Shown: positions 1 through 64,000 of the stretch, one piece after another | Layout: each line of letters begins with the position of its first letter | How positions within the stretch are numbered: position 1 is the first letter of the stretch | DNA from: Pasteurellaceae bacterium | GTDB lineage: Bacteria > Pseudomonadota > Gammaproteobacteria > Enterobacterales > Pasteurellaceae | Assembly: GCA_030528525.1 (NCBI GenBank) | Contig: JAUMYT010000004.1 | Coordinates: forward strand, 68,407 to 132,406 | Length of the DNA stretch: 64,000 bases | Direction: 5' to 3' | Program-made: the position numbers and the translations under genes | Notes under the pieces: generated by a model | The model's input: only the letters and a program-made list of their open reading frames with translations | The model's database searches: none | Told to the model about the DNA's origin: nothing

Positions 1-728
1 TTTCCGCATTTTGACGGAAGACTGCCTGATACCACCACAGAGCCTGCTGGCACACGTCCGTAGTGGATTTCGCCGGTTTCACGGTCATAAATTTTGGTCG
101 ATTGACCGATGAATACGCCCATTGAGATCACACAGCCGTCTTCCACAATTACGCCTTCGACGATTTCAGAACGAGCACCGATAAAGCAGTTATCGCCGAT
201 AATGGTTGGATTGGCTTGCAATGGCTCTAACACGCCGCCGATGCCCACGCCGCCAGATAAATGCACGTTTTTACCGATTTGGGCACAAGATCCAACTGTT
301 GCCCAAGTGTCCACCATTGTGCCTTCGCCCACGTATGCCCCAATGTTCACATAAGATGGCATTAATACCACATTTTTCGCAATGTAAGCCCCTTTACGCA
401 CGGTCGCTGAAGGCACCACACGGAAGCCTTCTTGTTTAAAGCGTTCTTCAGTATAGTCGGCAAATTTGAGTGGCACTTTGTCGTAGTATTTGGTTTCGGC
501 ACCGTCGATAATTTGGTTATCGTTAATGCGGAATGAGAGCAACACCGCTTTTTTCAACCATTGGTGCGTAACCCATTCGCCGTCAATTTTCTCGGCAACA
601 CGGAATTTACCGCTGTCTAAGCCTTCTAAGGCTTCTAATACCGCTGCTTTAGTTTCCGCGTCCACGCTGTTTGGGGTAATTTCCGCACGGCGTTCGAATG
701 CCGCTTCGATAATGGCTTGTAATGACAT
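1..728 (-). CDS. dapD: 2,3,4,5-tetrahydropyridine-2,6-dicarboxylate N-succinyltransferase (partial, C-terminus runs off window start)
   Basis: Minus-strand translation [19 protein letters not shown]... with hexapeptide-repeat region ([40 protein letters not shown]); plus-strand ORFs here are antisense artefacts. Confidence 0.85.
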
Positions 729-945
729 CTTTTTCTCCTGTCTTAAATGTTGAAAAATTTTGCACTTTATGAGCAAGATCTTACCCCTTGTAGGCAGATC
801 AATGTGGCAAAATGCTCGCATTGTAGCAAATCAATCGCCGATTCGCTTGAAATTGTATGAATTATCTTTGCCTATCAATTCGCTTTGACGATTTTGCACA
901 TTTCCCTTTGACTATTGGGCTGGCAATCTGTAATATTCGCACCCT

Positions 946-1470
946 ATGCAAAAAGTAAAACTCCCCCTACTGATTGACCCATATAAAGACGCTCAGCGTC
1001 GAATGGATTACGAAGGTTACCTTTCGCGTGACCAACTAAGCCGTTTGAGTGAATCTGTGGGTAATGTGCTAAGCGATGCACAAGTTACGCTGTCGTTGTA
1101 TGTTGATCCACAAAAACTGACCGTGATTAAAGGCACGGCAACGGTGGACGTGGAATTAGACTGCCAACGTTGCGGTAACCCATTTTCGCACACACTGGAC
1201 TGTACATTCTGTTTCAGCCCTGTGAAAAATATGGAGCAAGCGGACGAATTACCTGAAATTTACGACCCAATTGAGCTCAATGAATTTGGCGAAGTAAGTT
1301 TGCTGGAAATGGTGGAAGATGAATTTATTATCTCCTTGCCGTTGGTTCCAATGCATAACCCTGAACACTGTGAAGTGTCCGAGGCAGAACAAGTGTTTGG
1401 TGAATTGCCTGAAGAGCTGGCAAAAAAACCAAATCCGTTCGCCGTATTAGCTAATTTAAAGAAAAACTAG
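946..1470 (+). CDS. yceD: YceD/DUF177 family 23S rRNA accumulation protein
   Basis: 174 aa, CxxC...C pattern, sits immediately upstream of rpmF-plsX as in enterobacteria. Confidence 0.85.
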
Positions 1471-1486
1471 ATCTAGGAGAAAGCCC

Positions 1487-1657
1487 GTGGCTGTTCAACA
1501 AAATAAAAAATCTCGCTCACGTCGTGATATGCGTCGTTCACACGATGCGTTAACTACTGCTGCAGTATCAGTCGATAAAGTAACAGGTGAAACTCACTTA
1601 CGTCACCACGTTACTGCTGACGGTTACTACCGTGGTCGTAAAGTGATCAACAAATAA
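1487..1657 (+). CDS. rpmF: 50S ribosomal protein L32
   Basis: GTG start; [22 protein letters not shown]... 56 aa, classic L32 N-terminus. Confidence 0.9.
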
Positions 1658-1682
1658 TTCAAATTATCTCTCGGAGCATAAT

Positions 1683-2702
1683 TTGACCGATCTAACCCTA
1701 GCGTTAGATGTGATGGGCGGGGACTTTGGTCCCCGTATTACTATTCCTGCTACCATCACCGCATTAGAGCAGAATCCAAAGCTCAAGGTGCTGTTATTTG
1801 GTGATGAAGCCCAAATTTCCCCTTTTCTTCTTTCACTTTCTACGGATTTACGACAGCGTATCCAAATTATTCATACGGATAAAAAAGTCCCCGACCATTT
1901 GCCATTTCTGTCTGCATTACGCCAAAGTAAAGGCAGTTCAATGCGTTTGGCGTTGGAAAGTGTCGCCAACGGCGAGGCCCAAGGCTGTGTCAGTGCTGCA
2001 CATACAGGTGTTTTGATGGGGCTTGCTAAACAGCTGATTCAGCCGTTGCCCAATATCGACCGCCCTGCGTTAGTTTCACTGATTCCGACCTCCAACGGAC
2101 ATTCCACCGTAATGCTTGATTTAGGGGCAAATATCGATGCAGACAGCCAATTACTGCTGCAATTTGCCGAAATGGGCAATATTTTCGCCCAAGTGATGTT
2201 GGGCTTGGTTTTCCCGCGTCTTGCGTTGCTTAATATCGGCACGGAAGAGAACAAAGGCAATCCACAGTTACGAGAAACGCACCAACAACTCAAACAAGCT
2301 AACCATTTGAATTATCAAGGTTTTATTGAAGGAGATAAGCTGCTCAATCACTGTGCTGACGTGATTGTGTGCGATGGGTTTAGTGGCAATATCGCCCTAA
2401 AAACAATGGAAGGGGCGGTCAAAAATTTACTCTCGTTTTTCAAACCGCCAAAAGAAGAATCCAATCTCTGTCGCCATTTTAAACGTGCTGTGTTACGGCT
2501 ACTGTTTCGCCGTTATTTTCACAAGTTGCAACAAATCAATCCCGACCGTCATAATGGAGCAACATTGCTAGGATTATCTGCAGTCGTGGTGAAAAGCCAC
2601 GGTGGTGCGGGAAGTAATGCTTTTTTCCATGCGATTCAGCATGCTATTTCGCAAATTGAAAATGATATTCCTGAAAAAATGAGGCAAATGCAATCAAGCT
2701 AA
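1683..2702 (+). CDS. plsX: phosphate acyltransferase PlsX
   Basis: MTDLTLALDVMGGDFGP... aligns to E. coli PlsX N-terminus; TTG start. Confidence 0.9.
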   Translation: MTDLTLALDVMGGDFGPRITIPATITALEQNPKLKVLLFGDEAQISPFLLSLSTDLRQRIQIIHTDKKVPDHLPFLSALRQSKGSSMRLALESVANGEAQGCVSAAHTGVLMGLAKQLIQPLPNIDRPALVSLIPTSNGHSTVMLDLGANIDADSQLLLQFAEMGNIFAQVMLGLVFPRLALLNIGTEENKGNPQLRETHQQLKQANHLNYQGFIEGDKLLNHCADVIVCDGFSGNIALKTMEGAVKNLLSFFKPPKEESNLCRHFKRAVLRLLFRRYFHKLQQINPDRHNGATLLGLSAVVVKSHGGAGSNAFFHAIQHAISQIENDIPEKMRQMQSS

Positions 2703-2748
2703 ATACACAAAATGAAACGGCATCAAAGTGATGCCGTTTTACTTGCGA

Positions 2749-3153
2749 TTATTTTTTCAATAAATCACGAATTTCTGTCAGTAATTTTTCTTCTGAGCTT
2801 GGTTCTGGTGCTTTAGGCGCTTCTTCGACTGGTGCAGGTGCTTTCTTCAAGTTATTGATGAATTTCACCATCGCAAAGACTGCCATCGCAATGATTAAGA
2901 AATCAAACACATTTTGTACGAATGCACCATATTTTAACGTTACTGCTTCAGCACCATCTTGGGCTTCTTTCAATACTACAGCGAGATCTTTAAAGTCTAC
3001 ACCACCGATGAGTAAACCAATTGGCGGCATGATTACATCGTTAACTAATGATGACACGATTTTACCGAATGCACCGCCGATAATCACACCGACTGCTAAA
3101 TCAACGACATTACCTTTTACTGCGAATTCACGGAATTCTTTTAATAAGCTCAT
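2749..3153 (-). CDS. mscL: large-conductance mechanosensitive channel
   Basis: 134 aa, [37 protein letters not shown]... canonical MscL. Confidence 0.9.
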
Positions 3154-3249
3154 TACTTTCTCCTTTATGTATGGATATTTTAGGGTTCATTTTGTCCAAA
3201 ATAGACAGCGGGCGAATTATAAGCAAGTCATGCAAAATTGGTACCGATT

Positions 3250-3774
3250 TTAACTTAATTTACCAATCTTTAAGGCAAACTCACGTACTTGAGTCCAGTC
3301 GGTGTATTCATATTCTTGGCGGGTATCTGTTTCACCGCCAGTCATCTTCATGATAAAACGGATAATCAAGCGATCAAACCAACGATAACGAGGGTAGCGT
3401 AGCGCTCCTGCGAAAACCTCGACCCAATTGGGTTTCCAATCAATTTTCTCCAGCAGTTTACGTGTATAAATATTTGTTGTCGGTGTATTGCGATTAGCTT
3501 TACGAGCAGTAAGATTCACACTAAAAAAGGCAGAATGTCTTTGATTAAGCAAGGCGGAATGCATACTAATAAACTGTGCCAAAACCGGTGAAAAGTGACC
3601 ATACCGAATCGATGCACCAATAACAATCCGATCAAATTCAGCAAGCTGATTTGATGACATATTGATATGATCACGCAAGCAAAACAATTCTACATTCTCA
3701 AGATGTGAAGCAATATACTCTGCAATTTTTTGGGTCTGCCCGTCGTAGGTAAGATAGAAAATAGCGGTTCTCAT
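3250..3774 (-). CDS. hemG: menaquinone-dependent protoporphyrinogen oxidase (flavodoxin-like)
   Basis: 174 aa, strong match in memory to E. coli HemG (VIGASIRYGH..., ALRYPRYRW...). Confidence 0.85.
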   Translation of the reverse strand: MRTAIFYLTYDGQTQKIAEYIASHLENVELFCLRDHINMSSNQLAEFDRIVIGASIRYGHFSPVLAQFISMHSALLNQRHSAFFSVNLTARKANRNTPTTNIYTRKLLEKIDWKPNWVEVFAGALRYPRYRWFDRLIIRFIMKMTGGETDTRQEYEYTDWTQVREFALKIGKLS

Positions 3775-3846
3775 AATATCTGATACATAAAAATTATCAT
3801 TTTAGCTGAATTCCAACGAAGTTTAAATGAAACTAGTAAGTACAGT

Positions 3847-4458
3847 CTAAGATAATATACCCTCTAATTTCAATTTAGCTGCAAATCGCTGTGTGAGTGT
3901 TTGCTCAGCTTGCTCAAATTGGGTGGGATTGATGCCAAGCAATAACTCGATTTTCTCGCCAAATTGTTGTTCGATGATTTCAATGTCCCAATCGGTGATC
4001 CAATGTTGTAGGCTGTGAAATTGGTCGTAGTCGCACTGCAAGCGATAAGGTTGGCGTAACACTTTGCGTTCGGTTTGCAGCTGTGCTAAGGCTTGTTGCA
4101 CACCGTTGCCGCAGGCTCGCACCAATCCGCCTGTGCCAAGCAAAATGCCGCCGTAATATCGCACCACCACCGCACTGATTTCGCCCAAGCCACTGCCAAG
4201 CAAATAGTTCAACATTGGTTTGCCTGCCGTGCCAGACGGCTCGCCATCATCAGAAAAGCCGTATTGCTGTGAATCGGTTGGCGAACCTGCCACGCAAGCC
4301 CAGCAATGGTGGCGAGCCTGCGGGTGCAGGGCTTTGATTTCCGCCCAAAAGGCTTTGGCTTGTTCTAAGCCTTCGGTGTGGCGAAGGTAGGTAATGAAGC
4401 GACTTTTTTTGATCTCTTCTTCAAAAATGATGCCAGCGGCAGGGATAAAAAATTGCAT
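3847..4458 (-). CDS. yigZ: IMPACT/YigZ family protein
   Basis: 203 aa, EEIKKSRFIT..., GFSDDGEPSGTAGKPML... YigZ signature. Confidence 0.8.
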   Translation of the reverse strand: MQFFIPAAGIIFEEEIKKSRFITYLRHTEGLEQAKAFWAEIKALHPQARHHCWACVAGSPTDSQQYGFSDDGEPSGTAGKPMLNYLLGSGLGEISAVVVRYYGGILLGTGGLVRACGNGVQQALAQLQTERKVLRQPYRLQCDYDQFHSLQHWITDWDIEIIEQQFGEKIELLLGINPTQFEQAEQTLTQRFAAKLKLEGILS

Positions 4459-4625
4459 AATTTGGCGTTTTTAGTAAATAAAATGTGAAAATTTTGTGAT
4501 CTTGTTCGTGTTTTTGACATAAAAAATTTGCCAAGTCGGCAAAAGTCGAGTATATCTATAAACGTTTTTTTGTAAGAAAACGACTTACTTATTCTATATT
4601 CTTTCCTGATAAGAGGATCTATTAG

Positions 4626-5588
4626 ATGAAAAAATTACTCAAACTTTCATTAGCCGCCACTTTAGCGACCACCGCATTTTCAGCTCAAGCGAACGAGCAA
4701 TTTATTACCATTGGTACAGGCGGTCAAACTGGCGTTTACTATGTCGTGGGTCAATCGGTTTGTCAATTAGTGAACCGTGATACGGCGAAAACGAAAGTGA
4801 AATGTAACGCCCCTTCCACAGGCGGTTCGGTGGCGAACTTAAACTCAATCGCCGCTAAAGAAATGGATATGGGTATTGCTCAATCAGACTGGCAATATCA
4901 CGCCTACAACGGCTCTAGCTCCTTTGAAGGCAAGAAAAACGACAAACTCCGTGCGATTTTCTCTATTCACCCAGAGCCGTTTACGGTAATGGCTCGCACC
5001 GATGCGAACGTGAAAACGTTTGATGATTTGAAAGGTAAACGTGTCAATGTGGGTGACCCAGGTTCAGGTACACGTGCAACAATGAATGTAATTTTGAACG
5101 CAAAAGGTTGGACAGACAAAGAGTTCAAAGTGGCGTCTGAATTAAAACCTGCGGAAATGGCATCAGTTATGTGTGATAACAACTTAGATGCGATCACTTA
5201 CAATGTAGGTCACCCAAATGGTGCGTTGAAAGAAGCGGCGGCCTCTTGTGATGCTCACTTAGTGCCAGTCACAGGCGAAGCGATCGATAAATTAGTGGCA
5301 GATCACGCTTACTATGCAAAAGCGACTATCCCAGGTGGCTTATATAAAGGCACCGACAACCCAGTTGACAGCTTCGGTGTGTATGCGACTTTAGTGACAT
5401 CGAGCGATGTGTCTGAAGAGAAAGTGTATGCGGTGGTGAAAGCGGTATTCGATAACTTCGACCGTTTCAAACGTTTACACCCAGCCTTTGAAAATCTCAA
5501 ACAAGAAGAGATGATCAAAAATGCGTTATCAGCTCCATTACACGACGGTGCGGTACGTTACTACAAAGAGAAAGGTTGGATTAAATAA
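4626..5588 (+). CDS. TRAP transporter solute-binding protein, TAXI family
   Basis: 320 aa with signal peptide; ITIGTGGQTGVYY motif typical of TAXI receptors; followed by fused TRAP permease. Confidence 0.85.
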   Translation: MKKLLKLSLAATLATTAFSAQANEQFITIGTGGQTGVYYVVGQSVCQLVNRDTAKTKVKCNAPSTGGSVANLNSIAAKEMDMGIAQSDWQYHAYNGSSSFEGKKNDKLRAIFSIHPEPFTVMARTDANVKTFDDLKGKRVNVGDPGSGTRATMNVILNAKGWTDKEFKVASELKPAEMASVMCDNNLDAITYNVGHPNGALKEAAASCDAHLVPVTGEAIDKLVADHAYYAKATIPGGLYKGTDNPVDSFGVYATLVTSSDVSEEKVYAVVKAVFDNFDRFKRLHPAFENLKQEEMIKNALSAPLHDGAVRYYKEKGWIK

Positions 5589-5607
5589 TTCTCTTTCTTA
5601 AAACAAC

Positions 5608-5667
5608 GTAGGGTGGGCATTCTGCCCACCGTTACGATCTCTTGGTGGGCAAGAATGCCCACCCTAC
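5608..5667. repeat. Family C bipartite palindrome (GTAGG-hairpin...hairpin-CCTAC), copy 1
   Basis: gtagggtgggcattctgcccacc ... ggtgggcaagaatgcccaccctac. Confidence 0.8.
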
Positions 5668-5733
5668 ATTTTTTCGGCATTTTGCCCTGTCGGTTTATTA
5701 ACAAGCGGTGATTTAAGGCAAGCAAAACTTGAT

Positions 5734-5781
5734 GTAGGGACGTACTGCGTACGTCCTTGGGCGTATGCAATACGCCCCTAC
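5734..5781. repeat. Family C palindrome, copy 2
   Basis: gtagggacgtactgcgtacgtcc...gggcgtatgcaatacgcccctac. Confidence 0.8.
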
Positions 5782-5838
5782 GGATAGAGATATTGCTTAA
5801 AAATCCGACCGTTTGTTTTCTCATTTTTAGGAATTGCA

Positions 5839-8481
5839 ATGTCCACACAAGAAAAAACAGTTACCACCGCAAGTTACGACGACTTGCAAGATATGGTGGC
5901 GTCAAACGATTCGGGGGGAAGAAACCCACGTGGGTTTACCAAAAAACTGATCGTTGGCGTGGCAATTTTATGGTCGCTTTTTCAACTCTATTACACTTCG
6001 CCATTTCCATTTTGGCTACAAGAAGTGATCCGCAATGCAGGCATTGATTTGAATGTCGTGATTGATGATACCAAAGCACGCTCCATTCACTTAGCCTTTG
6101 CACTCTTCTTGGCGTATCTCTCATTCCCTGCATTTGCGAACTCGCCAAAACATCGAGTGCCTTATCAAGACTGGATCTTCGCCACCCTTGGGGCATTTTT
6201 AGGAGCGTATTACATCTTCTTCTACGAAGGCTTAGTGACCCGTTTTGGTGCTCCGAATACGCAAGATATTATCGCGGGCTGTTTAGGCGTATTGTTATTA
6301 CTTGAAGCCTGTCGCCGTAGTCTTGGATTACCGCTCGTGATTATCGCTGGCGTGTTCTTGTTGTATAACTACTTCGGGCAATTCTTGCCGACCGATTGGA
6401 TTATCAGCCATCGTTCAGGCTCGCTCTCGCAAATTGTGAACCAACAATGGATCACCACCGAAGGCGTATTCGGCGTGGCGTTGGGCGTTTCGACTAAATA
6501 TGTGTTCTTGTTCGTGTTATTCGGTGCATTATTGGATAAAGCAGGGGCTGGCAACTACTTCATCAAAACTGCTTTTGCCTATTTAGGGCACTTTAGTGGC
6601 GGGCCAGGTAAAGCAGCAGTCGTTTCATCGGGTTTAACAGGATTAGTATCGGGTTCATCTATTGCCAACGTGGTGACCACAGGCACTTTCACTATTCCAA
6701 TGATGAAACGTGTTGGCTTGAATGCCGAAAAAGCTGGGGCGGTGGAAGTTGCTTCATCAGTAAACGGACAAATTATGCCGCCAGTAATGGGGGCAGCTGC
6801 GTTTCTGATGATTGAATACGTCAATATGCCGTACAGCCAGCTGATTACTCACGCTTTCTTGCCTGCGTTCATTTCCTATATCGCCTTGGTGTATATCGTG
6901 CATTTGGAAGCTCAAAAACTTGGTTTGAAAGGCTTAGAGCGTACCGATCCGCCAAATCCAATTTATGTGACGTTAATTCGTGCCTTAGCGAGTTTCCTAG
7001 TGATTTGCATCGTCTATTTCGCAATGGAATTTAGCTTAGGTTGGATTAAAACGGCCGCACCTGATTATGCCTTCTCGATTGTGGCAGCCTTGTTAGCGGT
7101 GGTTTACCTTGCACTCATTCGCCGTGTGGCAAGTTTCCCTGATTTAGAACCAGACGATCCAAACGCACAAATTGTCAAATTGCCGTCCACCAAACCAACG
7201 GTAAACGCAGGCTTGCATTATTTATTGCCTGTGGTGGTGTTGATGTGGTGTTTGATGATCGAACGTATGTCGCCAGGGCTTTCTGCCTTTTGGGGAACAA
7301 TGGCGTTAGCGGTGATTTTGATTACCCAGCGTCCATTGCTCGCCTTCTTCCGCAACGAAAACAGCAATAAATTTGCTCTAGCTAAACAAGGCTTGAACGA
7401 GCTGAAAGACGGCTTGGAAGCAGGGGCAAGAAATATGATCGGCATCGGGATTGCCACCGCAACCGCTGGGATCATCGTAGGTGTGGTTGCCTTAACGGGC
7501 TTTGGTGTACAGCTTTCTGGCATTATCGAAATGCTCTCAATGGGCAACATTTTGTTGATGCTGATCTTAGTCGCCATTTTCAGCTTGATTTTAGGAATGG
7601 GCTTGCCAACCACCGCAAACTACATCGTGGTGTCTTCGTTGATGGCATTAGTGATTGTCGAAATCGGCAAGCAAAACGGCTTAATTGTGCCGTTAATTGC
7701 GGTGCATTTGTTCGTGTTCTACTTCGGTATTATGGCGGACGTGACCCCACCTGTCGGCTTGGCGTCCTTTGCCGCCGCAGCCATTTCGGGCGGTAGCCCA
7801 ATCAAAACTGGGGTACAAGCGTTCTATTACAGCTTGCGAACTGCCGTGTTGCCGTTCCTGTTTATTTTCAACACCGACTTGTTGTTGATTGATGTCGGCT
7901 GGGCGAAAGGCTTACTGGTGTTCGTCACGGCGACCATCGGGATTTTGGTCTTTACCGCCGTCACAATGGGCTATTTCTTCACTCGCAATAAATGGTGGGA
8001 AGGGGTAGTTTTATTGCTCGCCGCCTTTACGCTATTCCGCCCAGGGTTCTTTATGGAACACCTCTCGCCAACGGCACGCCACGTTGAGCCAGCCCAATTA
8101 GTGCAAGAGCTTGAACGCACCCCAGCAGGGCAGAATTTAATGCTCAAAGTATCAGGGCTAAATCCATACGGCAAAGAGATCGAATTTTACTCGCAACTCA
8201 TTGTGCCGGAAGGCAATTCGGGCGAAGAACGGGTGAAAGCACTCGGCTTACTGTTGTTAGACACAGGCGAGAAAATCGAGATTGACGGCAAGCCGTCACC
8301 GAAGATTATCATCGACAACGTGGAAATCGACTCGCCAGCGGCAAAAGCAGGGTTGAACTGGGATCAAGTGCTGCTAGACGTAGCTCTGCCACGGGATTCC
8401 TTACCAAAAGAGCTGATGTTCATTCCAGCGTTATTGCTGATTTTGGGCGTGGCGTGGAATCAACGTCGCCGCCGCAAGTAG
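5839..8481 (+). CDS. TRAP transporter fused permease (TAXI type) with C-terminal extension
   Basis: 880 aa polytopic membrane protein downstream of TAXI receptor gene. Confidence 0.85.
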   Translation: MSTQEKTVTTASYDDLQDMVASNDSGGRNPRGFTKKLIVGVAILWSLFQLYYTSPFPFWLQEVIRNAGIDLNVVIDDTKARSIHLAFALFLAYLSFPAFANSPKHRVPYQDWIFATLGAFLGAYYIFFYEGLVTRFGAPNTQDIIAGCLGVLLLLEACRRSLGLPLVIIAGVFLLYNYFGQFLPTDWIISHRSGSLSQIVNQQWITTEGVFGVALGVSTKYVFLFVLFGALLDKAGAGNYFIKTAFAYLGHFSGGPGKAAVVSSGLTGLVSGSSIANVVTTGTFTIPMMKRVGLNAEKAGAVEVASSVNGQIMPPVMGAAAFLMIEYVNMPYSQLITHAFLPAFISYIALVYIVHLEAQKLGLKGLERTDPPNPIYVTLIRALASFLVICIVYFAMEFSLGWIKTAAPDYAFSIVAALLAVVYLALIRRVASFPDLEPDDPNAQIVKLPSTKPTVNAGLHYLLPVVVLMWCLMIERMSPGLSAFWGTMALAVILITQRPLLAFFRNENSNKFALAKQGLNELKDGLEAGARNMIGIGIATATAGIIVGVVALTGFGVQLSGIIEMLSMGNILLMLILVAIFSLILGMGLPTTANYIVVSSLMALVIVEIGKQNGLIVPLIAVHLFVFYFGIMADVTPPVGLASFAAAAISGGSPIKTGVQAFYYSLRTAVLPFLFIFNTDLLLIDVGWAKGLLVFVTATIGILVFTAVTMGYFFTRNKWWEGVVLLLAAFTLFRPGFFMEHLSPTARHVEPAQLVQELERTPAGQNLMLKVSGLNPYGKEIEFYSQLIVPEGNSGEERVKALGLLLLDTGEKIEIDGKPSPKIIIDNVEIDSPAAKAGLNWDQVLLDVALPRDSLPKELMFIPALLLILGVAWNQRRRRK

Positions 8482-8485
8482 GCTA

Positions 8486-8524
8486 CAAGGGGGGGAGAAA
8501 CTCAAAGATTTTGTAAAATCCCCT
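8486..8524. repeat. Family A repeat (CAAGGGGG-N-TTTTGYAAAA-N-CCCCT)
   Basis: caagggggggagaaactcaaagattttgtaaaatcccct directly after stop codon. Confidence 0.75.
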
Positions 8525-8596
8525 ATGATGAATACGGTTCTTCACTTAAGCGAAGAGCCGTTGATCGTTTAAAAATTTGAGAAAATAGAACATATT

Positions 8597-9331
8597 ATGA
8601 GTGAACAAATCTATGGTATTCATGCAGTAAAGTCGTTTTTAGATAACGCACCAGAACGTTTGATTGATGTGATGGTATTAAAAGGGCGAGAAGATAAGCG
8701 GCTTAATCCGCTACTTAGTGAATTGCAAAAAATGGGCATTGCGGTGCAGCAGGTCAATCGTCAAACGTTAGACAACAAAGCACAAGGCGAGGTACACCAA
8801 GGTATTATTGCTCGCATTGTGCCTGCAAAAGAGCTCAATGAACACGATCTTGACCAGATTCTAGATCAAACCGCTACGCCATTGTTACTGATTTTAGACG
8901 GTGTGACGGATCCACATAATCTTGGTGCTTGTCTGCGAACAGCAGATGCGGCAGGGGTTGATGCGGTGATTGTACCGAAGGATAAGTCAGCACAACTCAC
9001 GTCCACAGCTCGTAAAGTGGCTTGTGGCGCAGCAGAAACGGTGCCGCTGGTGCGTGTGACTAACCTTGCTCGTACTATGCGAGATCTGCAAGCACGAAAC
9101 GTCTGGATTGTCGGTACGGCGGGGGAGGCTGAAGCAAGCCTTTATCAAGCAAAACTCACAGGGGCAATTGCATTGGTGATGGGGGCAGAAGGCGATGGTA
9201 TGCGCCGTTTAACGCGTGAACATTGTGATCAACTTATCAGTATTCCGATGGCAGGTTCAGTTTCTTCACTGAATGTGTCAGTGGCTACGGGAGTGTGCCT
9301 ATTTGAGATTGTACGTCAAGGGCGTATTTGA
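8597..9331 (+). CDS. rlmB: 23S rRNA (guanosine2251-2'-O)-methyltransferase
   Basis: 244 aa SpoU-family methyltransferase, N-terminus matches RlmB. Confidence 0.85.
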
Positions 9332-9364
9332 TTGAGTTAGCACACTGACGATAAATAACGGGGA

Positions 9365-9655
9365 TCAACGGGGCTCCGTTTTTTTACAGCCACACTTAGG
9401 AGGAACAGGATCATCTCCCCCTTCACTCAGTGGGTGGCAGCGGCAAATACGTTTGATGGTTAACCAGCCACCCTTTATTCCACCGTGAATGCGAATCGCA
9501 TCTAGTGCATATTGGGAGCAAGTTGGATAAAAACGGCAGCGAGGCCCGAGTAGCGGGCTGATTGCATAACGGTAGAAATGCACCGCACCAAGCAAGAGAT
9601 AAGCAATTAGACTGGGTTTGGCGTGTTTTTCGCTAGACGAATGTGACGTTGCCAT
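9365..9655 (-). CDS. yidD: membrane protein insertion efficiency factor YidD
   Basis: [29 protein letters not shown] motif; overlaps rnpA 3' end. Confidence 0.85.
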
Positions 9656-9990
9656 AGTTTTTCTAAGGTTTCAAACAGTTCTTGATTGGATAATTTGCCA
9701 ATACCCCCTTTTGCCACAAACACAAAATCACAATGTGGTAGTTCGTGTTGTTTCAAACGGAAGCTTTCTCGCACAAGGCGTTTGATGCGATTGCGGTCGT
9801 GAGCACGTTTTAAATGCTTTTTCGCCACCGTTAAACCCAAGCGGGCATGTTTAATTGTATTGGAGCGAGCTAATAACGTGAGTTGAGGAGTGCTGGCACG
9901 GAAAGGCTGTTCGAAGACTGCCTTAAATTGAACGGGAGCTAACAAACGTAGCTCCCGAGAGAAATTTAGCTTATTCACACTATGTAACAT
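9607..9990 (-). CDS. rnpA: ribonuclease P protein component
   Basis: 127 aa, [23 protein letters not shown] signature; immediately downstream of rpmH. Confidence 0.85.
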
Positions 9991-10025
9991 TGCGTTCTGC
10001 TAGTGTTTTGGCTAGCTTGCTGCAA

Positions 10026-10160
10026 TTATGCAGATAAGCTTTTACGACCTTTAGCACGACGACGTGCTAATACTTGACGACCGTTTTTTGTTGCCATACG
10101 AGCACGGAAACCGTGAGTACGAGCACGTTTTAATACTGATGGTTGAAATGTACGTTTCAT
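10026..10160 (-). CDS. rpmH: 50S ribosomal protein L34
   Basis: Minus-strand translation [44 protein letters not shown]; not in ORF track (<60 aa). Confidence 0.9.
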
Positions 10161-10393
10161 TTGTATCTACCTAAAAATAAAAATTGGCAACAGCCAAATA
10201 AGGAATATGAAAAATAGAGTGCGAATTCTACCGATAAATTTGCCCAAGATCAAGGCAAATTGCGAAAATTGTCTAGGGTAAAAGGCGGGATGGCTGCTGA
10301 TAATTTGCCCATTCCTTGATCTAATCTTATTCTTTTAGACGAAGAATGTGATATGTTATCACACATCAATTGGTCTCATTGAAGGAGAAATGT

Positions 10394-11581
10394 GTGGTTA
10401 ATGCAGTTAAACATTTTTTGAAGCTTGAATCAGCCAGCGGTATTTTACTGATGATTTTTGCCACGTTTGCGATTATTTTGGCGAATACGCCATTTCGTGA
10501 GTGGTATTTTGATTTTTTAGGCATGCCAGTGAGTGTGCAAATTGGTTTATTTAGTATTCATAAACCGTTGTTAATGTGGGTCAATGACGGCTTTATGGCA
10601 GTCTTTTTTGTGTTAGTGGGGCTTGAAGTTAAACGTGAGCTGTTGGAAGGGGCTTTATCTAGCTACCAAAGAGCGATTTTTCCCGCTGTGGGTGCTATTG
10701 GCGGCATGGTGGTCCCTGCACTGATTTATTGGTTTCTCAATCTCGAACACCCAGAGCACCAAGCAGGCTGGGCAATTCCGATGGCAACGGATATTGCGTT
10801 TGCACTCGGTGTGTTGGCGTTACTCGGTAAACGTGTCCCATTTGCGTTGAAAATTTTCTTATTGGCACTGGCTATTATTGATGACCTTGGTGCGATTGTG
10901 GTCATTGCTATCTTTTTCTCTCATGAATTAAGTACCACTGCGTTAGTTTCCGCAGGCTTGGCGATTGCTGTTTTGGTGATGATGAACCGTATGAAAGTGA
11001 CTGCGTTGTGTGCTTATATGGTCGTAGGCTTGATTTTATGGGCATCTGTGCTGAAATCAGGGGTGCATGCAACGCTCGCAGGAGTAATTATTGGCTTTTG
11101 TGTGCCTTTGAAGGGAAAAAATGGTGAAACGCCACTCCATCAGTTTGAACACATTCTTGCTCCTTGGTGCTCATTTGTGATTCTGCCGCTGTTCGCTTTT
11201 TCAAATGCCGGCGTGACCATTTCCGGTATGGGGTTGAATAGTTTCACCTCAACGTTAACGCTAGGGGTTATCTTTGGTCTTTTGGTTGGAAAAAGCTTGG
11301 GCGTGTTTGGTTTCAGTTATCTTGCTGTGAAACTTGGTATTGCGAAATTATCAGAAGGGATTAATTTCAAGCAGATTTTTGCGGTCTCCGTGTTGTGTGG
11401 CATTGGATTTACCATGTCGATGTTTTTAGCCGGTCTTGCTTTTGGAGGGGAAGAGGCTGATGGTAAGTTTATCTCATTGGCACGTTTAGGGATTTTGATT
11501 GGTTCATCTGTTTCGGCAATCTTAGGTTACTACTTGCTCAAATGTTTCACCACACCAGTTGTTGAAGCTGAGAAAGCTTAG
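10394..11581 (+). CDS. nhaA: Na+/H+ antiporter NhaA
   Basis: Aligns to E. coli NhaA from [15 protein letters not shown]...; likely GTG start at 10394 with AAGGAG 6 nt upstream (ORF track TTG at 10370 also possible). Confidence 0.85.
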
Positions 11582-11593
11582 GTAAGATTGCGA

Positions 11594-11625
11594 CAAGGGG
11601 GTGAGAAAAATCGATTTTTTGTCAA
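11594..11625. repeat. Family A repeat (half element)
   Basis: caagggggtgagaaaaatcgattttttgtc. Confidence 0.6.
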
Positions 11626-11681
11626 TATTCATCAATGCAAACAGGCTATATTTGTAGATATAGCCTGTTTTATTTTATGTA

Positions 11682-12431
11682 TTAATCAAAAAGCACATAA
11701 GCAATAGCGATAAGTGCACCAGCACCTACAAGAAGTGGCAAGAAACGGGCGAACTGGCAAGGAGAGCAGTTATCCGATTTATTGCAGGCTTGTGGTGTTG
11801 TTTCAGTGTTTTTTACTTTTTTACTGGTGTAAATCGTGGCTTCGTTGAAGGCTTTTTCAAATTCCTGAGCGGTGTTTTTCATCGCTAATTTGGTTGATGT
11901 GCGATACATTGGTTTGCCTTCAAATTTACTTAGATCTACATCAATATCAGTGGCAATAAACACTAAATCAGCAGCTTGTACTTCTTCTGCTGTAATTAAA
12001 TTGTTTGCACCAATTTGCCCTCGGGTTTCAATTTTGATATTCCAACCTTGGGTTTTGGCGTAATTAGAAATGGCTTCTGCAGACATAAAGGTTTGTGCTA
12101 CGCCCGTTGGACAAGCGGTTACTGCTACAATGTTTTTAGTTTTGCCATGATTTTCTAGTGGTGTGTCTTCTACGTGCAGCGGGGCTGCATCGGCGATCGC
12201 TTGCTGTAATGTAGTTTCAGGTTGGTTTAACGCTTGCTCAAGATCGACAATAGCCCCTTTTCTACCAATAAGGTTAGCTGGAACGCTTGGTTCAAACAGT
12301 AGCACAATATCAGCTTGTTCGGTTGCAACAATTTGGTGTTGTTGTTGGGTTGCTGCGTTTGTTAGTGCTTGTTCAACGAGAAATTGGCGAGCATTGCCAA
12401 GTTGTGCCGGAAAAACGAAAGAAATGTTCAT
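11682..12431 (-). pseudogene. fruA: PTS fructose-specific IIB'-IIB fragment (truncated fruA-like, ends inside first TM helix)
   Basis: 249 aa matches FruA residues 1-~215 (KNIVAVTACPTGVAQTFMSAEAI) then stops after one TM segment; full FruA IIC domain (~350 aa) missing. Confidence 0.5.
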
Positions 12432-12776
12432 GAGAAAGTCCTATATGTGTCAAAATAAATGATATTGCGAGGAGTGAGTTATCCTGTTTACGATTTGCAA
12501 TACCGATGAAATGGTTTGCATGGTTAAGTTTAACGCATTCAGCAGGCTGAATGTGGGTTTAAATGATAAATTTAGCCTAGCGACCACACAGTTTACAATG
12601 AGTTTACTGTGTGGCACTAGGGCTTGTAGTACGCCCTCAAGGTTGAGAAACGTTTCATGAACACCCGTTTAGTATGCTACATTTTCAATGCCCTTAGCCT
12701 GTAATCGAGCAATGACAACAGTGTATAACGGGAGCAAGGAACATTTCTTCAACGCTCAAGTTCTTGGCGATTGGGT

Positions 12777-13904
12777 TTACGTACTATTGCCGCATGATTC
12801 TGTTTCTCTCTCACCTAGTCCCTGTTCAATGGCTTGAGTGAGCTGTGTGAGTGCAAGTTTTGCATCATGACCACGAGCCACGATTCGTAGTCGTTCGCCT
12901 TTTTTTACCCCTAATGTCATGATTTCCATCACGCTTTTACCATCAACTAATGAGGTTTGGGCATCTAGATTCTGTACTTGAATGTGAGCGACAAATTTTT
13001 TTGCAATATTAACGAAGAAAGTGCTAGGTCTGGCGTGCAAACCATGTGTGTTTCTCAGTGTGATAATTACCTCGACTTCATCATTTAGAGTATGTTCATT
13101 TGACTCTAATATGTTGTTGAAAATTGCCAGTAGCTCTGCCTGATTAGCATTAGCTATTTTGTGTAGGATAGCGGGTTGGATCAGCTTTGTTAATTGTGGT
13201 TGAAGGCGTTGATCAACCATCGCCACACTAATTAGCGTCATACCTTGTTGATTGCGAGCAATTGCAATGCCGTTGGCAAGATTGCCGCTTGAGCTATCAA
13301 GCAAATAAATATTTGGCGCTAATGCAAGGGGGAGAGAAATACGGACTTTTTGCAAAAAATCGTGATCCACATAGCCTAGTTCATACAAGGTGGTTGCATT
13401 CACAAGAGAAAGAGTCGCTAAATTAGGAGCATCAAGTGTTAAATGGATTAAGCGTTCATTGATGCTTGGTAAAGACGGTTTGCCACTAAGTAGCATGATA
13501 AATTGGTTTAAATCTTGGGTGGTAGCGATCAGATTTGCTTTAGTATCATCGTTCAGTAGACGACTAAGATGTTGTAATAAGCATAGATGGTCGTCAGAAT
13601 TTGCTGCAATACCAATGACGACATAAGCGGTGTTGCCTTCTCCCCAATCGACGCCTTTGGGGAATTGATAAATTTGTACTCCCGTTTTTTTTACCTGTTC
13701 ACGTCCACCTAAGTCACCGTGGGGAATCGCAATGCCATTGGCTAAATAAGTAGACGCCTGTTGTTCGCGTATCTGCATACTTGTGGCATAAGCTGGTACA
13801 ACATAGCCATTTTCAATCAAACCTTGCGCAACAAGTGCAATAGCTTGTTCTTTATTGTTTACATTGGCATTGAGTTGCACATTTTTTTTCGAGAGAGTGA
13901 GCAT
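12777..13904 (-). CDS. fruB: PTS fructose diphosphoryl transfer protein (IIA-M-FPr)
   Basis: 375 aa; IIA-Fru N-domain (GIAIPHG), C-terminal HPr-like domain (NTHGLHARPSTFFVN...GVKKGERLRIVARGHDA). Confidence 0.8.
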   Translation of the reverse strand: MLTLSKKNVQLNANVNNKEQAIALVAQGLIENGYVVPAYATSMQIREQQASTYLANGIAIPHGDLGGREQVKKTGVQIYQFPKGVDWGEGNTAYVVIGIAANSDDHLCLLQHLSRLLNDDTKANLIATTQDLNQFIMLLSGKPSLPSINERLIHLTLDAPNLATLSLVNATTLYELGYVDHDFLQKVRISLPLALAPNIYLLDSSSGNLANGIAIARNQQGMTLISVAMVDQRLQPQLTKLIQPAILHKIANANQAELLAIFNNILESNEHTLNDEVEVIITLRNTHGLHARPSTFFVNIAKKFVAHIQVQNLDAQTSLVDGKSVMEIMTLGVKKGERLRIVARGHDAKLALTQLTQAIEQGLGERETESCGNST

Positions 13905-14045
13905 TGGATTCCTAGTTCACAGCGTTTTTCATTAACAGGTCGGTTAGAAATTGTAGCGTTTTAACTGTAAAGTGGTACAGTTAAAACGTAAAGAGAAATA
14001 AAAAAATCCTATCATTGTAAATGTTAGGATTTTTATGGTGACATG

Positions 14046-14465
14046 CTATGACATGATTTCATTTGAGGTGAAGAAATAAGCTATTTCACGTTTTGCTGAA
14101 GCATCAGAATCAGAGCCGTGTACTGAATTTTCTTGGTAGCTTAACGCGTAGTGATCGCGAATCGTGCCTTTTTCTCGTTTAGCGGGATCGGTTGCCCCCA
14201 TGAGGTTACGATAATGGCTAACTGCGTTTTCCCCTTCTAATACTACCACGACAACAGGTGCAGAACTCATAAAATGGACTAGAGGAGCAAAAAACGGCTT
14301 ACCTTGATGCTCGGCATAAAATCCTTCTGCTTGAGCTTGGGTTAAATGTAGCATCTTTAATGCTTTGATTTCTAAGCCATTTTGTTCAAGCAAGGACAAT
14401 ATCTCGCCAATGAGATGACGTCTCGTAATGTCGGGTTTGATAATCGCAAGGGTTTGTTGTCTCAT
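14046..14465 (-). CDS. ndk: nucleoside diphosphate kinase
   Basis: Start at internal Met ([12 protein letters not shown]...); NDK signature NAVHGSDS; ORF track start 14534 is an upstream extension. Confidence 0.9.
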
Positions 14466-14539
14466 AGGGCTCTCCTTTATAAGTATGTTGACATGGTTGT
14501 CTTGTAAATAAGGTGGGCAAATACCCACCTTCACTTTCC

Positions 14540-16588
14540 TTATTTCACCTGCATTCCAGCACTCACACCACTGTCTGCCGAAAGCAAGAACAAGTCCGCT
14601 CCGCCTGTGCCTGCGGATAAAATCATCCCTTCTGACATTCCGAACGACATTTTGCGTGGGGCAAGGTTGGCGATCATAATCACAAAACGGCCTTCCAGCT
14701 CTTCAGGTTTGCCGTAAGCGGCTTTGATGCCAGAGAACACTTGGCGTGTGTGGTCGCCTAAATCCAGTTCAAAACGCAACAGTTTGTCTGATTTCGGCAC
14801 CGCTTCGCATTTCAGCACTTTTGCCACACGGAGATCAAGTTTGGCGAAATCATCAATGGTGATTTCAGGGGCAATAGGTTCAATTTTCGTTTCGCAAGGG
14901 GTCACTTTTTTTCCTTTTTGTGCAAGTTTTTCAGCTTCCGCAAATAACGCTTTGGTTTCATCAATCACCGCATCAATCTGCTTTTTCTCCAAGCGAGTAA
15001 ATAACGCTTTAAATGGGGCAATTTGTTTGCCGAGCAATGGCGTGTCGATGTTATCCCAACGCAATTCGGTTTGTAAGAAGGCTTCGGCTTTGCTCGCCAA
15101 GGTTGGCATTACAGGCTTTAAGTAGCTCATTAACACACGGAACATTTCCAAGCCCATTGAACAAACGGCTTGTAACTCCGCATCTTTGCCCTCTTCTTTG
15201 GCAATTACCCACGGAGCTTTGTCGTCAATATATTTATTCGCTTTGTCAGCAAGTGCCATAATTTCACGAATCGCTTTGTTAAATTCACGGTTCTCGTAGA
15301 AAGAAGCGATCTGCGCTGATTGTGCGGTAAATTCGGCGAAAAGTTGCGGATCGTCCAGTTCTGCGGCTAATTTGCCGTCAAAACGTTTATGGATGAAACC
15401 TGCGGTGCGAGAGGCTAAATTCACCAATTTATTCACAATATCGCTGTTCACACGCTGTACAAAATCGTCCAAGCTGAAATCTAAATCTTCAATGCGATTG
15501 TTCAATTTTGCCGCATAGTAATAACGCAAACATTCAGGATCGAGATGCTTCAAATAGGTGCTGGCTTGGATAAAGGTACCACGGGATTTGGACATTTTTT
15601 GTCCGTCCACCGTCACATAGCCGTGAGCAAATACGTTGGTTGGTTTGCGATAGCCACTGCCTTCTAGCATTGCTGGCCAGAACAAGCTGTGGAAATAGAC
15701 GATGTCTTTGCCGATAAAGTGATACAGTTCGGCGGTGGAATCTTTTTTCCAAAATTCATCGTAATCCAAGCCTGTGCGGTCGCATAAATTTTTGAACGAT
15801 GCCATATAACCGATCGGGGCATCTAACCACACATAGAAGAATTTGTTTTCCGCATCAGGAATTTCAAAGCCGAAATACGGTGCATCACGGCTGATGTCCC
15901 ACTGCTGCAAACCGCTTTCAAACCACTCTTGCATTTTGTTGGCAATTTCAGGTTGAAGCGAACCAGAGCGAGTCCACTCTTTCAACATTCCTTCAAAACT
16001 TGGCAAATCAAAGAAGAAATGTTCTGATTCTTTCACAATTGGCGTAGAGCCTGAAACGACCGAGCGTGGATTGATCAGATCCATCGGGCTGTAAGTTGCC
16101 GAGCAGGATTCGCAGTTATCGCCATATTGATCTTCTGCTTTACATTTTGGGCAAGTGCCTTTCACAAAACGATCAGGCAAAAACATCTGCTTTTCAGGGT
16201 CAAACAGTTGCGAAATCACACGGCTTTTAATAAAGTCATTATTTTTCAACTGGTTATAGATATGGCGAGTGAGCTCTCGGTTCTCTTCGCTGTGCGTCGA
16301 ATGGTAATTATCAAAGCTGATGTTGAACCCAGCAAAATCGGCAACGTGATCTTTCTTTGCTTGTTCGATCAACTGCTCTGGGGTAATGCCGAGTTTATCG
16401 GCGTTCAGCATAATCGGCGTACCGTGTGCATCATCGGAACAAACGAAATGAATTTGATGCCCACGCATCCGTTGGAAACGCACCCAAATATCCGCTTGAA
16501 TATGTTCGAGCATATGCCCTAAATGAATTGCCCCGTTCGCATAAGGCAAGGCACAAGTGACTAAAATTTTACGTTGTGGATTTGACAT
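14540..16588 (-). CDS. metG: methionine--tRNA ligase
   Basis: [38 protein letters not shown]... aligns with E. coli MetG from residue 1; C-terminal tRNA-binding domain present. Confidence 0.9.
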
Positions 16589-16664
16589 TGTTGCTACCGT
16601 AATCACATTTAAAATGGCTCAAATTGTAACGGAAATGGGACTAGTTGTGTAGAAAAAGCAACAA

Positions 16665-16709
16665 CAAGGGGGTCAGTTTTTTGAAGATTTTGCAAAATTT
16701 TTCTCCCCT
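16665..16709. repeat. Family A repeat
   Basis: caagggggtcagttttttgaagattttgcaaaatttttctcccct. Confidence 0.75.
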
Positions 16710-16751
16710 AATGCCAGCTATTATGCATTAAGGGAGAAAATGTCTAACAGG

Positions 16752-18392
16752 TTATTTCCATGCTTTGAACTGGTTGATCAATCCATTGGTTGAGCTATCG
16801 TGGCTGGTGATTTTCTCAGCGTTTTCAAGCTCTGGCAAAATGCGGTTGGCGAGCTGTTTGCCCAGCTCTACTCCCCATTGGTCGAAGCTGTAGATGTTGA
16901 AAATCACGCCTTGCACGAAGATTTTGTGTTCGTACATTGCAATCAATGCACCAAGCGTAAATGGGGTGATTTTTTGCACCAAAATGGAGTTAGTCGGCTT
17001 GTTACCTGTGAACACTTTGAACGGTACAATATTTGCAGTTTCTGCTAAAGATCTCCCCCCTTGTACGAACTCTTGTTCTACTACCTCTTTCGATTTACCA
17101 AACGCAAGGGCTTCAGTTTGGGCAAAAAAGTTAGAAAGCAATTTAGTGTGGTGATCGCCGATTGGATTGTGGCTTTGAGCTGGTGCAATAAAATCACACG
17201 GGATCAATTTCGTGCCTTGGTGGATCAACTGATAAAAGGCGTGCTGACCGTTTGTACCGGGTTCGCCCCAAATAATCGGCCCTGTTTGATAATTCACGGC
17301 TTTGCCATCACGCCCCACAAATTTGCCGTTTGATTCCATATTGCCTTGTTGGAAATAGGCGGCGAAGCGGTGTAAATATTGGTCGTACGGTAAAATTGCT
17401 TCCGATTCGGCTCCTAAGAAGTTGTTGTTCCAAATCCCCACAAGGGCAAGTGTGGTTGGGATATTTTGCTCAATTGGGGCATTTAAGAAGTGCTTATCCA
17501 TTGCGTGAGCCCCTTCAAGCAGTTGCTCAAAATGCTCAAAGCCGAGTGAAAGGGCAATGGATAAACCGATCGCAGACCAAAGTGAGTAGCGACCGCCGAC
17601 CCAATCCCAGAATTCAAACATATTGTCAGTATCAATCCCGAATTTTGCCACTTCTTTGGCGTTAGTCGAGAGAGCCACGAAATGTTTGGCGACCGCAGAC
17701 TCATCTTTGGCAGCTCTCAATAACCAATTCCGTGCCGAATGGGCATTAGTCATTGTTTCTTGCGTAGTAAAGGTTTTTGATGCCACCAACACAAGTGTGG
17801 TTTCAGGATTTACTTTGCGTAACGTTTCAGCAATGTGCGTGCCGTCCACATTAGACACGAAGTGCATCGTTAAGTGATTTTTGTACGGACGCAACGCTTC
17901 TGTCACCATATAAGGGCCTAAATCCGAACCGCCGATACCGATATTGATCACATCGGTAATCGCTTTGCCGGTGTAACCTTTCCATTCGCCTGAAATCACT
18001 CGCTCACAGAAGCCTTTCATTTTTGCTAATACGGCATTCACTTCAGGCATTACGTCTTTGCCGTCTACTTCTACTGGTGTATTTGAGCGATTACGCAAGG
18101 CTATGTGCAACACGGCACGATCTTCGGTACGGTTAATTTTTTCGCCATTAAACATCGCATAGGTGGCGGATTTTAACTGACATTCGTCCGCCAGTTGGCG
18201 TAATAAGCTTAACGTTTGTTGATTGATCGCATTTTTGGAAAAATCGACCAAAATTTGATCGTCAAAACGCAGAGAGTATTTGTCGAAACGGTTTGGATCA
18301 TCGGCAAAAAGTTGTGGAATCGTCAGATTTTCCGCTTTGTGCTGTTCAAGAGCATTCCACGCAAAGGTTTGAGTTGGATTGATATTTTTCAT
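16752..18392 (-). CDS. pgi: glucose-6-phosphate isomerase
   Basis: 546 aa, canonical PGI. Confidence 0.9.
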
Positions 18393-18411
18393 TGGATTTT
18401 CCTTCTAAAAT

Positions 18412-18669
18412 TTATTCGGATTGAGACGCGTCCGCTTCAAGTAACGCATCCAAACGTTTTTCTAATTCATTGAGTTTTTCGCGGGTGCGTAATAACACTT
18501 GGGATTGGACATCAAACTCTTCACGAGTAACGACATCGAGTTTGGTCAGCTGAGCTTGTAGGATTTGTTTGAATTTATCTTCCAAATCATTGCCGACATT
18601 TTTTAAACCTTGTGGCAAGGCATTGTGAAGCTGTTGAGCGATGGATTCGAGATTTTTTGGGCTGAACAT
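18412..18669 (-). CDS. ubiK: ubiquinone biosynthesis accessory factor UbiK (YqiC/BMFP family)
   Basis: 85 aa, LQAQLTKLDVVTREEFDVQSQVLLRTREKL nearly identical to E. coli YqiC core. Confidence 0.8.
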   Translation of the reverse strand: MFSPKNLESIAQQLHNALPQGLKNVGNDLEDKFKQILQAQLTKLDVVTREEFDVQSQVLLRTREKLNELEKRLDALLEADASQSE

Positions 18670-18802
18670 AGTTTTCTCCAGTTGAATAACCGCATAATTC
18701 TAAAGAATTTTGGCTAAAATCAAAAGTGAAGAAAAGAAAAATCGCAATGAAAATAAAGGCAGATCAAAAAGATGAATGTTAAAAATAATTTCGAAAAAAA
18801 TA

Positions 18803-18877
18803 TGGCTGGAGTACTAGGATTCGAACCTAGGAATGCTGGGATCAAAACCCAGTGCCTTACCGCTTGGCGATACTCCA
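18803..18877 (-). tRNA. tRNA-Gln (anticodon TTG)
   Basis: Reverse complement TGGAGTATCGCCAAGCGGTAAGGCACTGGGTTTTGATCCCAGC...CTCCAGCCA; cloverleaf with TTG anticodon. Confidence 0.85.
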
Positions 18878-18914
18878 AAAGAAAAAACTAACCTAAAGTT
18901 AGTTATATTTGATA

Positions 18915-18989
18915 AGAAATAAGATGGCTGGAGTACTAGGATTCGAACCTAGGAATGCTGGGATCAAAACCCAGTGCCTTACCGCTTGG
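18915..18989 (-). tRNA. tRNA-Gln (anticodon TTG), second identical copy
   Basis: Identical 75-nt sequence to previous copy. Confidence 0.85.
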
Positions 18990-19024
18990 CGATACTCCAG
19001 TCGTTTTATTTGCTAAGCCATAAA

Positions 19025-19109
19025 TGGTGCGGGACGAGGGACTTGAACCCACACACCTCTCGGCGCCAGAACCTAAATCTGGTGCGTCTACCAATTTCGC
19101 CAGTCCCGC
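19025..19109 (-). tRNA. tRNA-Leu (anticodon TAG)
   Basis: Reverse complement GCGGGACTGGCGAAATTGGTAGACGCACCAGATTTAGGTTCTGG...; long variable arm; near-identical to E. coli leuW. Confidence 0.85.
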
Positions 19110-19111
19110 AA

Positions 19112-19188
19112 TGGTGGCTACAACGAGATTCGAACTTGTGACCCCAACATTATGAGTGTTGTGCTCTAACCAGCTGAGCTATGTAGCC
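19112..19188 (-). tRNA. tRNA-Met (elongator, anticodon CAT)
   Basis: Reverse complement GGCTACATAGCTCAGCTGGTTAGAGCACAACACTCATAATGTTGGGGTCACAAGTTCGAATCTCGTTGTAGCCACCA. Confidence 0.85.
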
Positions 19189-19217
19189 ATTGCTTTACCT
19201 ATCGGCTTTGCGGGGCG

Positions 19218-19246
19218 TATTATGCTGATTTCGTCCTAGCTCGTCA
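19218..19246 (-). promoter_or_regulatory. Candidate sigma70 promoter of tRNA operon with GC-rich discriminator
   Basis: Minus strand TTGACG-17nt-CATAAT followed by CGCCCCGC (stringent-type discriminator) just upstream of tRNA-Met. Confidence 0.45.
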
Positions 19247-19343
19247 AATACTTTTTTGCAAAAAACGCTATTTTAAACGTTTTTGAATAGAGAATCAGCA
19301 ATTTGACTAAAAAACAGCAAAATTATCTTATTTTTATAGGGGT

Positions 19344-20162
19344 TTAGCACATCGTTTTAATTTTTAATGTTTCCAAAACAGGTTCAATGTCAGGCAACAC
19401 CCCTTCCCATAACTGGAAGGCATAGGCAGCCTGCCCCACCAACATTCCTAAGCCGTCTTGACAGTTCGTTGCACCTTGCGATCGAGCGTAATGGAGAAAC
19501 GGTGTTGCCATTTCAGGGGCATATTGCATATCGTACACCTTGGCGGTGGCAAATAAATGGTTTGGTAGTTCAACATATTTGCCTTGTAAGCCCAATGAGG
19601 TGGCGTTAATGATTAAATCAAAATGCTGACTTTCCAAATCTTGTTTGCAAGGGGGGGAGATCTTGCCAAATTCTGCAAATTTTTCCGCCAAACTCACCGC
19701 TTTTTCCACCGTTCGGTTATACAAGCTAATCTGCTGTTTGGCTTGCAATAGCGGATACAGCACGCCTTTGGTTGCACCGCCTGCTCCTAAAATCAGCACT
19801 TTTTGTTGTGGTTTGAGCCAGCCGAGTCGGGTTAAATCGGCGACAAGTCCCAATCCGTCGGTATTGTCCGCATACAGTCGCCCATCGTCCAATCGCTTGA
19901 GCGTATTACAGGCTTGGGCTTGCAGGCAACGCTCGCTGTGTAAATCCGCCATTGCAAAGGCACGCTCTTTAAAAGGAGCGGTAATATTCGCCCCTTTTGC
20001 CCCTTGGGCAAAGAAGGCTAGAAGTTGTTGTTCAAAGTCAGCAAGATCGCCTAATTTCGCTGCATACTCCACATTCTTTCGCGTCTGTTCGGCGAATAAT
20101 TGATGAATGTATGGCGATTTACTTTGAGCAATCGGGTTGCCCCAAACAGCATAGTGATTCAT
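19344..20162 (-). CDS. aroE: shikimate dehydrogenase
   Basis: Start at internal MNHYAVWGNPIAQSKSPYIHQ...; 272 aa; upstream 77 aa of ORF-track frame is extension. Confidence 0.85.
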   Translation of the reverse strand: MNHYAVWGNPIAQSKSPYIHQLFAEQTRKNVEYAAKLGDLADFEQQLLAFFAQGAKGANITAPFKERAFAMADLHSERCLQAQACNTLKRLDDGRLYADNTDGLGLVADLTRLGWLKPQQKVLILGAGGATKGVLYPLLQAKQQISLYNRTVEKAVSLAEKFAEFGKISPPCKQDLESQHFDLIINATSLGLQGKYVELPNHLFATAKVYDMQYAPEMATPFLHYARSQGATNCQDGLGMLVGQAAYAFQLWEGVLPDIEPVLETLKIKTMC

Positions 20163-20173
20163 TTTCTCTCCTA

Positions 20174-20731
20174 TTAGCCTTGGCGGAAAATTTGTTGAGT
20201 AAATATATCTCGAATTTCGGACGGATTTTGCCTGCCTAACGTCGGCTGATTGAGCACAGGAAAATCCGTTCCAAATTGTGTGATAACTTCCTCTGCCGTG
20301 CGACAAGGCGGTATCCCTGTCAAATTGGCACTGGTGGACGTTAAAGCAAAACCCGTGGCTTCGCATAATGCCACCACCGCAGGCACTTGACAAAGCCGTA
20401 CCGCAATGCTGTCAAATTGCCCTTTGAGATAGCGTGGTACACTACGTTTGGCAGGCATTATCCAGCTAATCGCTTGCTCGCTTCTTGGCTGCTCAAACCG
20501 TTGCCACTCAGTTTCGGTTAAATGCGTATCATCAATAAACGGCAATAAATAGTCTTTGTGTGGCGCAACCAAAATCAAGCCTTTTTCTTCGGGGCGTTGT
20601 TTTAATGCAAGCAATGCTCGCACTGCTGTTTCGCTGTTAGGATTACAGCCCAGCCCGAACACGGCTTCGGTTGGGTAGGCAACTACTTGATTTTGCTTGA
20701 GTTTCTCGACAATCTGTTCAAAATTATTCAT
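20174..20731 (-). CDS. tsaC: L-threonylcarbamoyladenylate synthase (YrdC/TsaC)
   Basis: [15 protein letters not shown] motif; start at [11 protein letters not shown]. Confidence 0.8.
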
Positions 20732-21257
20732 TCGGTTCTTCAAATAAGTGCTGGCAAGTTTTATTGGCACAGCAAAGGTAAGTTTTATTACGTACTTTTT
20801 TCTGGGTCGCTAACGGATAATCACATTCAGGGCAGTTCACCTGAATTGGCTTGCTCGGTAAAGTCAATTTGCAATGCGGATAACCTGTACAGCCGTAAAA
20901 ATGTTTGCCCGAACGCCCCATTCGTTCGACTAATTTATGGGTTTTACATTCTGGGCAGTCAACTTCTTCCGCCGTTTCAGGCTCATTTTGTACCACAAAA
21001 TCGCATTCAGGATACTGGCTACACCCAATAAAAATGCCAAAATGCCCCTGTTTGAGTTGCAGAAAATGCCCACATTCTGGGCAAATTTCGTCTAAGGTTT
21101 TGAGAATGTGCGTACTCTGTTGCAACGGTTTGAGATAGTGGCAACGAGGGTAATTGGAACAGCCTAAAAATAGCCCTTGCTTGCCTTTTTTGAGCTGTAA
21201 AGGCGATTGGCATTCAGGGCAAAATTCCGTCTGCTTGGTCGATCTGAACAGGCTCAT
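20724..21257 (-). CDS. yrdD: DNA topoisomerase-type C4 zinc-ribbon protein (YrdD-like)
   Basis: 177 aa with four CPxC...GC..YP.C zinc ribbons; conserved yrdD-tsaC-aroE order. Confidence 0.75.
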
Positions 21258-21592
21258 TGCAATGGCTCAACTCGCTCAAATTCGATCACCCAAAATTGCG
21301 TTTCATTCGGATAGATTTCACGGATCACTTGGCGTAATTCATCCAAACGCATATTTTCTTGCTGGGCGTGGCGTTCGTTTAGATCGTCAAAGTGAATTGG
21401 CGTGACCGACAACACGCGAATATGAGCGAACAAGCGGTGGGTTTCGTGCGTTAAAACGCAAAGTAGCTGTTCAGGCTGAAAATGGGATTCCGATTGATCC
21501 CGAATGGTAATGGTTTTCTTACCACTTAAAATATCCGCTTCAAAGCGGCTGAAAAAGGTAATTTGGTGCGGTTTATTCCCATTCATTGTCAA
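21254..21592 (-). CDS. yqfB: ASCH domain protein (YqfB-like N4-acetylcytidine amidohydrolase)
   Basis: 112 aa, [23 protein letters not shown]-terminus typical of YqfB. Confidence 0.7.
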
Positions 21593-22028
21593 ACTCCAAG
21601 TTCATTAAATGGCTAAAATGATCAGACGAAAAACCGTGGCTTAACATATATCGCCACATTTTTTGCTTGGCTTTGAGATCCCACTCTTCAGGGCATTTTT
21701 TCTGAAAAACACGCTCGGCAAGTTCAAACCAATCAATTTCACTATTTTCTAGCTCTTGGGTAATCAGCCAATCTGCCACGCCTTTTAAGCGAAGTTCTTG
21801 CTTTAAGCGAGCAGGACCATAACCTTGCTGAGATCGTGAGCGGATAAAATGTTGGCAAAAGCGTGCATCGCTCTGCCATTGATGCGTTTGTGCGGTTTCG
21901 ATCGCTTGCTCAATCTCATCGGCTTCATACGCTTTTTGTTTGAGTTTTTGGCGAAGTTCTCGCTCGCTGTAATCTCGCCGAGAAAGCAGATAAACCAGAT
22001 ACTGCGTGGCACTGTATTTTGTTTTCAT
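21573..22028 (-). CDS. recX: recombination regulator RecX
   Basis: 151 aa; immediately downstream of recA. Confidence 0.85.
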
Positions 22029-22072
22029 CGTGGGAATATAACAAAAATGCGGTGAAATACCGCATTGAAAAT

Positions 22073-22136
22073 GTAGGATGGGCTTCAGCCCATCAAAAAA
22101 TCATAAAAAAGTGTGATGAGCTAAAGCCCATCCTAC
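22073..22136. repeat. Family C palindrome, copy 3 (recA-recX intergenic)
   Basis: gtaggatgggcttcagcccatc...gatgagctaaagcccatcctac. Confidence 0.8.
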
Positions 22137-22138
22137 GA

Positions 22139-23260
22139 TTAAAGTTCTTCTTCAAACTGCTCTTCGGCTTCATCAGCGTTGTCGTTATTATCACTACTAT
22201 CATCAGTCGCCTTAAAAGCGATATTCGGTGACGACATAAACAACTCACGCAAGGCTTTTTCGATATTTTCCGTCTGTTCTGGATTCTCTTTCAGCCATTT
22301 CAACGCATTGTTTTTACCTTGACCGATTTTCTCGCCATTGTAGGAGAACCACGCCCCCGATTTCTTGATTAAATCGTGTTCTACTGCCAAGCCAAGGATT
22401 TCCCCAACTTTTGAAATGCCTTCGCCGTACATAATATCAAATTGTGCGGTGCGGAATGGCGGTGCGACTTTGTTTTTCACAATTTTTACTTTGGTTTCAC
22501 TACCTAAAATCTCTTCGCCATCTTTCACGACACCTGAACGGCGAATATCTAAACGCACAGAGGCATAGAATTTCAACGCATTACCGCCTGTAGTGGTTTC
22601 AGGGTTGCCGAACATCACGCCAATTTTCATACGGATTTGGTTGATAAACACCACCAAACAGTTTGTGGTTTTGACGTTCCCCGTGAGTTTACGCAGAGCT
22701 TGCGACATCAAACGTGCTTGCAAGCCCATATGCGAATCGCCCATATCGCCTTCAATTTCTGCTTTTGGTGTTAAAGCGGCGACGGAGTCCACGATAATCA
22801 CATCCACCGCACCAGAGCGAACTAACGCATCACAAATTTCTAACGCTTGCTCGCCGTGATCGGGCTGAGAAATCAATAATTTATCGGTATCCACACCTAA
22901 TTTGCGAGCGTAAACCGGATCAAGTGCGTGTTCGGCATCAATAAAGGCACAGGTTTTGCCTGCTTTTTGGGCTTCGGCAATCACCGAAAGGGTCAGCGTG
23001 GTTTTACCTGATGATTCAGGCCCATAAATTTCCACAATTCGCCCCATTGGCAAGCCACCAATTCCAAGGGCTAAGTCTAAGCCAATAGAACCCGTTGAAA
23101 CTGCTTCAATATCAAGCTGTTGGGTTGAACCTAAGGTCATAATCGAGCCTTTGCCGAATTGCTTTTCAATTTGAGCGAGTGCAGCGGCAAGGGCTTTATC
23201 TTTTGCTTCTGGATCGGTATGTCTGACAACTTCAGGCGTTTTGGATTTTTTCTCTGCCAT
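22139..23260 (-). CDS. recA: recombinase RecA
   Basis: 373 aa; [19 protein letters not shown]alker A; acidic C-terminal tail. Confidence 0.92.
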
Positions 23261-23309
23261 AAGGCGTTCCTTTCAAGGTTAAATAGGGATAATGTTGGGC
23301 GGTATTATA

Positions 23310-23325
23310 CTGTTTAGATATACAG
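23310..23325. promoter_or_regulatory. LexA (SOS) box upstream of recA
   Basis: taCTGTttagatatACAGtt matches CTGT-N8-ACAG about 50 nt upstream of recA start. Confidence 0.7.
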
Positions 23326-23367
23326 TTTCAACCTTTTTTTATGATTTTTTCGATCCGTGTCGCAAAA

Positions 23368-23970
23368 TTAGATTAAGACTGCTGATCTATTGATCGGAAT
23401 CGCTCGGCTCAATTCAAACGGATTCAACGCATTGATGAGCATAATCTGTTGATAATCAAACAGATTTTCTGGGCAAATTTCCGTCAGTACCACCTGTTTT
23501 TGATCCAGCAAGTAGCTTAATTGCGTGCCTTTGAGCAAATAGTCGGCAGGGCTATACCACACGCCATTTTTCAGCAACAACAAATTGCCAATAGTGCAGT
23601 CGCTCACTTTGCCGTTATTCACGATAATGCTTTCCACATTTTGCATTTTTTGACCGAAATCTACCCCCTTGCGATCGCTGTATTTGAAGCGATAATCTAG
23701 ATTTTCGGTGTAAACACATTGAAATTGCTCAATTTTTCTCGGTTGATAAGGATAAAAGCCGACCGCAAAATCGCTCGCATTGTAATCCATTCGACAGCGA
23801 AAAAAGCCGTGCTGAAATTCCGTTGGGATCGGGATTTGGCGTAGAACCAACCTACATTCCGCCTTGAAATAGTGCTGAAAGGCAAAATTGACCCGTTGCT
23901 GGTGGTATTCTACACGGCGAAATTGCCCATCAACCACCGCCAAGGTTTCAAACAGCGGAAATCGGCACAT
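23368..23970 (-). CDS. pabC: aminodeoxychorismate lyase (class IV aminotransferase fold)
   Basis: 200 aa; overlaps and follows pabB-like gene. Confidence 0.65.
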   Translation of the reverse strand: MCRFPLFETLAVVDGQFRRVEYHQQRVNFAFQHYFKAECRLVLRQIPIPTEFQHGFFRCRMDYNASDFAVGFYPYQPRKIEQFQCVYTENLDYRFKYSDRKGVDFGQKMQNVESIIVNNGKVSDCTIGNLLLLKNGVWYSPADYLLKGTQLSYLLDQKQVVLTEICPENLFDYQQIMLINALNPFELSRAIPINRSAVLI

Positions 23971-24937
23971 ACACTTTTTCCAAAATTTCGTTGTATTCGT
24001 CTTCTAGCACACTTTGTGACGTAATGCCGCCGCCGCTGCGGAAAATCAGCTCGCCATTTTGTTGCTCGATGTAGCGAATTGCCACCGCACTGTCTAAACT
24101 TTCGCCGTCAAAATAGCCAAAAATCCCCGTGTAGTAACCCCGTTCGGCTTGTTCGGCTTGCTGAATAATTTGCACCGTTTTCTCTTTCGGTGCTCCGCTA
24201 ATTGAACCTGCGGGCAAGAGTTTTGCGAGCATTGTGCCGATTTCCGTTTGCCAATTTTCAGGCAAGTCGCCACAAATTTCCGAGCTAGTTTGGTAAATCG
24301 CCCCACGGTGTGTTTGCACTTTTTCCAGATAGCGATATTTGCTGACCTGAATGTGGCGAGAAACCAAGGCGAGATCGTTGCGAATCAAGTCCACAATGGT
24401 GTTATGTTCGGTAAATTCTTTGGGCGAGTTGAGCAACGTTTCTGCTGCATTTGGTTCGTTGGCGTTGATCGTGCCTTTCATCGGGTAGGAGTAGATTTTG
24501 TTATGCTCAATTCGCACAAAACATTCGGGCGAAAAGCAGACAAATTGCCCGTTTAAATGCAGTTTATATTTGGCTCGGCTGGCAGAAAAAATCTCTGCCA
24601 AACTGTAATTGGTTTGGATCTTGGTTTGGCAAGTGAGATTGAGCAAATAGCTGTTGCCTGCTTGAATTTCTCGCTGCACGAGTGCGAAGGCTTGCTGATA
24701 GTGGGCGTAATCAGTCGGCTCGAAAGCAAATTCAAACGGTTTGGCAACGGCTTGGTTTTCGCTATTTGCGTTGTGTGGAAAGATAAACGAAATGCCGTGT
24801 TGATGAGCTTGCTCAAGCGGTGCGATCAACGGCTTTTTTTGCTCAAAATCGATCAGAAAAAAGAACGGCTTTCTTTGTTGCCCGAACTGGTTGGCGGTGT
24901 GGATAAAGTGTTGCATTTCGCCCTGAATATCAATCAA
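23948..24937 (-). CDS. pabB: aminodeoxychorismate synthase component I (short chorismate-binding form)
   Basis: 329 aa; chorismate-binding C-terminal motifs (GAPK...SGGGI). Confidence 0.75.
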   Translation of the reverse strand: MIDIQGEMQHFIHTANQFGQQRKPFFFLIDFEQKKPLIAPLEQAHQHGISFIFPHNANSENQAVAKPFEFAFEPTDYAHYQQAFALVQREIQAGNSYLLNLTCQTKIQTNYSLAEIFSASRAKYKLHLNGQFVCFSPECFVRIEHNKIYSYPMKGTINANEPNAAETLLNSPKEFTEHNTIVDLIRNDLALVSRHIQVSKYRYLEKVQTHRGAIYQTSSEICGDLPENWQTEIGTMLAKLLPAGSISGAPKEKTVQIIQQAEQAERGYYTGIFGYFDGESLDSAVAIRYIEQQNGELIFRSGGGITSQSVLEDEYNEILEKVYVPISAV

Positions 24938-25007
24938 ATAAAGCGGATTATAGCAAGTTTTGACCCCAAGGCGTGCTATTGTTTTGATAGTTTGGTGTTA
25001 TACGAAA

Positions 25008-25077
25008 GTAGGGGCGAACCTATGTGTTCGCCCTCTCTAATTTTGGTATTCGGGCGGACACACAGGTCCGCCCCTAC
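25008..25077. repeat. Family C palindrome, copy 4
   Basis: gtaggggcgaacctatgtgttcgccc...gggcggacacacaggtccgcccctac. Confidence 0.8.
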
Positions 25078-25121
25078 GCTAATGAAAAAACATACAGAGC
25101 AATAAAATCTCCCCAAGAATG

Positions 25122-26099
25122 TTATTTACTCACCGCCTTCTGCCAAGTCGCTAACCATTGTTTCACAGTTTCGGTGCTTGGTTCGCCGTAGTTGAGCGTT
25201 TTATAGGTTGGCAAGGTGTTGAACAGCGGATCGGCTTGGCTGCTGACCACGGGTTTCATCACGTTATGGAAAGAGATGATTTTTTGGGCTTCTGGCTGTT
25301 GTAAGAATGCCAAGAAGTCTTTCGCCAATTTCGGCTGTTTGCTCGCTTTGGTAATTGCAGCCACTTCTGTTTGTACCAAATGCCCTTCGTCAAAGTTGGC
25401 GGCAACGTAGTTTTCATCTTTCTCGTGCCATTGGTGGTAAAGTGGCGATGTGGCATAACTTAACACTAAATCCGATTCGCCTTTTAAGAACGCTCCGTAG
25501 GTTTCTGACCAGCCTTTGCCGACCGTCACGGTGTGTTTGGCGAGATCTTGCCACGCTTGCTCGGCGTTATCGCCATAGACGGTGTTTACCCAGAACAGCA
25601 AGCCACGTCCGACGGTGCTGGTGCGTGGATCTTGGTAAATCACTTTCAGATCTTGGCGTTCGACCAACTCTTTCAAACTTTTCGGCGGATTAGCGAGTTT
25701 TTCTTTGTTATAGATGAACGCATATTCGCCGAAGTCGTACGGCATAAAGGTTTTGTCGTTCCACGCTAAATCTAAGCCGCTCGTGTCCAAGCCGTGTGCC
25801 ACGAACAAGCCTGATTTTTCGGCTTCAGGCATCACGAAATTGTCAATGCCGAGCATCACATCAGCTTTGGTTTTATCGCCTTCTAAGCGGATACGGTTGA
25901 ACATCGTCACGCCATCTTCAAACGGCATAAATTTCAAATCGCAGCTGCATTGCTGTTCAAACAAGGCTTCCAATTTCGGTGCAGGCCCCCATTCGGATGT
26001 GAAGGAGTCGTAGGTGTACACGTTTAAGGTCGGTTGATTGGCGGCTGCCGATAAAGATAAAGCAAGAGCGGAAAGGGCGAAAGTGGTTTTGAATTTCAT
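25122..26099 (-). CDS. thiB: thiamine ABC transporter substrate-binding protein
   Basis: 325 aa with signal peptide, family-1 SBP; preceded by TPP riboswitch; no thiP/thiQ adjacent. Confidence 0.8.
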   Translation of the reverse strand: MKFKTTFALSALALSLSAAANQPTLNVYTYDSFTSEWGPAPKLEALFEQQCSCDLKFMPFEDGVTMFNRIRLEGDKTKADVMLGIDNFVMPEAEKSGLFVAHGLDTSGLDLAWNDKTFMPYDFGEYAFIYNKEKLANPPKSLKELVERQDLKVIYQDPRTSTVGRGLLFWVNTVYGDNAEQAWQDLAKHTVTVGKGWSETYGAFLKGESDLVLSYATSPLYHQWHEKDENYVAANFDEGHLVQTEVAAITKASKQPKLAKDFLAFLQQPEAQKIISFHNVMKPVVSSQADPLFNTLPTYKTLNYGEPSTETVKQWLATWQKAVSK

Positions 26100-26141
26100 T
26101 GAATGTTCCTTCTAAAATGTGAAATAGAAGGATTTAAAACT

Positions 26142-26240
26142 GGAGCGAAAAGTCAGTTCCTGTCTCAAATCCCTACGCTGATATTAGTCAGATCAGGTTC
26201 TATGGGTATTTCTCAGCTTTGCGAACAAAGCACCCCAATG
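26142..26240 (-). promoter_or_regulatory. TPP riboswitch (THI element) in thiB leader
   Basis: Minus strand GGGGTGC...GCTGAGAAATACCC...GAACCTGATCTGACTAATATCAGCGTAGGGA matches the THI-box consensus. Confidence 0.8.
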
Positions 26241-26278
26241 AGAACGGGCGGATTATACCGCTGTTAAAGAAAGTGGTG

Positions 26279-26310
26279 CAAGGGGGTGAGAATTTCAAAA
26301 ATTTTGCAAA
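26279..26310. repeat. Family A repeat
   Basis: caagggggtgagaatttcaaaaattttgcaaa. Confidence 0.7.
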
Positions 26311-26364
26311 TCCTCGGTAAATCGCTACAATGCTCGGGTTTTTCACAATCAATAAGGAAACCCT

Positions 26365-27027
26365 ATGAAAATCGCAAAAAATGTTGTGCCAAGTATTGCT
26401 TACCAAGTACGTACTCAAGACGGCGTATTAGTGGACGAAGCTCCAGTACAACAACCTTTAGAATACTTACACGGTCACAATAATTTAGTTGTTGGTTTAG
26501 AAAATGCATTAGAAGGCAAAGCGGTTGGCGATGTGTTTGAAGTGCGTGTGAAACCTGAAGAAGGCTACGGCGAATACAACGAAAATATGGTGCAACGTGT
26601 GCCAAAATACGTGTTTATGGGCGTGGACGAATTAGAAGTGGGGATGCGTTTTATCGCTGACACTGATGTCGGTCCATTGCCTGTGGTGATTACTGCAGTT
26701 GAAGGCGATGAAGTGGTGGTAGACGGCAACCATATGTTAGCTGGTCAAGAATTGCTATTCAGCGTGGAAGTGGTTGCCACTCGTGAAGCGACCTTAGAAG
26801 AAATCGCCCACGGTCACGTGCATCAAGAAGGTGGCTGCTGTGGCGGTCACGACAGCGATGAAGAAGGTCACGGCTGTGGTTGTGGTAGCCACCATCATCA
26901 CCATCACGATGAAGAAGCCCACGAAGGTTGCTGTGATGAACATCATCACCATCACCACAATGGCGAGTGCTGCGATGAACACCATCACCATCATCACACT
27001 GCAGATGAAACGTGCAAAAAGCACTAA
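26365..27027 (+). CDS. slyD: FKBP-type peptidyl-prolyl isomerase SlyD with long His/Cys-rich tail
   Basis: 220 aa; FKBP plus IF domain, then ...GGCCGGHDSDEEGHGCGCGSHHHHHHDEEAHEGCCDEHHHHHHNGECCDEHHHHHH. Confidence 0.85.
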   Translation: MKIAKNVVPSIAYQVRTQDGVLVDEAPVQQPLEYLHGHNNLVVGLENALEGKAVGDVFEVRVKPEEGYGEYNENMVQRVPKYVFMGVDELEVGMRFIADTDVGPLPVVITAVEGDEVVVDGNHMLAGQELLFSVEVVATREATLEEIAHGHVHQEGGCCGGHDSDEEGHGCGCGSHHHHHHDEEAHEGCCDEHHHHHHNGECCDEHHHHHHTADETCKKH

Positions 27028-27042
27028 TATCAAGGTTAACCA

Positions 27043-28569
27043 ATGAGTGAGACCCAACTCAACACCGGCACGGATTACCTCCGTGCCATTTTAAGTTCTA
27101 AAATCTACGATCTTGCCCAAGTCACGCCCTTGCAAAAAATGGAAAAATTGTCGGAGCGTTTGGGCAATACGATTCTGATCAAACGAGAAGATCGCCAGCC
27201 TGTTCACAGTTTCAAACTGCGTGGGGCTTATGCGATGATCTCCAGCCTTTCTGCTAAACAAAAAGCCGCTGGCGTGATTGCGGCATCTGCGGGCAACCAC
27301 GCTCAAGGCGTGGCACTTTCTGCAAAACATCTCGGCTTGCGAGCATTGATTGTGATGCCACAAAATACGCCGTCAATTAAAGTGGATGCGGTACGTTCAT
27401 TTGGTGGCGAAGTGTTGCTGTATGGGGCGAATTTTGACGAAGCCAAAGCCAAAGCCTTAGAACTTTCCGAAGAATTACAAATGACCTTTGTTCATCCCTT
27501 CGATCACCCATTAGTGATTGCAGGGCAAGGAGCAATCGGTTTGGAATTGGTGCAACAGAGCAACCATTTGGATTATGTGTTTGTGCCAGTCGGCGGTGGC
27601 GGTTTAGCCGCAGGCGTGGCGGTGCTGATTAAACAGCTAATGCCTGAAACTAGAGTAATTGCAGTCGAATCGAAAGATTCCGCCTGCCTATTCCACGCCT
27701 TGCAAGCAGGCAAGCCTGTTGAATTAGATCGTGTCGGTTTGTTTGCGGACGGCGTGGCGGTGAAACGCATTGGCGATGAAACCTTCCGCCTGTGTCAGCA
27801 GTACATTGATGATGTGGTTCTGGTCGATAATGATGAAATTTGTGCGGCACTCAAAGACATTTTTGAGAATGTGCGAGCGGTAGCAGAGCCGTCAGGGGCG
27901 TTGTCGTTGGCAGGGCTGAAAAAATATCTCGATCAATATCAAATCCAAGGCAAGCAGTTTGCTTGCGTGCTGTCGGGGGCGAATATGAATTTCCATACCC
28001 TCCGCTATGTGTCGGAGCGTTGTGAAATTGGCGAAAAACAGGAAGCCTTGATTGCGGTAACGATCCCTGAACAGAAAGGGGCATTTTTGACCTTCTGTGA
28101 AATTCTCGGCAACCGTGCGGTCACTGAATTTAACTACCGCCACGCAGACGATCAACGCGCGTGCATTTTCGTGGGCGTGCGAGTGAGTGGCAATAAAGAG
28201 AAGTTAGAGATCATCAAAAGCCTGCAAGAAAATGGCTACGATGTGGAAGATTTGTCCGATGACGACATCGCCAAAACCCATATTCGCTATATGATCGGCG
28301 GTCGCCCTGCGTCTATTCCACAAGAAGTGCTGTATCGTTTTGATTTCCCAGAACAGAAAGGGGCGTTGCTCAACTTCTTGCAGAAATTGATCGATTGGGA
28401 CATTTCGCTGTTCCACTATCGAGCTCACGGGGCGGACTACGGCGATATTTTAGCGGCGTTTGTAGTCAATGAAGACGAACACGAACAGTTCAAACAAGAT
28501 TTGGTGCGTTTAGGCTACCGCTCGCAGAATGTCAGCGACAGCTTGGCGTATCAGTATTTTTTGAAATAA
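27043..28569 (+). CDS. ilvA: threonine ammonia-lyase, biosynthetic
   Basis: 508 aa; PLP lysine motif SFKLRGA; two C-terminal regulatory domains. Confidence 0.9.
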   Translation: MSETQLNTGTDYLRAILSSKIYDLAQVTPLQKMEKLSERLGNTILIKREDRQPVHSFKLRGAYAMISSLSAKQKAAGVIAASAGNHAQGVALSAKHLGLRALIVMPQNTPSIKVDAVRSFGGEVLLYGANFDEAKAKALELSEELQMTFVHPFDHPLVIAGQGAIGLELVQQSNHLDYVFVPVGGGGLAAGVAVLIKQLMPETRVIAVESKDSACLFHALQAGKPVELDRVGLFADGVAVKRIGDETFRLCQQYIDDVVLVDNDEICAALKDIFENVRAVAEPSGALSLAGLKKYLDQYQIQGKQFACVLSGANMNFHTLRYVSERCEIGEKQEALIAVTIPEQKGAFLTFCEILGNRAVTEFNYRHADDQRACIFVGVRVSGNKEKLEIIKSLQENGYDVEDLSDDDIAKTHIRYMIGGRPASIPQEVLYRFDFPEQKGALLNFLQKLIDWDISLFHYRAHGADYGDILAAFVVNEDEHEQFKQDLVRLGYRSQNVSDSLAYQYFLK

Positions 28570-28578
28570 CGTACTTTA

Positions 28579-28750
28579 CTCTCTCCCGTTTACGGGAGAG
28601 AGACAGCAAAAAATGCGTTCAGTATTTTTTGCAGAGAGAGGGCAACAAGTAGTGATGTATCACTTATTTTTAAATTTAGAAGCCCTCTCCCTCCGAAAAT
28701 CCTATGGATTTTCTCCACCCTCTCCCGTAAACGGGAGAGGGTAATTGATA
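28579..28750. repeat. Family B MITE-like element with hairpin termini (CCCGTTTACGGG)
   Basis: ctctctcccgtttacgggagagagac...ccctctcccgtaaacgggagaggg. Confidence 0.75.
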
Positions 28751-28813
28751 GGGAGTAGATTTGCAGAAAATTGCAAAGATCTGCCCCCTTGCATTGGGGA
28801 TTATCACAGTTTC

Positions 28814-28879
28814 GTAGGATGGGCTTTAGCCCATCAATATCATAAATAGATTAAAATGATGGGCTAAAGCCCATCCTAC
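28814..28879. repeat. Family C palindrome, copy 5
   Basis: gtaggatgggctttagcccatc...gatgggctaaagcccatcctac. Confidence 0.8.
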
Positions 28880-28892
28880 ATTAGGATAAAAA

Positions 28893-30227
28893 ATGGCAAA
28901 TCGTAAATATTTCGGCACAGACGGCGTGCGTGGCGAAGTGGGAAAATTCCCCATCACGCCTGAATTTGCATTAAAACTGGGTTGGGCAGCAGGCAAAATC
29001 CTTGCCACACAAGGCTCTAAGAAAGTGTTGATCGGCAAAGACACTCGTATTTCAGGCTATATGCTGGAATCCGCATTGGAAGCGGGGTTAGCTGCCGCTG
29101 GGCTTTCTACTGCATTCACTGGCCCAATGCCAACGCCAGCGATTGCCTATCTCACTCGAACTTTCCGTGCTGAAGCAGGCATTGTGATTTCTGCATCGCA
29201 CAACCCCTATTACGACAACGGCATCAAGTTCTTCTCAGCGAGTGGCGAAAAACTGCCCGATGAGGTGGAAGAAGCTATCGAAAAATTGCTTGATGAGCCG
29301 ATGGATTGCGTTAGCTCTGCCGATTTAGGGCGAGCCAGCCGAATCAACGATGCCGCAGGGCGTTATATCGAATTTTGCAAAAGCACTTTCCCAGTCCATT
29401 TAAGCCTTGAAGGGTTCAAAATTGTGGTGGACTGTGCTAATGGAGCGACCTACCACATTGCGCCAAACGTGATGCGTGAACTTGGGGCGGAAGTGATTGA
29501 AATCGGCACACTCCCTGATGGCTTGAATATCAACGAAAAATGCGGTGCGACAGACATCAACGCTTTACAAAAAGTCGTGGTAGAGTCAGGTGCGGATGTC
29601 GGCTTAGCCTACGACGGCGATGGCGACCGCTTGATTATGGTCGATCACTTAGGCAATAAAGTCGATGGCGACCAAATCCTATTCATCATTGCTCGTGAAG
29701 CCTTGCGTGCAGGTAAATTGCAAGGCGGTGTGGTCGGTACCTTAATGAGCAATATGAGCTTGGAAATCGCCTTAAAAGATCTGGCGATTCCATTCGTGCG
29801 TGCCAACGTGGGCGACCGCTATGTGCTTGAATTACTGAAAGAAAAAGGCTGGAAGTTCGGCGGCGAAAACTCGGGGCATATCATTGTGCTAGACAAAAAC
29901 ACCACAGGCGATGGTATTGTGGCATCGTTGGAAGTGCTGGCTGCAATGGCAAATCACAAATTGAGCTTGAACGAATTGGCGAAAGCCGTGCCGTTGTTCC
30001 CACAAGTGTTGCTGAACGTGCGGTTTGAAGGCGGAGCAAATCCACTAGAAAGCGAAGAGGTGAAAGCGGTAGCCGCTGCTGTGGAGCAACGCTTGGCAGG
30101 TAAAGGACGCATTCTTCTACGGAAATCAGGCACCGAGCCGTTAATTCGTGTGATGGTAGAATGCCAAGATGCGGAGCTAGCACAACGTAGTGCTGAAGAA
30201 ATTGTTGAAGCGGTGAAAAGGAATTAA
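28893..30227 (+). CDS. glmM: phosphoglucosamine mutase
   Basis: 444 aa; active site SASHNP. Confidence 0.9.
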
Positions 30228-30286
30228 GGCAAGCGGTGCGATGAGTAATGTTTTTTACACATCGTGCCGTTTTTGTAATCATTATG

Positions 30287-30345
30287 TAGGATGGGCTTTA
30301 GCCCATCCTACAGATATTTGAGTGATGGGCTAAAGCCCATCCTAC
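30287..30345. repeat. Family C palindrome, copy 6 (two hairpins each followed by CCTAC)
   Basis: gtaggatgggctttagcccatcctac...gatgggctaaagcccatcctac. Confidence 0.8.
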
Positions 30346-30357
30346 GATTAAGGGAAA

Positions 30358-31020
30358 ATGATGGATCAACTAGAAATGAAAAAAATTGCGGCACGAGCGG
30401 CGTTACAATATGTGAAACCTGACACCATTGTCGGTGTGGGAAGCGGTTCAACGGTAAACTGCTTCATTGAAGCCTTGGGCGAAATGCGTGATGAGATCAA
30501 AGGGGCGGTGGCAGCCTCCAAAAATTCCGAAGAGTTACTTCGCAAACAAGGCATTGAAGTGTTCAACGCCAACGATGTGTCAAGCCTTGATGTCTATATT
30601 GACGGGGCGGACGAAATCACGCCACAGGGCTATATGATCAAAGGTGGCGGTGCGGCATTAACCCGTGAAAAAATCGTCAGCTCGCTAGCGAAGAAATTCG
30701 TTTGCATTGTGGACGAAAGCAAACAAGTGGACGTGCTCGGCTCGACTTTCGCTTTGCCTGTGGAAGTGATCCCAATGGCTCGCTCCTACGTTGCTCGCCA
30801 ATTAGTCGCCTTAGGCGGCAGCCCAGAATGGCGTGAAAATGTGGTCACAGACAACGGCAACGTGATTTTAGATGTGTACAATTTCAAAATCCTAGAACCG
30901 CTCAAAATGGAGCAGACGATCAACAACATCGCAGGAGTCGTCACCAACGGCATTTTCGCCCAACGCTACGCTAACGTGACCATTGTCGGCACACCAAGCG
31001 GGGCGAAGATTATTGAATAA
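30358..31020 (+). CDS. rpiA: ribose-5-phosphate isomerase A
   Basis: 220 aa; GVGSGSTV and DGADE motifs. Confidence 0.9.
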
Positions 31021-31063
31021 CAAGGGGGCAGATTTTTGAAAAAATCTGCAAAATCTTTTTGGG
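31021..31063. repeat. Family A repeat
   Basis: caagggggcagatttttgaaaaaatctgcaaaatctttttggg, directly after rpiA stop. Confidence 0.7.
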
Positions 31064-31170
31064 ACGTATGCAATACGTCCCTACATTAGATGATGATCGA
31101 AAAATGGGAAAAATCCCCGTTTGTAGGGGCGTATTGCATACGCCCACGGACGCAAACATTGCGTCCCTAC
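31061..31170. repeat. Family C compound element (three hairpins framed by GTAGG/CCTAC)
   Basis: gggacgtatgcaatacgtccctac...gtaggggcgtattgcatacgccc acggacgcaaacattgcgtccctac. Confidence 0.75.
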
Positions 31171-31205
31171 ATTTATAACGTACAAACACAACATTCGGAG
31201 CTATT

Positions 31206-32438
31206 ATGACAACAAAAGTTTCTCTTGATAAATCCAAAATCAAATTCGTCCTACTTGAAGGCGTGCACCAAAACGCCCTTGATGCCCTAAAAGCCGCAGG
31301 CTATACCAATATCGACTTCTACAAAAAAGCGTTAGACGGTCAGGAATTGGTCGAGGCGATCAAAGATGCCCACTTTGTCGGCATTCGTTCCCGCACTTTT
31401 TTAACCGAAGAAGTACTGGCACAAGCCCCGAAACTCATCGCCATCGGCTGTTTCTGTATCGGCACTAACCAAGTGGATCTGGAAGCTGCTAAACGCCGTG
31501 GGATTCCTGTGTTCAACGCCCCGTTCTCCAACACTCGCTCGGTGGCGGAATTGGTCTTGGGCGAAATTTTGTTATTGATGCGTCAAGTGCCCACAGCAAA
31601 TGCAGAAGTTCACCGTGGCATTTGGAATAAATCCGCCACAGGCTGTAACGAAGTGCGTGGCAAAAATCTTGGGATTATCGGCTACGGACATATCGGTTCG
31701 CAATTGAGCATTTTGGCGGAAGCCATTGGTATGCGAGTCTATTTCTACGACATCGAAAACAAATTGCCACTAGGTAACGCTCAACAAGTTGCTAGCCTTG
31801 ATGAATTATTGGCGTTCAGCGATGCCGTTTCATTGCACGTGCCTGAAAATCCATCGACCAAAAATTTATTAAATGCCAGCAATCTGTCGAAAGTGAAAAA
31901 AGATGCGGTGATCATCAATGCGGCTCGTGGCACGGTGGTGGATATTGATGCGTTGGTCGATGTGTTGAAATCAGGGCATATTCGTGGGGCAGCGTTAGAC
32001 GTGTTCCCTGAAGAGCCGGCGTCCATCAACGATCCATTTGTTTCGCCATTAACCGCATTTGACAACGTGATTTTAACCCCGCACATTGGCGGATCGACCT
32101 CCGAAGCACAGGCGAATATCGGCTCGGAAGTGGCAAATAAATTCGTGAAATATTCCGACAACGGCTCCACACTCTCTGCGGTAAACTTCCCAGAAGTTTC
32201 CCTACCAGAACACAGCGGCACCAAGCGTTTGTTACACATTCACACCAACAAACCAGGTATTTTGAACAAAATCAACCAAGTGTTCGTGGATTTAGAGGTA
32301 AACATCGCCGCCCAATACTTACAAACCGACCCAACCATTGGTTATGTGGTGATTGATGTCGAATCAGAAAATACTGACGAAGCATTAAAACGTTTGAAAG
32401 CGATTGATGGCACCATCCGCAGCCGTGTGTTGTATTAG
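31206..32438 (+). CDS. serA: D-3-phosphoglycerate dehydrogenase
   Basis: 410 aa; NAD-binding GIIGYGHIGSQ; C-terminal ACT domain. Confidence 0.9.
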   Translation: MTTKVSLDKSKIKFVLLEGVHQNALDALKAAGYTNIDFYKKALDGQELVEAIKDAHFVGIRSRTFLTEEVLAQAPKLIAIGCFCIGTNQVDLEAAKRRGIPVFNAPFSNTRSVAELVLGEILLLMRQVPTANAEVHRGIWNKSATGCNEVRGKNLGIIGYGHIGSQLSILAEAIGMRVYFYDIENKLPLGNAQQVASLDELLAFSDAVSLHVPENPSTKNLLNASNLSKVKKDAVIINAARGTVVDIDALVDVLKSGHIRGAALDVFPEEPASINDPFVSPLTAFDNVILTPHIGGSTSEAQANIGSEVANKFVKYSDNGSTLSAVNFPEVSLPEHSGTKRLLHIHTNKPGILNKINQVFVDLEVNIAAQYLQTDPTIGYVVIDVESENTDEALKRLKAIDGTIRSRVLY

Positions 32439-32507
32439 GGCTTAAGCAATTCTATTGTTAGATAGAACACAATAGTATTGCTTTGATTTTAACCATTTTT
32501 GAATGGA

Positions 32508-32540
32508 AAAAGGCACTTGTTATATGCAAGTGCCTGTTTG
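32508..32540. terminator. Bidirectional hairpin between serA and island gene
   Basis: aaaaaGGCACTTGttatatgCAAGTGCCtgttt: 8-bp stem flanked by A-run and T-run. Confidence 0.5.
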
Positions 32541-32545
32541 AATCA

Positions 32546-33277
32546 TTAAATGAATTTAATACAATCTAACTCTTCTAGATAAATCTTATATAACTCCATA
32601 AATATCTTATCAATAAGAATCAATAGTGAGAACCATATAAAATAATTCTCATACGGATAATCTTCTTTTACTAGTGTATTCAATGATGGTAAGTTCTGCT
32701 GATAAGATCTTGTATTGTGAGCAATTCTATTTCTATTTTTATAGAAACTATCTTCATACTGTTGTTTTAAGTGTTCACCTAGAATATTCTTACAATCAAT
32801 CGCAAAGTAAGATTCCTTAATTGTTTTCCAATAATCTAAATAGGTTGTATAGCCTCTTTGAGACCAATAATAAAAAAGGCTATTCTCGACAGTATTACTG
32901 ATATTGCTATAAGATAATATCTCCTTTTTTAGTTTATTAAAGGTGTTTACAAAATCAAAATTAGGTGATGTTATTTTAATTTGTTCTATAAGGAATTTAT
33001 ATACATCATTTTTATCCTTATACTGTGAGCAACCAGATTTAGACAGGTTGTTATTTAAGAATGTATATCTAAAATTATGGTTGTTGTTTGCCATTTCCCA
33101 TAGGATACATTTTATTTTCTGTTCTTGTGCTCCAGCCATTTTAATAAGAATAGACTGCAGTATATAATCTGATAAGGGATGGGTTTCAATGCCATGTTTT
33201 ATATTTTTAACCGATGATACTCCCTCATTCAGGATATCTGAAACAGGGGATAATATAAATTTAATATTTTGGTTCAT
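32546..33277 (-). CDS. Hypothetical protein with HEPN-like Rx4H motif (RNRIAHN), possible Abi_2/AbiD-like; in low-GC island
   Basis: 243 aa ORF, about 25-30% GC by hand count on samples; motif ...YKNRNRIAHNTRSY...; 17-nt overlap with upstream DUF262 gene. Confidence 0.6.
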   Translation of the reverse strand: MNQNIKFILSPVSDILNEGVSSVKNIKHGIETHPLSDYILQSILIKMAGAQEQKIKCILWEMANNNHNFRYTFLNNNLSKSGCSQYKDKNDVYKFLIEQIKITSPNFDFVNTFNKLKKEILSYSNISNTVENSLFYYWSQRGYTTYLDYWKTIKESYFAIDCKNILGEHLKQQYEDSFYKNRNRIAHNTRSYQQNLPSLNTLVKEDYPYENYFIWFSLLILIDKIFMELYKIYLEELDCIKFI

Positions 33278-34487
33278 TTAAATACTCCCCATAAATTTCA
33301 ATTGATCGACTAATTCTCTTTCTAAGGTGTGTAAGCCCATTGGGTGAACGACTATGGCGTTCATCATTTTTCATGTCATTAATACAATTTTCTATTTCGT
33401 TTCTTATTTCATAATTTTTATCATAGTTGATAGAGCAACCATCAAGTAAAATATAATATATAGCCCCAAACAAATACATATCTAAATCAATTATTGATTT
33501 GAATTCTTTATTATCTGCTAACAAAGTAGAAAGATAATTTTTTAAAGCGGACATTCGGATTATATGATTGTTATTTTCGATTAATGGCAGAGAATCTCCA
33601 AATTTACTATGTTCTTTCTCTGATTCTTCATTTTGCTCTGAGCAGCAAGAGATCACAGAATATATATACTCTTCGTAGTATTTCTCCATTTGAGATTTTT
33701 GACCTCTAGCAACCTTTTTAATATCATTACAATATTTATATTCGGATAACAACGACAAATATCGAATAAAGTCCGCTTTGCTTGGGTTACCATTAATGGT
33801 TAACTTATATTCTTTAGTAAATTCTGGATCAAAAAATGGTTGTAAATCCTCAACTAAATAATAAAGAGAAGCCCTGCTTTCTTGTGGAAGTAAAGGTTTT
33901 CCTTGGATATTTATTTCTTTAAAAACAGAAGCATAATATTTTTGGTGTGCTTTTTGATCGTTATTATCTGGAACTAAATAGCAAAAGCCTAAATAATGCT
34001 TGTCGAAAAAATCATCCTCTAGTTGTAATGATAATTCTTTATATTCTTTTCCTATCTTCGTGATAATTTGCTCTTTTGTTTTCCCTTTTTCCTGCAACAC
34101 CGCAAAACGCCATTCTAGGATATTATCGATCCTATCGTCAGGATCGTCATTTTCATCAATTGTACTGTCGTATAGTTCTATATTATCTGATGATTTCTTA
34201 AAACGTTCTTTATCAGGAAATATACCCAAATAAGCGAGTAAGATACTGGTAAGTCTTTGCTGACCGTCGATAATAAGATTGACATTTTCTCCAGATTCAT
34301 CTCTGAATGAGCCAATCGTGACAGGAGGGATAAAATGCTCTTTTCTAAAGGAGTTTATTAATGTGCTCACTTTGGGTTCATCCCATACAAAATATCGCTG
34401 ATATTTGGGTAATAATAAATTTTTTGATAAAATTAGATCGAGCCAATGTTTTAGAGAATATTCTCCATAATAAACTTTATTTCCCAT
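33261..34487 (-). CDS. DUF262 (ParB/Srx-like, GmrS-type N-terminal domain) protein without DUF1524 HNH domain; in low-GC island
   Basis: 408 aa; KYQRYFVWDEPKVSTLINS...NLIIDGQQRLTSILLAYLG matches the DUF262 DGQQR signature; C-terminal 170 aa unassigned. Confidence 0.7.
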   Translation of the reverse strand: MGNKVYYGEYSLKHWLDLILSKNLLLPKYQRYFVWDEPKVSTLINSFRKEHFIPPVTIGSFRDESGENVNLIIDGQQRLTSILLAYLGIFPDKERFKKSSDNIELYDSTIDENDDPDDRIDNILEWRFAVLQEKGKTKEQIITKIGKEYKELSLQLEDDFFDKHYLGFCYLVPDNNDQKAHQKYYASVFKEINIQGKPLLPQESRASLYYLVEDLQPFFDPEFTKEYKLTINGNPSKADFIRYLSLLSEYKYCNDIKKVARGQKSQMEKYYEEYIYSVISCCSEQNEESEKEHSKFGDSLPLIENNNHIIRMSALKNYLSTLLADNKEFKSIIDLDMYLFGAIYYILLDGCSINYDKNYEIRNEIENCINDMKNDERHSRSPNGLTHLRKRISRSIEIYGEYLNEPKY

Positions 34488-34744
34488 AAAATGCCTCTTG
34501 CACTGATGTTGTCATATTATGTTCTTCACTCACAATGAGAACTCTATTTTTTCATTACTTTCTCAACTCTATTATCCTCTAGTTTATTCCAACATGCTTT
34601 TCTCCATACTACTCTCTTTGGGAATTAAAGGTACACAGACGGCTAAAAGAGACACTATAGGTGCGACAGCATAGTGTTGAGCGAGTAGTGAATGGTGAAT
34701 TATTGTTTATAAAGCAAACAGTGACAACTTTCGGATTTTCAATT

Positions 34745-34760
34745 TGTGAGGCTGATCACA
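34745..34760. promoter_or_regulatory. Consensus CRP binding site
   Basis: aattTGTGAggctgaTCACAaatt: perfect TGTGA-N6-TCACA. Confidence 0.6.
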
Positions 34761-34788
34761 AATTAATATAGACTTAATTACGTGAAGA

Positions 34789-34822
34789 GGAAAAAAAATG
34801 GCTAGCCTTTTGGCTAGCCATT
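34789..34822 (-). terminator. Rho-independent terminator of dppA paralog
   Basis: Minus strand AATGGCTAGCC-aaaa-GGCTAGCCATT followed by TTTTTTTT. Confidence 0.75.
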
Positions 34823-34844
34823 TTCGTGCTATGAGAAGTTTGGA

Positions 34845-36440
34845 TTAATCGGTTAACTTCGTACCATAGAAATACGAGTAGCCGAATGGGCTTTGTTTGT
34901 AATCCTGTACACGTTTGCTGGTTGGGGCAAAGTTGATCGAGTGAGCCACGTTGATCCACGGGGATTGCTCTTTGATAATCACTTGAGCTTGCTCGTAGAG
35001 TTTGGCTCGCTCGCCTTTATCAGACAAGCCAATCGCTTTCGCTAATAACGCATCTAAATCCGCATTTTTGAAACGTGCGTAGTTGCTGTTGCCGATGTTA
35101 TCGCTGCCTAATAATGGCGATAAGAAGTTATCAGGATCACCATTGTCGCCTGACCAGCCGTAAGTCCCTGCGGTCAATTCACCTGCCTTGGTGCGTTTGA
35201 TGTAATCGCCCCATTCATAGCTAACCAGTTTGGTTCTTACGCCCACTTTTTCCCAGTCTGCTTGAACTAATTCCGCCATACGGCGTGGGTTCGGGTTAGA
35301 CGCACGCACCACAGGTTGCACCCAAATGTCCGTTTCAAAACCGTTTTCAAAACCCGCTTCTTTCAATAATTCCTTGGCTTTTTCTGGATTGTATTCGTAG
35401 TCGGTAATGCTGTCGTTATAGCCCCAAATTGTTGGTGGCAATGGGTTTTTCGCTTGCACGCCTGCACCACGATAAACCGCTTCTAAAATTGCTTTTTTGT
35501 CTACCGCATAGTTCAACGCTTGACGCACTTTTACGTTATCAAACGGGGCTTTTTCGGTGTTGAATGCGATATAAGCAATGTTCAACCCTGGCTGTGAAAG
35601 CAAGTTCACTTTCGGGTCGGTTTTCATTTTGTCTAAATCGGCTGCATTCGGGAAGTCCATCATATCGCACGCCCCTGCTTGCAATTTCGCATAACGAGCG
35701 GTGGCATCTGGCACGATGTCGAAGATCAAACGATCAATATCCGCTTTACCGTTCCAGTAGTCTTTGTTAGCTAAGAAACGAATTTTTTGATCTAACTGAT
35801 AACCTGCAAACACGAATGGGCCTGTACCGATTGGGGTGGTGTCCACTGTTTCAGGTTTGCCTTCGGCTAACATTTTGTCGGCATACTCGGCAGAGTAGAT
35901 CGAGATGAAGTCCATCCCCAAGCTTGACAAGAACGTTGAATCTTGACGATTTAAAGTAATTTTCACCGTGTGATCGTCCACTTTTTCCACCGATTTCAAC
36001 AAGGTTGGGAATTTCATCGCCTTGAAGTACGGGTAGGTTGCTTTCGACACATTGTGGTATGGGTGGTTTGGATCTAACTGGCGTTGGAACGAGAATACCA
36101 CATCGTCCGCATTGAAATCACGGCTCGGCTTGTAATCTTTGGTGGTGTGGAATTTCACGCCTTTGCGTAAATTGAAGGTGTAAGTTAAACCATCTTCGCT
36201 CACCGTCCAACTTTCTGCCAATGCAGGCTCGATTTCCGTTGAACCACGTTTGAATTCGACCAAACGGTTATAAACTTGTTGCGAGCTGGCGTTATAAGAA
36301 ATCCCGTCCATCACTAACGCAGGGCTGAAGCCTGTTGGCGAACGACTCACGCAGTTGATAAAAGTTTTATCCGCTGCTTGGGCGAAACCTGAAACGAGTA
36401 AACTCGCCGCAATCAATGAGAATTTAGTCTGTAATTTCAT
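34845..36440 (-). CDS. ABC transporter substrate-binding protein, family 5 (orphan DppA/HbpA-like paralog)
   Basis: 531 aa with signal peptide; extensive similarity to dppA at 40011; no permease or ATPase genes adjacent. Confidence 0.8.
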   Translation of the reverse strand: MKLQTKFSLIAASLLVSGFAQAADKTFINCVSRSPTGFSPALVMDGISYNASSQQVYNRLVEFKRGSTEIEPALAESWTVSEDGLTYTFNLRKGVKFHTTKDYKPSRDFNADDVVFSFQRQLDPNHPYHNVSKATYPYFKAMKFPTLLKSVEKVDDHTVKITLNRQDSTFLSSLGMDFISIYSAEYADKMLAEGKPETVDTTPIGTGPFVFAGYQLDQKIRFLANKDYWNGKADIDRLIFDIVPDATARYAKLQAGACDMMDFPNAADLDKMKTDPKVNLLSQPGLNIAYIAFNTEKAPFDNVKVRQALNYAVDKKAILEAVYRGAGVQAKNPLPPTIWGYNDSITDYEYNPEKAKELLKEAGFENGFETDIWVQPVVRASNPNPRRMAELVQADWEKVGVRTKLVSYEWGDYIKRTKAGELTAGTYGWSGDNGDPDNFLSPLLGSDNIGNSNYARFKNADLDALLAKAIGLSDKGERAKLYEQAQVIIKEQSPWINVAHSINFAPTSKRVQDYKQSPFGYSYFYGTKLTD

Positions 36441-36551
36441 TGGATCTCCTATTGGATATGAATAAAAATGAGTGTTTCTTGTACAAGATAACGATATTTA
36501 CGTCAAAGGTAAAGTACAAATTTTTGTGTGATATAACCAAAAGCTATATAC

Positions 36552-36585
36552 AAGGGGGTGAGTTCAGCACACTTTTTGTAAAAAT
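36552..36585. repeat. Family A repeat
   Basis: caagggggtgagttcagcacactttttgtaaaaa. Confidence 0.65.
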
Positions 36586-36629
36586 ATGACGCATAGAAGA
36601 ACTTCCCCCCAATCACTCCTCAACAAAAA

Positions 36630-37961
36630 TTAAATCAAAATATTCGCCAAGAAAATCCCCACACAGCAAGCAGTAACGACGCCGATCAAACCAGGCACCA
36701 TAAAGCTGTGGTTGAAGTAGAATTTGCCGATTTTGGTGGTGCCTGTTACGTCAAAGTTTACGGTGGCAATGTCTGACGGATAGTTCGGAATGAAGAAGTA
36801 GCCGTAAGTCGCTGGCAATAAACCGATCAATAACGGAGCAGGCAAACCTAAAGCTAACCCCACAGGCAAGAGCATTTTGGCGGTTGCCGCTTGGCTGTTG
36901 ATAACCACAGACACCGCAAACAAGGCAAAGGCGAATGTCCACGGATAGGCATTAACCATATCGGTGATGCCTGCTTTAAAGGACGGCATTGCGAATTTGA
37001 AGTAAGTGTCGCTCATCCACGCAATCCCGAAAATCGCAATGGCTGCCACCATTCCTGACTTAAACACCACGCCATTCGGCACTTTTTGCACATCGGTTTT
37101 AGTCGCTAATAAGATGATACCGCCAAACGCCAACATCACCATTTGAATGATCACACTCATTGCGATCGGTTTTGGAGCATCGCCAATGGTGCGAACTTCT
37201 GGGTATTTCGCAATCAAAATAATCACGACAAGGGCAAGCAAGAACAGCAACACCGAATTTTTCGCCGAAGCGGGTAATTTCTCATCTAATGAAGTTGCGG
37301 TGGTATTCGCAATGCGTTCTTTCCACATTGGATCTTGCAAACGGCGTTGATATTCAGGATCGTCCGCCAACTCTTTGCCCCGTTTCAAGCTATACAATGA
37401 AAGAGCAACCGTCCCTAAGAATGTGGCAGGAATCGTGACCATCACAATGCTAATCAGACTCAAACTTTCAAAGCCAGGTAATTTGACCATTTCGCTTAAA
37501 TAGTAAACTACCGCCGCAGAAATTGGGCTACCAGTGATCCCCAACTGCGAAGCGACAGATGCCGCCGCCATTGGGCGTTCTGGACGGATTTGATTTTTCA
37601 ACGCCACATCGCCAATAATCGGCATAATCGAATACACAGCGTGCCCTGTACCGAGCATTAAGGTCATCATATAAGTGACTAACGGCCCGAGTAAGGTTAC
37701 CCGTTTTGGATTGCTCCGCAAAATGCGTTCTGCGATTTGGAGCATAAATTTCAAACCGCCAGCGGCTTCCAACACGGAGGCACAAGTGACCACGGCAATG
37801 ATGATCAACATCACATCAATCGGTGGCGAAGTCGGTGGCATACGCAAAATAAACACTTCCACCACCAAGCCAATGCCAGAGACCACCCCTAAACCCACAC
37901 CGCCAAAACGGCTACCTGCGTAGAGGAACGCCAGTAACAGTAAAAACTCAAAATAGAGCAT
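36630..37961 (-). CDS. dcuB: anaerobic C4-dicarboxylate transporter (DcuA/DcuB family)
   Basis: 443 aa; aligns along full length with E. coli DcuB in memory. Confidence 0.85.
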   Translation of the reverse strand: MLYFEFLLLLAFLYAGSRFGGVGLGVVSGIGLVVEVFILRMPPTSPPIDVMLIIIAVVTCASVLEAAGGLKFMLQIAERILRSNPKRVTLLGPLVTYMMTLMLGTGHAVYSIMPIIGDVALKNQIRPERPMAAASVASQLGITGSPISAAVVYYLSEMVKLPGFESLSLISIVMVTIPATFLGTVALSLYSLKRGKELADDPEYQRRLQDPMWKERIANTTATSLDEKLPASAKNSVLLFLLALVVIILIAKYPEVRTIGDAPKPIAMSVIIQMVMLAFGGIILLATKTDVQKVPNGVVFKSGMVAAIAIFGIAWMSDTYFKFAMPSFKAGITDMVNAYPWTFAFALFAVSVVINSQAATAKMLLPVGLALGLPAPLLIGLLPATYGYFFIPNYPSDIATVNFDVTGTTKIGKFYFNHSFMVPGLIGVVTACCVGIFLANILI

Positions 37962-38078
37962 AACGATTTCCTTCCATTAAAAAATAAAACCTCCTTATTG
38001 TACGCCATTTGATCAATGTAAATTTTATCTAGGTCAAACAATCGCGGATTAATCCCAAATTTTTGTTTTTCATCACAA

Positions 38079-38112
38079 CAAGGGGGTGAGAAAGAGAGCG
38101 TTTTTGCAAAAA
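38079..38112. repeat. Family A repeat
   Basis: caagggggtgagaaagagagcgtttttgcaaaaa. Confidence 0.7.
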
Positions 38113-38230
38113 TATCCATTCAGATGAGAATTTTTTAGTCAATGTAAAATATTGCAAAATTCTTAAAGAAACCGTTTGCATTTTTATGTTGGCTCAGTTA
38201 TAGTCTCGTCCATTCATTTTAGGAGTTCTT

Positions 38231-38275
38231 ATGTTTACTTTTGCTATCCATCATCATCACCATTTCCCTGAATAA
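38231..38275 (+). CDS. His-rich leader peptide MFTFAIHHHHHFPE
   Basis: AGGAG RBS 5 nt upstream; five consecutive His codons; followed by hairpins and terminator before transporter gene. Confidence 0.6.
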   Translation: MFTFAIHHHHHFPE

Positions 38276-38362
38276 TCTTTCGGGCATTTGGCGTGTTCGG
38301 AAGAACTTCCGAACAATCGAAATGTGATAAATGATAGCAAATTAAGCATAAACCATTTCAAA

Positions 38363-38405
38363 CCCCTTCGGAAGTCCAAACTTTCGAAGGGGTTTTCTTT
38401 TTCAT
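38363..38405 (+). terminator. Attenuator terminator
   Basis: CCCTTCGGAAGT-ccaa-ACTTTCGAAGGG followed by GTTTTCTTTTTC; upstream CTTCCGAA can alternatively pair with the 5' arm. Confidence 0.65.
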
Positions 38406-38436
38406 TTTAAATTTCATCTTACAGGAGAAAAAAACG

Positions 38437-39825
38437 ATGCTATTGGCAAATGAAGTCGTCATCTCAATTATCGTGTTGCTCGCATTAAGTTTAATGCGAA
38501 TCAATGTGGTAATTGCGTTGATCATCGCCGCACTCACTTGCGGTATTTTGGGTAACTACGGTAATGTGGTTGAAGGCAATACCGTTGGGCTGGCAGATGC
38601 CTTGTCGGCTACGGTAAAAAGTTTCACGGGCGGTTTAGGCGGTGGGGCCGAAACGGCGATGAACTATGCGGTACTCGGGGCATTCGCTGTGGCGTTATCC
38701 AAATCAGGTGTGACTGATCTGTTGGCGTACAAAGTGATCCAAGCCTTTGGCAAACGCCCGTCAGGTCGTTCGATGTTTTGGTTTAAATACACGGTGCTGT
38801 TTGTGTTGGTGGCGTTCTCAATGTCGTCACAGAACTTGATCCCTGTACACATTGCATTTATTCCAATCGTGGTTCCACCGTTGTTGAGCGTATTTAACCA
38901 ACTCAAAATCGACCGCCGTGCTGTCGCCTGTGCCTTAACTTTCGGTTTAACGGCGACTTATATGTTGATTCCAGCAGGCTTCGGGCAGATCTTTATTGAG
39001 AGCATTTTGGTTAAAAACATCAACCAAGCTGGACAAGAATTCGGCTTAGCAACCGATGTGGCAGGTGTCACCAAAGCCATGGCAGTGCCTGTCATTGGCA
39101 TGATTTTGGGTTTACTTACGGCGATTTTTATCAGCTATCGCAAGCCTCGTCAGTACGCAACGAACAGCACTGTTCAAGTAGACGATTTAGAAAGCCGTGT
39201 GGCAGGTGTGACCAAATTTAACATTGGCGTGAGCGTACTGGCGATTGTCGCAACCGGTTTTGTGCAATTAGCAACTAACTCGACCATTCTTGGCGGTTTA
39301 ATCGGCTTGGTGATCTTCGCTTTGGGTGGCGTATTCAAACTCAAACAATCCAACGACATTTTCCAAGACGGCTTGCGTTTAATGGCAATGATCGGTTTTG
39401 TAATGATTGCCGCATCAGGCTACGCCAGCGTAGTGAAATCCACAGGCGGCGTAGTGGAATTGGTTGAAAGCATCAAAGGAGCAATCAGCTCAAAAGAGAT
39501 GGCAGCGTTCTTGATGTTATTGGTCGGCTTGTTCATCACAATGGGCATTGGCTCATCCTTCTCAACTGTGCCAATTATCGCCACCATTTATGTGCCACTG
39601 TGTATGTCGTTTGGCTTCTCACCACTTGCGACCATTGCGATTGTAGGCGTTGCTGCTGCCCTTGGCGATGCAGGTTCACCAGCCTCTGACTCAACTCTTG
39701 GGCCAACATCTGGTTTGAATGCAGACGGCAAACACGACCACATTTGGGATTCTGTTGTACCTACCTTCTTACACTATAACATTCCGTTGTTAGTCTTTGG
39801 TTGGGTTGCGGCAATGGTGTTATAA
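38437..39825 (+). CDS. NhaC-family transporter (YuiF/HutT-like, putative histidine importer)
   Basis: 462 aa polytopic membrane protein; preceded by His-codon leader and attenuator. Confidence 0.75.
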   Translation: MLLANEVVISIIVLLALSLMRINVVIALIIAALTCGILGNYGNVVEGNTVGLADALSATVKSFTGGLGGGAETAMNYAVLGAFAVALSKSGVTDLLAYKVIQAFGKRPSGRSMFWFKYTVLFVLVAFSMSSQNLIPVHIAFIPIVVPPLLSVFNQLKIDRRAVACALTFGLTATYMLIPAGFGQIFIESILVKNINQAGQEFGLATDVAGVTKAMAVPVIGMILGLLTAIFISYRKPRQYATNSTVQVDDLESRVAGVTKFNIGVSVLAIVATGFVQLATNSTILGGLIGLVIFALGGVFKLKQSNDIFQDGLRLMAMIGFVMIAASGYASVVKSTGGVVELVESIKGAISSKEMAAFLMLLVGLFITMGIGSSFSTVPIIATIYVPLCMSFGFSPLATIAIVGVAAALGDAGSPASDSTLGPTSGLNADGKHDHIWDSVVPTFLHYNIPLLVFGWVAAMVL

Positions 39826-39837
39826 GTCTAACGCCGA

Positions 39838-39890
39838 CAAGGGGGTAAGAAAACCCAACTTTTTATAAAACATAGGGGAAATATCCCCCT
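39838..39890. repeat. Family A repeat (complete palindromic form)
   Basis: caagggggtaagaaaacccaactttttataaaacataggggaaatatccccct. Confidence 0.75.
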
Positions 39891-40010
39891 TAGCCGAAAA
39901 AAATGATTGCAACTCATCAAAAAATCGGTATATTCCAAAACTGTCTTATTTTCTAAACAATTGTAACATTTTAATAACAACACAACATTTCAACTCAACA
40001 GGAGTGAACT

Positions 40011-41606
40011 ATGCAAAAACTCACTAAGCTCTCTTTCATTGCACTCGCCGTCATTTCAGGTACGGCAATGGCAGCACCAAAAACCTTCGTCTATTGTAGT
40101 GAAGCATCGCCTTCGTTTCTTAGCCCACAGTTAGGCACAGATGGGGCAACGTTGGACGCGTCAGGTCAGCCGATGTTTAACCGTTTAACAGCATTTGAAG
40201 CTGGCACAACCAATATTATTCCATCATTGGCAGAAAAATGGGATGTGTCAGAAGACGGTAAAACTTACACTTTCCACTTGCGTAAAGGCGTGAAATTCCA
40301 CGCTAACAAAGTGTTTAAACCAACCCGTGACTTCAATGCCGATGACGTTTTATTCTCTTTCAATCGTCAGTTAGATCCAAATCACCCATATCACAAAGTG
40401 TCAGGCGGCACTTACGAATACTTCACCGGTATGGATATGCAAAACATTATCGACAAAGTGGAAAAAGTCGATGATTACACCGTGAAAATTAGCCTAAAAG
40501 TGGCGAACGCCCCGTTTTTAGCGAACTTGGCGATGGATTTTGCCTCTATTCTGTCTGCCGAATATGGCGACAAAATGCTCAAAGCGGGCAAACCTGAAAC
40601 CGTGGATAACCAACCAATCGGCACTGGCCCGTTTGAATTTGTCTCTTATCAAAAAGATTCCACAGTGCGTTTCAAAGCCTTTGAACAATACTGGGCAGGC
40701 AAAGCGAAAATCGATCGCTTAGTGTTTGCGATTACGCCTGACGCGTCGGTGCGTTATGCCAAATTGAAAAAAGGTGAATGCCACGCAATGCCATATCCAA
40801 ACCCAGCGGACGTGGAAAAACTCAAAACCGATTCCGAAATTGAGTTGCTCACTCGCCCTGGTTTGAACATTGGCTATCTCAACTTCAACGTGCAAAAAGC
40901 CCCGTTTGACAATGTGAAAGTCCGTCAAGCGTTAAGCTATGCGGTAAACAAAGATGCGATCATTGAAGCGGTTTACCAAGGGGCTGGGCAAAAAGCGAAA
41001 AACCCAATTCCACCAACAATGTGGTCGTACAATGAAGACGTGAAAGATTACGACTACGATCCAGAAAAAGCCAAAGCATTGTTGAAAGAAGCAGGCTTTG
41101 AGAACGGCTTTGAAACGGATTTATGGGCAATGCCTGTTTCTCGTCCGTACAACCCGAACGCTCGCCGTATGGCGGAATTAGTTCAAGCCGACTGGGAAAA
41201 AGTGGGCGTGAAAGCGAAAATTGTTAGCTACGAATGGGGTGAATACCTCAAACGGATGCGTGCAGGCGATCACCAAACGGGTATGATGGGCTGGACGGGC
41301 GACAACGGCGACCCAGACAACTTCTTGAACACTTTGTTAAGCTGTGCAGCGGTGAACTCAGGGTCTAACTATGCGAAATTCTGCCACAAAGAGTTTGATG
41401 GCATTGTGACCAAAGCCGCTCAAGAAACCGATGTGGCAAAACGTACCGAGCTGTACAAACAAGCTCAGTTGCTGTTTAAAGAACAAGCCCCGTGGATCAC
41501 CGTGGCTCACTCCACCACCTACTTCCCAGTACGCAAAGAAGTGAAAGGCTATGTGGTTAGCCCATTCGGCTTACACGATTTCTACCCTGTGGAGTTAGCG
41601 AAGTAA
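40011..41606 (+). CDS. dppA: dipeptide ABC transporter substrate-binding protein
   Basis: 531 aa; near collinear match to E. coli DppA. Confidence 0.9.
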   Translation: MQKLTKLSFIALAVISGTAMAAPKTFVYCSEASPSFLSPQLGTDGATLDASGQPMFNRLTAFEAGTTNIIPSLAEKWDVSEDGKTYTFHLRKGVKFHANKVFKPTRDFNADDVLFSFNRQLDPNHPYHKVSGGTYEYFTGMDMQNIIDKVEKVDDYTVKISLKVANAPFLANLAMDFASILSAEYGDKMLKAGKPETVDNQPIGTGPFEFVSYQKDSTVRFKAFEQYWAGKAKIDRLVFAITPDASVRYAKLKKGECHAMPYPNPADVEKLKTDSEIELLTRPGLNIGYLNFNVQKAPFDNVKVRQALSYAVNKDAIIEAVYQGAGQKAKNPIPPTMWSYNEDVKDYDYDPEKAKALLKEAGFENGFETDLWAMPVSRPYNPNARRMAELVQADWEKVGVKAKIVSYEWGEYLKRMRAGDHQTGMMGWTGDNGDPDNFLNTLLSCAAVNSGSNYAKFCHKEFDGIVTKAAQETDVAKRTELYKQAQLLFKEQAPWITVAHSTTYFPVRKEVKGYVVSPFGLHDFYPVELAK

Positions 41607-41611
41607 GCCTA

Positions 41612-41668
41612 CAAGGGGTAAGATTGTTCGGATTTTTTGCAAAATTTTGTTAAAATCTGACCCCCTTG
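41612..41668. repeat. Family A repeat (complete palindrome)
   Basis: caaggggtaagattgttcggattttttgcaaaattttgttaaaatctgacccccttg. Confidence 0.8.
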
Positions 41669-41677
41669 TGAGATCAA

Positions 41678-41790
41678 AATCTGCCCCCGCTTGCGGGGGA
41701 AGTGGTTGAGCGAAGCGAAACCGAAGGGGGCGATAATTACCCCCTACCCCTTGCTTCGCAAGGTACTTCCCCCGTAAACGGGGGCAGAAT
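41678..41790. repeat. Family B MITE-like element
   Basis: atctgcccccgcttgcgggggaagt...acttcccccgtaaacgggggcagaat inverted termini. Confidence 0.8.
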
Positions 41791-41807
41791 AAATTAAGAG
41801 ATTTTCA

Positions 41808-42812
41808 ATGTTTCAGTTTGTTATTAAACGTATTTTAATGGTGATCCCAACCTTTTTAGCGATCACTTTGATTACCTTTGCCTTGGTGCATTTAATCCCT
41901 GGCGATCCGATTGAGATCCGAATGGGGGAGCGTGGGCTGACCCCAGAAGTTCACGCCCAAATGATGCAACAGCTCGGTTTAGATCGCCCCTTGCCAGAAC
42001 AGTATTTCAGCTATATCAAAGGCGTGTTACAAGGCGATTTAGGCAACTCTTTCCGCAATAATGAACCCGTATTGAAAGAGTTTTTCACGCTATTTCCTGC
42101 TACGGTAGAACTGGCGATTTTTGCATTAGGCTGGTCGCTGATTGGCGGCGTGATTTTGGGCGTAATTGCGGCAGTGAGAAAGGATTCGTGGATTTCGCAT
42201 ATCGTAACTTCTATGTCACTCACTGGCTACTCAATGCCGATTTTCTGGTGGGGCTTGATTTTGATTTTATACTTGTCCACGCCACTTGGCTTGCCTGCAT
42301 CGGGGCGTTTGCCGTCCGAATATTGGATCGAAGCCGAAACTGGCTTTATGTTAATTGATACGTGGAACTCGGACGAGCCAGGCGCATTTGCGGCAGCGAT
42401 TAAATCGCTGATTTTGCCTGCGGTGGTTCTCGGCACCATTCCCCTTGCGATCATCACGCGTATGACCCGTTCATCAATGCTGGAAGTGCTTGGCGAAGAC
42501 TATATCCGTACTGCCAAAGCCAAAGGCTTGAACACCACTCGCATTGTGATCGTCCACGCCTTACGCAATGCGTTAATTCCTGTGGTAACCGTGGTCGGTT
42601 TGATTATCGGGCAGCTATTATCAGGTGCGGTGCTGACGGAAAATATCTTCTCCTGGCCAGGCATCGGCAAATGGGTGATTGATGCGATCAACTCCCGTGA
42701 TTACCCTGTGTTACAAGGCTCGGTATTGATTATTGCCACCTTGATTATTTTAGTGAATTTAACGGTCGATTTGATTTACGGTATCGTGAATCCACGGATT
42801 CGGCATAATTAG
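41808..42812 (+). CDS. dppB: dipeptide ABC transporter permease
   Basis: 334 aa BPD-transporter permease. Confidence 0.9.
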   Translation: MFQFVIKRILMVIPTFLAITLITFALVHLIPGDPIEIRMGERGLTPEVHAQMMQQLGLDRPLPEQYFSYIKGVLQGDLGNSFRNNEPVLKEFFTLFPATVELAIFALGWSLIGGVILGVIAAVRKDSWISHIVTSMSLTGYSMPIFWWGLILILYLSTPLGLPASGRLPSEYWIEAETGFMLIDTWNSDEPGAFAAAIKSLILPAVVLGTIPLAIITRMTRSSMLEVLGEDYIRTAKAKGLNTTRIVIVHALRNALIPVVTVVGLIIGQLLSGAVLTENIFSWPGIGKWVIDAINSRDYPVLQGSVLIIATLIILVNLTVDLIYGIVNPRIRHN

Positions 42813-42822
42813 AAAATAACCA

Positions 42823-42950
42823 TCCCCTCCCCCGTTTACGGGGGAGGGATAGGGTGGGAGGAACAATTTTGCAAAACGTGGCATAAATTCAGCCCCCGTT
42901 GCTTCGCAATCTCCCCTCCCCAGCCCTCCCCCGCAAGCGGAGGAGGGAGT
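42823..42950. repeat. Family B MITE-like element
   Basis: atcccctcccccgtttacgggggagggat...ccctcccccgcaagcggaggagggag. Confidence 0.75.
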
Positions 42951-42980
42951 ATTTAAAATTGAATTTTAGTTGGAGTATCA

Positions 42981-43871
42981 ATGTCTAGTATTGAACTAAC
43001 TTCCCCTGCACCCAAAACGCCCTTGCAGGAATTTTGGCACTATTTTTGCCAAAACCGTGGGGCAGTCATCGGGTTAGCCTTTATTGCGGTGGTGTTTATC
43101 TGTAGCGTGTTTGCAGATTTCATCGCCCCATTCGATCCCATCGAACAGAACCGTTCTGCCTTGTTACTGCCACCGATGTGGTTTGAAGGCGGCAACAGTG
43201 CCTATATTTTAGGCACAGACGACATCGGGCGGGATATTCTTTCTCGAATCATTCACGGAGCAAGACTGTCGGTGTTTATCGGCTTAGTGATCGTGTTGCT
43301 CTCTTGCGTGTGTGGCGTGATTTTGGGCTTGCTCGCAGGCTATTACGGCGGAATGATCGACATCATCATTATGCGATTTGTCGATATTATGTTGGCGATC
43401 CCAAGCCTACTTTTAACCATTGGCGTAGTGACGATTCTCGGGCCTGATCTGATTAACGCTGCCATTGCGATTGCCGTGGTGTCGATTCCCAGCTATGTGC
43501 GTTTAACGCGTGCCTCGGTAATGAGTGAAAAAAATCGGGATTATGTCACCGCTTCTCGTGTGGCAGGAGCAGGCGTATGGCGATTGATGTTTGTGGTGAT
43601 TTTGCCCAACTGCCTTGCACCGCTTATCGTGCAAATGACAATGGGGATTTCTAACGCCATTTTAGAGCTTGCCGCTCTCGGCTTCTTAGGCATTGGTGCA
43701 CAACCGCCAACGCCAGAGCTTGGCACAATGCTTGCCGAATCTCGTGGTTTTATGCAGTCGGCAAACTGGTTGGTCACAATCCCAGGTTTGGCAATTTTAT
43801 CGCTCGTGCTTGCCTTTAACTTAATGGGTGACGGCTTGCGTGATGCCCTTGATCCAAAATTAAAACAGTAG
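42981..43871 (+). CDS. dppC: dipeptide ABC transporter permease
   Basis: 296 aa. Confidence 0.9.
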   Translation: MSSIELTSPAPKTPLQEFWHYFCQNRGAVIGLAFIAVVFICSVFADFIAPFDPIEQNRSALLLPPMWFEGGNSAYILGTDDIGRDILSRIIHGARLSVFIGLVIVLLSCVCGVILGLLAGYYGGMIDIIIMRFVDIMLAIPSLLLTIGVVTILGPDLINAAIAIAVVSIPSYVRLTRASVMSEKNRDYVTASRVAGAGVWRLMFVVILPNCLAPLIVQMTMGISNAILELAALGFLGIGAQPPTPELGTMLAESRGFMQSANWLVTIPGLAILSLVLAFNLMGDGLRDALDPKLKQ

Positions 43872-43880
43872 GAGCGGAAA

Positions 43881-44858
43881 ATGGCATTATTAGAAGTAAA
43901 CGAACTTTCCGTGCATTTTGGCGATCAAAAAGCCCCGTTTAAAGCGGTGGATCGCATTAGTTATACGGTCAATGAGGGCGAAGTACTGGGCATTGTGGGC
44001 GAATCGGGGTCGGGCAAATCGGTCAGTTCCTTGGCAATTATGGGCTTGATTGACTACCCAGGTAAAGTGTACGCCAACGCCCTGCAATTTAATGGCAACG
44101 ATTTGTTAGCGTTAAGCTCGAAAGAGAAGCAGAAAATTGTTGGGGCTGATGTGTCGATGATTTTCCAAGATGCGATGACTAGCCTCAACCCAAGCTACAC
44201 CGTCGGTTTCCAAATTATGGAAGCCTTGAAAGTGCATCAAGGTGGCAGCAAAAGTTGGCGAAAAGAACGTGCAATCGAATTGCTGACAATGGTCGGCATT
44301 CCTGACCCAACGTCTCGCCTTGATGTTTATCCGCACCAACTGTCTGGCGGTATGAGCCAGCGTGTGATGATTGCAATGGCGATTGCCTGTAACCCAAAAC
44401 TGCTGATTGCAGATGAACCAACAACTGCATTAGACGTGACCATTCAAGCCCAAATCATCGACTTACTGCTTGAGCTGCAACGTAAAGAGAATATGGCGTT
44501 GATTTTGATTACCCACGATTTAGCGTTAGTGGCGGAGTCCGCTCACCGCATTATTGTGATGTACGCAGGGCAAGTGGTGGAAGAAGGCAGAGCGGAAGAG
44601 ATTTTCAAATCGCCGCTGCACCCTTACACGCAGGCATTATTGCGTGCCTTGCCTGAATTTGCCGAAGGCAAATCTCGCTTGCAGTCGCTCCCTGGTGTTG
44701 TACCTGGGAAATACGACCGCCCACAAGGCTGCCTGCTCAACCCACGCTGCCCGTATGCCACCGACTTGTGTCGTTCCCAAGAGCCTGCATTGCAAATGCT
44801 CAATGGACGACAAGTGAAGTGCCATACGCCATTGAATGCGGAAGGGTTGCCTAGCTGA
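43881..44858 (+). CDS. dppD: dipeptide ABC transporter ATP-binding protein
   Basis: Walker [17 protein letters not shown] signature. Confidence 0.9.
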
Positions 44859-44878
44859 TTGATTATAGGTAGGGGCGG

Positions 44879-44941
44879 ACCTAGGTGTCCGCCCGTTATC
44901 ATTAAATCATTTTTCGGGCGAACACATAGGTTCGCCCCTAC
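44879..44941. repeat. Family C palindrome, copy 8 (between dppD and dppF)
   Basis: gtaggggcggacctaggtgtccgccc...gggcgaacacataggttcgcccctac. Confidence 0.8.
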
Positions 44942-44955
44942 AGAAGAATAACAAT

Positions 44956-45936
44956 ATGCAAAAAAATATCGAAACCCCACCGCTTCTTGATGCGGTGGAT
45001 CTGAAAAAATATTATCCCGTCAAAAAAGGGCTGTTTTCCAAGCCGAAATTGGTCAAAGCCGTGGACGGCGTATCATTCCGTTTAGAACGGGGCAAAACCC
45101 TTGCGGTTGTGGGCGAGTCGGGCTGTGGCAAATCGACGTTGGGACGAATGCTCACAATGATCGAATGCCCGACCGAAGGCGAATTGTTCTACAACGGGCA
45201 GAATTTTTTGGAAAACGATCGTGAAACGGTCAAACTTCGCCGTAAGAAAATTCAAATCGTGTTCCAGAACCCCTATGCCTCGCTCAATCCTCGCAAAAAA
45301 ATCGGCACGATTTTAGAAGAGCCGTTACTGATCAACACCGCACTTTCTGCCAAAGAACGCAAGCAAAAAGTCTTGGATATGATGGCGAAAGTCGGCTTAA
45401 AACCCGAATTTTACGACCGCTATCCACATATGTTTTCGGGCGGACAACGCCAACGGATCGCCATTGCTCGTGGCTTGATGTTAGAGCCTGACATCGTGGT
45501 GGCGGACGAACCTGTTTCGGCGCTTGATGTGTCGGTGCGAGCCCAAGTGCTAAACTTGATGATGGAATTGCAAGAAGAGATGGGCTTGTCCTATGTGTTC
45601 ATTTCCCACGATTTATCGGTGGTGGAGCATATCGCCGATGAAGTGATGGTAATGTACCTTGGGCGAGTGGTGGAGCAAGGCGACACCCAAACGATTTTCA
45701 GCAACCCACGCCACCCTTATACCCAAGCGTTGCTCTCCGCCACGCCACGCTTGAACCCTGAACATCGCCGTGAGCGGATTAAACTGACGGGCGAGCTACC
45801 AAGTCCACTCAATCCGCCAAAAGGTTGTGCGTTCCACGCCCGTTGTCGTCTAGCCACCGAGCGTTGTAGCCAAGAGCGCCCAGAGCTAAGAACTTACCCA
45901 GACGGGGCAAAAATCGCCTGTTTTATGGTGGAGTGA
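44956..45936 (+). CDS. dppF: dipeptide ABC transporter ATP-binding protein
   Basis: Walker A GESGCGKS; FSGGQRQR. Confidence 0.9.
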   Translation: MQKNIETPPLLDAVDLKKYYPVKKGLFSKPKLVKAVDGVSFRLERGKTLAVVGESGCGKSTLGRMLTMIECPTEGELFYNGQNFLENDRETVKLRRKKIQIVFQNPYASLNPRKKIGTILEEPLLINTALSAKERKQKVLDMMAKVGLKPEFYDRYPHMFSGGQRQRIAIARGLMLEPDIVVADEPVSALDVSVRAQVLNLMMELQEEMGLSYVFISHDLSVVEHIADEVMVMYLGRVVEQGDTQTIFSNPRHPYTQALLSATPRLNPEHRRERIKLTGELPSPLNPPKGCAFHARCRLATERCSQERPELRTYPDGAKIACFMVE

Positions 45937-46096
45937 AATATTAAAAAAGACTGAGCTACCATCTATACCTGATGAGATAGGATTGTATTCTCACTGAGTT
46001 ATAGATCACTGCTTCAGTCTTTTTATGTTTACCTATGATGGGAGGGAAGATTAGAAATATTTTGGTAAAATCTTCATATTTCTCCCCCCCTTGTAT

Positions 46097-47386
46097 CTAT
46101 TGTACTTTAGTCACTTTCGCCACGATGTAGCCGATCACACAACCGACCACCGCAAACGGTAACCATTCCATTGAAAGATCTTTCAGTGGTAGGTTAGCAA
46201 TAAATTCCACGCCTGCCACAGATAAAATCGACACAATAGTCACTAAACCAAGCGAAATTCGCTGTGCCAACAACGGCAATGGCAAGACGATGTTGATCAA
46301 CATTAAGAAGATGATGGTCATCGAAATTGGGTAAAGCACTAATAATACGGGTACAGACTTGCTGATCACCGCACTTAGGCCTTGGTTTGCCAAGGCAAAG
46401 CTGATTAAGATGAACAAGACGACATACATTTTGTAAGAAATTTTCGGGAAAATTTCGTGGAAGTATTCGCTCACGGCAACCGCTAAACCCACGGTGGTGG
46501 TTAAACAGGCAACCGATACGATGATACCTAAGACTAGACGACCTAGTTCACCAAAAGTTTCCGTCGCAGCAGTATTGAGAATATAGGTCCCAATATTCAT
46601 CCCTTTTGCATTTAAGTCTGCGAGAGTGTCTGCTGAAACAGGTAAATTGTTACCAATCCAACCTAATGCCACATAAATTAAACCCAACGCAACCGCAGCG
46701 ATAATGGCAGCTAAACTGGTTTGTTTGATTAATTCTGATTGGTTGCTGACTTTGGCTTTAATGGCATTTAGCACGATCACAGAGAATGCCAATGAAGCCA
46801 ACGCATCCATCGTGAAATAACCTTCTAACATACCGCCAACAAAGGCATTCTCTTTTGGTGTTGAGGCAGCAGGAACGGCATCGCTTGAGAATAACAGGTA
46901 AGCTTTTACCACTAAGGCAACAATAGAGATAAGTAAAATTGGCGTAAGCACCGAGCCAATACGGTCAACCATTTTGGAGGGATTTAAACTTAACCAAAGT
47001 GCTAAGCTGAAATAAATTACGGTGAAAATAAGCAGTGAAAGCCAGTTTGGATCTGTTAAAAACGGTAAAATCGCCATTTCATAGGCAGTTGCCCCTGTAC
47101 GAGGGCCTGCGAAGAATGGGCCAATTGCCAAATAAATTGCCATTAAAAAGGCAACAGAGAACCAAGGGTGAACACGGTTTAACACTGCTTTATAGCCACC
47201 TTGGTAAAACCCGCTGACAATAATACCGAGTAAAGGTAACCCGACTCCCGTTGCAACGAAACCTGCGATAGACGACCAAAATTCGCTACCGCTATCCAAA
47301 CCTAATTTTGGTGGGAAAATTAAGTTACCTGCCCCAAAAAAGATGGCAAATAACATAAAACCGACCACAAATACACTTTTATTCAT
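46097..47386 (-). CDS. brnQ: branched-chain amino acid transport system II carrier
   Basis: Start at internal MNKSVFVVGFMLFAIFFGAGNLIFPP...; LIVCS family. Confidence 0.85.
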   Translation of the reverse strand: MNKSVFVVGFMLFAIFFGAGNLIFPPKLGLDSGSEFWSSIAGFVATGVGLPLLGIIVSGFYQGGYKAVLNRVHPWFSVAFLMAIYLAIGPFFAGPRTGATAYEMAILPFLTDPNWLSLLIFTVIYFSLALWLSLNPSKMVDRIGSVLTPILLISIVALVVKAYLLFSSDAVPAASTPKENAFVGGMLEGYFTMDALASLAFSVIVLNAIKAKVSNQSELIKQTSLAAIIAAVALGLIYVALGWIGNNLPVSADTLADLNAKGMNIGTYILNTAATETFGELGRLVLGIIVSVACLTTTVGLAVAVSEYFHEIFPKISYKMYVVLFILISFALANQGLSAVISKSVPVLLVLYPISMTIIFLMLINIVLPLPLLAQRISLGLVTIVSILSVAGVEFIANLPLKDLSMEWLPFAVVGCVIGYIVAKVTKVQ

Positions 47387-47502
47387 TCTGTAAGACCTTA
47401 AAGTAAATAAAAAGAAAGGGGCAAATTTTACCCTAAAAAAAGCAATGAACCAATTCATTCTATGAATTGGTTCAATTTTATTTTGTAATCAATACAAAAT
47501 GG

Positions 47503-47537
47503 CTTTTGCACTTTTTGCCTAAGATCTGACCCCTTGC
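47503..47537. repeat. Family A repeat
   Basis: cttttgcactttttgcctaagatctgaccccttg. Confidence 0.6.
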
Positions 47538-47547
47538 AGGGCAGAAA

Positions 47548-48276
47548 TTAGTTCATATACAAGCCACCATTCACGTGAATGGTTTCGCCTGTGATGTAGC
47601 CTGCATCTTCAGAGGCTAAAAACGCCACGGCTTTGGCGATGTCTTTCGCTTGCCCAAGTTGCCCAGCAGGGATTTGACTTAAAATTGCATTTTTTTGCTC
47701 ATCAGTCAGTTCTTCGGTCATATCGGTAGCGATAAAGCCTGGGGCGACCACATTCACGGTAATGCCACGTGATGCCACTTCTTTGGCTAACGATTTAGAG
47801 AAACCAACTAAACCTGCTTTGGCGGCACAGTAGTTCGTTTGTCCTGGGTTGCCACTTGAGCCAACCACCGAACCAATGGTAATAATGCGACCGTAACGTT
47901 TTTTCATCATTGAACGCAACATTGCCTTTGACAAACGATAAACAGAGGTTAAATTGGTTTGAATGATGTCAAACCACTCATCGTCTTTCATTCGCATTAA
48001 CAGGTTATCACGCGTGATCCCGGCGTTATTAACTAAAATATCGATCTCGCCGAATTGCTCTTTGATGTGAGCCAACACTTGCTCGATAGAATCTGCATTG
48101 GCAACGTTTAACACCAAACCTTTGCCCTTCTCGCCTAAATAAGCAGAAATGCTTTCTGCCCCTTTTTCAGAGGTTGCGGTGCCGATCACAAATGCTCCTT
48201 TAGCCATTAATTCTTCGGCGATGGCACGCCCAATACCACGAGTTGCCCCCGTGACTAATGCGATTTTATTTTGCAT
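47548..48276 (-). CDS. fabG: 3-oxoacyl-[acyl-carrier-protein] reductase
   Basis: 242 aa; TGATRGIGRAIA; YCAAK. Confidence 0.9.
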   Translation of the reverse strand: MQNKIALVTGATRGIGRAIAEELMAKGAFVIGTATSEKGAESISAYLGEKGKGLVLNVANADSIEQVLAHIKEQFGEIDILVNNAGITRDNLLMRMKDDEWFDIIQTNLTSVYRLSKAMLRSMMKKRYGRIITIGSVVGSSGNPGQTNYCAAKAGLVGFSKSLAKEVASRGITVNVVAPGFIATDMTEELTDEQKNAILSQIPAGQLGQAKDIAKAVAFLASEDAGYITGETIHVNGGLYMN

Positions 48277-48295
48277 TGTTTTTCTCCATTTTGAT

Positions 48296-48475
48296 TGCCC
48301 TCGCCCGTTTACGGGAGAGGGACAGATTTGAGCTTCGTTCAGAAGCGAAAATCAGGGAGAGGGCAAAATCGTATTTTTCTAAAAAATCAGCGGTGGATCA
48401 CCCCTTTTCGCCCTCTCTCTGCGAAAAATTCTGAACGTATTTTTCGCTGTCTCTCTCCCGCAAGCGGGCGAGAGT
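48296..48475. repeat. Family B MITE-like element inserted between fabD and fabG
   Basis: tgccctcgcccgtttacgggagagggacag...ctgtctctctcccgcaagcgggcgagag. Confidence 0.75.
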
Positions 48476-48481
48476 CGCATA

Positions 48482-49417
48482 CTAAAACGTTAAACCATCA
48501 AATGATGCCACATCATTCACCGCTTTTGCAGTAATCTCTTTGGAAATCCGACCAGCCAAACCCGTTAAGACTTTATTCGGCCCGATTTCGTATAAGGTGG
48601 TCACCCCTTCGGCTGCCATTTTTTCGACAATTTCCGTCCAACGCACAGGGCTGTAAAGCTGACGAACCAACGCATTACGAATGGCTACCGCTTTGGTTTC
48701 TACTTGTACATCCACGTTGTTGATCACAGGCACTTGCGGTGCGTTAAGTGTAAGATGCACCAAGGCTTCCGCCAGTTTATCCGCCGCAGGTTTCATCAAT
48801 TCACAGTGTGAAGGCACACTCACTGCCAATGGTAAAGCACGTTTTGCCCCTGCTTCTTTACACAATGCACCTGCACGCTCTGCCGCCGTTTTTGTGCCTG
48901 CAATCACGACTTGCCCTGGCGAGTTGAAGTTTACCGCTGACACAATTTCGCCTGTTTCTTGTTGAGCTTGCTCACACGCGTTGATGATGGCTTCGTTATC
49001 CAAACCGATAATCGCAAACATCGCCCCTGTGCCTGCTGGCACGGCATCTTGCATTGCTTGACCACGTAATTCCACCAATTTCACCGCTTCTTGGAAATCC
49101 AACACGCCTGCACACACCAACGCAGAATATTCGCCCAAGCTATGCCCTGCCATTACCGCAGGTTTTTGCTCTGGGAATTTTTGTTGCCAAATGCGGTATA
49201 ACGCCACCGATGCGGTTAATAACGCAGGTTGCGTGCGGTGGGTTTGCCCTAAATCGTCTGCAGTTCCGTTTTGAACCAGATCCCATAAATCGTAGCCAAG
49301 CACATCGCTGGCTTGTTTGAAGGTTTCTTCCACGATTGGGTATAGCGGAGCAAGATCCGCCAACATTCCCACCGCTTGTGAACCTTGACCTGGGAATACC
49401 ATTGCAAATTTAGACAT
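48482..49417 (-). CDS. fabD: malonyl CoA-acyl carrier protein transacylase
   Basis: 311 aa; GHSLGEYSA active site. Confidence 0.9.
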   Translation of the reverse strand: MSKFAMVFPGQGSQAVGMLADLAPLYPIVEETFKQASDVLGYDLWDLVQNGTADDLGQTHRTQPALLTASVALYRIWQQKFPEQKPAVMAGHSLGEYSALVCAGVLDFQEAVKLVELRGQAMQDAVPAGTGAMFAIIGLDNEAIINACEQAQQETGEIVSAVNFNSPGQVVIAGTKTAAERAGALCKEAGAKRALPLAVSVPSHCELMKPAADKLAEALVHLTLNAPQVPVINNVDVQVETKAVAIRNALVRQLYSPVRWTEIVEKMAAEGVTTLYEIGPNKVLTGLAGRISKEITAKAVNDVASFDGLTF

Positions 49418-49456
49418 AGTTTGATCCTTAATTTTAAAGTTTCATAAATCTTGTAG

Positions 49457-49604
49457 ATTCTGCCCCCGCTTGCGGGGGAAGTACCGCCGAAGGCGGGGTA
49501 GGGGGCGAAACGATGGTTCTGCAAAAAATTGGTAAGAAATTACCGCTTGTTTGCCCCCTTCGGCTCGTTTCACTCGCCACTTCCCCCGCAAGCGGGGGCA
49601 GAAT
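49457..49604. repeat. Family B MITE-like element, intact reference copy
   Basis: ATTCTGCCCCCGCTTGCGGGGGAAGT...ACTTCCCCCGCAAGCGGGGGCAGAAT terminal inverted repeats; internal hairpins; contains ACCGCTTGT (USS reverse complement). Confidence 0.8.
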
Positions 49605-49606
49605 TT

Positions 49607-50230
49607 TTAATCTCTCGTATAATCTTCCCGCACAATCCGCACATATTGCCCGATACTGTGCCAGCCGAGTGTGAGATAAAGCTGTTTGCCCATTTCGCTA
49701 GCACAGAGCAAGCCTTGGTGAATACCCCGTTCAGCCGCTTTTTTGTTGAGTAACGCCATCACTAGCGTGCCGAAACCCTGACGGCGGAAATTCGGCTCGG
49801 TGCCGATTCTGTCTGGCACAATAAAGCCGTGGTAAAAACCCGCTTGCCCTTCGCACACCAGCTCGTCGTTTGGGCTGAAGAGGCTTAACACCTCCCGATT
49901 GTCGCTTTCTTCCCATTTAAGGGTAAATTTTTCGGGTAACGTGACCTCTTGTTGGGACAGTTGCTCACATACCATCATATCGGCAGTCATTGTCTGCTTC
50001 CAGCCTTGCGGAACCGCCTTCAAACCGCTAACGCACAAATAATCTTTATTCGACACTCTCGGCAAAATTTCGCCTAAATTTTCTGGGCTGAACATCAACC
50101 ACTCAAATTGTCGCCTGCCGTCATTAAGGGCAAAGCAGTATCCGTTTTCAACAGCGGTAGGTTGCGGAATTTGGCGAGAAATCACCCAACCGCCGATCCA
50201 ATTTTCCCAAAATGTTTTGCTGTTCATCAT
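49607..50230 (-). CDS. GNAT family N-acetyltransferase
   Basis: 207 aa; C-terminal RRQGFGTLVMALL...GW acetyl-CoA binding motif. Confidence 0.65.
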   Translation of the reverse strand: MMNSKTFWENWIGGWVISRQIPQPTAVENGYCFALNDGRRQFEWLMFSPENLGEILPRVSNKDYLCVSGLKAVPQGWKQTMTADMMVCEQLSQQEVTLPEKFTLKWEESDNREVLSLFSPNDELVCEGQAGFYHGFIVPDRIGTEPNFRRQGFGTLVMALLNKKAAERGIHQGLLCASEMGKQLYLTLGWHSIGQYVRIVREDYTRD

Positions 50231-50244
50231 GTCTCTTTTCCATA

Positions 50245-50277
50245 TTTTGCAAAAACTCGGCGGTTCTCACCCCCTTG
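50245..50277. repeat. Family A repeat (reverse orientation)
   Basis: ttttgcaaaaactcggcggttctcacccccttg. Confidence 0.7.
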
Positions 50278-50982
50278 CTAATCCGCCGAATAATACAATT
50301 TGCCGATTTCTATCTTCTGGCGACCTTGGGCTTCACGCCATTTATTCGTATCACGCAACGAATACACACAGCCACAATACTCTTGCTGATAGAACCGCTC
50401 CCGTTTGCTGATTTCAATCATTCGTTGCGAGCCGCCGCCTTTTCGCCAGTTGTAATCCCAATAGACCACATCATCGTATTTTTCCGCCGCACGATGTCCA
50501 CAGCCGTTGATTTGGTTCATATCTTTCCAGCGAGAAATCCCCAAGCAACTGGTAAATACAGGGAAGCCATTTTCGTGGGCGTATTGAGCGGCTTTTTCAA
50601 ACCGCATATCAAAGCACATTGTGCAACGAATGCCACGCTCTGGCTCGTCTTCCATACCTTTGGCACGGTTGAACCACTCTTGGCGGTCGTAATCGGCATC
50701 AATAAACGGAATACCCCATTTTTCCGCAAAACGAATGTTCTCTTCCTTGCGGATCAAATACTCTTTGAGTGGGTGAATATTCGGGTTGTAGAAGTAGATG
50801 GTAAATTCAATACCCGAAGCGTGAATCGCTTCCATTACTTCGCCCGAACAAGGGGCACAGCAAGAGTGCAACAGCAATTTGTTGTGTCCGTTGGGGAGTT
50901 CTAATTTTTCACGCACAAACGGAGCGTTGGGGTCTTTGCCTTTACGGGTTTTCTTGATGGTTTTTTGTTCTGTCATAATCAT
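50278..50982 (-). CDS. queH: epoxyqueuosine reductase QueH (DUF208)
   Basis: [11 protein letters not shown] and CTMCF cysteine motifs. Confidence 0.8.
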
Positions 50983-50998
50983 TTATGTGAAAGATAAA

Positions 50999-51491
50999 AT
51001 TCTGCCCCCGCTTGCGGGGGAAGTACCCGAACGACAGTTCGGGGGTAGGGGGCAAAATCGTTTTAAGGGTTACGGTTTAAATGCAGATAAATTTCATCTA
51101 GCACGTTATTTAATTGGGTTTTGATTTGATGATTAGTAAACCGTAATACTTTAAATCCCGATTGATTTAGTATAACTGTTCTTTGTTCATCATAATCTAA
51201 TGCTTTGGGTTCAAAATGTTGTGAACCATCAATTTCAATAATTAATTTAGCAGGAATACAAACAAAATCTACGATATATCCTGCAATCACGGCTTGTCGC
51301 CGAATTCTAAATTGGCTTAATCTGCCTTTACGGATTTGTTGCCATAAAATGACCTCTTCAAAAGTCATATTTGAGCGAAGTTGCTTTTTATATTTTGTTA
51401 GGGTTGCTGTTTCTGATTGCCTAAAATTTTTCATATTGCCCCCTACCCCTTCGCTACGCTCAGGTACTTCCCCCGCAAGCGGGGGCAGAAT
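50999..51491. mobile_element. Family B element split into two halves by a DUF559 gene
   Basis: Left half ATTCTGCCCCCGCTTGCGGGGGAAGT...(50999-51060) and right half ...ACTTCCCCCGCAAGCGGGGGCAGAAT (51436-51491) flank ORF exactly. Confidence 0.7.
51063..51434 (-). CDS. DUF559 (Vsr/restriction-endonuclease-like) domain protein
   Basis: 124 aa from MKNFRQSE...; VDFVCIPAKLIIEIDGSQH...VLRF matches DUF559 core; ORF-track N-terminal 22 aa are read-through of repeat. Confidence 0.75.
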   Translation of the reverse strand: MKNFRQSETATLTKYKKQLRSNMTFEEVILWQQIRKGRLSQFRIRRQAVIAGYIVDFVCIPAKLIIEIDGSQHFEPKALDYDEQRTVILNQSGFKVLRFTNHQIKTQLNNVLDEIYLHLNRNP

Positions 51492-51509
51492 TTTATCCAC
51501 TTAGTGAAT

Positions 51510-52490
51510 TTAGTAAGAACGATCCACCGACAAATACGCCAATGAACTCAACGCTTGTTTAAACTCGCTCTCTGGCAAAATGGCGATGGCATCCACGGCT
51601 TTTTGGGCTTCTTGTTTGGCTCGGTTCATTGTGTAATCCAATGATTTTTGTTCTGCCATAATCGCTAAAATTTCGTCTAAGGCATCACGTTTGCCACCTT
51701 GCTCAATCGCTTCACGGATTAACGCAGCCTGTTGTGGATTGCCGTTTCGCATTGCGTGGAGCAATGGCAATGTTGGCTTGCCTTCGGCTAAATCATCGCC
51801 GATATTTTTGCCCAATTTTTCCGCATTGGCACTGTAATCCAAAATATCATCAACAAGTTGGAACGCTGTACCCAAATAGCGACCGTAATCCTGCAAGGCT
51901 TTTACTTCTGCTTCAGTTGCCCCAGCCACCAACGCAGCACATTGCGTTGCCGCTTCAAACAGGCGAGCCGTTTTGCTGTAAATCACCTGCATATAATTTT
52001 CTTCGGTGGTGTCTGGGTCGTTGATGTTCATCAGCTGCTGCACTTCGCCTTCGGCAATCACATTGGTCGCATCGGACATCACTTTCAGTACAGGCAACGA
52101 GTTTAGGCTGGTCATCATTTGGAACGCCCGAGTGTAGATAAAATCGCCCACCAACACACTTGCCGCATTGCCAAAGCGAGCGTTGGCGGTCTCTTTGCCC
52201 CGACGCATATCCGACTCATCCACCACATCGTCGTGCAGCAGGGTCGCAGTGTGGATAAACTCCACAAACGTCGCACAAGTGATGTGATCTTTGCCCTGAT
52301 AGCCCAACGCCTTGGCAGCCAGCACCGCAATCAGTGGACGAATGCGTTTTCCGCCGCCGCTGATGATGTAATGCCCCAGCTGATTGATAAGAACAACATC
52401 AGAATTGAGTTGGGAGAGAATAGCGTGATCGACCGCTTGCATATCGGCGTTGGCAAGTTGAGAGATTTGTTCGAGAGTCAGTTGTGTCAT
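51510..52490 (-). CDS. ispB: octaprenyl diphosphate synthase
   Basis: Start at MTQLTLEQ...; DDVVDESDMRRG and DDILD motifs. Confidence 0.85.
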   Translation of the reverse strand: MTQLTLEQISQLANADMQAVDHAILSQLNSDVVLINQLGHYIISGGGKRIRPLIAVLAAKALGYQGKDHITCATFVEFIHTATLLHDDVVDESDMRRGKETANARFGNAASVLVGDFIYTRAFQMMTSLNSLPVLKVMSDATNVIAEGEVQQLMNINDPDTTEENYMQVIYSKTARLFEAATQCAALVAGATEAEVKALQDYGRYLGTAFQLVDDILDYSANAEKLGKNIGDDLAEGKPTLPLLHAMRNGNPQQAALIREAIEQGGKRDALDEILAIMAEQKSLDYTMNRAKQEAQKAVDAIAILPESEFKQALSSLAYLSVDRSY

Positions 52491-52602
52491 TAGATTATCG
52501 TTTTCAATGTACAAAATAAGACGAGATTTTACCTGAATTCAAGGCAGCAAAAAATAAGATCATACTAAAAAGCCACACATCATCGTGTGGCTTTGCGAAG
52601 CA

Positions 52603-53946
52603 TTACTTCAACCCAAGCTTCTTCTCAAGATAGTGGATATTGGTGCCACCTTCACGGAAGTTTTCGTCAGATAAAATCTGCTCGTGCAGTGGGATGTTGG
52701 TTTTAATCCCTTCAATGATGGTTTCGGATAACGCATTTTCCATACGGCGAATGGCGATTTCACGATTTTCGCCATAAGTAATGAGCTTGGCAATCATTGA
52801 ATCATAATGCGGAGGCACAGCATAGCCTGCGTAAATGTGCGAATCCCAACGCACGCCCAAACCACCAGGGACGTGTAAGCGTCCGATTTTACCTGGGGAA
52901 GGCAAGAAGGTTTTGGAATCTTCGGCGTTGATACGGCACTCAATGGCGTGGCCACGCACTTTGATGTCTTCTTGCTTGATGGAAAGTGGCAAGCCTGATG
53001 CAATACGCAGTTGTTCTTTGACCAAATCCACGCCTGTAATCATTTCCGTCACAGGGTGTTCCACTTGGATACGCGTGTTCATTTCGATGAAGTAGAACTC
53101 GCCGTTCTCGTATAAGAATTCAAAAGTCCCTGCACCACGGTAGCCGATTTCGATACAAGCATTGGCACAACGTTCGCCGATTGAACGGCGTAATTCATCA
53201 GTAATCCCTGGAGCAGGGGCTTCTTCCACCACTTTTTGATGGCGACGTTGCATTGAGCAGTCACGCTCGGCTAAATAGACCGCATTGCCGTGCGTATCCG
53301 CCAGCACTTGGATTTCGATATGGCGTGGGTTTTCAAGGTATTTTTCCATATAGACCATATCGTTGTTGAATGCGGCTTTCGCTTCGGCTTTGGTCATCGC
53401 AATGGATTCTTCCAAATCTTTTTCGTGATGCACCACTCGCATTCCACGACCACCGCCGCCGCCAGAGGCTTTGATGATCACTGGATAGCCGATTTTTTTG
53501 GCAATCTCTTTATTTTTCGCCACATCGTTGCCCACAGGGCCGTCTGAACCCGGTACGCACGGCACGCCCGCTTTTTTCATTGCGGTAATGGCGGAGACTT
53601 TATCGCCCATTAAACGAATGACATCGGCGGTTGGACCGATAAAGGTAAAGCCTGAACGTTCCACTTGCTCGGCAAAATTGGCGTTTTCGGATAAGAATCC
53701 GTAACCTGGGTGAATCCCGTCTGCACCTGACACTTCTGCGGCAGCAATAATCGCTGGAATGTTCAAATAGCTTTTGGTGGACTGGGCTGGGCCGATACAA
53801 ATGGTTTCGTCAGAGAGAAGTACGTGTTTGAGTTCACGGTCTGCGGTGGAGTGGACTGCCACGGTTTTGATGCCAAGCTCACGGCAGGCACGCAAAATAC
53901 GCAAAGCAATCTCGCCACGGTTGGCAATGACAACTTTTTCTAACAT
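52603..53946 (-). CDS. accC: acetyl-CoA carboxylase biotin carboxylase subunit
   Basis: Start at [16 protein letters not shown]...; 447 aa. Confidence 0.9.
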
Positions 53947-53965
53947 TAGTCTGTCCTTTGAGTTG

Positions 53966-54020
53966 CAAGGGGGTGAGAAAATCAAAGATTTTGCAGAAAA
54001 TAGGGAAGATCTCCCCCCTT
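53966..54020. repeat. Family A repeat (complete palindrome) between accB and accC
   Basis: caagggggtgagaaaatcaaagattttgcagaaaatagggaagatctcccccttg. Confidence 0.8.
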
Positions 54021-54029
54021 GTAAATGAA

Positions 54030-54503
54030 TTATTCGATGATGAAGAGTTTTTGGTCGAATTCAACCGCTTCGCCGTCGCTGACGAGAATCGCTTTGACCA
54101 CGCCGGCTTTGTCAGATTCGATGCGGTTCATCATTTTCATGGCTTCCACAATGCAGAGAGTGTCGCCCACTTTAACACTTTGACCTTCTTCCACGAAAGG
54201 CTTCGCTTCTGGGCTTGGGCTACGGTAGAAGGTGCCGACCATTGGCGAACGCACAGCGTGACCGCTCACTTCTGCCGCCACAGGTGCAGGGGCAGCTGCG
54301 GGTGCCGCAGAGGCGACTGGTGCTGGACTTGCCGCTGGTGCTGGGGCAACTTGCGGGGCTGCCACATATTGGACTGCTGCTTGTGGTGCCACAGGGGCAG
54401 CACGGCTAATGCGAACTGTGCCTTCTTCTTCTGACACTTCTAATTCTGTGATGCCTGATTCTTCAACCAGTTCGATAAGTTTTTTGATTTTGCGAATATC
54501 CAT
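54030..54503 (-). CDS. accB: acetyl-CoA carboxylase biotin carboxyl carrier protein
   Basis: 157 aa; Pro/Ala linker; EAMKMMN biotinylation motif. Confidence 0.9.
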
Positions 54504-54650
54504 AATGAGATCCGTTTTTTAAGAGTTGTACAATTCAGAAACGCTAAATTTTAGCGTGAAATCGGTGCGTAGATTACCTGAAATTTGCGTAATTTGCGAT
54601 GAAAATCTTGTAAAAATGGCGATTTTATCGCTTTTTTACAGCTGATCGTA

Positions 54651-55100
54651 TCAGTTGAACTTTGCCGATTTTGCCAAAAAATCCAAAGCAAAATCGAGGG
54701 CGTAGTCATAGCCTTTTGCCCCCAATCCGCAAATCACACCTTTGGCAACATCGCTTAAATAGGAGTGATGGCGAAATGGCTCACGGCTGTGGACATTGGA
54801 TAAATGCACTTCCACAAACGGAATGCCAACCGCCAACAACGCATCACGCAATGCCACGCTAGTGTGGGTAAAGGCGGCAGGGTTGATGATAATAAAATCC
54901 ACCTTTTCAAAGGCTTGATGAATGCGTTCAATCAACGCCGCTTCGCTGTTGCTTTGAAATGTTGCCAGTTCAGCTCCTTTCGATTGAGCCAGTTGTTGCA
55001 AATGTTGTTCAATGTCGGCAAGGGTTTGTGAGCCGTAAATCTGTGGCTCTCGTTTGCCGAGCATATTGAGATTCGGGCCGTTTAATAACAGAATGTTCAT
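54651..55100 (-). CDS. aroQ: 3-dehydroquinate dehydratase type II
   Basis: 149 aa; [14 protein letters not shown]. Confidence 0.9.
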
Positions 55101-55109
55101 TGTGCCTCC

Positions 55110-55451
55110 TTATAACAGTTCTTTGACTAACTCAGGCGGTCGGCAAAATCTCGTTTTTTCTCGCCCCCTTGCAAAGGGGCGGTTGAGTAGACGCGGGTGA
55201 GCTGCCATTCGCTCGATGATTTCCGCTTTGCTTAACGATTTATCGGCGATAAATTGCGAATATTCGTCCACATCGGTGCGGAGTGCTTGCTCAATCGTAA
55301 TACCACTTTCGTCAATCAGCTGCGTGATCAATTCGGCAGAGAGTGGCGTTTTCAGGTATTCCACAATCTCAACGTTCACGCCATTTTCTTGCAAGATCGC
55401 CAAGGTTTCACGGGATTTACTGCATTTTGGGTTATGGTAGAGCGTAATCAT
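55110..55451 (-). CDS. arsC: ArsC-family reductase (glutaredoxin-dependent type, YffB-like)
   Basis: 113 aa; MITLYHNPKCSKSR; ...LNRP...LCRP. Confidence 0.7.
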   Translation of the reverse strand: MITLYHNPKCSKSRETLAILQENGVNVEIVEYLKTPLSAELITQLIDESGITIEQALRTDVDEYSQFIADKSLSKAEIIERMAAHPRLLNRPFARGREKTRFCRPPELVKELL

Positions 55452-56759
55452 TTAGTCGTCCTGTTTGATGTCTTTGCGAAGGGAGACCATTAGCTGATCG
55501 ATTTTCAGATGTTCGGTGTCGATAATTTCAAATTTGTAATCGCCATACAGCACAAAATCGGTCTTTTTCGGGATTTTGCGGAGCATATACATCATAAAAC
55601 CGCCAATGGTTTCGTAATTTTCTTGGTTCGGAAATTCTTCAATATCCAAGGCACGCATCACATCTTCGAGTGGCGTTGAGCCATCAATCAACCACGAATC
55701 TTCATCACGACGGACAATCTGCTCTTCTTCGTTGGAAACGAGCTCGCCCATCACAATGCTCATTACATCGTTGAGCGTTACGATCCCGACCACCAAGGCA
55801 TATTCGTTGATGATCACCGCAAAATCTTCGCCTGAGGATTTGAACAACTCCAACACTTCATACAACGACAGCGTATCGGGAATATACAACGCTTTGCGAA
55901 GTACACGGTTATCGGTCAGCGACACGGTTTCTTGTTGCAAATAGAGCGTCAGCAAGGTGTGCGATTCCACATAGCCGATGATTTTATCGAGGCTGCCATC
56001 GGCAATCAGCAATTTGGAATGGGAGTTTTGTTGTAAGGTTTCGAGGGTTTGCTGACGGCTGAAGGATTTATCCAAAAATACGATATTTTCACGAGTTGTC
56101 ATTGTGGACGTGACCGTGCGTTGTTGCATATCCAAAATGTTTTCGATCAAATAATGCTCTTGGGTTTTCAGTACGCCTGCTTCCGCCCCTGCGTCCACCA
56201 TTGCGATGATGTCTTCGGAGGTCATATTGTCTTGGCGAACGGTGGAAATGCGTAAGGCACGGAACAGCATATTTGCAATCCAATCAAACAGCACCACCAA
56301 CGGCTTGAACAGTAAAATCGTGAAACTCATCACGCCGACTAATTTCAACGCCACTTTTTCAGGGTTCGCCATTGCCATTCGTTTTGGCATTAAATCCGCC
56401 AACAGCACAAAGGCAATCGTTACCAACGCAAACGACAGCCACGATGATGCCGTATCTAACCATTCCGCTTGGCTATAAGGCGATAAAAACTGCTTCACAT
56501 AAGGGGTGATCGCCCCTTCGCCAATCATACCGCCAAGGATCGCCACCATATTCAGCCCAATTTGCACCACCGTGATAAATTGCCCCGGTTGCTCTTGCAA
56601 CGCCAACACTTTTTTAGCTTGTTCGTTGCCTTCATTGGCTAAATTTTGCAGTTTGAGTTTTCTTGCCCCAGCCAGTGAAATTTCCGCGGAAGAAATCACG
56701 GCACTCAACACAATTAGCAACAAAATAATAAAAATTGATTCAACGAGATTTAAACCCAT
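55452..56759 (-). CDS. HlyC/CorC (CNNM) family transporter (DUF21-CBS-CorC)
   Basis: 435 aa; N-terminal DUF21 TM domain, CBS pair, C-terminal CorC_HlyC. Confidence 0.8.
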   Translation of the reverse strand: MGLNLVESIFIILLLIVLSAVISSAEISLAGARKLKLQNLANEGNEQAKKVLALQEQPGQFITVVQIGLNMVAILGGMIGEGAITPYVKQFLSPYSQAEWLDTASSWLSFALVTIAFVLLADLMPKRMAMANPEKVALKLVGVMSFTILLFKPLVVLFDWIANMLFRALRISTVRQDNMTSEDIIAMVDAGAEAGVLKTQEHYLIENILDMQQRTVTSTMTTRENIVFLDKSFSRQQTLETLQQNSHSKLLIADGSLDKIIGYVESHTLLTLYLQQETVSLTDNRVLRKALYIPDTLSLYEVLELFKSSGEDFAVIINEYALVVGIVTLNDVMSIVMGELVSNEEEQIVRRDEDSWLIDGSTPLEDVMRALDIEEFPNQENYETIGGFMMYMLRKIPKKTDFVLYGDYKFEIIDTEHLKIDQLMVSLRKDIKQDD

Positions 56760-56893
56760 AATTCTGTTTGAGAGAGAAAAAGTGGCGAAATTATAGCAAA
56801 GGCAGGGGATTTGTAAAAATCGTTGAAAGTCCGCCCATTTTTTGCAAAATTAGGCGAAGAAGTTACCCCTTGTATTCATCAACGAAGGAGAAA

Positions 56894-58324
56894 ATGATGG
56901 AACTTTACTATTTTATCGGCACAATCGCCCTTGTGGCATTTATTGTGATCAGCCTAGTGGTCGCCTTGTTGTTCCGCCGTGTGGTCAAAACCAACGAAGT
57001 GCATATCGTGCAATCGGGCGGCAAAACCACCTCTTATGGCAAAGATACGGGCAACGGCAACGTGTACTATGCGTTTCCGTCTTGGTTGCCGTTAATCGGG
57101 GTCAGCACTATTGTATTGCCTGTGTCGGTGTTCTCGATCAAAATCGACAACTACGAAGCCTACGATTTAGAGCGTTTGCCGTTTGTGGTGGATATTACGG
57201 CGTTCTTCCGTGTGTCGGATTCCAACTTGGCGGCACAACGGGTATCCGATTTCCGTGATATGAACGTGCAACTGGTGGACATTATTCAGGGCTCGGTGCG
57301 TTCAATTCTCTCTAGCCGTAATTTGAACGACATTTTGCAAGTGCGTTCTGAATTGGGCGATGATTTTACTGCCGCAGTCAAAGAGCAGCTGAAAAACTGG
57401 GGGATTGAGCCCGTTAAAAATATCGAGTTGATGGATATTCGTGATAGTGGCGGCTCTAAAGTGATTTTCAACATTATGGAGATCAAAAAATCCTTTATAG
57501 AAAAAGAGAGCCGTGTGGAAGTGGCTCGCAACCAAAAAGAAGCCCAAATTGCCGAAATCGAAGCGAAAAAAGAAGCGGACGTCAAACAGCAAGAAGCGGA
57601 AAAAGAAGTTGGCTTAAAAACTGTCGAAAATCAGCGTGAAGTTGCCGTTTCCAACGAGCAGGCTCAACAGTTGGTAAAAGAGCAGGAAAAAATCACCAAA
57701 GAGCGTGAAATGGAAGTCAAACGGGTGGCGGAAGTCAAACAGGCGGAAATTGCCAAAGACGTGGAAATTGTCAAAGCCGACCAAGACAAACGCACCCAAG
57801 AGATCAAAGCCGAAGCCAATCGCAATGCGTTGATAATCGACTCCGAAGCGGAGAAACAGCACCAAATTTTGGTTGCCGAAGGGGAAAAACAGAAAGCCTT
57901 TTTAGAAGCGGAAGCCTTGCTCGAAACCAAAGATAAAGAAGCTCAAGGGATTGCGAAAATCGGTTCAGCAGAAGCGGAAGCCAAACAGAAATTGGAAATC
58001 TCGCTCGTGTCAGGGCAAATCGAATTGGCAAAAGAGATCGGCAGTAACGTGGGTTATCAGCAATATTTGGTCAGCATTCGCCAAATCGAAGCCAACCAAG
58101 CCATTGGCGTGGAACAAGCCAAAGCGTTGTCCAACTCCGAGATGAAATTTATCATCAACGACGCCAAAGTGGACAAAGGAATTGAGCGAGTGGGCGAGCT
58201 GTTTAGCTCCACAGGTGGCACAAAACTGGCAGCGACGTTGGAAGGCTTAAACCAATCCGACATCGGCAAAGCGTTGATTGAGAAGTTTTTAGGCAATCAA
58301 ACCCCGCCTAATCCTTCAAAATAG
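56894..58324 (+). CDS. yqiK: flotillin-like SPFH/band-7 protein (YqiK family)
   Basis: Start ATG with AAGGAG RBS; N-terminal TM, SPFH domain, long E/K/A-rich coiled coil. Confidence 0.8.
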   Translation: MMELYYFIGTIALVAFIVISLVVALLFRRVVKTNEVHIVQSGGKTTSYGKDTGNGNVYYAFPSWLPLIGVSTIVLPVSVFSIKIDNYEAYDLERLPFVVDITAFFRVSDSNLAAQRVSDFRDMNVQLVDIIQGSVRSILSSRNLNDILQVRSELGDDFTAAVKEQLKNWGIEPVKNIELMDIRDSGGSKVIFNIMEIKKSFIEKESRVEVARNQKEAQIAEIEAKKEADVKQQEAEKEVGLKTVENQREVAVSNEQAQQLVKEQEKITKEREMEVKRVAEVKQAEIAKDVEIVKADQDKRTQEIKAEANRNALIIDSEAEKQHQILVAEGEKQKAFLEAEALLETKDKEAQGIAKIGSAEAEAKQKLEISLVSGQIELAKEIGSNVGYQQYLVSIRQIEANQAIGVEQAKALSNSEMKFIINDAKVDKGIERVGELFSSTGGTKLAATLEGLNQSDIGKALIEKFLGNQTPPNPSK

Positions 58325-58383
58325 CATAAAAAAACATCTGTGGCATTTGCCACAGATGTGAATATTCCGTATAAACGTGAAAA

Positions 58384-58965
58384 TTAGAAGCGATAGGTTG
58401 CATTGGCTCCTAACGTATTTGCGTTTTTACTTTGGTTATCAAACGTCGCACGACTTCTTAAATATTCCGCCCCTAATTCAAAATTAGACGAAACCGCATA
58501 TTTTGCACCAATACCAATGCCTAAGCCATTACCTGTACTGGATACCGAACGCTGATAAGAAGAACCCGGAGCAATACTACGCACTTTCACATCAGTTTTT
58601 GCCACAGAATAGCCGACTTTCACATAGGGTAAGAAATTCGCTGCCACTCGGTAGCCTTGTAAATAGCTTACCCCCGCACGCCATTTTTCATTGATTTGAC
58701 TAGAATTCGTTTGTGTTTGGTAGTCTTGTAATTTCGAGCTATTAAATTTCGCTTTACCTTCCACTAAACCGACAAGGTTGTTGCCATAGTCAAAACCATA
58801 ATCCACTACGACGCCCACGCCCGTTGCACGTTTTAAGCCTTCGTATTTTGTCGAGGTTAAGTCAAGCCCAATTCCCCAGCCTGCAAATGTTGTTCCAACT
58901 GGGGCAGCTGTTGCCGTTGATGCCAAGCCAAGCAAGGCGATGAATGCCAATTTTTTCATTTTCAT
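58384..58965 (-). CDS. small outer-membrane beta-barrel protein (OmpX/PagC/Opa-like)
   Basis: 193 aa; signal peptide; alternating beta strands; C-terminal YRF. Confidence 0.7.
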   Translation of the reverse strand: MKMKKLAFIALLGLASTATAAPVGTTFAGWGIGLDLTSTKYEGLKRATGVGVVVDYGFDYGNNLVGLVEGKAKFNSSKLQDYQTQTNSSQINEKWRAGVSYLQGYRVAANFLPYVKVGYSVAKTDVKVRSIAPGSSYQRSVSSTGNGLGIGIGAKYAVSSNFELGAEYLRSRATFDNQSKNANTLGANATYRF

Positions 58966-59040
58966 GCTCCTATATGAATGAAAAGCGAGGTCAGTTTACC
59001 CCTTCGCTCCCCTTTACACAAGCAAAGAAGCCAGCAAACT

Positions 59041-59086
59041 GCCCCTGCAAGGGGGTGAGAAACAGAAACTTTTTGCAAATCTCACC
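59041..59086. repeat. Family A repeat
   Basis: gcccctgcaagggggtgagaaacagaaactttttgcaaatctcacc. Confidence 0.7.
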
Positions 59087-59096
59087 GAATGACTAA

Positions 59097-64000: not shown

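Follow-up and report, generated by a model that had tools for sequence, protein, structure and literature searches.

The 64-kb stretch of Pasteurellaceae DNA analyzed here (the window, at its full length) contains a set of palindromic loci framed by GTAGG and CCTAC whose enclosed hairpins differ from copy to copy, raising the question of whether they are mobile DNA repeats or structured RNAs. An earlier note had listed eight copies, and all eight loci were found to be present in the window; however, they comprise 18 units, each consisting of GTAG, an 8-bp stem, and a 2- to 6-nt loop, all of them intergenic. The loci as mapped in that note are real, except that the last starts at 44869 rather than 44879, that 30287 should read 30286, and that 31061-31170, taken as one copy, is a single minus-strand unit (31062-31084) followed by a tight doublet (31123-31170). 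Sixteen of the 18 units form eight head-to-head pairs of 48 to 73 bp with GTAG facing outward. Eight different stems occur in the window and fall into four types (A to D), listed below as repetitive extragenic palindromes (REPs).

5608..5630, plus strand: REP type A, GTAG-GGTGGGCA-TTC-TGCCCACC; left arm of doublet 5608-5667; covariance model score 27.0 bits
5644..5667, minus strand: REP type A; right arm of doublet 5608-5667; 19 nt past the TAXI solute-binding-protein stop codon
5734..5756, plus strand: REP type D variant, GGACGTAC-TGC; left arm of tight doublet 5734-5781, with a 2-nt spacer
5759..5781, minus strand: REP type D, GGGCGTAT-TGC; right arm of doublet 5734-5781; the TRAP permease starts 57 nt further on
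22073..22094, plus strand: REP type B, GATGGGCT-TC; arm of doublet 22073-22136 in the recA/recX gap
22115..22136, minus strand: REP type B with one G.T pair; partner in doublet 22073-22136; starts 2 nt past the recA stop codon
25008..25033, plus strand: REP type C, GGGCGAAC-CTATGT; arm of heterodimer 25008-25077 in the thiB/pabB gap
25052..25077, minus strand: REP type C variant, GGGCGGAC-CTGTGT; arm of heterodimer 25008-25077, with a compensated A-T to G-C change relative to its partner
28814..28835, plus strand: REP type B; left arm of doublet 28814-28879 in the ilvA/glmM gap
28858..28879, minus strand: REP type B; right arm of doublet 28814-28879; ends 13 nt ahead of the glmM ATG
30286..30311, both strands: REP type B extended to a full palindrome, GTAGGATGGGCTTTAGCCCATCCTAC; REP reading 30286-30307 on the plus strand and 30290-30311 on the minus strand
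30324..30345, minus strand: REP type B; partner of the unit at 30286; ends 12 nt ahead of the rpiA ATG
31062..31084, minus strand: REP type D variant, GGACGTAT-TGC; single unit, 41 nt past the rpiA stop codon
31123..31145, plus strand: REP type D, GGGCGTAT-TGC; left arm of tight doublet 31123-31170
31148..31170, minus strand: REP type D variant, GGACGCAA-TGT; right arm of doublet 31123-31170; 35 nt ahead of the serA ATG
44869..44894, plus strand: REP type C variant, GGGCGGAC-CTAGGT; left arm of heterodimer 44869-44941; 10 nt past the dppD stop codon
44916..44941, minus strand: REP type C, GGGCGAAC-CTATGT; right arm of heterodimer 44869-44941; 14 nt ahead of the dppF ATG

All eight loci lie between co-directional genes, several of them 2 to 58 nt past a stop codon or 12 to 14 nt before a start codon. 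The gaps concerned are those between a TAXI solute-binding protein and a fused TRAP permease, recA/recX, thiB/pabB, ilvA/glmM, glmM/rpiA, rpiA/serA, and dppD/dppF; the first, second, and last had been named correctly in the earlier note. GTAG-REPs are defined by a 5' GTAG head, a perfect GC-rich palindrome with a short loop, an arrangement in inverted pairs, and a location in gaps between co-directional genes (PMC2817692, PMC3733652). An unpaired GTAG head followed by a GC-rich palindrome broken by a short loop was found in 18 of 18 units, and the doublets consist of two inverted REPs with a short spacer, foldable into one long hairpin. The lowest-energy doublet folds were indeed long hairpins, with energies between -31 and -50 kcal/mol and z-scores between -6 and -12. 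Doublet spacers in the window were unrelated in sequence between copies, and no replicated unit with a conserved spacer was seen here, which makes it less likely that one master doublet was amplified here very recently.

The number of such units is far from chance expectation. GTAG with a perfect stem of 8 bp or more behind it occurred 18 times in the window (17 family units and one unrelated hairpin at 13953), whereas 30 Markov simulations averaged 0.17 and never exceeded 1. In a test independent of any prior hairpin assumption, 18 of the 26 intergenic GTAGG sites were followed by an 8-bp stem with no more than one mismatch, while the other eight had three to five mismatches; none of the 34 GTAGG sites within coding sequences had a perfect stem. 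A covariance-model search, proposed genome-wide in the earlier note and run on the window with filters off, returned exactly the 18 units at 21.9 bits or more, with the next independent match at 12 bits. The score distribution was bimodal, the copies in the window were all intact, and no decayed copies were detected in the 64 kb.

Pairing was maintained across the stem alignment, as 143 of 144 cells were Watson-Crick and one was G.T. The G.T pair lies in the minus-strand unit 22115-22136, so that the perfect self-complementarity claimed for every stem holds for 17 of the 18 units. Six of the eight stem pairs varied on both sides and were always compensated (100% of cells paired), giving a covariation score of 0.90 versus 0.25 in shuffles, with none of 500 shuffles reaching the observed value; sliding the alignment register reduced pairing to 32 to 45%. 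The proposal that the variation preserves structure was therefore borne out, and broken pairing through random drift was not seen in the window alignment. This covariation is that of a few amplified sequence types (eight stems, four types), unlike the many independent substitutions of an RNA family. REP subfamilies with complementary stem changes have been published (PMC3733652), and compensated stems are already a textbook REP feature. No Rfam covariance model matched any repeat in the window at the gathering score; matches elsewhere in the window were to a TPP riboswitch, a His leader, and tRNAs. The window also holds a CAAGGGGG uptake-signal-like repeat.

REPs of this kind are copied by a dedicated enzyme, the REP-associated tyrosine transposase (RAYT), and a search for the corresponding gene by tblastn found none in the 64-kb window; the enzyme link for the host genome is thus drawn from its relatives. 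Probable RAYT genes with an HUH motif (HIHGII) and a tyrosine motif YYEHIIR (WQRNYYEHIIR) were found in REP-bearing loci of other genomes. They matched NCBIfam REP_Tyr_transpos (NF047646) with an E value of 2e-19 at 70 bits, below the 80-bit cutoff, and Pfam Y1_Tnp at a subthreshold level, and their sole PDB match was E. coli TnpA-REP (4ER8, E = 6e-4), which places these HI0554-like RAYTs, found near the REP types of the window, at a distance from characterized enzymes. The HI0554-like lineage, which accompanies type D and its sister types, has thousands of homologs, and its place on the chromosome, pgl-gnd, is fixed in Pasteurellaceae. The RAYT gene of H. influenzae and that of Ursidibacter both lie between pgl and gnd with GTAG-GGGC[A/T]AAT REPs on their flanks, while no REPs immediately flank the H. 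somni RAYT. The type-D 23-mer of the window was located next to or within genes of the same RAYT family in 8 of the 120 metagenome loci listed.

REP sequences of the window also recur verbatim in distant taxa. The exact type-B 22-mer was present in Pasteurellaceae, Cardiobacterium, Planctomycetota, Chloroflexia, Synergistales, and others, the type-C REP also in Phycisphaerae, and the exact type-D 23-mer (as at 31123..31145) on at least 120 metagenome contigs with GC contents of 27 to 69%. HI0554-like RAYT genes almost always carry their own cognate REP, in frame, in a hypervariable loop just past the HUH motif, and often there are two such REPs with a variable spacer. A speculative and rather doubtful possibility is that RAYTs and REPs form a partnership of great age and slow evolution, with a small hairpin repertoire that is nearly universal, rather than species-specific coevolving pairs. 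The gene encoding the enzyme would then itself be a conserved substrate, which might serve self-regulation or seed new REPs.

Comparison with relatives bears on the gain and loss of individual copies. The closest named RecX matches of the host are 74 to 75% identical. The recA/recX doublet was absent from its site in sequences L098, L100, and L101, being missing in a relative with 98% RecX identity as well as in Frederiksenia and Vespertiliibacter; its absence from the 98% relative means that both units were acquired or lost together, and recently. No target-site duplication was visible at this site when compared with the relatives. The thiB/pabB doublet was likewise absent in L100 and L101 (Frederiksenia and Vespertiliibacter). 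The ilvA/glmM, glmM/rpiA, and rpiA/serA sites also carry units in Frederiksenia, which makes these three insertions old rather than recent. An orthologous doublet with a different stem was found at ilvA/glmM in L106, and an orthologous, partly decayed doublet at glmM/rpiA in Frederiksenia L106, the latter being absent in L108. In Caviibacterium the REP loci have a common 23-nt spacer, indicating that the doublet was copied as a unit there.

Taken together, the repeats are very probably GTAG-tagged REPs, mostly in head-to-head inverted doublets (REPIN/BIME-like) and belonging to REP families common to Pasteurellaceae. The anatomy and statistics of the units, the presence or absence of doublets between relatives, and the physical proximity of the same REP types to RAYT genes elsewhere form the basis for this. 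The earlier suggestion of REP/BIME-like elements moved by a structure-recognizing enzyme gains support from the same observations and from published REPs. By analogy with characterized REP/RAYT pairs, each unit would fold on single-stranded DNA into an 8-bp hairpin with unpaired GTAG ahead of it, and a RAYT (TnpA-REP, HUH-Y1 family) would recognize GTAG together with the intact stem, cleave, and rejoin nearby, such that units or whole doublets could be copied or exchanged without target-site duplication. An enzyme that needs a perfect stem and tolerates complementary swaps would leave only compensated variants active, which may account for the apparent covariation; templated correction in quasi-palindromes could also make both stem changes in one step. 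To judge from relatives, the host genome may encode an active cognate RAYT. Once fixed between cotranscribed genes, the doublets would be transcribed as hairpins and probably serve secondarily as 3'-exonuclease barriers or attenuators, which may uncouple neighboring cistrons, such as binding protein from permease or recA from recX.

A related but unlikely explanation is that the repeats are relics, spread by an ancestral RAYT and no longer mobile, their perfect stems being kept by gene conversion between copies, by templated correction of quasi-palindromes, or because the transcribed hairpin is under selection. The window without a RAYT, the nonconserved doublet spacers, and the three old sites in common with Frederiksenia are all compatible with this. 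However, all 18 units are intact with no intermediates, orthologous copies in the REP-poor Frederiksenia did decay, and the difference from the 98% relative at recA/recX points to recent gain or loss.

Very improbable is an origin purely as RNA-level cis-regulatory hairpins (mRNA stabilizers, attenuators, or translation modulators) that arose and were selected in place with no DNA mobility. Every locus lies between cotranscribed genes, several of them at the short distances given above, the folds are very stable, and the sole imperfect pair is a G.U on the recA transcript; moreover, both type-C heterodimers are oriented alike relative to transcription, so that G.U pairs outnumber A.C mismatches in the long RNA hairpin. 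As the sole explanation this is nevertheless largely refuted. An origin in place does not account for 22- to 26-nt sequences being identical across unrelated operons and phyla, nor for the GTAG head that is always present and unpaired, the link to RAYT genes, or the block-wise presence and absence. The RNA element offered as an alternative in the earlier note is no true alternative to REPs: those in operon gaps become part of transcripts, where they can have a secondary role as RNA hairpins.

Intrinsic terminators or uptake-signal hairpins, both typical of Pasteurellaceae gene ends, are hardly plausible. A consensus scan did flag a small number of single REP hairpins that have a T-rich spacer behind them (22132-22115, 28875-28858, and 25011-25034), and inverted uptake-signal pairs often serve as terminators in this family. 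Most doublets, however, have no T-run past the outer CCTAC, doublets lie inside operons such as dppD/dppF and 12 to 14 nt ahead of start codons, the uptake-signal core is not contained in them, and the genuine uptake-signal-type terminator of recA/recX is a separate conserved hairpin adjoining the inserted doublet. Least plausible of all are MITEs, deletion derivatives of insertion sequences moved by a DDE transposase via terminal inverted repeats, which the short (48 to 73 bp), intergenic, inverted-repeat form recalls and which the lack of a visible target-site duplication at recA/recX, the GTAG-headed hairpin in each arm, the single unit at 31062-31084, the differing arms of heterodimers, and the HUH-Y1 rather than DDE nature of the associated genes all contradict.

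As GTAG-tagged REPs, the repeats add another Pasteurellaceae species to the genomes known to carry such elements, which is of little weight in itself. Their positions inside operons (recA/recX, dppD/dppF, and binding protein/permease) may tune relative expression. For annotation, the 48- to 73-bp doublets should be masked as REPs and not recorded as terminators, small RNAs, or novel structured RNAs. Set against its relatives, the window provides a clean case of block-wise REP gain or loss and of decay in a REP-poor sister genus, and the verbatim sharing of REPs across phyla, together with the in-frame REPs in RAYT genes, could matter more, for the persistence of RAYTs and REPs.

The closest known systems are those of Haemophilus. 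The earlier note mentioned GTAGGGTGGGC dyads in this genus. For H. influenzae Rd, Table 1 of Nunvar et al. 2010 (PMC2817692) gives GTAGGGTGGGCTTYAGCCCACC together with a RAYT; a RAYT is also listed for the GTAGGGTGGGCT REP type (Nunvar et al. 2010, PMC2817692), and H. (Glaesserella) parasuis is listed with near-identical REPs and a RAYT (Nunvar et al. 2010, PMC2817692; Charnavets et al. 2015, PMC4690160), whose cleavage activity is cited in the literature as established, on unpublished work. These species belong to the same family as the host of the window, a different species whose RAYT link derives from such relatives, and their REPs follow the same plan of GTAG, an 8-bp perfect stem, and a 2- to 4-nt loop. 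H. influenzae GTAGGGTGGGCTTYAGCCCACC is one compensated G-C/A-T pair apart from type B and differs from type A in the last stem pair and the loop; its exact form was also found at L104:3075. In the window four stem types coexist; of these, C and D are not listed for Haemophilus.

More broadly, the GTAG REP superfamily and REPINs (Di Nocera et al. 2013, PMC3733652; Bertels and Rainey 2011, PMC3116915) resemble the window in their GTAG-outward inverted doublets and heterodimers, spacers of 1 to 5 bp or about 20 bp, complementary stem changes, location in gaps between unidirectional ORFs, and several families per genome, some of them common to distant taxa; Pasteurellaceae are not mentioned in the survey of Di Nocera et al. 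Classic REPINs have conserved spacers, as in Caviibacterium, whereas the doublets of the window do not. REPtron Sm of S. maltophilia (Corneloup et al. 2021, PMC8266576) has an identical design, its 23 nt comprising GTAG, an 8-bp perfect palindrome, and a 3-nt loop, although the stem sequences differ; its enzyme requires GTAG for cleavage, which is nearly abolished by a stem mismatch and mildly affected by complementary swaps (PMC8266576). The enzymes of E. coli, S. maltophilia, and Marinomonas have been reported to bind and cleave single-stranded REPs. The E. coli REP/BIME system (palindromic units Y, Z1, and Z2; RayT/YafM) likewise has a RAYT association, a GTAG head, and inverted, alternating units of two kinds in intercistronic positions, but its units are longer, imperfect palindromes with a bulge, in contrast to the short, perfect palindromes of the window. 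The classic E. coli REP gaps malE-malF and hisJ-hisQ also adjoin binding-protein genes. The repeats of the window are ordinary bacterial REPs, of a kind already described in Haemophilus and many other bacteria.

All eight loci that the earlier note had described as GTAGG/CCTAC-framed palindromes could be read and share one plan, in which an unpaired GTAG is directly followed by an 8-bp stem, a 2- to 6-nt loop, and the complementary arm (a REP unit), with G as the first stem base in every unit. The coordinates given there were right except for two: 44869 is correct in place of 44879, and 30286 in place of 30287. Scanning the window for a hairpin preceded by GTAG gave 18 units, 16 of which form eight inverted pairs with GTAG facing outward (GTAGG...CCTAC; span, 48 to 73 bp), here called doublets. 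Perfect self-complementarity, claimed for each copy, held for 17 of the 18 units; the exception, 22115-22136(-), has one G.T pair. Eight distinct stems were found and grouped into four types, listed here with two units of unusual arrangement.

Stem type A: GGTGGGCA
Stem type B: GATGGGCT
Stem type C, two forms: GGGCGAAC and GGGCGGAC
Stem type D, four forms: GGGCGTAT, GGACGTAT, GGACGTAC, and GGACGCAA
31062-31084: single, unpaired REP unit
30286-30311: REP hairpin extended to a 26-nt full palindrome, with a REP on both strands

No conserved cleavage dinucleotide or target motif was evident in the unit flanks, and an Rfam search of the window placed no family on the REP repeats. Its other matches were a TPP riboswitch upstream of thiB, a histidine operon leader, and a four-tRNA cluster (as listed, 26152-26247, 38251-38399, and 18806-19188).

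The window has 18 occurrences of GTAG with a perfect stem of ≥8 bp directly after it, 17 of them family units; the mean in Markov simulations was 0.17. When sites were ascertained independently, solely by the pentamer GTAGG and their location, a stem with no more than one mismatch was present at 18 of 26 intergenic sites, the other eight having three to five mismatches, and a perfect stem at none of 34 coding-region sites. The REPs thus exceed chance expectation, and the finding is not circular. When the units were used to build a covariance model and the window was searched with filters off, precisely those 18 units were recovered, at ≥21.9 bits, and the next independent match scored 12 bits; given this gap, half-decayed copies are absent from the window. 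Because of the different loop lengths, MAFFT misaligned the 3' arms; for the covariance model and the pair count, all loops were therefore brought to a common length with Ns, which are confined to the loop and keep the arms in register. In the pair count, all cells (100%) were paired, and both sides change at six of the eight stem positions. The covariation score was 0.90, compared with 0.25 in shuffles, none of 500 of which reached 0.90, and slid registers gave 32 to 45% pairing. The compensation reported in the earlier note is therefore real, but its source is a small number of amplified sequence types, within which there were about six or more compensated steps, rather than many independent substitutions.

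NCBIfam scans confirmed the gene neighbors already named for three loci (recA and recX, dppD and dppF, and the TAXI-TRAP gap) and identified the others.

TAXI solute-binding protein and fused TRAP permease: two doublets
recA and recX: doublet
thiB and pabB: doublet
ilvA and glmM: doublet
glmM and rpiA: doublet
rpiA and serA: single REP unit and doublet
dppD and dppF: doublet

Flanking genes are codirectional at every REP locus, and the distance of the REPs is 2 to 244 nt to the stop codon upstream and 12 to 70 nt to the start codon downstream. Folding of the transcribed sense sequence gave a long hairpin for each doublet (-31 to -50 kcal/mol; z-scores, -6 to -12), and T-runs follow only a few units. 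Since the REPs are intercistronic, a secondary role of the doublets at the RNA level is likely. The two type-C heterodimers (25008-25077 and 44869-44941), each with a GGAC arm and a GAAC arm, are in the same orientation relative to transcription though on opposite strands, and in the long hairpin of their transcripts two of the three arm differences are G.U pairs rather than A.C mismatches; with only two cases, the shared orientation may be chance. Between recA and recX, the doublet lies between the recA stop codon and a hairpin followed by a T-run (AATGCGGT...ACCGCATT; 22046-22066) that is present in all four species compared and looks like a native, uptake-signal-like recA terminator or attenuator. 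The ilvA-glmM spacer, about 220 to 250 nt longer than in relatives, also holds two similar GA/CT-rich palindromes, at 28581-28600 and 28720-28739 (CTCTCCCGTTTACGGGAGAG and CTCTCCCGTAAACGGGAGAG).

A second repeat family of about 30 nt, RCAAGGGGG-nn-AGA-N~10-TTTTGCA (CAAGGGGG...TTTTGCA), has 22 copies in the window, mostly just downstream of stop codons.

About 30-nt repeat, window positions: 8486, 11594, 13325, 16665, 17063, 19648, 23671, 26279, 28791, 31021, 36551, 38079, 39838, 41668, 46093, 50277, 53966, 54021, 55171, 59048, 61634, and 63758

This repeat is similar to the uptake signal sequence of the Pasteurellaceae, which in the Apl type has the core ACAAGCGGT and an AT-rich tail, but the core here is CAAGGGGG. 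Canonical cores are rare in the window (Apl-type ACAAGCGGT, six copies; AAGTGCGGT, two copies), and the orthologous spot after rpiA in Frederiksenia reads ACAAGCGGCT. The repeat may be a variant uptake signal, a new dialect.

RecX homologues assign the window to the Pasteurellaceae, the best named matches being Frederiksenia canicola and Vespertiliibacter pulmonis (74 to 75% identity), with identities of up to 98% and 92% in Logan contigs; RpiA is 96% identical to that of Frederiksenia. Exact-sequence searches with the window proteins gave no match for RecA or RpiA and, for MetJ, a single 2.4-kb Logan contig. The gap between recA and recX is 110 nt in the window but shorter in Frederiksenia (43 nt), Vespertiliibacter (50 nt), and the relative with 98% RecX identity (51 nt). 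Alignment with these relatives showed the 64-nt doublet to be a block insertion or deletion adjoining the conserved uptake-signal-like terminator hairpin, with no target duplication visible at the site. The thiB-pabB doublet is missing from Frederiksenia and Vespertiliibacter, and the glmM-rpiA doublet is absent from a third species. Frederiksenia has positional orthologues of three elements, namely the doublet before glmM, that before rpiA, and the right end of the rpiA-serA element; their stem type differs or they are decayed (one mismatch and one truncated arm).

Frederiksenia canicola contig L106:2435-2520: ilvA-glmM doublet
L106:3929-3995: glmM-rpiA doublet
L106:4690-4730: rpiA-serA remnant

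No REPs were found in two other 20-kb loci, of Frederiksenia and Vespertiliibacter. Taken together, these comparisons say that the REPs are old residents of the lineage, gained or lost as units, intact here and decaying in a REP-poor relative. Frederiksenia looks like a sister genus in which a REP population is dying out.

A scan with the type-B 22-mer, using one genome per species, returned at least 95 loci, where about one match would be expected by chance for 20 fixed bases (our own estimate). The matches listed include, within the Pasteurellaceae, Caviibacterium, Histophilus, Bisgaard taxa, Actinobacillus porcinus, Avibacterium, Bibersteinia, and [Haemophilus] felis and, outside the family, Cardiobacterium, Planctomycetota, Chloroflexia, Synergistales, Acetobacteraceae, Moraxellaceae, Pseudomonas, and others, with several genomes among them giving many loci each. 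A scan of viral contigs for type B gave no match and so no evidence of phage carriage. Loci of Phycisphaerae and Avibacterium also carry type C, type-A-like stems occur in Pseudomonas, Frateuria, and Cardiobacterium, and metagenome contigs with the type-D 23-mer number at least 120, their GC contents lying between 27 and 69%. Across these genome (L001 to L095) and metagenome (L109 to L228) contigs, the same few REP sequences are found unchanged in different phyla. Type-B doublets of Caviibacterium have a common 23-nt spacer, so the doublet was copied whole there; spacers differ among the window doublets.

The search for a REP-associated tyrosine transposase (RAYT) gene proposed in the earlier note found none within the 64-kb window (tblastn; queries, E. 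coli RayT and two REP-locus RAYTs). A gene with the HUH motif and the tyrosine motif WQRNYYEHIIR is present at 2 of the 95 listed type-B loci, in H. somni (L010) and a Chloroflexia MAG (L037). Their family has at least 7,939 homologues at an E value of <1e-10, including H. influenzae HI_0554 and an Ursidibacter protein, and many members carry the JGI label "REP element-mobilizing transposase RayT." HI0554-like RAYTs match NCBIfam REP_Tyr_transpos at E = 2e-19 and 70 bits, under the 80-bit cutoff; Pfam Y1_Tnp is subthreshold for them, as it is for E. coli RayT, and in the PDB they match only E. coli TnpA-REP (4ER8). The gene lies between pgl and gnd in both H. influenzae and Ursidibacter arcticus (L103:6001-6558 and L104:4001-4543), and this common slot indicates probable vertical inheritance of a single-copy, domesticated RAYT gene. 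In both, it is flanked by GTAG-GGGC[A/T]AAT-TAC REPs that resemble window type C. At 8 of the 120 listed type-D metagenome loci an HI0554-like RAYT is present, and the REP lies either within the gene or immediately before it.

A perfect GTAG REP lies in frame within the ORF, just after the HUH motif, in 11 of the 12 HI0554-like RAYT genes examined as DNA, with at least one REP per gene of the same type as those flanking or near it.

REPs inside RAYT ORFs: L104:4285-4307, L010:1599-1621, L037:5280-5307, L178:5349-5371, L213:370, L228:2301, L199:14230, L153:9404/9562/9752, L114:1056, and L131:7876

Their translations include GRMQYAPT, GVCNTPLQ, GKCNLPLQ, GECNSPLH, and VGASGRTPL. In 54 homologues with both anchor motifs, the insert after the HUH motif is hypervariable (20 to 142 aa), typically starting with VGAxNxSP and ending with GAxxFSPL. 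No description of REPs inside RAYT ORFs was found in the REP/RAYT papers searched, an incomplete selection, so this is not proof of novelty.

The best explanation, and the standard one, is that these elements are GTAG REPs, mostly in REPIN-like doublets, on which a RAYT acts. The enzyme would read GTAG plus an intact hairpin, from which compensated stem variation would follow, and templated quasi-palindrome correction may help to produce the compensated stems. The REP/BIME-like reading offered earlier stands on the GTAG head, the inverted doublets, the block polymorphism, and the RAYT association elsewhere. That the REPs are relics without a living RAYT fits the lack of such a gene in the window; half-decayed copies are absent there, and we consider this reading improbable. 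Purely RNA elements, a reading that the stable transcript hairpins would fit, are less well supported, and transcription terminators, uptake signals, and MITEs are rejected; each of these fails on the GTAG head, verbatim recurrence in unrelated loci and phyla, RAYT association, or block polymorphism.

The kind of element inferred here, GTAG REPs with a RAYT, is well known, and the dyads suspected in Haemophilus have near-identical published counterparts: REP GTAGGGTGGGCTTYAGCCCACC is listed with RAYT NP_438385 for H. influenzae Rd, and GTAGGGTGGGTCTTGACCCACC is listed for H. parasuis (Nunvar et al. 2010, PMC2817692). RAYT-REP complexes and cleavage in H. parasuis are cited by Charnavets et al. 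(2015, PMC4690160). A Haemophilus RAYT is assigned to Group 4, which is widely distributed and slowly evolving (Bertels et al. 2017). GTAG families form head-to-head dimers, heterodimers, and complementary subfamilies, some common to distant taxa (Di Nocera et al. 2013, PMC3733652); the supplementary files of that study, in which the families are numbered GTAG-1 to GTAG-24, contain no sequences matching the window types. New here is the occurrence of GTAG REPs in another, undescribed Pasteurellaceae species; the cross-phylum recurrence, the REPs within RAYT genes, and the uptake-signal-like repeat are possibly less well known. The REP studied by Corneloup et al. (2021, PMC8266576) has exactly the window design, GTAG plus an 8-bp perfect stem and a 3-nt loop, and its cleavage needs GTAG and is nearly abolished by a stem mismatch, while complementary swaps have mild effects.

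Follow-up and report, generated by a model that had tools for sequence, protein, structure and literature searches.

Six short repetitive elements, referred to as family B, occur in the 64,000-nucleotide stretch of Pasteurellaceae DNA analyzed here (the window), and they are inverted doublets of an 'intrastrand triplex' arm of the BoxC/PIT type. One of them contains, between its arms, an intact gene for a DUF559 nuclease that was overlooked in the initial annotation. The arm design itself was already known as BoxC/PIT/TM_ECO, and the pairing of a DUF559 nuclease gene with such arms recurs in many other bacteria. With a probability of roughly 0.5, the gene and the arms constitute a REPIN/RAYT-like system, in which DUF559 would be the cognate nuclease and the short copies non-autonomous doublets.

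Six inverted doublets in the window

All six copies listed in the initial annotation were recovered at their coordinates, except that the first, which does start at 28579, ends near 28742 and not at 28750. The 26-nt terminal inverted repeats that it quoted match exactly at 49457-49482 and 49579-49604. It was also right to treat the copies as a single family whose members have nested hairpins, terminal inverted repeats and stems that vary in sequence while pairing is kept. The hairpin core CCCGYWWRCGGG (CCCG-YWWR-CGGG) was observed 11 times in the 64-kb window, where shuffles predict 0.06; a twelfth terminus (42924-42947) differs from it by a single mismatch, and all 12 pyrimidine/purine hairpins of the window lie inside the six intervals. 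Two sub-families are distinguished by their termini, B1 (TCTGCCCCCG; copies at 41678, 49457 and 50999) and B2 (CYCTCKCCCG; copies at 28579 and 48296), beside which the copy at 42823 represents a near-canonical BoxC-like form. The termini of the 49457-49604 and 50999-51491 copies have 29 of 29 positions in common. Separate, classical GTAG-type REP-like palindromes are also present in the window.

At the outer end of an arm stands a pyrimidine/purine hairpin (H1); further in, most arms have a second hairpin (H2), and a G-rich box lies innermost. The G-box mirrors the purine strand of H1, so one DNA strand can fold as a hairpin plus third strand. With the G-box antiparallel to the H1 purine strand, 8-9 of 10 positions give purine-motif triads in 12/12 arms, and this register is better than the parallel one in 9/12. 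H2, which takes the place of the 3-nt loop in Escherichia coli BoxC, is more stable than its shuffles (mean z -3.6; z <= -3 in 7/11 arms), with compensatory changes in both its outer stem (GGTT/AACC, GGC/GCC, CCT/AGG, CCCC/GGGG) and its inner stem (GC/GC vs GT/AC). The two arms are not alike: the H2 loop is conserved in arm a, and arm b has a variable stem with a GAA-type loop. The a-to-b order is fixed. Mismatches in H1 are G·T in seven cases and C·A in two, a count too small to identify the folding strand.

Three elements are read on the plus strand. Element e1 (28579-28742; B2, ORF-less) lies 10 nt past the ilvA stop and comprises arm a (28579-28643), a centre (28644-28681) with the degenerate USS-like ACAAGTAGT, and arm b (28682-28741, reverse strand). 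In the dppA-dppB spacer, e2 (41678-41790; B1, ORF-less) has a centre of just 7-8 nt between arm a (41680-41731), whose H2 is GGTT-GA-GC-GAA-GC-GA-AACC, and arm b (41739-41788). Both arms of e3 (42823-42950, dppB-dppC spacer) are near-canonical BoxC/TM_ECO, with H1, a 2-3 nt loop and the G-box; one H1 (42825-48) is followed by ATA and GGGTGGGAGG, the other lies at 42924-47 on the reverse strand, and the centre holds a family-A/USS-like motif. The remaining elements are on the minus strand. Element e4 (48296-48475; B2, ORF-less), in the fabD-fabG spacer, consists of arm b (48298-48364), centre (48365-48409) and arm a (48410-48474); aligned in inverted orientation, it shares 83% identity with e1 across 94 nt. 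Located 2 nt past the stop of a GNAT gene and 39 nt ahead of the fabD start, e5 (49457-49604; B1, ORF-less) has arm b at 49459-49506, arm a at 49553-49602 and, in its centre (49507-49552), a complete Apl-type uptake signal sequence, ACCGCTTGT (49542-49550). The five short copies have either a centre of about 40 nt with an uptake-signal-like motif or almost no centre. The sixth copy, e6 (50999-51491; B1), in the ispB-queH spacer, has arm b at 51001-51053 and arm a at 51438-51489, which form an inverted repeat with 41-nt arms that are 95% complementary. At 493 bp, it had been taken for a long MITE, but it bears an ORF, the DUF559 gene at 51063-51437.

In relatives, the same junctions are short. 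The fabD-fabG spacer is 205 bp here and 30-73 bp in relatives that have no element or extra ORF there, and the ispB-queH spacer is 527 bp here and 36 bp in Ursidibacter arcticus, indicating that the elements are insertions rather than assembly artefacts. All six lie between co-directional genes, 2-71 nt past a stop codon; the next start follows within 16-39 nt for five copies and after about 150 nt for e1. The proposal that elements lie within operon transcripts is supported, since the dppA/B/C, fabD/G and ispB/queH genes are co-directional and the elements must therefore be co-transcribed. The a-to-b direction agrees with that of host transcription in all scorable window copies, and no sense-strand terminators were predicted at the window elements. 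A search for the target-site duplications suggested by the initial annotation revealed none.

Kinship with BoxC/PIT and Whalefall-1

Correia and ERIC elements had been offered as analogues, but the closest known relatives are BoxC/PIT/TM_ECO of E. coli and Whalefall-1. Classical MITEs (Correia/NEMIS of Neisseria, ERIC/IRU) are similar in being non-coding, 110-180 bp long, bounded by terminal inverted repeats, inserted between genes and co-transcribed. In contrast, family B has no visible target-site duplication, no DDE-transposase parent and a dissimilar sequence. Besides E. coli, about 260 proteobacterial genomes contain BoxC/PIT/TM_ECO motifs (Hoyne and Maher, 2000; Holder et al., 2015, PMC4666352). 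As single-stranded DNA, the motif adopts a triplex in vitro, and Holder et al. detected no triplex in double-stranded DNA or via in vivo DMS footprinting; E. coli K-12 possesses five inverted-configuration pairs, each of a type A and a type B motif (PMC4666352). In these motifs, as in the window arms, a loop joins a C-rich strand to a purine strand and a second loop leads on to a mirror-repeat G-tract; they too are intergenic, multi-copy and at times arranged as inverted pairs of two arm types. Of the two e3 arms, one departs from the published TM_ECO pattern at 2 positions and the other at 3, where 0 matches are expected. However, 10/12 window arms have a hairpin of 17-34 nt (H2) in place of a second loop of 3 nt, and the published TM_ECO finder would miss these because its loops are 1-6 nt. 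Furthermore, the window elements are doublets in 6/6 cases, with fixed a/b polarity and an uptake-signal-like centre. While the published work describes no mobility gene, arms bracket a DUF559 nuclease gene here and at 80 other loci.

Whalefall-1 (Rfam RF01762) is known solely from whale-fall metagenomes and was catalogued as a probable small RNA (Weinberg et al., 2010, PMC2864571). It possesses the same arm design, and an ACAG spacer and CAG-G-box in common with sub-family B2, but had no prior link to inverted pairs, DUF559 or BoxC. The arms beside one other DUF559 gene (L131) score 33.5, 25.2, 20.5 and 19.7 bits against Whalefall-1, and e4 (48294-48364) reaches 20.4 bits, short of the gathering score of 37. 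No other Rfam or family hit was found for the window elements.

A DUF559 nuclease gene between the arms

The gene inside e6 (51063-51437, minus strand) encodes a 124-aa DUF559 endonuclease of the Vsr-fold PD-(D/E)XK type (Pfam PF04480, E=1.2e-38; PDB 3HRL, E=1e-25; similarity to NCBIfam PRK09767). In the alignment, every residue invariant across 35 homologues is present in this protein, and the G-box GGTAGGGGGC ends 3 nt ahead of its ATG. A cognate RAYT/IS200-like gene had been anticipated elsewhere in the genome; instead, the only gene sharing the termini is this nuclease gene within the sixth copy.

Orthologues with 68-90% identity occur in three other Pasteurellaceae at three different loci (ispB side; bgal|EIIA-Man; pilA|pilB), with the same arms. 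Between species, the upstream arm a is 98, 94 and 87% identical, compared with 82, 70 and 72% for the DUF559 ORF DNA and 80% for ispB. In G. parasuis, the gene is fixed at one locus while the arm units differ in copy number. Together with the single-copy state of the E. coli DUF559 gene, ycjD, this fits a domesticated, RAYT-like gene. ycjD is adjoined by such an arm, which is found at a median of 17 places per E. coli genome. Among 60 E. coli genomes taken evenly down the ranking, the median was 17 arm places with ycjD (n=37) and 5 without it (n=23; Mann-Whitney p=8e-9), a correlation confounded by phylogroup: the ycjD-negative low-count genomes belong largely to phylogroup B2-type and O157 lineages and so represent few independent events. 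Some arms are kept in all 5,426 E. coli genomes, 38% of which have no ycjD, so the arms persist in the absence of the gene.

The association extends to distant DUF559 genes, of which 80 metagenomic loci were sampled. Flanking inverted repeats exceeded the null 95th percentile at 44/73 loci. Hairpins occurred at 4.76/kb in the 160 nt next to the ORF ends, at 0.55/kb farther out and at 0.03/kb across 1.23 Mb of control DNA, an approximately 150-fold enrichment at the gene ends. Where enough flank was available (n=67), 53 loci had an upstream and 51 a downstream hairpin, and G-boxes pointed inward in 88 cases and outward in 42.

Proposed mobilization of the arms and alternative explanations

REP/REPIN elements and their RAYTs share many of these properties, including a single-copy gene bracketed by inverted repeat copies and kept at one locus per species, many ORF-less inverted doublets folding into long hairpins, a repeat conserved above the gene and no target-site duplication. 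Unlike RAYTs, which are HUH/Y1 transposases, the enzyme here is a PD-(D/E)XK (Vsr-fold) nuclease, and the repeat unit is a hairpin plus mirror G-tract instead of a GTAG-headed palindrome. By this comparison, the full-length form would be the DUF559 gene between arms, with the G-box serving as its ribosome-binding site. The nuclease, single-copy and vertically kept, would recognize and nick folded arms in single-stranded DNA exposed during replication, repair or natural transformation. Nicking would then lead to copying, excision and re-insertion of arm doublets, with AT-rich spacers right past stop codons as targets. Short copies inside operons would be passively transcribed, and the surviving insertions would be those that spare the downstream ribosome-binding site and lie in an orientation without a sense-strand terminator. 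Three features favor recognition as DNA over recognition as RNA, namely the mirror-repeat layout (a purine-motif triplex), the symmetry of the arms and the partnership with a nuclease. We infer that folded single-stranded DNA is the recognized form and that DUF559 acts catalytically as the mobilizing enzyme. Several observations count against this reading. We know of no strand-transfer activity for a 124-aa Vsr-like nuclease, neither target-site duplications nor a clean filled/empty polymorphism within a species was found as a sign of recent transposition, and the variation seen within G. parasuis is solely copy-number change by recombination. The persistence of arms without ycjD, the phylogroup confounding in E. 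coli and the negative triplex results for double-stranded DNA and for footprinting in vivo weigh in the same direction.

Alternatively, the arm doublets may pre-exist and spread otherwise, DUF559 being a selfish, free-standing homing endonuclease gene whose product cuts ORF-less doublets in their centre, the gene then being copied in by repair with the arms as homology. A PD-(D/E)XK survey groups DUF559 with Vsr and with the homing endonuclease I-Bth0305I (3r3p), although DUF559 has neither the cytosine methyltransferase partner nor the intron/intein context of Vsr/EDxHD enzymes. Additionally, the ORF slot is constant, from G-box to C-box, the e5/e6 homology reaches right to the ORF boundaries, and ORF loci differ between genera. 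What makes homing unlikely is that most sites should have been converted if the gene were homing actively, yet the window has one ORF-bearing and five ORF-less copies, and G. parasuis and E. coli have one gene copy per genome. Moreover, the ORF-less centres are not conserved and the very short one of e2 precludes a common recognition site, while the conservation of arm a above that of the gene points to the arms as the recognized part. It is about equally unlikely that DUF559 is a host repair nuclease for hairpins or triplexes, linked to the arms only via regulation or joint selection. Replication slippage and recombination would then drive the spread and decay of the structure-prone arms, together with natural transformation in Pasteurellaceae, which the uptake signal in the centre would help. 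Vsr is indeed a repair nickase, ORF-less centres contain Apl-type or variant uptake signal sequences, G. parasuis variation is all of the unequal-crossover type, and TM_ECO loci are unusually rearranged among E. coli strains, with no mobility genes found nearby. However, this would leave unexplained both the polar a/b inverted arm pair around the gene across phyla and the near-identical arms at unrelated loci. Loss of the gene would also be expected to raise instability, whereas arms are fewer where it is absent, though either direction is arguable.

The initial annotation suggested RNA stability or processing signals. Taken further, the elements would act mainly as RNA, as stability, processing or translational signals in polycistronic mRNAs similar to REP in malEFG or Correia, with selection on RNA structure. 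Placement near the stops and starts of co-directional genes, a-to-b polarity with transcription, the G(CUUG)C-type H1 loops and the scoring of Whalefall-1 as a probable RNA with covariation all agree with this, as does the ability of the G-box to pair with the 5' half of H1, hiding the DUF559 ribosome-binding site. Nevertheless, it appears distinctly improbable. The arms are symmetric as DNA, so the second arm in a transcript shows the complementary loops (CAAG, UUC), and the G-box is a mirror repeat of the purine strand, not its complement. RNA is stated not to adopt purine-motif triplexes, and PIT elements showed no promoter or terminator activity and left RNA polymerase unaffected. An RNA role is also silent on how copies get to new loci. 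Finally, only the general GC-rich hairpin look would suggest that the copies are unrelated hairpins arisen by chance or a product of misassembly. Both ideas are refuted by the numbers (11 cores vs 0.06 expected, 83% over 94 nt, 29/29 termini) and by the same family in independent assemblies of other species, and their probability is negligible.

The pairing of DUF559 with the arms may account for two orphans at once, an old repeat family and a protein family.

Family B elements and the anatomy of their arms

The initial annotation's six family B elements were all found where they had been placed: e1 (28579-28742), e2 (41678-41790), e3 (42823-42950), e4 (48296-48475), e5 (49457-49604) and e6 (50999-51491). 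The window has 11 copies of the core CCCG-YWWR-CGGG, compared with 0.06 expected from dinucleotide-preserving shuffles. When the census was broadened to any hairpin whose 5' half is pyrimidine-rich, the window had 12, all of them inside the six intervals. The 26-nt termini described earlier are exact and are common to the copies at 49457 and 50999 (29/29). Sub-family B1 (e2, e5 and e6) has TCTGCCCCCG termini and sub-family B2 (e1 and e4) has CYCTCKCCCG termini, while e3 is a third form that is simpler than either. Across 94 nt, e1 and e4 are 83% identical in inverted orientation.

The family B elements are insertions, because the same gene junctions are short in relatives. The closest FabD homologues, which are 86% identical, belong to Glaesserella, Ursidibacter, Mannheimia and [Haemophilus] paracuniculus. 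The fabD|fabG spacer is 205 bp in the window and 30-73 bp in relatives without an insert at that junction; similarly, the ispB|queH spacer is 527 bp in the window and 36 bp in U. arcticus. Family members are also present at fabD|fabG in a Glaesserella MAG (locus L001) and in G. parasuis (L002), where the hairpin sequence is different, and H. paracuniculus (L005) carries them upstream of fabD and downstream of fabG.

Each element is an inverted pair of arms, and each arm comprises, from outside to inside, a hairpin H1, a second hairpin H2 and a G-rich box. In H1 the 5' strand is made of pyrimidines and the 3' strand of purines, and the loop read in this orientation is invariably YTTR. H2 is found in 10 of the 12 arms and is separated from H1 by a spacer of 1-4 nt (AGT-A, or ACAG in B2). 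The G-rich box is GGTAGGGGGC or GAAGGGGGC in B1 and CAGRGAGAGGGC in B2. A MAFFT alignment of 37 arms failed to keep H1 and H2 in register from one lineage to another, and therefore per-arm folding and shuffles were used in place of a covariance model. With DNA parameters, H2 was more stable than its shuffles at z <= -3 in 7 of 11 arms, with a mean z of -3.6.

The two arms, a and b, are not equivalent. In B1, H2 of arm a has the form stem-GA-GC-GNA-GC-GA-stem, in which the loop sequence is conserved and the stem covaries. The outer stem occurs as GGTT/AACC, GGC/GCC, CCT/AGG and CCCC/GGGG, and the inner pair is GC/GC or GT/AC. In arm b of B1 the stem varies freely and is closed by a GAA/GNA triloop, often as GCGAAGC. 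The same dichotomy is present in B2, where the arm a loop CGTTCAG is conserved. The a-to-b order is constant in all scorable copies and runs with host transcription in e1, e2, e4, e5 and e6, and probably in e3 as well. The centre between the arms is dispensable. It amounts to just 7-8 nt in e2; the other centres bear a motif resembling an uptake signal, and e5 and the L001 and L005 copies contain the canonical Apl-type uptake signal sequence (USS), ACAAGCGGT plus TTTTGCA.

Overall, family B is a polar, two-armed, structure-conserving DNA element that is kin to BoxC/PIT and Whalefall-1. BoxC was described in E. coli in the early 1990s, followed by PIT elements in 2000, TM_ECO in 2015 and a G-quadruplex/hairpin switch in 2016; the three names denote one repeat, defined as an "intrastrand triplex motif" (Holder et al., 2015; PMC4666352). 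K-12 has 23 copies of TM_ECO, and 3,610 are distributed over 262 proteobacterial genomes (PMC4666352). As single-stranded DNA the motif forms a purine-motif triplex in vitro, and none was detected in duplex DNA or in vivo (PMC4666352). Five inverted pairs occur in K-12, each with a type A and a type B motif, and TM_ECO loci show unusual rearrangement between strains (PMC4666352).

In all 12 window arms the G-box gives 8-9 of 10 triads in antiparallel (mirror) register to the H1 purine strand, when G·G-C, A·A-T and T·A-T are allowed antiparallel to that strand. Antiparallel triads outnumber those of the parallel register in 9 of the 12 arms, and shuffles equalled the triad score in 0-4% of trials for 11 arms. 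Moreover, the H1 purine strand and the G-box covary, which is the signature of a triplex. The published TM_ECO pattern, CCCTCNCCC-N3-6-GGGNGAGGG-N3-GGGNGAGGG, allows the second loop no more than 6 nt. Both arms of e3 fit this pattern at 2 and 3 mismatches, compared with 0 matches expected. The ten other arms miss the literal pattern because a hairpin of 17-34 nt replaces the 3-nt loop, and the design is kept. Judged from their sequence, the window arms are BoxC/PIT-type motifs with H2 substituted for the 3-nt second loop, a variant that lies beyond the loop limits of the published BoxC/TM_ECO finder.

The only bacterial Rfam family with matches to the arms, all sub-threshold, is Whalefall-1 (RF01762). 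It scored 20.4 bits at 48294-48364 in the window, below the gathering score of 37, and gave 33.5, 25.2, 20.5 and 19.7 bits, also below 37, on the four arms around a DUF559 gene at comparison locus L131. The published description of Whalefall-1 fits a single arm. The initial annotation had likened the elements to Correia and ERIC repeats. No Rfam family matched the elements at the gathering threshold and none that was relevant appeared at E<=5 in this database, which may model neither repeat; the element termini are also unlike the Correia consensus. Matches of whole elements to eukaryotic miRNA precursors in the E-value mode of Rfam reflect the long-hairpin shape only and were discarded.

DUF559 genes bracketed by arms

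The 493-bp copy e6 contains an ORF of 124 amino acids (51063-51437, minus strand) that the initial annotation had overlooked. Its product belongs to DUF559 (PF04480), a family of Vsr-fold PD-(D/E)XK endonucleases, with a Pfam E-value of 1.2e-38 and a score of 131.7 bits against a cut-off of 20.6. It matches PDB 3HRL, a structural-genomics "endonuclease-like protein", at E=1e-25, and it keeps all the invariant residues of a 35-sequence alignment, among them D57, E68, D70 and H74, and the conserved catalytic core. The G-box of arm a stops 3 nt short of the ATG, in the Shine-Dalgarno position. Assignment to a known defence system was rejected, as PADLOC returned only weak nuclease-domain similarity (DpdF, mREase).

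Like MITEs, the family B elements have terminal inverted repeats and a small size, and five of the six copies have no ORF. Unlike a MITE, however, the sole ORF-bearing copy encodes DUF559 and no transposase family. By eye, no consistent target-site duplication was found in the flanks of the six copies or of comparison loci L005, L081 and L092, which are merely A/T-rich. A RAYT/IS200-like gene had also been suggested as the cognate partner, and within the 64-kb window the arm-flanked gene turned out to encode DUF559 instead.

Orthologues of the e6 ORF occur in three settings: in metagenome contigs with the same ispB neighbour as in the window (90% identity), in Ursidibacter sp. between beta-galactosidase and PTS EIIA genes (71%) and in Glaesserella parasuis between pilA and pilB (68%). 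In all three the same arm a lies upstream and arm b downstream. Identity to the window is 98, 94 and 87% for arm a and 82, 70 and 72% for the ORF DNA, compared with 80% for the housekeeping gene ispB. Arm a does not encode protein, yet it is more strongly conserved than the gene beside it, and it must therefore be under direct sequence constraint. The metagenome contigs with the closest orthologue, L081-L083, break off precisely within arm b, in its outer hairpin. These contig ends suggest that short-read assemblies break at the repeats and, in turn, that the organism contains multiple copies. In G. parasuis the gene is invariably at pilA|pilB, within the type IV (competence) pilus operon, and the number of arm units alone varies. 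At loci L084-L091 (about 1640-2800) the DUF559 cassette is accompanied there by several tandem units of 68-106 nt, whose number is strain-dependent, and one of the assemblies is interrupted at this point by a run of N.

The association extends well beyond close orthologues. A metagenome scan with an alignment of distant DUF559 homologues (38-51% identity) yielded 80 loci. Smith-Waterman comparison of their flanks gave inverted repeats above the 95th percentile of a cross-locus null at 44 of 73 loci and above the 99th percentile at 31 of 73. All the top flank alignments have the form CCCTCTCCC-loop-GGGAGAGGG-TT-GGGTGAGGG, and several include a GAA-looped second hairpin. In the 160 nt next to the DUF559 ORF ends, hairpin density was 4.76 per kb; it was 0.55 farther out, 0.05 within the ORFs and 0.030 in 1.23 Mb of unrelated control loci. 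Among the 67 loci with enough flank, a hairpin was present upstream in 53, downstream in 51 and on both sides in 42. The G-box pointed toward the gene in 88 cases and away from it in 42. In addition, annotated DUF559 homologues from sources named as Methylobacter, Nomurabacteria and a gammaproteobacterial MAG have C-terminal tails such as PPHPDPLPKGEG and PPNPPFTKGG, which are read-through translations of arm-type hairpins. Arms thus bracket a Vsr-fold nuclease gene in a specific association that crosses phyla. At comparison locus L120, the DUF559 gene is flanked by a nearly perfect long inverted repeat (about 98 aligned positions) and is adjoined by a group II intron (709-924; RF02005, 143.6 bits).

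In E. coli K-12 the DUF559 gene ycjD is adjoined by the arm CCCCTCGCCCCTCTGGGGAGAGGGTTAGGGTGAGGGG. The median number of places with this arm is 17 per genome across 5,426 complete E. coli genomes, and ycjD, a single-copy gene, is present in 3,378 of them. When 60 genomes were sampled evenly down the ranking obtained with a chimeric query (arm plus ycjD), the 37 ycjD-positive genomes had 11-26 arm places (median 17) and the 23 ycjD-negative genomes 1-19 (median 5). Phylogroup confounds this difference (Mann-Whitney p=8e-9), since B2-type and O157 lineages make up most of the low-count genomes. Strains without ycjD were considered as a clean "empty site" and rejected: a TetR/RND efflux locus stands in place of the entire sapF-fabI spacer in these strains, and no arm is present at the junction. 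In K-12 (NC_000913, 1351040-1351406; L173) and O55:H7 (L174), ycjD is followed by a partial duplication of its own 3' end with degenerate arms and then by a complete BoxC arm.

Other repeats and genes in the window

The window is unusually rich in distinct intergenic repeat families. The "family A" motif, with the consensus (T/A)(A/G)CAAGGGGG(T)GAGA-N~10-TTTTGCAAAA, occurs at about 27 sites that are nearly all intergenic, for example at 8486, 13325, 26279, 31021, 38079, 41612/41662 (an inverted pair), 50271, 53966/54015, 59048 and 63752. A relaxed search for CAAGGGG found 33 sites in the window, about 27 of them with the full motif. Family A shares its segment-3 motif, TTTTGCAAA, and its spacing with the Apl-type uptake signal, and its core is CAAGGGGG rather than CAAGCGGT. 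This 8-mer or its complement occurs 22 times in the window and the canonical ACAAGCGGT just 6 times. The source organism may use a diverged uptake signal.

GTAG-headed palindromes, GTAGGATGGGCTTTAGCCCATCCTAC, form inverted pairs at 22071-22136, 28812-28879 and 30271-30345. They have the look of classical REP/REPIN sequences of the RAYT-associated kind and are distinct from family B, and one pair adjoins e1. Two families of small palindromic repeats ending in CCCTAC / GTAGGG, GGACGTATGCAATACGTCCCTAC and GGGCGAACACATAGGTTCGCCCCTAC, are found at 5732-5794 and 31062-31173, and at 24996-25033 and 44916-44953. Among the genes, the ORF at 26365-27027 contains three tandem Cys/His-rich repeats with HHHHHH runs (repeat families D8 and D14) and may encode a metal-binding protein; it is preceded by a TPP riboswitch on the minus strand (26152-26247) and closely followed by ilvA. 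Two genes for dppA-like periplasmic binding proteins, at 34845-36440 (minus) and 40011-41606 (plus), are about 71% identical in DNA and account for the inverted repeats I1, I2 and I4. Between them lie a histidine-operon leader (38251-38399) and two other genes.

A candidate nuclease-repeat system

By analogy, we infer that DUF559 is the cognate enzyme of the arms in a system resembling REPIN/RAYT. Such a system would consist of a single-copy, largely vertically inherited DUF559 gene flanked by the repeat, together with many ORF-less inverted doublets that, as in REPIN/RAYT, would lack target-site duplications. The window, with one gene-bearing and five gene-less copies within 23 kb, is a compact natural example. 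Its ratio of five ORF-less copies to one ORF-bearing copy and the single-copy state of the flanked gene in G. parasuis and E. coli resemble REPIN/RAYT, as an analogy only. In its broadest form, the proposal is that DUF559 proteins are the long-missing enzyme partners of BoxC/PIT/TM_ECO and Whalefall-1. They would be structure-specific PD-(D/E)XK nucleases, widespread as a class, whose target in single-stranded DNA would be a triplex-type fold of a hairpin with a mirror G-tract and which would mobilize inverted doublets of that fold. This reading is tentative, with a probability of about one in three (0.35). The vicinity of TM_ECO yielded no transposase, no integrase and no further function in mobility (PMC4666352), and a literature search found no paper tying DUF559, PF04480 or ycjD to repeats.

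The nuclease may instead relate to the arms in other ways. It could be a homing endonuclease that invaded doublets already in place; superfamily classification groups DUF559 with the homing endonuclease I-Bth0305I as well as with Vsr. Alternatively, it could act in repair as a "guardian" nuclease, the arms being spread by slippage, recombination and transformation. The arm counts in E. coli fit a role for ycjD in the maintenance or multiplication of arms, which is support for a gene-arm link and not proof.

The elements could also act primarily at the level of RNA, and the copies inside operons must be transcribed. The strand on which H1 folds was assessed from its mismatches (7 G·T vs 2 C·A), numbers too few for a decision. 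Recognition at the DNA level is favoured because the arms are symmetric as DNA, because the candidate partner has a DNA endonuclease fold, because GCGAAGC-type GAA loops are exceptionally stable DNA mini-hairpins, and because a design by mirror repeat belongs to DNA (purine motif). The purine-motif triplex is stated not to form in RNA (PMC4666352). A role as sense-strand terminators was rejected, since terminator-like sites with a hairpin and T-run lie solely on the strand antisense to the operons. Furthermore, the copies are placed tightly after stop codons and before the next ribosome-binding site. Together with the fixed polarity, this placement and the lack of a predicted sense-strand terminator suggest selection against polar insertions and not a demonstrated RNA function.

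The BoxC/PIT/TM_ECO repeat class is already known, as are REP- and MITE-like intergenic palindromes in general. From the searchable literature, four points appear to be new. The chief one is the systematic association with DUF559; the others are the polar a/b doublet as a unit, the finding that Whalefall-1 is equivalent to a BoxC-type arm, and this group of Pasteurellaceae elements, in which a hairpin occupies loop 2 and the centre holds an uptake signal. The window ties together BoxC repeats, an orphan Rfam motif (Whalefall-1) and a widespread protein family that has a structure (3HRL) and no assigned role. Where BoxC came from and what DUF559 does become directly testable in E. coli with ycjD. 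If the enzyme-partner reading is true, there would be a second system of the REPIN/RAYT kind, with an enzyme of completely different fold and a range from Pasteurellaceae and E. coli to candidate-phyla bacteria. The elements also matter in practice for the Pasteurellaceae: they break short-read assemblies, they carry uptake signal sequences and they lie within operons, namely dpp, fab and, in Glaesserella parasuis, the pilA-pilB competence-pilus operon.

Follow-up and report, generated by a model that had tools for sequence, protein, structure and literature searches.

The low-G+C block between serA and a dppA-like gene in the window (the whole 64-kb stretch of DNA that was analysed) is probably an anti-phage cassette of the PD-T4-2 design, made up of two genes, self-contained and acquired horizontally. 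Its protective action is inferred to involve a complex of the two proteins, a trigger and an RNA target. The anti-phage reading is favoured because the two genes are obligate partners, their motifs are invariant, defence genes adjoin them at some loci and PD-T4-2 provides a precedent.

A low-G+C operon between serA and a dppA-like gene

The block runs from the serA stop (32438) to the terminator of the SBP_bac_5 gene (about 32440..34790, no strand). Its G+C content (0.303 over 32440-34800) lies far below the 0.455 ± 0.021 averaged over all remaining 2361-nt segments in the 64 kb (z = -7.2), bearing out the first-pass annotation, which had called it AT-rich, and at the 1-kb scale it is the sole stretch of the 64-kb window with a G+C below 0.36. 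Similarly, the two cassette genes have GC3 values of 0.25/0.26 compared to 0.50-0.56 in serA, the dppA-like gene, glmM and rpiA. The flanking genes are convergent housekeeping genes, as had been described: serA on the plus strand, whose product carries 2-Hacid_dh and ACT domains (NCBI name phosphoglycerate dehydrogenase), and on the minus strand a gene for a 531-aa SBP_bac_5 (dppA-like) protein. Transporter and housekeeping genes make up the surroundings in the window. A tRNA search of 20-46 kb of the window found none, in agreement with the earlier claim that no tRNA flanks the block, and no meaningful direct or inverted repeats flank it. Tandem repeats (a repeat array) and Rfam RNA families near the cassette were searched for as an RNA antitoxin or mobile-element borders, and none was found.

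The nearest relatives by SerA (90-92% identical) are an otter Pasteurellaceae isolate, Frederiksenia canicola and Ursidibacter maritimus. These keep the glmM-rpiA-serA order and carry other genes after serA, with no dppA-like gene there. The cassette is missing downstream of serA in all of them, at a junction that differs and so is not a cleanly empty site. The block therefore looks horizontally acquired, as first proposed, since both its G+C and its GC3 deviate from the window and the nearest relatives have no cassette after serA.

Both genes lie on the minus strand and together span 1942 bp. Gene 1 (33261..34487) encodes protein 1, a 408-aa protein with a DUF262/ParB-type NTPase domain and a helical C-terminal domain, the proposed sensor/regulator; gene 2 (32546..33277) encodes protein 2, a 243-aa, all-helical, divergent HEPN protein remotely related to Abi_2/AbiD, the proposed RNase effector. 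The ORF list confirms both reading frames and the 17-nt overlap of the gene 1 stop with the gene 2 start (33261..33277, minus strand) that had been reported. An overlap of 4-23 nt is conserved in 62 of the 76 homologous pairs, and translational coupling of the two genes, suggested earlier from the single overlap, is therefore probable. Both ORFs have good Shine-Dalgarno sequences: AAGAGG (34494..34499, minus strand), 6 nt ahead of the protein 1 ATG, and GGGGAG (33285..33290, minus strand), which sits 7 nt ahead of the protein 2 ATG and still within the 3' end of gene 1.

The best candidate promoter upstream of protein 1 is TTGTCA-17-AATAAT (34699..34727, minus strand), with 10/12 consensus matches. 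The claim that the block carries its own promoter region is thus backed by a consensus match but not by the number of sites, as promoter-like sites in the AT-rich block do not exceed the shuffled expectation (18 vs 14.4 ± 4.2). Terminator-like hairpins lie on both sides of the operon, with 4 observed against 0.9 ± 0.9 expected. A putative intrinsic terminator of the operon (32511..32535, minus strand; 9-bp stem with 5 GC pairs, followed by a T-run) is located 11 nt past the protein 2 stop. The terminator hairpin of the SBP_bac_5 gene (34794..34825, minus strand; 14-bp stem and T-run, arms of 13 nt with 100% complementarity) is predicted to be the upstream boundary of the cassette, shielding it from read-through.

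A DUF262 protein and a divergent HEPN protein

Protein 1 contains the motifs KYQRYFVW and IIDGQQRLTSIL, and its domain match is GmrSD_N (1.4e-24), so that the DUF262 signature recognised in the first-pass annotation stands. The DUF262/ParB-type domain occupies approximately residues 20-210, and its QR, DGQQR and FxxxN motifs are invariant in 38 protein 1 homologues; DGQQR (residues 74-78), the motif with which DUF262 binds nucleotides, is encoded at 34254..34268 on the minus strand. The C-terminal half is mostly helical and forms an NsnA-C/ParBDB-like domain. A DUF1524 His-Me finger nuclease (DHIYP-type motif, beta-beta-alpha fold) is absent from the protein 1 C-terminus, as had been noted before. 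Among PADLOC models, NsnA scores best against protein 1 (9.3e-14), aligning residues 17-403 with model positions 58-383 of 385. The PADLOC model PD-T4-2_A (PDLC04027) also matches (E 3.3e-8), its best stretch aligning residues 26-83 with model positions 55-109 of 363. Among solved structures, BrxU and SspE come nearest to protein 1, and a profile search of the protein 1 and protein 2 families against PDB sequences found no relatives. From these matches, protein 1 can be described as a DUF262 protein of the ParB/Srx fold that keeps its NTP-binding motifs intact, has an NsnA-kind helical C-terminal domain and lacks a nuclease domain.

Protein 2 contains RNRIAHN. The RNRIAH codons (residues 182-187; 32717..32734, minus strand) encode the Rx4H catalytic motif of HEPN RNases, and R182 and H187 are invariant across the 62 sequences of the protein 2 family. 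The protein forms a single all-helical domain with the Rx4-6H motif on a helix of a four-helix up-down bundle, as expected of a HEPN domain. When searched alone, protein 2 had no match in Pfam, NCBIfam, PHROG or PADLOC, and a Foldseek search of its model against the PDB returned nothing significant. Its HEPN/AbiD affinities were seen only by scanning the whole family of 62 members. The PADLOC AbiD model matches 20 of these (best E 1.4e-6), while the best family-member score for Abi_2 (PF07751) is 13.8 bits, under the gathering cut-off of 25.6. PF18735 HEPN_RiboL-PSP matches a single member of the 62 below threshold (E 0.023), and HEPN_RiboL-PSP, HEPN_MAE_28990 and Abi_2 are all touched by family members at sub-threshold level. 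The similarity to Abi_2/AbiD is remote but collinear over ~170-190 residues, the Rx4H helix included. The earlier assignment of protein 2 as HEPN-like and of the Abi_2 lineage is consistent with this invariant motif and with the family-wide affinities: protein 2 is, judging by its sequence, a divergent HEPN of the Abi_2/AbiD neighbourhood with predicted RNase activity. The family is annotated as 'hypothetical protein' everywhere.

Pairing, distribution and proposed function

The two families occur essentially only together. A protein 1 gene lies directly upstream in 76 of the 77 protein 2 genes that have upstream DNA, and protein 2 lies downstream in 13/13 protein 1 genes with room downstream; the pair thus passed the co-conservation check proposed in the first-pass annotation from both sides. 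It was present in all five of the loci inspected first (5/5), and 76 of 80 genome loci are paired, the exceptions being three contig-end loci and one decayed locus. Protein 2 was found downstream of none of 116 other DUF262 genes (0/116). The order is constant, with gene 1 ahead of gene 2. Across the 76 loci there is no conserved third gene; the top neighbour cluster occurs in 5/76, and neither an ABC-ATPase nor a DNA methylase is a conserved neighbour.

At 50% identity the family falls into about 500 clusters, and its species, at least 146 of them, belong to many phyla and range from Bacteroidota to Streptococcus, Treponema and Pasteurellaceae. The family is absent from the 50,697 phage genomes searched and effectively absent from plasmids, the plasmid collection yielding one fragment, an intergenic remnant in a 2.1-Mb Fusobacterium record. 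The surroundings of the pair vary between loci; some are defence islands, and one is a conjugative transposon. MmeI, ResIII and T5orf172 adjoin it at a Moraxella locus, as do Pycsar, HigB and RelB/YafQ at an Aliarcobacter locus, and the neighbour census, which lists families rather than per-locus counts, contains the defence families Type I R-M, DRT3, SoFic, LmuB, pAgo, PD-T7-3 and type IIG. The neighbours are purely housekeeping at many loci, including that of the 64-kb window, and the question of recurrence beside defence genes was therefore answered in part, positively for some loci and negatively for many. The housekeeping-only surroundings, together with the absence from phages and near-absence from plasmids, speak against an anti-phage role.

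Under the proposed anti-phage function, proteins 1 and 2 would form a complex that keeps the HEPN RNase inactive. Protein 1 would detect phage DNA, possibly modified as for GmrSD, BrxU and SspE, via its DUF262 and helical DNA-binding domains. NTP binding or hydrolysis at DGQQR may then cause a conformational change by which the HEPN dimer is freed or assembled, and this dimer would cut RNA (tRNA, mRNA or rRNA), halting translation and aborting the infection.

It is unlikely that the pair is instead a toxin-antitoxin addiction module, with protein 2 as a HEPN RNase toxin and protein 1 as a mere protein antitoxin, maintained as selfish cargo or a DNA stabiliser without dedicated phage sensing. 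The partner of this putative toxin is a 400-aa NTPase with catalytic motifs invariant in 38 homologues, and a simple antitoxin is not expected here because such motifs would be superfluous for mere neutralisation. Equally, protein 1 is not an MNT nucleotidyltransferase, the usual partner of HEPN toxins, and the close analogues PD-T4-2, Menshen, SspE and BrxU are defence systems. The toxin-antitoxin and abortive-infection readings are compatible with each other.

We consider DNA-targeting restriction less probable still. Here the effector would be protein 1, which would attack modified phage DNA as the ParB-fold nuclease or nickase of a split type IV enzyme, and protein 2 would be a non-catalytic or RNA-binding accessory. 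The term 'ParB nuclease' used for the operon partners in the 2013 HEPN survey (PMC3710099) agrees with this, as do the type IV enzymes BrxU and SspE as the nearest solved structures to protein 1, and the action of PD-T4-2 on T4, a phage that carries glucosyl-hmC DNA. However, in the characterised GmrSD-family enzymes NTPase activity and sensing reside in DUF262, and cleavage depends on DUF1524, which protein 1 lacks. The invariance of Rx4H in the 62 protein 2 sequences favours catalysis over a scaffold role for protein 2. A split GmrSD was rejected on both of these grounds.

It is scarcely credible that the cassette is what remains of a Menshen system after the loss of NsnB and NsnC, with NsnA now beside an unrelated gene, even though NsnA is the top PADLOC model and matches protein 1 in full length. 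This reading is contradicted by the lack of an ABC-ATPase and of a conserved third gene in the 76 loci and by a partner that is invariably of the same HEPN family (all-helical, not inPIN/Rossmann-like). A remnant would not be expected as an intact pair in many phyla.

Comparison with known systems

The first-pass annotation had taken a DUF262 protein without an HNH motif, paired with a separate HEPN protein, to match no named system. This claim of an undescribed module fails because PD-T4-2 of E. coli ECOR65, listed as 'DUF262, HEPN', has been validated by T4 protection from a plasmid and by deletion in the native strain (Vassallo et al. 2022; PMC9519451), and because HEPN families 'in operon with ParB' were catalogued in 2013 (Anantharaman et al. 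2013; PMC3710099). In reviews, PD-T4-2, Menshen and Dazbog are classed together among the DUF262 systems without DUF1524 (PMC10952713, PMC12065111).

Our comparison with PD-T4-2 (RCO39066.1, contig QOYX01000002) uses PADLOC profiles and the published HHpred table. In both systems the two genes overlap or lie next to each other, a DUF262 gene without DUF1524 coming first and a small stand-alone HEPN gene with Rx4H second, and neither system has a methylase or an ATPase. The HHpred neighbours of PD-T4-2B (HEPN_RiboL-PSP, HEPN_MAE_28990 and Abi_2) are the same families that the protein 2 family touches sub-threshold. They differ in size (~345 + 165 aa and 1540 bp in PD-T4-2, against 408 + 243 aa and 1942 bp) and in affinity. 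The PD-T4-2_A profile covers just the DUF262 core of protein 1, whereas the match to NsnA is both stronger and full-length; beyond the core, PD-T4-2A is DndB-like whereas protein 1 is NsnA-like throughout. The best HEPN affinity of PD-T4-2B is to RiboL-PSP and that of protein 2 to AbiD/Abi_2. The 2013 survey regards the RiboL-PSP family as distantly related to AbiF/AbiD (PMC3710099). PADLOC PD-T4-2_B matches none of the 62 protein 2 family members, which, with the core-only match of PD-T4-2_A, counts against the anti-phage reading.

The other ParB-HEPN operons (RiboL-PSP-HEPN and MAE_28990; PMC3710099) likewise join a HEPN gene to a ParB-fold gene, but MAE_28990 operons carry a DNA methylase, none of which is conserved near the cassette, and the protein 2 family reaches the threshold of neither Pfam model. 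AbiD, AbiD1 and AbiF, the lactococcal abortive-infection HEPN proteins of Abi_2, share remote similarity with protein 2 and a presumed abortive-infection RNase role; they function either as lone genes or together with RNA antitoxins (AbiF; bioRxiv 10.64898/2026.02.22.705581), whereas protein 2 is always paired with a DUF262 protein. In HEPN-MNT type II/VII toxin-antitoxin systems the partner is an MNT antitoxin, unlike the DUF262 protein of the cassette, which is not of the NTP_transf_2 type. Dazbog (DzbAB) differs in that no DzbA or DzbB profile matches the cassette proteins, and no Dzb model was among the PADLOC matches for protein 1, protein 2 or the family. GmrSD, BrxU and SspE share the N-terminal DUF262 with QR, DGQQR and FxxxN, and in SspE and BrxU the effector is gated by DUF262 NTPase activity (PMC10952713). 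These enzymes are, however, single polypeptides with a C-terminal DUF1524 His-Me DNase or nickase, while in the cassette the effector, a putative RNase, is a protein of its own.

Menshen (NsnABC; Millman 2022; Li et al. 2025, PMC12065111) shares with protein 1 the NsnA architecture of a ParB-DUF262 domain followed by a helical ParBDB-like domain, and with the proposed cassette logic a DUF262 sensor and an RNase effector. It differs in having three genes, with the ABC-ATPase NsnB (AAA_15 + DUF3696) as transducer, and in NsnC, which combines an N-terminal inPIN (Rossmann-like) domain with a C-terminal toxin where protein 2 is a single-domain helical HEPN. We tentatively entertain the possibility, somewhat short of an even chance, that the pair is an independently assembled, uncharacterised defence family rather than a PD-T4-2 orthologue, in which a sensor of the Menshen NsnA type would act straight on an AbiD-like HEPN RNase without the ATPase transducer, i.e. 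a minimal two-protein Menshen. As an independent family it would be a distinct named-system candidate, found in at least 146 species of many phyla and overlooked by the present PADLOC and Pfam models, and the simplest available model of a ParB-fold NTPase sensor gating an RNase. With two proteins, no ATPase, an NsnA-like sensor and an AbiD-like effector, the cassette, if functional, would be a compact system in which to study how NTP hydrolysis by DUF262 leads to activation of the effector, a question that Menshen, Dazbog and PD-T4-2 likewise pose. If functional, this widespread family, currently missed by defence finders, would join the DUF262-sensor class, and the protein 2 family merits a profile model of its own. 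On the profile evidence, we regard the cassette as a family-level variant of the PD-T4-2 design, its novelty lying in the family and not in the design.

The low-GC block downstream of serA

The cassette consists of two minus-strand genes, gene 1 (33261..34487, 408 aa) and gene 2 (32546..33277, 243 aa), whose open reading frames (ORFs) have 17 nt in common, as the first-pass annotation had described. On the coding strand, AAGAGG lies 6 nt 5' of the gene 1 ATG and GGGGAG lies 7 nt 5' of the gene 2 ATG, which itself sits inside the last codons of gene 1. The claimed AT-richness of the block (32440-34800) was borne out: its G+C content is 30.3%, compared with 45.5 ± 2.1% in all other same-length windows of the 64 kb (z = -7.2), and it is the sole low-GC segment there. 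Equally, GC3 is 0.25-0.26 in the two genes and 0.50-0.56 in serA, glmM, rpiA and the dppA-like gene. The dppA-like gene ends in a terminator hairpin with a perfect 13-14-bp stem (34825 to 34794), and the cassette has its own terminator (32535 to 32511) 11 nt past the gene 2 stop. A promoter of its own had also been proposed; a promoter-like site (TTGTCA-17-AATAAT, 34727 to 34699) is present, but such matches are no commoner in the AT-rich cassette DNA than in shuffles, so a cassette promoter is plausible and not more. An AT-rich leader of ~300 nt (34488-34790) separates the dppA-like terminator from the start of gene 1; it is long for a simple promoter region and contains neither an Rfam match nor repeats.

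The flanking genes are those originally named. SerA carries 2-Hacid_dh and ACT domains (NCBI name phosphoglycerate dehydrogenase), and the product of the dppA-like gene is a solute-binding protein of 531 aa (SBP_bac_5). Beyond it lie DcuA/DcuB and Na+/H+ antiporter genes. No tRNA was found in 20-46 kb of the window, again as claimed; no tandem or flanking repeats were found around the cassette, and an Rfam scan there returned zero matches. In the closest genomes compared (SerA 90-92% identical), glmM-rpiA-serA is kept, other genes follow serA and the cassette is absent, which is in keeping with its acquisition at a variable spot. A check for an empty junction in close relatives had been proposed at first pass; the cassette is missing there, but because synteny is broken past serA the comparison falls short of demonstrating a clean empty site. 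The site just past serA (32438-32545; comparison loci L089-L091) is itself the synteny breakpoint in this Pasteurellaceae group: an otter isolate and Frederiksenia carry DUF2157/DUF4401/GDYXXLXY membrane-protein genes there, Ursidibacter carries a nitroreductase gene and glnA, and the window carries the cassette and then the dppA-like gene. Insertions or rearrangements may recur at this spot.

Pairing, distribution and genomic context

Exact-protein look-ups recovered five loci (Myroides, Bacteroides, Moraxella, Salinispirillum and Aliarcobacter) with a GmrSD_N gene of ~390 aa and, overlapping it, a downstream gene of ~245 aa; searched with the protein 2 profile, these downstream genes give E-values of 1e-99 to 1e-118. 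When one genome per species was scanned, protein 2 relatives were found in 146 species, and 76 of the best 80 loci have a protein 1-family gene immediately upstream. Of the other four, three are at contig ends and one is decayed. The decayed one (L066, 3793-4518; Flavobacteriaceae MAG, contig JBAQZZ010000017.1) is the sole locus with upstream DNA whose protein 2 homologue has no protein 1 gene. Its ORF has lost the 5' end and conserved N-terminus and is preceded by unrelated small ORFs and a 363-aa ORF, so it looks like a decayed copy. Viral and metagenome contigs were analysed from the protein 1 side: the protein 2 gene comes next after all 13 family genes with at least 600 nt of downstream DNA, and after none of 116 more distant DUF262 genes. 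On one metagenome contig (Ga0247611_10001252; L170, 3001-3393), a protein 1-like gene matches just the first ~100 residues (66% identity) and 2.9 kb of downstream DNA contain no protein 2 gene; the locus is a remnant cut short, or else a variant whose C-terminus and partner differ.

The predicted translational coupling is supported by a stop/start overlap of 4-23 nt in 62 of the 76 pairs. There is no conserved third gene, the commonest neighbour family occurring in 5/76 loci. An exhaustive profile search of 1.84 billion proteins yielded 507 clusters at 50% identity. Bacteroidota make up the majority of hosts in the species scan, alongside Gammaproteobacteria, Campylobacterota, Desulfobulbus, Streptococcus, Lactococcus, Lachnospiraceae, Treponema, a cyanobacterium, Lentisphaerae and Ignavibacteria. 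The genes are thus conserved as a pair, a point that the first-pass annotation had proposed to check, and their distribution and pairing are those expected of a self-sufficient, mobile two-gene module.

Recurrence next to known defence genes, a check proposed at first pass, was found for some copies, whose surroundings are clearly defence islands. Upstream of the Moraxella osloensis pair are genes for a ResIII helicase, a T5orf172 protein and an enzyme of the MmeI type, and in Aliarcobacter butzleri (L007) the pair adjoins Pycsar (PycTM and cyclase), HigB and RelB/YafQ. The Moraxella pair (L003/L004/L009) is the closest homologue (57% and 50% identity); there the MmeI-family type IIG, ResIII/DEAD helicase and T5orf172/MUG113 genes are co-oriented with the pair across short gaps, and an insertion sequence (DDE_Tnp_1) lies downstream. 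At L007 the pair sits between Pycsar and two toxin-antitoxin pairs. The Myroides pair adjoins AAA_13 and DUF3800 genes, and that of Bacteroides graminisolvens is carried by a conjugative element that also encodes an integrase, PcfK and Tra proteins. Across loci, 138 immediate neighbours were catalogued; they include Type I R-M subunits, DRT3, SoFic, LmuB, pAgo, PD-T7-3, a type IIG enzyme, several PADLOC candidate families and many housekeeping genes. None of 50,697 sequenced phages (INPHARED) contains the pair family; the complete pair does occur on three IMG/VR contigs classed as viral (3300012890_000039, 3300029390_000199 and 3300029482_000098; L093-L095), which may be prophages or misclassified islands. 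The plasmid collection contributes only one match, an intergenic fragment from a Fusobacterium vincentii record of 2.1 Mb filed as 'plasmid' (NZ_CP084075.1, 1964586-1964786; L092, 5001-5201). Its 67 codons share 45% identity with residues 170-238 of protein 2, the Rx4H region; they lie between ORFs with no intact gene and are probably a pseudogene remnant.

Domain content of the two proteins

The description of protein 1 as DUF262 without DUF1524 was accurate: GmrSD_N (DUF262) is its sole Pfam match (1.4e-24, residues 21-209). Its best defence profile is Menshen NsnA (9.3e-14), aligned in a single stretch (residues 17-403 with model positions 58-383 of 385), and the BrxU-like HEC-05, HEC-06 and SspE profiles match within the DUF262 core only. 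The DUF262 NTP-binding site is intact and is accompanied by a helical NsnA-like domain. The C-terminal domain is best read as a putative ParBDB-type helical DNA-binding domain, as described for NsnA, DndB, GmrSD and SspE (PMC12065111).

Protein 2 alone gave zero matches to Pfam, PADLOC, NCBIfam and PHROGs. Its homologues give a good alignment: 62 family sequences show no variation at R182, N183, A186, H187 and N188 (RNxxAHN, a canonical Rx4H), nor at G49, E52, Q53 and K54 in the first long helix. Scanning all 62 members one by one against PADLOC and Pfam models, 20 matched AbiD (best 1.4e-6, or ~9e-5 corrected for 62 proteins) and three matched Cas13a, with sub-threshold Pfam matches that include HEPN_MAE_28990 (n=3), HEPN_RiboL-PSP (n=1) and Abi_2 (n=1). 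The AbiD/Abi_2 alignments are collinear across 170-190 residues, beyond the motif alone (e.g. residues 37-224 with AbiD 69-239 of 277; residues 39-204 with Abi_2 43-180 of 184). The original HEPN-like call with Abi_2 affinity therefore stands: on all these matches, protein 2 is a diverged protein of the HEPN type with a remote relationship to Abi_2/AbiD. It falls outside every curated model, and membership of Pfam Abi_2 is ruled out by threshold. Some homologues (P0060-P0068, P0355, P0358, P0381, P0458) are 300-390 aa rather than the usual ~245 aa. They match the profile in two pieces overlapping at model positions ~78-170, with a charged, coiled-coil-like insert between them (e.g. ERKKWEKKVEDAREKQAKAIIEKREEE in P0060), in a region corresponding to the poorly conserved residues ~100-165 of the window's protein 2. 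The middle of the protein thus tolerates duplication or insertion while the N-terminal and Rx4H helices stay fixed.

Proposed function and relation to known systems

With a DUF262 NTP-binding site, an invariant Rx4H, obligate pairing and conserved translational coupling, the cassette is probably a defence module in which DUF262 is the sensor and the HEPN RNase the effector. In SspE and BrxU, NTP binding or hydrolysis by DUF262 switches the effector on after a DNA feature is recognised (PMC10952713; PMC12065111), and HEPN domains are metal-independent, dimeric RNases that are off until triggered (bioRxiv 10.64898/2026.02.22.705581). Protein 1 would hold protein 2 in an inactive complex and recognise incoming, possibly modified, phage DNA; its nucleotide-dependent rearrangement would then license the HEPN dimer to cut RNA, stopping translation and aborting infection. 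Any one trigger or RNA target is put forward with far less confidence than this overall reading. That the same coupled pair is a plain toxin-antitoxin addiction module seems unlikely, and a DNA-targeting system with protein 1 as its effector is somewhat less likely again. A Menshen remnant, to which the NsnA-like protein 1 might point, is very improbable.

Menshen (NsnABC) itself is ruled out because the NsnB ATPase and inPIN effector are absent; GmrSD, BrxU and SspE because DUF1524 is absent; and Dazbog because there are zero Dzb profile matches. The block is real and the first-pass molecular calls were mostly right, but the claim of an undescribed system was overstated, since the two-gene design of DUF262 sensor and HEPN RNase is already known. 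The E. coli ECOR65 system PD-T4-2 spans 1540 bp with two ORFs, is recorded as 'DUF262, HEPN' and protects against T4 whether plasmid-borne or in the native strain (PMC9519451), and a 2013 HEPN survey lists RiboL-PSP-HEPN as 'operon with ParB; distantly related to AbiF and AbiD'. Our literature search found no other named DUF262 and HEPN system. In the published HHpred table, the first PD-T4-2 protein matches DUF262 and DndB and the second HEPN_RiboL-PSP (97.8%), HEPN_MAE_28990 (96.9%) and, far lower, Abi_2 (46.5%). The cassette shares this architecture and HEPN neighbourhood but not sequence-level membership: the PD-T4-2_A profile reaches the DUF262 core alone, PD-T4-2_B matches no protein 2 family member, both cassette proteins are larger, and protein 1 is NsnA-like whereas its PD-T4-2 counterpart is DndB-like. 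By sequence, the sensor resembles Menshen NsnA and the effector resembles AbiD. The cassette may be a far-diverged PD-T4-2 or may have been assembled independently, and it fits best as a new family-level variant, so far unannotated, of the known design.

What the first reader, a model, noticed from the sequence alone, without database searches (positions are those of the whole stretch)
33261..33790. C-terminal half of the DUF262 protein is an unassigned domain with no HNH finger
Canonical GmrSD, BrxU and SspE couple DUF262 to a DUF1524 His-Me nuclease with EHIxP and N/H motifs. Here residues after about 235 (IRYLSLLSEYKYCNDIKK ... CINDMKNDERHSRSPNGLTHL) show none of these motifs. The effector function may therefore be delegated to the downstream HEPN-like protein, or this region may be a new sensor or effector domain.
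Basis: seen in the sequence. Interest (0 to 1): 0.6.

Follow-up and report, generated by a model that had tools for sequence, protein, structure and literature searches.

The report
DUF262–HEPN two-gene defence cassette
The back half of this DUF262 protein is a conserved, mostly helical domain with no nuclease motif, and the gene always sits next to a small HEPN-type RNase gene, so the pair is probably a two-gene anti-phage module of a type already known (PD-T4-2-like), not a new kind of system.

Summary

The most likely mechanism is a DUF262 NTPase sensor, a helical DNA-binding or coupling domain, and a separate HEPN RNase effector. This architecture is already known: PD-T4-2 ("DUF262, HEPN") is experimentally validated, and ParB-HEPN operons were predicted in 2013. 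This is a sequence-distinct family, so it is a new member of a known kind and of modest interest.

The parts
33261..34487 (-). Gene A: 408-aa DUF262 protein (DUF262 domain plus a family-specific C-terminal helical domain)
   Evidence: ORF. PF03235 hit at E 1.4e-24. More than 2131 homologues of ~390-420 aa aligned over their full length.
33861..34427 (-). DUF262 / ParB-like NTPase domain, residues 21-209, with motifs QRYFVW (30-35), DGQQR (74-78; 34254-34268) and FKEIN (189-193)
   Evidence: Pfam. Motifs found by regex and translation. All motif residues are invariant in 40 homologues.
33264..33845 (-). C-terminal domain, residues 215-408: beta-hairpin plus seven helices, no His-Me/HNH motif, confined to this protein family
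   Evidence: AF2 model, pLDDT 81.8. No fold match. No HMM match. A profile search finds it only at the C-terminal end of ~400-aa proteins.
32546..33277 (-). Gene B: 243-aa HEPN-like partner, the predicted RNase effector
32717..32734 (-). HEPN Rx4H motif RNRIAH (residues 182-187 of B)
   Evidence: Translation. R182, N183, A186, H187 and N188 are invariant in 95 homologues.
33261..33277 (-). 17-nt overlap between the stop of A and the start of B (translational coupling)
   Evidence: ORF coordinates. Overlaps of 4-14 nt in called genes of homologous loci.
34699..34727 (-). Promoter-like site (TTGTCA-17-AATAAT) about 210 nt upstream of gene A
   Evidence: Consensus scan, 10 of 12 matches. The total number of such sites in the region is not above the shuffled expectation, so this is only a candidate.
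32511..32535 (-). Terminator-like hairpin immediately after gene B
   Evidence: Scan: 9-bp stem followed by a T-run. Inverted repeat I1.
32440..34790 (.). Low-GC islet (GC 0.26-0.34 against 0.44-0.50 in the flanks) holding only genes A and B, between a serA-like gene and a substrate-binding-protein gene
   Evidence: Composition profiles. ORF list. No flanking direct repeats of note.

Best explanation
Genes A and B form a self-contained, horizontally acquired two-gene anti-phage cassette of the 'DUF262 sensor plus separate HEPN RNase' type. A carries an intact ParB-like DUF262 NTPase (QRxxxW, DGQQR and FxxxN motifs). Its C-terminal ~190 residues form a helical, non-catalytic domain in the same position as the helical 'ParBDB' or middle domain that follows DUF262 in NsnA, GmrSD, SspE and DndB. 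I infer that this domain helps bind nucleic acid and/or dimerise, and that it couples the NTPase switch to protein B. B is a HEPN ribonuclease with a complete Rx4H site and is the effector that A lacks. On sensing phage DNA, possibly modified DNA, NTP binding or hydrolysis in A would release or activate B. B would then cleave RNA and stop phage replication, probably by abortive infection or growth arrest. Shown here: the domain content, the absence of a His-Me finger, strict synteny, conservation, and the HEPN fold and motif. Inferred: defence function, the sensing trigger, the A-B contact through the C-terminal domain, and RNase activity.
For: DUF262 hit and intact motifs. No DUF1524/HNH by HMM, motif or fold search. 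The C-terminal domain is as conserved as the N-terminal domain and occurs only in this architecture. B is HEPN-like by fold, by its invariant RNxxAHN motif, and by weak AbiD, HEPN_MAE_28990, Abi_2 and RiboL-PSP HMM hits. A and B are adjacent or overlapping in 14 of 14 independent loci from Bacteroidota, Gammaproteobacteria, Streptococcus, Treponema, a cyanobacterium and one viral contig. Neighbours in those loci include CBASS cyclase plus effector, MmeI-type IIG restriction-modification, SoFic, AbiEi/AbiEii and MADS components, and the Moraxella copy is cargo of a Tn7-like element. B's divergence correlates with A's C-terminal domain after controlling for the N-terminal domain (partial Mantel r=0.48, p~0.0006), and the reverse partial correlation is -0.07. 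Precedents: PD-T4-2 ('DUF262, HEPN') protects E. coli from T4 both natively and when transplanted (PMC9519451). HEPN families in operons with ParB were predicted in 2013 (PMC3710099). DUF262 acts as an NTPase sensor in SspE and GmrSD, and the SspE middle domain binds DNA (PMC12065111). A DUF262-Schlafen RNase fusion defends E. coli (PMC13056530).
Confidence: 0.6

Rival explanations
1. The pair is a toxin-antitoxin or addiction module. B (HEPN) is a toxin that A holds inactive, and the main role is stabilising mobile DNA, with no specific phage-sensing function for DUF262.
For: Overlapping two-gene operon with a HEPN toxin-like second gene. The Pseudanabaena and Moraxella copies sit near TA or transposon genes. 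HEPN toxins paired with non-nuclease partners are common (PMC3710099).
Against: A is large (408 aa) with a fully conserved NTPase site, unlike simple antitoxins. The family is absent from 72,556 plasmids. Neighbours are mostly defence systems. The closest architectural analogue, PD-T4-2, is a validated defence system. TA and abortive-infection roles are not mutually exclusive.
Confidence: 0.15
2. The C-terminal domain is itself a new catalytic effector, such as a new all-alpha nuclease or phosphohydrolase that uses the conserved D239, E268, E272, D336 and H378 residues, and B is only an accessory.
For: Several invariant acidic, His and Arg residues lie in an otherwise orphan domain. No known fold matches, so a new activity cannot be excluded.
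Confidence: 0.07
3. A is a DndB-like DNA-binding regulator or a reader of DNA modification, acting in gene regulation or epigenetic sensing rather than in defence, with B as an RNA-level regulator.
For: DUF262 is related to DndB and ParB. The C-terminal domain is basic in most family members, with median pI 7.95.
Against: No dnd, ssp or methylase genes are consistently linked, and in the window the flanks are serA-like and transporter genes. Patchy distribution across phyla and the low-GC islet fit mobile defence cargo.
Confidence: 0.05

Closest known systems
PD-T4-2 (Vassallo et al. 2022, E. coli ECOR65): two genes annotated 'DUF262, HEPN'
   Same: It is a two-gene operon. Gene 1 is a DUF262 protein (about 360-aa HMM) with no DUF1524, and its region after DUF262 has no Pfam assignment. 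Gene 2 is a small HEPN protein of the RiboL-PSP/MAE_28990/Abi2 neighbourhood. It is validated against T4 both natively and in K-12. The PD-T4-2_A HMM hits 35 of 40 members of this family.
   Different: The PD-T4-2_A match covers only residues 26-83 of the DUF262 core (E 3e-8). PD-T4-2_B matches 0 of 95 partner homologues. The proteins here are larger (408 + 243 aa, against a 1.54-kb system in ECOR65). The C-terminal domain is family-specific. PADLOC rules would therefore not call this locus PD-T4-2.
Menshen NsnA (ParB-DUF262 + ParBDB; Millman 2022; Li et al. 2025)
   Same: It gives the best PADLOC hit (E 9e-14), collinear over residues 17-403 against profile positions 58-383 of 385. The plan is the same: DUF262 followed by a helical C-terminal domain and no DUF1524, with a proposed sensor role and a separate RNase effector.
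   Different: There is no NsnB ABC-ATPase and no NsnC inPIN-nuclease; the partner is a HEPN protein. The C-terminal domain alone does not match the NsnA model.
GmrSD / BrxU / SspE (DUF262 + middle domain + DUF1524 His-Me nuclease)
   Same: The DUF262 domain with QRxxxW, DGQQR and FxxxN motifs is shared, and the HEC-05, HEC-06 and SspE HMMs hit the N-terminal core in 40 of 40 members.
   Different: There is no DUF1524 and no [DE]HxxP motif. The protein ends about 200 residues after DUF262. No similarity to their middle domains was detectable.
HEPN-ParB operons predicted by Anantharaman et al. 2013 (MAE_28990, RiboL-PSP-HEPN, Abi2/AbiD/AbiF)
   Same: [quoted passage not shown] Members of the partner family here give weak hits to exactly these HEPN models.
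   Different: The partner falls below the Pfam thresholds for all of them and has about 100 extra residues. The DNA methylase linkage noted for MAE_28990 is not seen here.
DUF262-Schlafen fusion EcoSlfn7 (2026)
   Same: A DUF262 module is coupled to an RNase effector for phage defence.
   Different: It is a single-chain fusion with a Schlafen nuclease, not a HEPN protein in trans.

Membership tests
GmrSD/BrxU/SspE type IV restriction-like enzymes | N-terminal DUF262 with DGQQR NTP-binding motif | tested here: met
   PF03235 at E 1.4e-24. DGQQR at residues 74-78 is invariant in the family.
GmrSD/BrxU/SspE type IV restriction-like enzymes | C-terminal DUF1524 His-Me finger nuclease with a [DE]H(I)xP motif | tested here: not met
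PD-T4-2 | Operon of a DUF262 protein without DUF1524 followed by a small HEPN protein | tested here: met
   Synteny holds in 14 of 14 loci.
PD-T4-2 | Both proteins match the PD-T4-2_A and PD-T4-2_B family HMMs | tested here: not met
   A matches only residues 26-83 at E 3e-8. B gives no hit in 95 homologues.
PD-T4-2 | Protects against phage | not testable with these tools
   This needs cloning and plaque assays.
Menshen (NsnABC) | NsnA-like DUF262 + ParBDB protein | tested here: inconclusive
   The NsnA HMM gives E 9e-14 collinear over the full length, but the C-terminal domain alone gives no hit.
Menshen (NsnABC) | Adjacent NsnB ABC-ATPase/DUF3696 and NsnC inPIN-nuclease genes | tested here: not met
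   The only partner is the 243-aa HEPN protein. The flanks are serA-like and substrate-binding-protein genes. No such genes appear in the homologous loci.
ParBDB domain (Li et al. 2025) | All-alpha (~8 helices) domain directly after DUF262 | tested here: met
   The AF2 model has a beta-hairpin, two short helices and seven helices of 5 or more residues across 215-408.
ParBDB domain (Li et al. 2025) | Detectable homology or fold similarity to SspE-M, GmrSD-M, DndB-C or NsnA-C | tested here: inconclusive
HEPN superfamily (partner B) | Rx4-6H motif with a polar residue after R | tested here: met
   RNRIAH at residues 182-187. R182, N183, A186, H187 and N188 are invariant in 95 sequences.
HEPN superfamily (partner B) | Helical-bundle HEPN fold | tested here: met
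HEPN superfamily (partner B) | Match to a curated HEPN family HMM above threshold | tested here: not met
   The window protein has no Pfam hit. Family members give only sub-threshold hits: HEPN_MAE_28990 in 5 of 95, Abi_2 in 2, RiboL-PSP in 1, and PADLOC AbiD in 27 of 95 with best E 1.4e-6.
Dazbog (DzbAB) | Match to DzbA/DzbB models | tested here: not met
   No Dzb hits for A or B in the PADLOC scans.

The most novel reading that the evidence does not exclude
Residues 215-408 could be a previously undescribed fold that occurs only in this ~400-aa DUF262 family. It would act as a dedicated adaptor that physically gates the HEPN RNase, converting DUF262 NTP hydrolysis or DNA sensing into RNase release. 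That would be a coupling mechanism not yet described for any DUF262 system, and distinct from the DNA-binding ParBDB domains of SspE, GmrSD and NsnA.
Probability: 0.25. Interest if true: 0.5.

Novelty: new member of a known kind. Interest (0 to 1): 0.33.

Why it matters
The result adds a widespread, sequence-distinct family to the class of DUF262-sensor plus trans-acting RNase defence modules. The family has at least 2,100 clusters at 90% identity for A, 366 clusters at 50% identity for the C-terminal domain, and members in several phyla. Current PADLOC models would not call it, because PD-T4-2_B does not match and NsnB/NsnC are absent. It also offers a compact two-protein system for asking how a ParB-like NTPase controls a HEPN RNase. 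The co-variation between the C-terminal domain and the partner points to where the interface might lie. It does not change the known picture of DUF262 systems.

Tried and rejected
(1) A hidden or degenerate His-Me finger. Rejected by HMM scans, motif regex and fold searches. The one look-alike, EHFIP at residues 50-54, lies in DUF262 and is not conserved.

(2) A truncated GmrSD pseudogene. Rejected because thousands of homologues share the same ~400-aa length, and the C-terminal profile finds no longer architectures among the 150 best hits.

(3) Homology of the C-terminal domain to the GmrSD, SspE or NsnA middle or C-terminal domains. hhalign of the C-terminal profile against 56 GmrSD-like ORFs taken from fetched loci gave probability 0.1%. 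The full-length hhalign alignment runs on past DUF262, but only carried along by the N-terminal match. PADLOC NsnA does not hit the C-terminal domain alone. This is unresolved rather than disproved.

(4) Foldseek against AFDB50 was not available on the machine.

(5) Menshen and Dazbog membership. Rejected on gene content and HMMs.

(6) Carriage on plasmids or phages. tblastn found nothing in PLSDB or INPHARED. A single-sequence scan of IMG/VR found nothing. The alignment-based scan found one viral contig, L087, which also carries the partner.

(7) Flanking repeats or an integrase for the islet. None found.

The synteny count therefore rests on 14 loci, not hundreds.

Full report
1. What is there

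Two minus-strand ORFs occupy a low-GC islet at about 32,440-34,790. Its GC is 0.26-0.34, against 0.44-0.50 in the flanks. The islet lies between a serA-like gene (31206-32438, +) and a periplasmic substrate-binding-protein gene (34845-36440, -).
- Gene A (33261-34487) encodes 408 aa.
- Gene B (32546-33277) encodes 243 aa and overlaps A by 17 nt.
- A terminator-like hairpin follows B (32511-32535), and a promoter-like site lies upstream of A (34699-34727).
- No flanking repeats, integrase or tRNA mark the islet.
- An identical protein is on record from a Pasteurellaceae metagenome-assembled genome.

2. The observation

Pfam assigns residues 21-209 of A to GmrSD_N/DUF262 (E 1.4e-24) and nothing to the rest. 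Residues 233-408 alone hit nothing in Pfam, PADLOC or NCBIfam at E<=10. The three DUF262 motifs are present and invariant in the family: QRYFVW at 30-35, DGQQR at 74-78 and FKEIN at 189-193.

No nuclease signature was found in the C-terminal half:
- None of 25 family C-termini hits DUF1524, HNH or any nuclease model.
- No [DE]H[ILVMF]xP motif exists in 119 full-length homologues.
- A C-terminal profile finds nothing relevant among PDB sequences.
- The one look-alike, EHFIP at residues 50-54, sits in the DUF262 domain and its His is not conserved.

3. The C-terminal half is a real domain

More than 2,131 homologues (clusters at 90% identity) are 390-430 aa long and align over their full length at about 50% identity. 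Column identity in the C-terminal half (55%) equals that of the whole protein (56%). Invariant residues are D239, F240, R242, E268, Y271, E272, S331, D336, F340, G341, P382, L385, L388, R391 and S395, with H378 near-invariant.

AlphaFold2 with a 120-sequence alignment gives pLDDT 81.8 and pTM 0.82. The model has a short beta-hairpin followed by seven helices, with one variable low-confidence loop; in this copy the loop carries an acidic insertion.

Fold searches against solved structures found nothing specific:
- Foldseek against 350,542 chains gives nothing below E=3.
- No His-Me finger appears, and neither SspE nor BrxU is returned.

A HMMER profile of the domain, run against 1.84 billion representative proteins, finds 366 proteins at E<=1e-3 and 149 at E<=1e-30. 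Every full-length hit among the best 150 is 372-433 aa with the domain at the C-terminal end. At this sensitivity the domain is confined to one architecture.

4. The partner is a HEPN protein

The B family was recovered as 96 clusters. R182, N183, A186, H187 and N188 are invariant, forming RNxxAHN, a canonical Rx4H HEPN motif. A second invariant patch is G49, E52, Q53, K54, W60 and R70.
- Its AF2 model (pLDDT 87.8) is all-helical.
- The window protein hits no HMM itself.
- Among family members, 27 of 95 hit the PADLOC AbiD model (best 1.4e-6), 5 hit Pfam HEPN_MAE_28990, 2 hit Abi_2 and 1 hits HEPN_RiboL-PSP.
- A 318-aa variant is the same protein with a ~70-residue insertion, and it also follows a DUF262 gene.

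5. Linkage and context

Fourteen of 14 independent loci carry a B-family gene immediately downstream of the A-family gene, overlapping it or within about 10 nt. The loci are from Pedobacter (two), Ferruginibacter, Saccharospirillum, Fluviicola, Streptococcus australis, Treponema (two), a Cyclobacteriaceae bacterium, Moraxella osloensis, Draconibacterium, Pseudanabaena, one metagenome contig and one IMG/VR contig.

A PADLOC scan of 99 neighbouring ORFs in 12 of these loci finds a CBASS cyclase with an endonuclease/SAVED effector, MmeI-type IIG restriction-modification, SoFic, AbiEi/AbiEii, MADS components and several PDC candidates. In Moraxella the pair is cargo of a Tn7-like element, next to an MmeI-like enzyme and a helicase plus T5orf172 pair. 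The family is absent from the plasmid and phage GenBank collections.

6. A hint on what the C-terminal domain does

Across 15 A-B pairs, B's pairwise divergence correlates with that of A's C-terminal domain (r=0.67) more than with the DUF262 domain (r=0.54). After controlling for the other domain:
- partial r(C-term, B | N-term) = 0.48, permutation p about 0.0006;
- partial r(N-term, B | C-term) = -0.07.

This fits co-evolution of the C-terminal domain with the HEPN partner. The sample is small, the sequences are related, and partial Mantel tests are liberal, so it is a lead and not a demonstration. The C-terminal domain is more basic than the N-terminal domain across the family (median pI 7.95 against 5.04), but it is acidic in this copy (5.5).

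7. Mechanism

I think the most likely reading (about 0.6) has three parts:
- A is the sensor: a ParB-like NTPase that reads phage DNA.
- Its helical C-terminal domain takes the place of the ParBDB or middle domain of NsnA, GmrSD, SspE and DndB. It provides DNA binding or dimerisation and the link to B.
- B is the HEPN RNase effector, released or activated on sensing, which causes RNA cleavage and arrest of infection.

The domain content, missing nuclease, strict synteny and HEPN features are shown here. The trigger, the A-B contact, RNase activity and defence function are inferred from precedent. Those precedents are SspE and GmrSD sensing and SspE-M DNA binding (PMC12065111), PD-T4-2 (PMC9519451), and DUF262-Schlafen (PMC13056530).

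Rival readings are a plain toxin-antitoxin module (0.15), a new catalytic C-terminal effector (0.07) and a DndB-like regulator (0.05).

8. Comparison with what is known

DUF262 proteins without DUF1524 are already documented in PD-T4-2, Menshen and Dazbog (PMC10952713).
- PD-T4-2. It is listed as 'DUF262, HEPN'. Its B protein gives HHpred hits to HEPN_RiboL-PSP (97.8%) and HEPN_MAE_28990 (96.9%), and it protects against T4 natively and in K-12.
- Earlier prediction. Anantharaman et al. (2013) had already noted MAE_28990, RiboL-PSP and Abi2/AbiD HEPN families in operons with ParB-like genes.
- This family. It has the same architecture but is distinct by sequence. PD-T4-2_A matches only the DUF262 core (residues 26-83). 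PD-T4-2_B matches none of 95 partners.
- Menshen. The best PADLOC hit is NsnA (E 9e-14, collinear end to end), but the Menshen NsnB and NsnC genes are absent and the C-terminal domain alone does not match NsnA.
- ParBDB. Membership could not be established. hhalign against 56 GmrSD-like proteins gives 0.1% probability, and no fold hit to SspE or BrxU was found.

9. Verdict

The system is a new, fairly widespread family within an already recognised and experimentally validated class (DUF262 sensor plus trans HEPN RNase). The one point of real curiosity is the family-restricted helical domain that seems to co-vary with the HEPN partner. Interest is modest (0.33), and the novelty call is a new member of a known kind.

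Noticed in passing
window 34326-34340 (A residues 50-54): The string EHFIP mimics the DUF1524 'EHIxP' His-Me motif but lies inside the DUF262 domain. Most homologues have Q in place of the His (consensus KQFVPP). It could mislead motif-based reading.
   Followed up: yes
L081-L083 (Moraxella osloensis; A at 8001-9188, B at 9175-9918): The closest named homologue pair (57% identity) is cargo of a Tn7-like element (TnsD/TniQ, TnsE_C). It sits beside an MmeI-type IIG restriction-modification enzyme and a ResIII/DEAD helicase plus T5orf172 pair. One assembly (L081) lacks the MmeI gene.
   Followed up: partly
L086 3001-3957 and proteins P0180, P0181, P0186-P0188: A 318-aa variant of the HEPN partner carries a ~70-residue insertion between the conserved N-terminal (EQK/W) part and the RNxxAHN part. 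It still follows a 423-aa DUF262 gene. A Ser/Thr protein kinase gene lies immediately downstream.
   Followed up: partly
window 34794-34825: A perfect 13-bp inverted repeat (AAAATGGCTAGCC/GGCTAGCCATTTT) with T-runs on both sides lies between gene A's upstream region and the stop of the substrate-binding-protein gene. It is probably that gene's terminator and marks the GC-rich edge of the islet.
   Followed up: partly
window 18803-19188: A tRNA cluster on the minus strand (Gln-TTG twice, Leu-TAG, Met-CAT). It is about 13 kb from the islet and is not adjacent to it.
   Followed up: no
window 2001-4000 and 10001-14000: Two further stretches of lower GC (0.405-0.416, against about 0.45-0.48). They were not examined and could be other acquired segments.
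   Followed up: no
window 50212-50904 (+) and 50278-50982 (-): Two long ORFs (230 and 234 aa) overlap almost completely on opposite strands. Only one is likely to be real.
   Followed up: no
L087 141-1968 (IMGVR_UViG_3300012890_000039): This is the only full-length family member found among 2.9 million IMG/VR contigs. It lies near a contig end and also carries the HEPN partner. The family gave no tblastn match in 72,556 plasmids or 50,697 phage records.
   Followed up: partly
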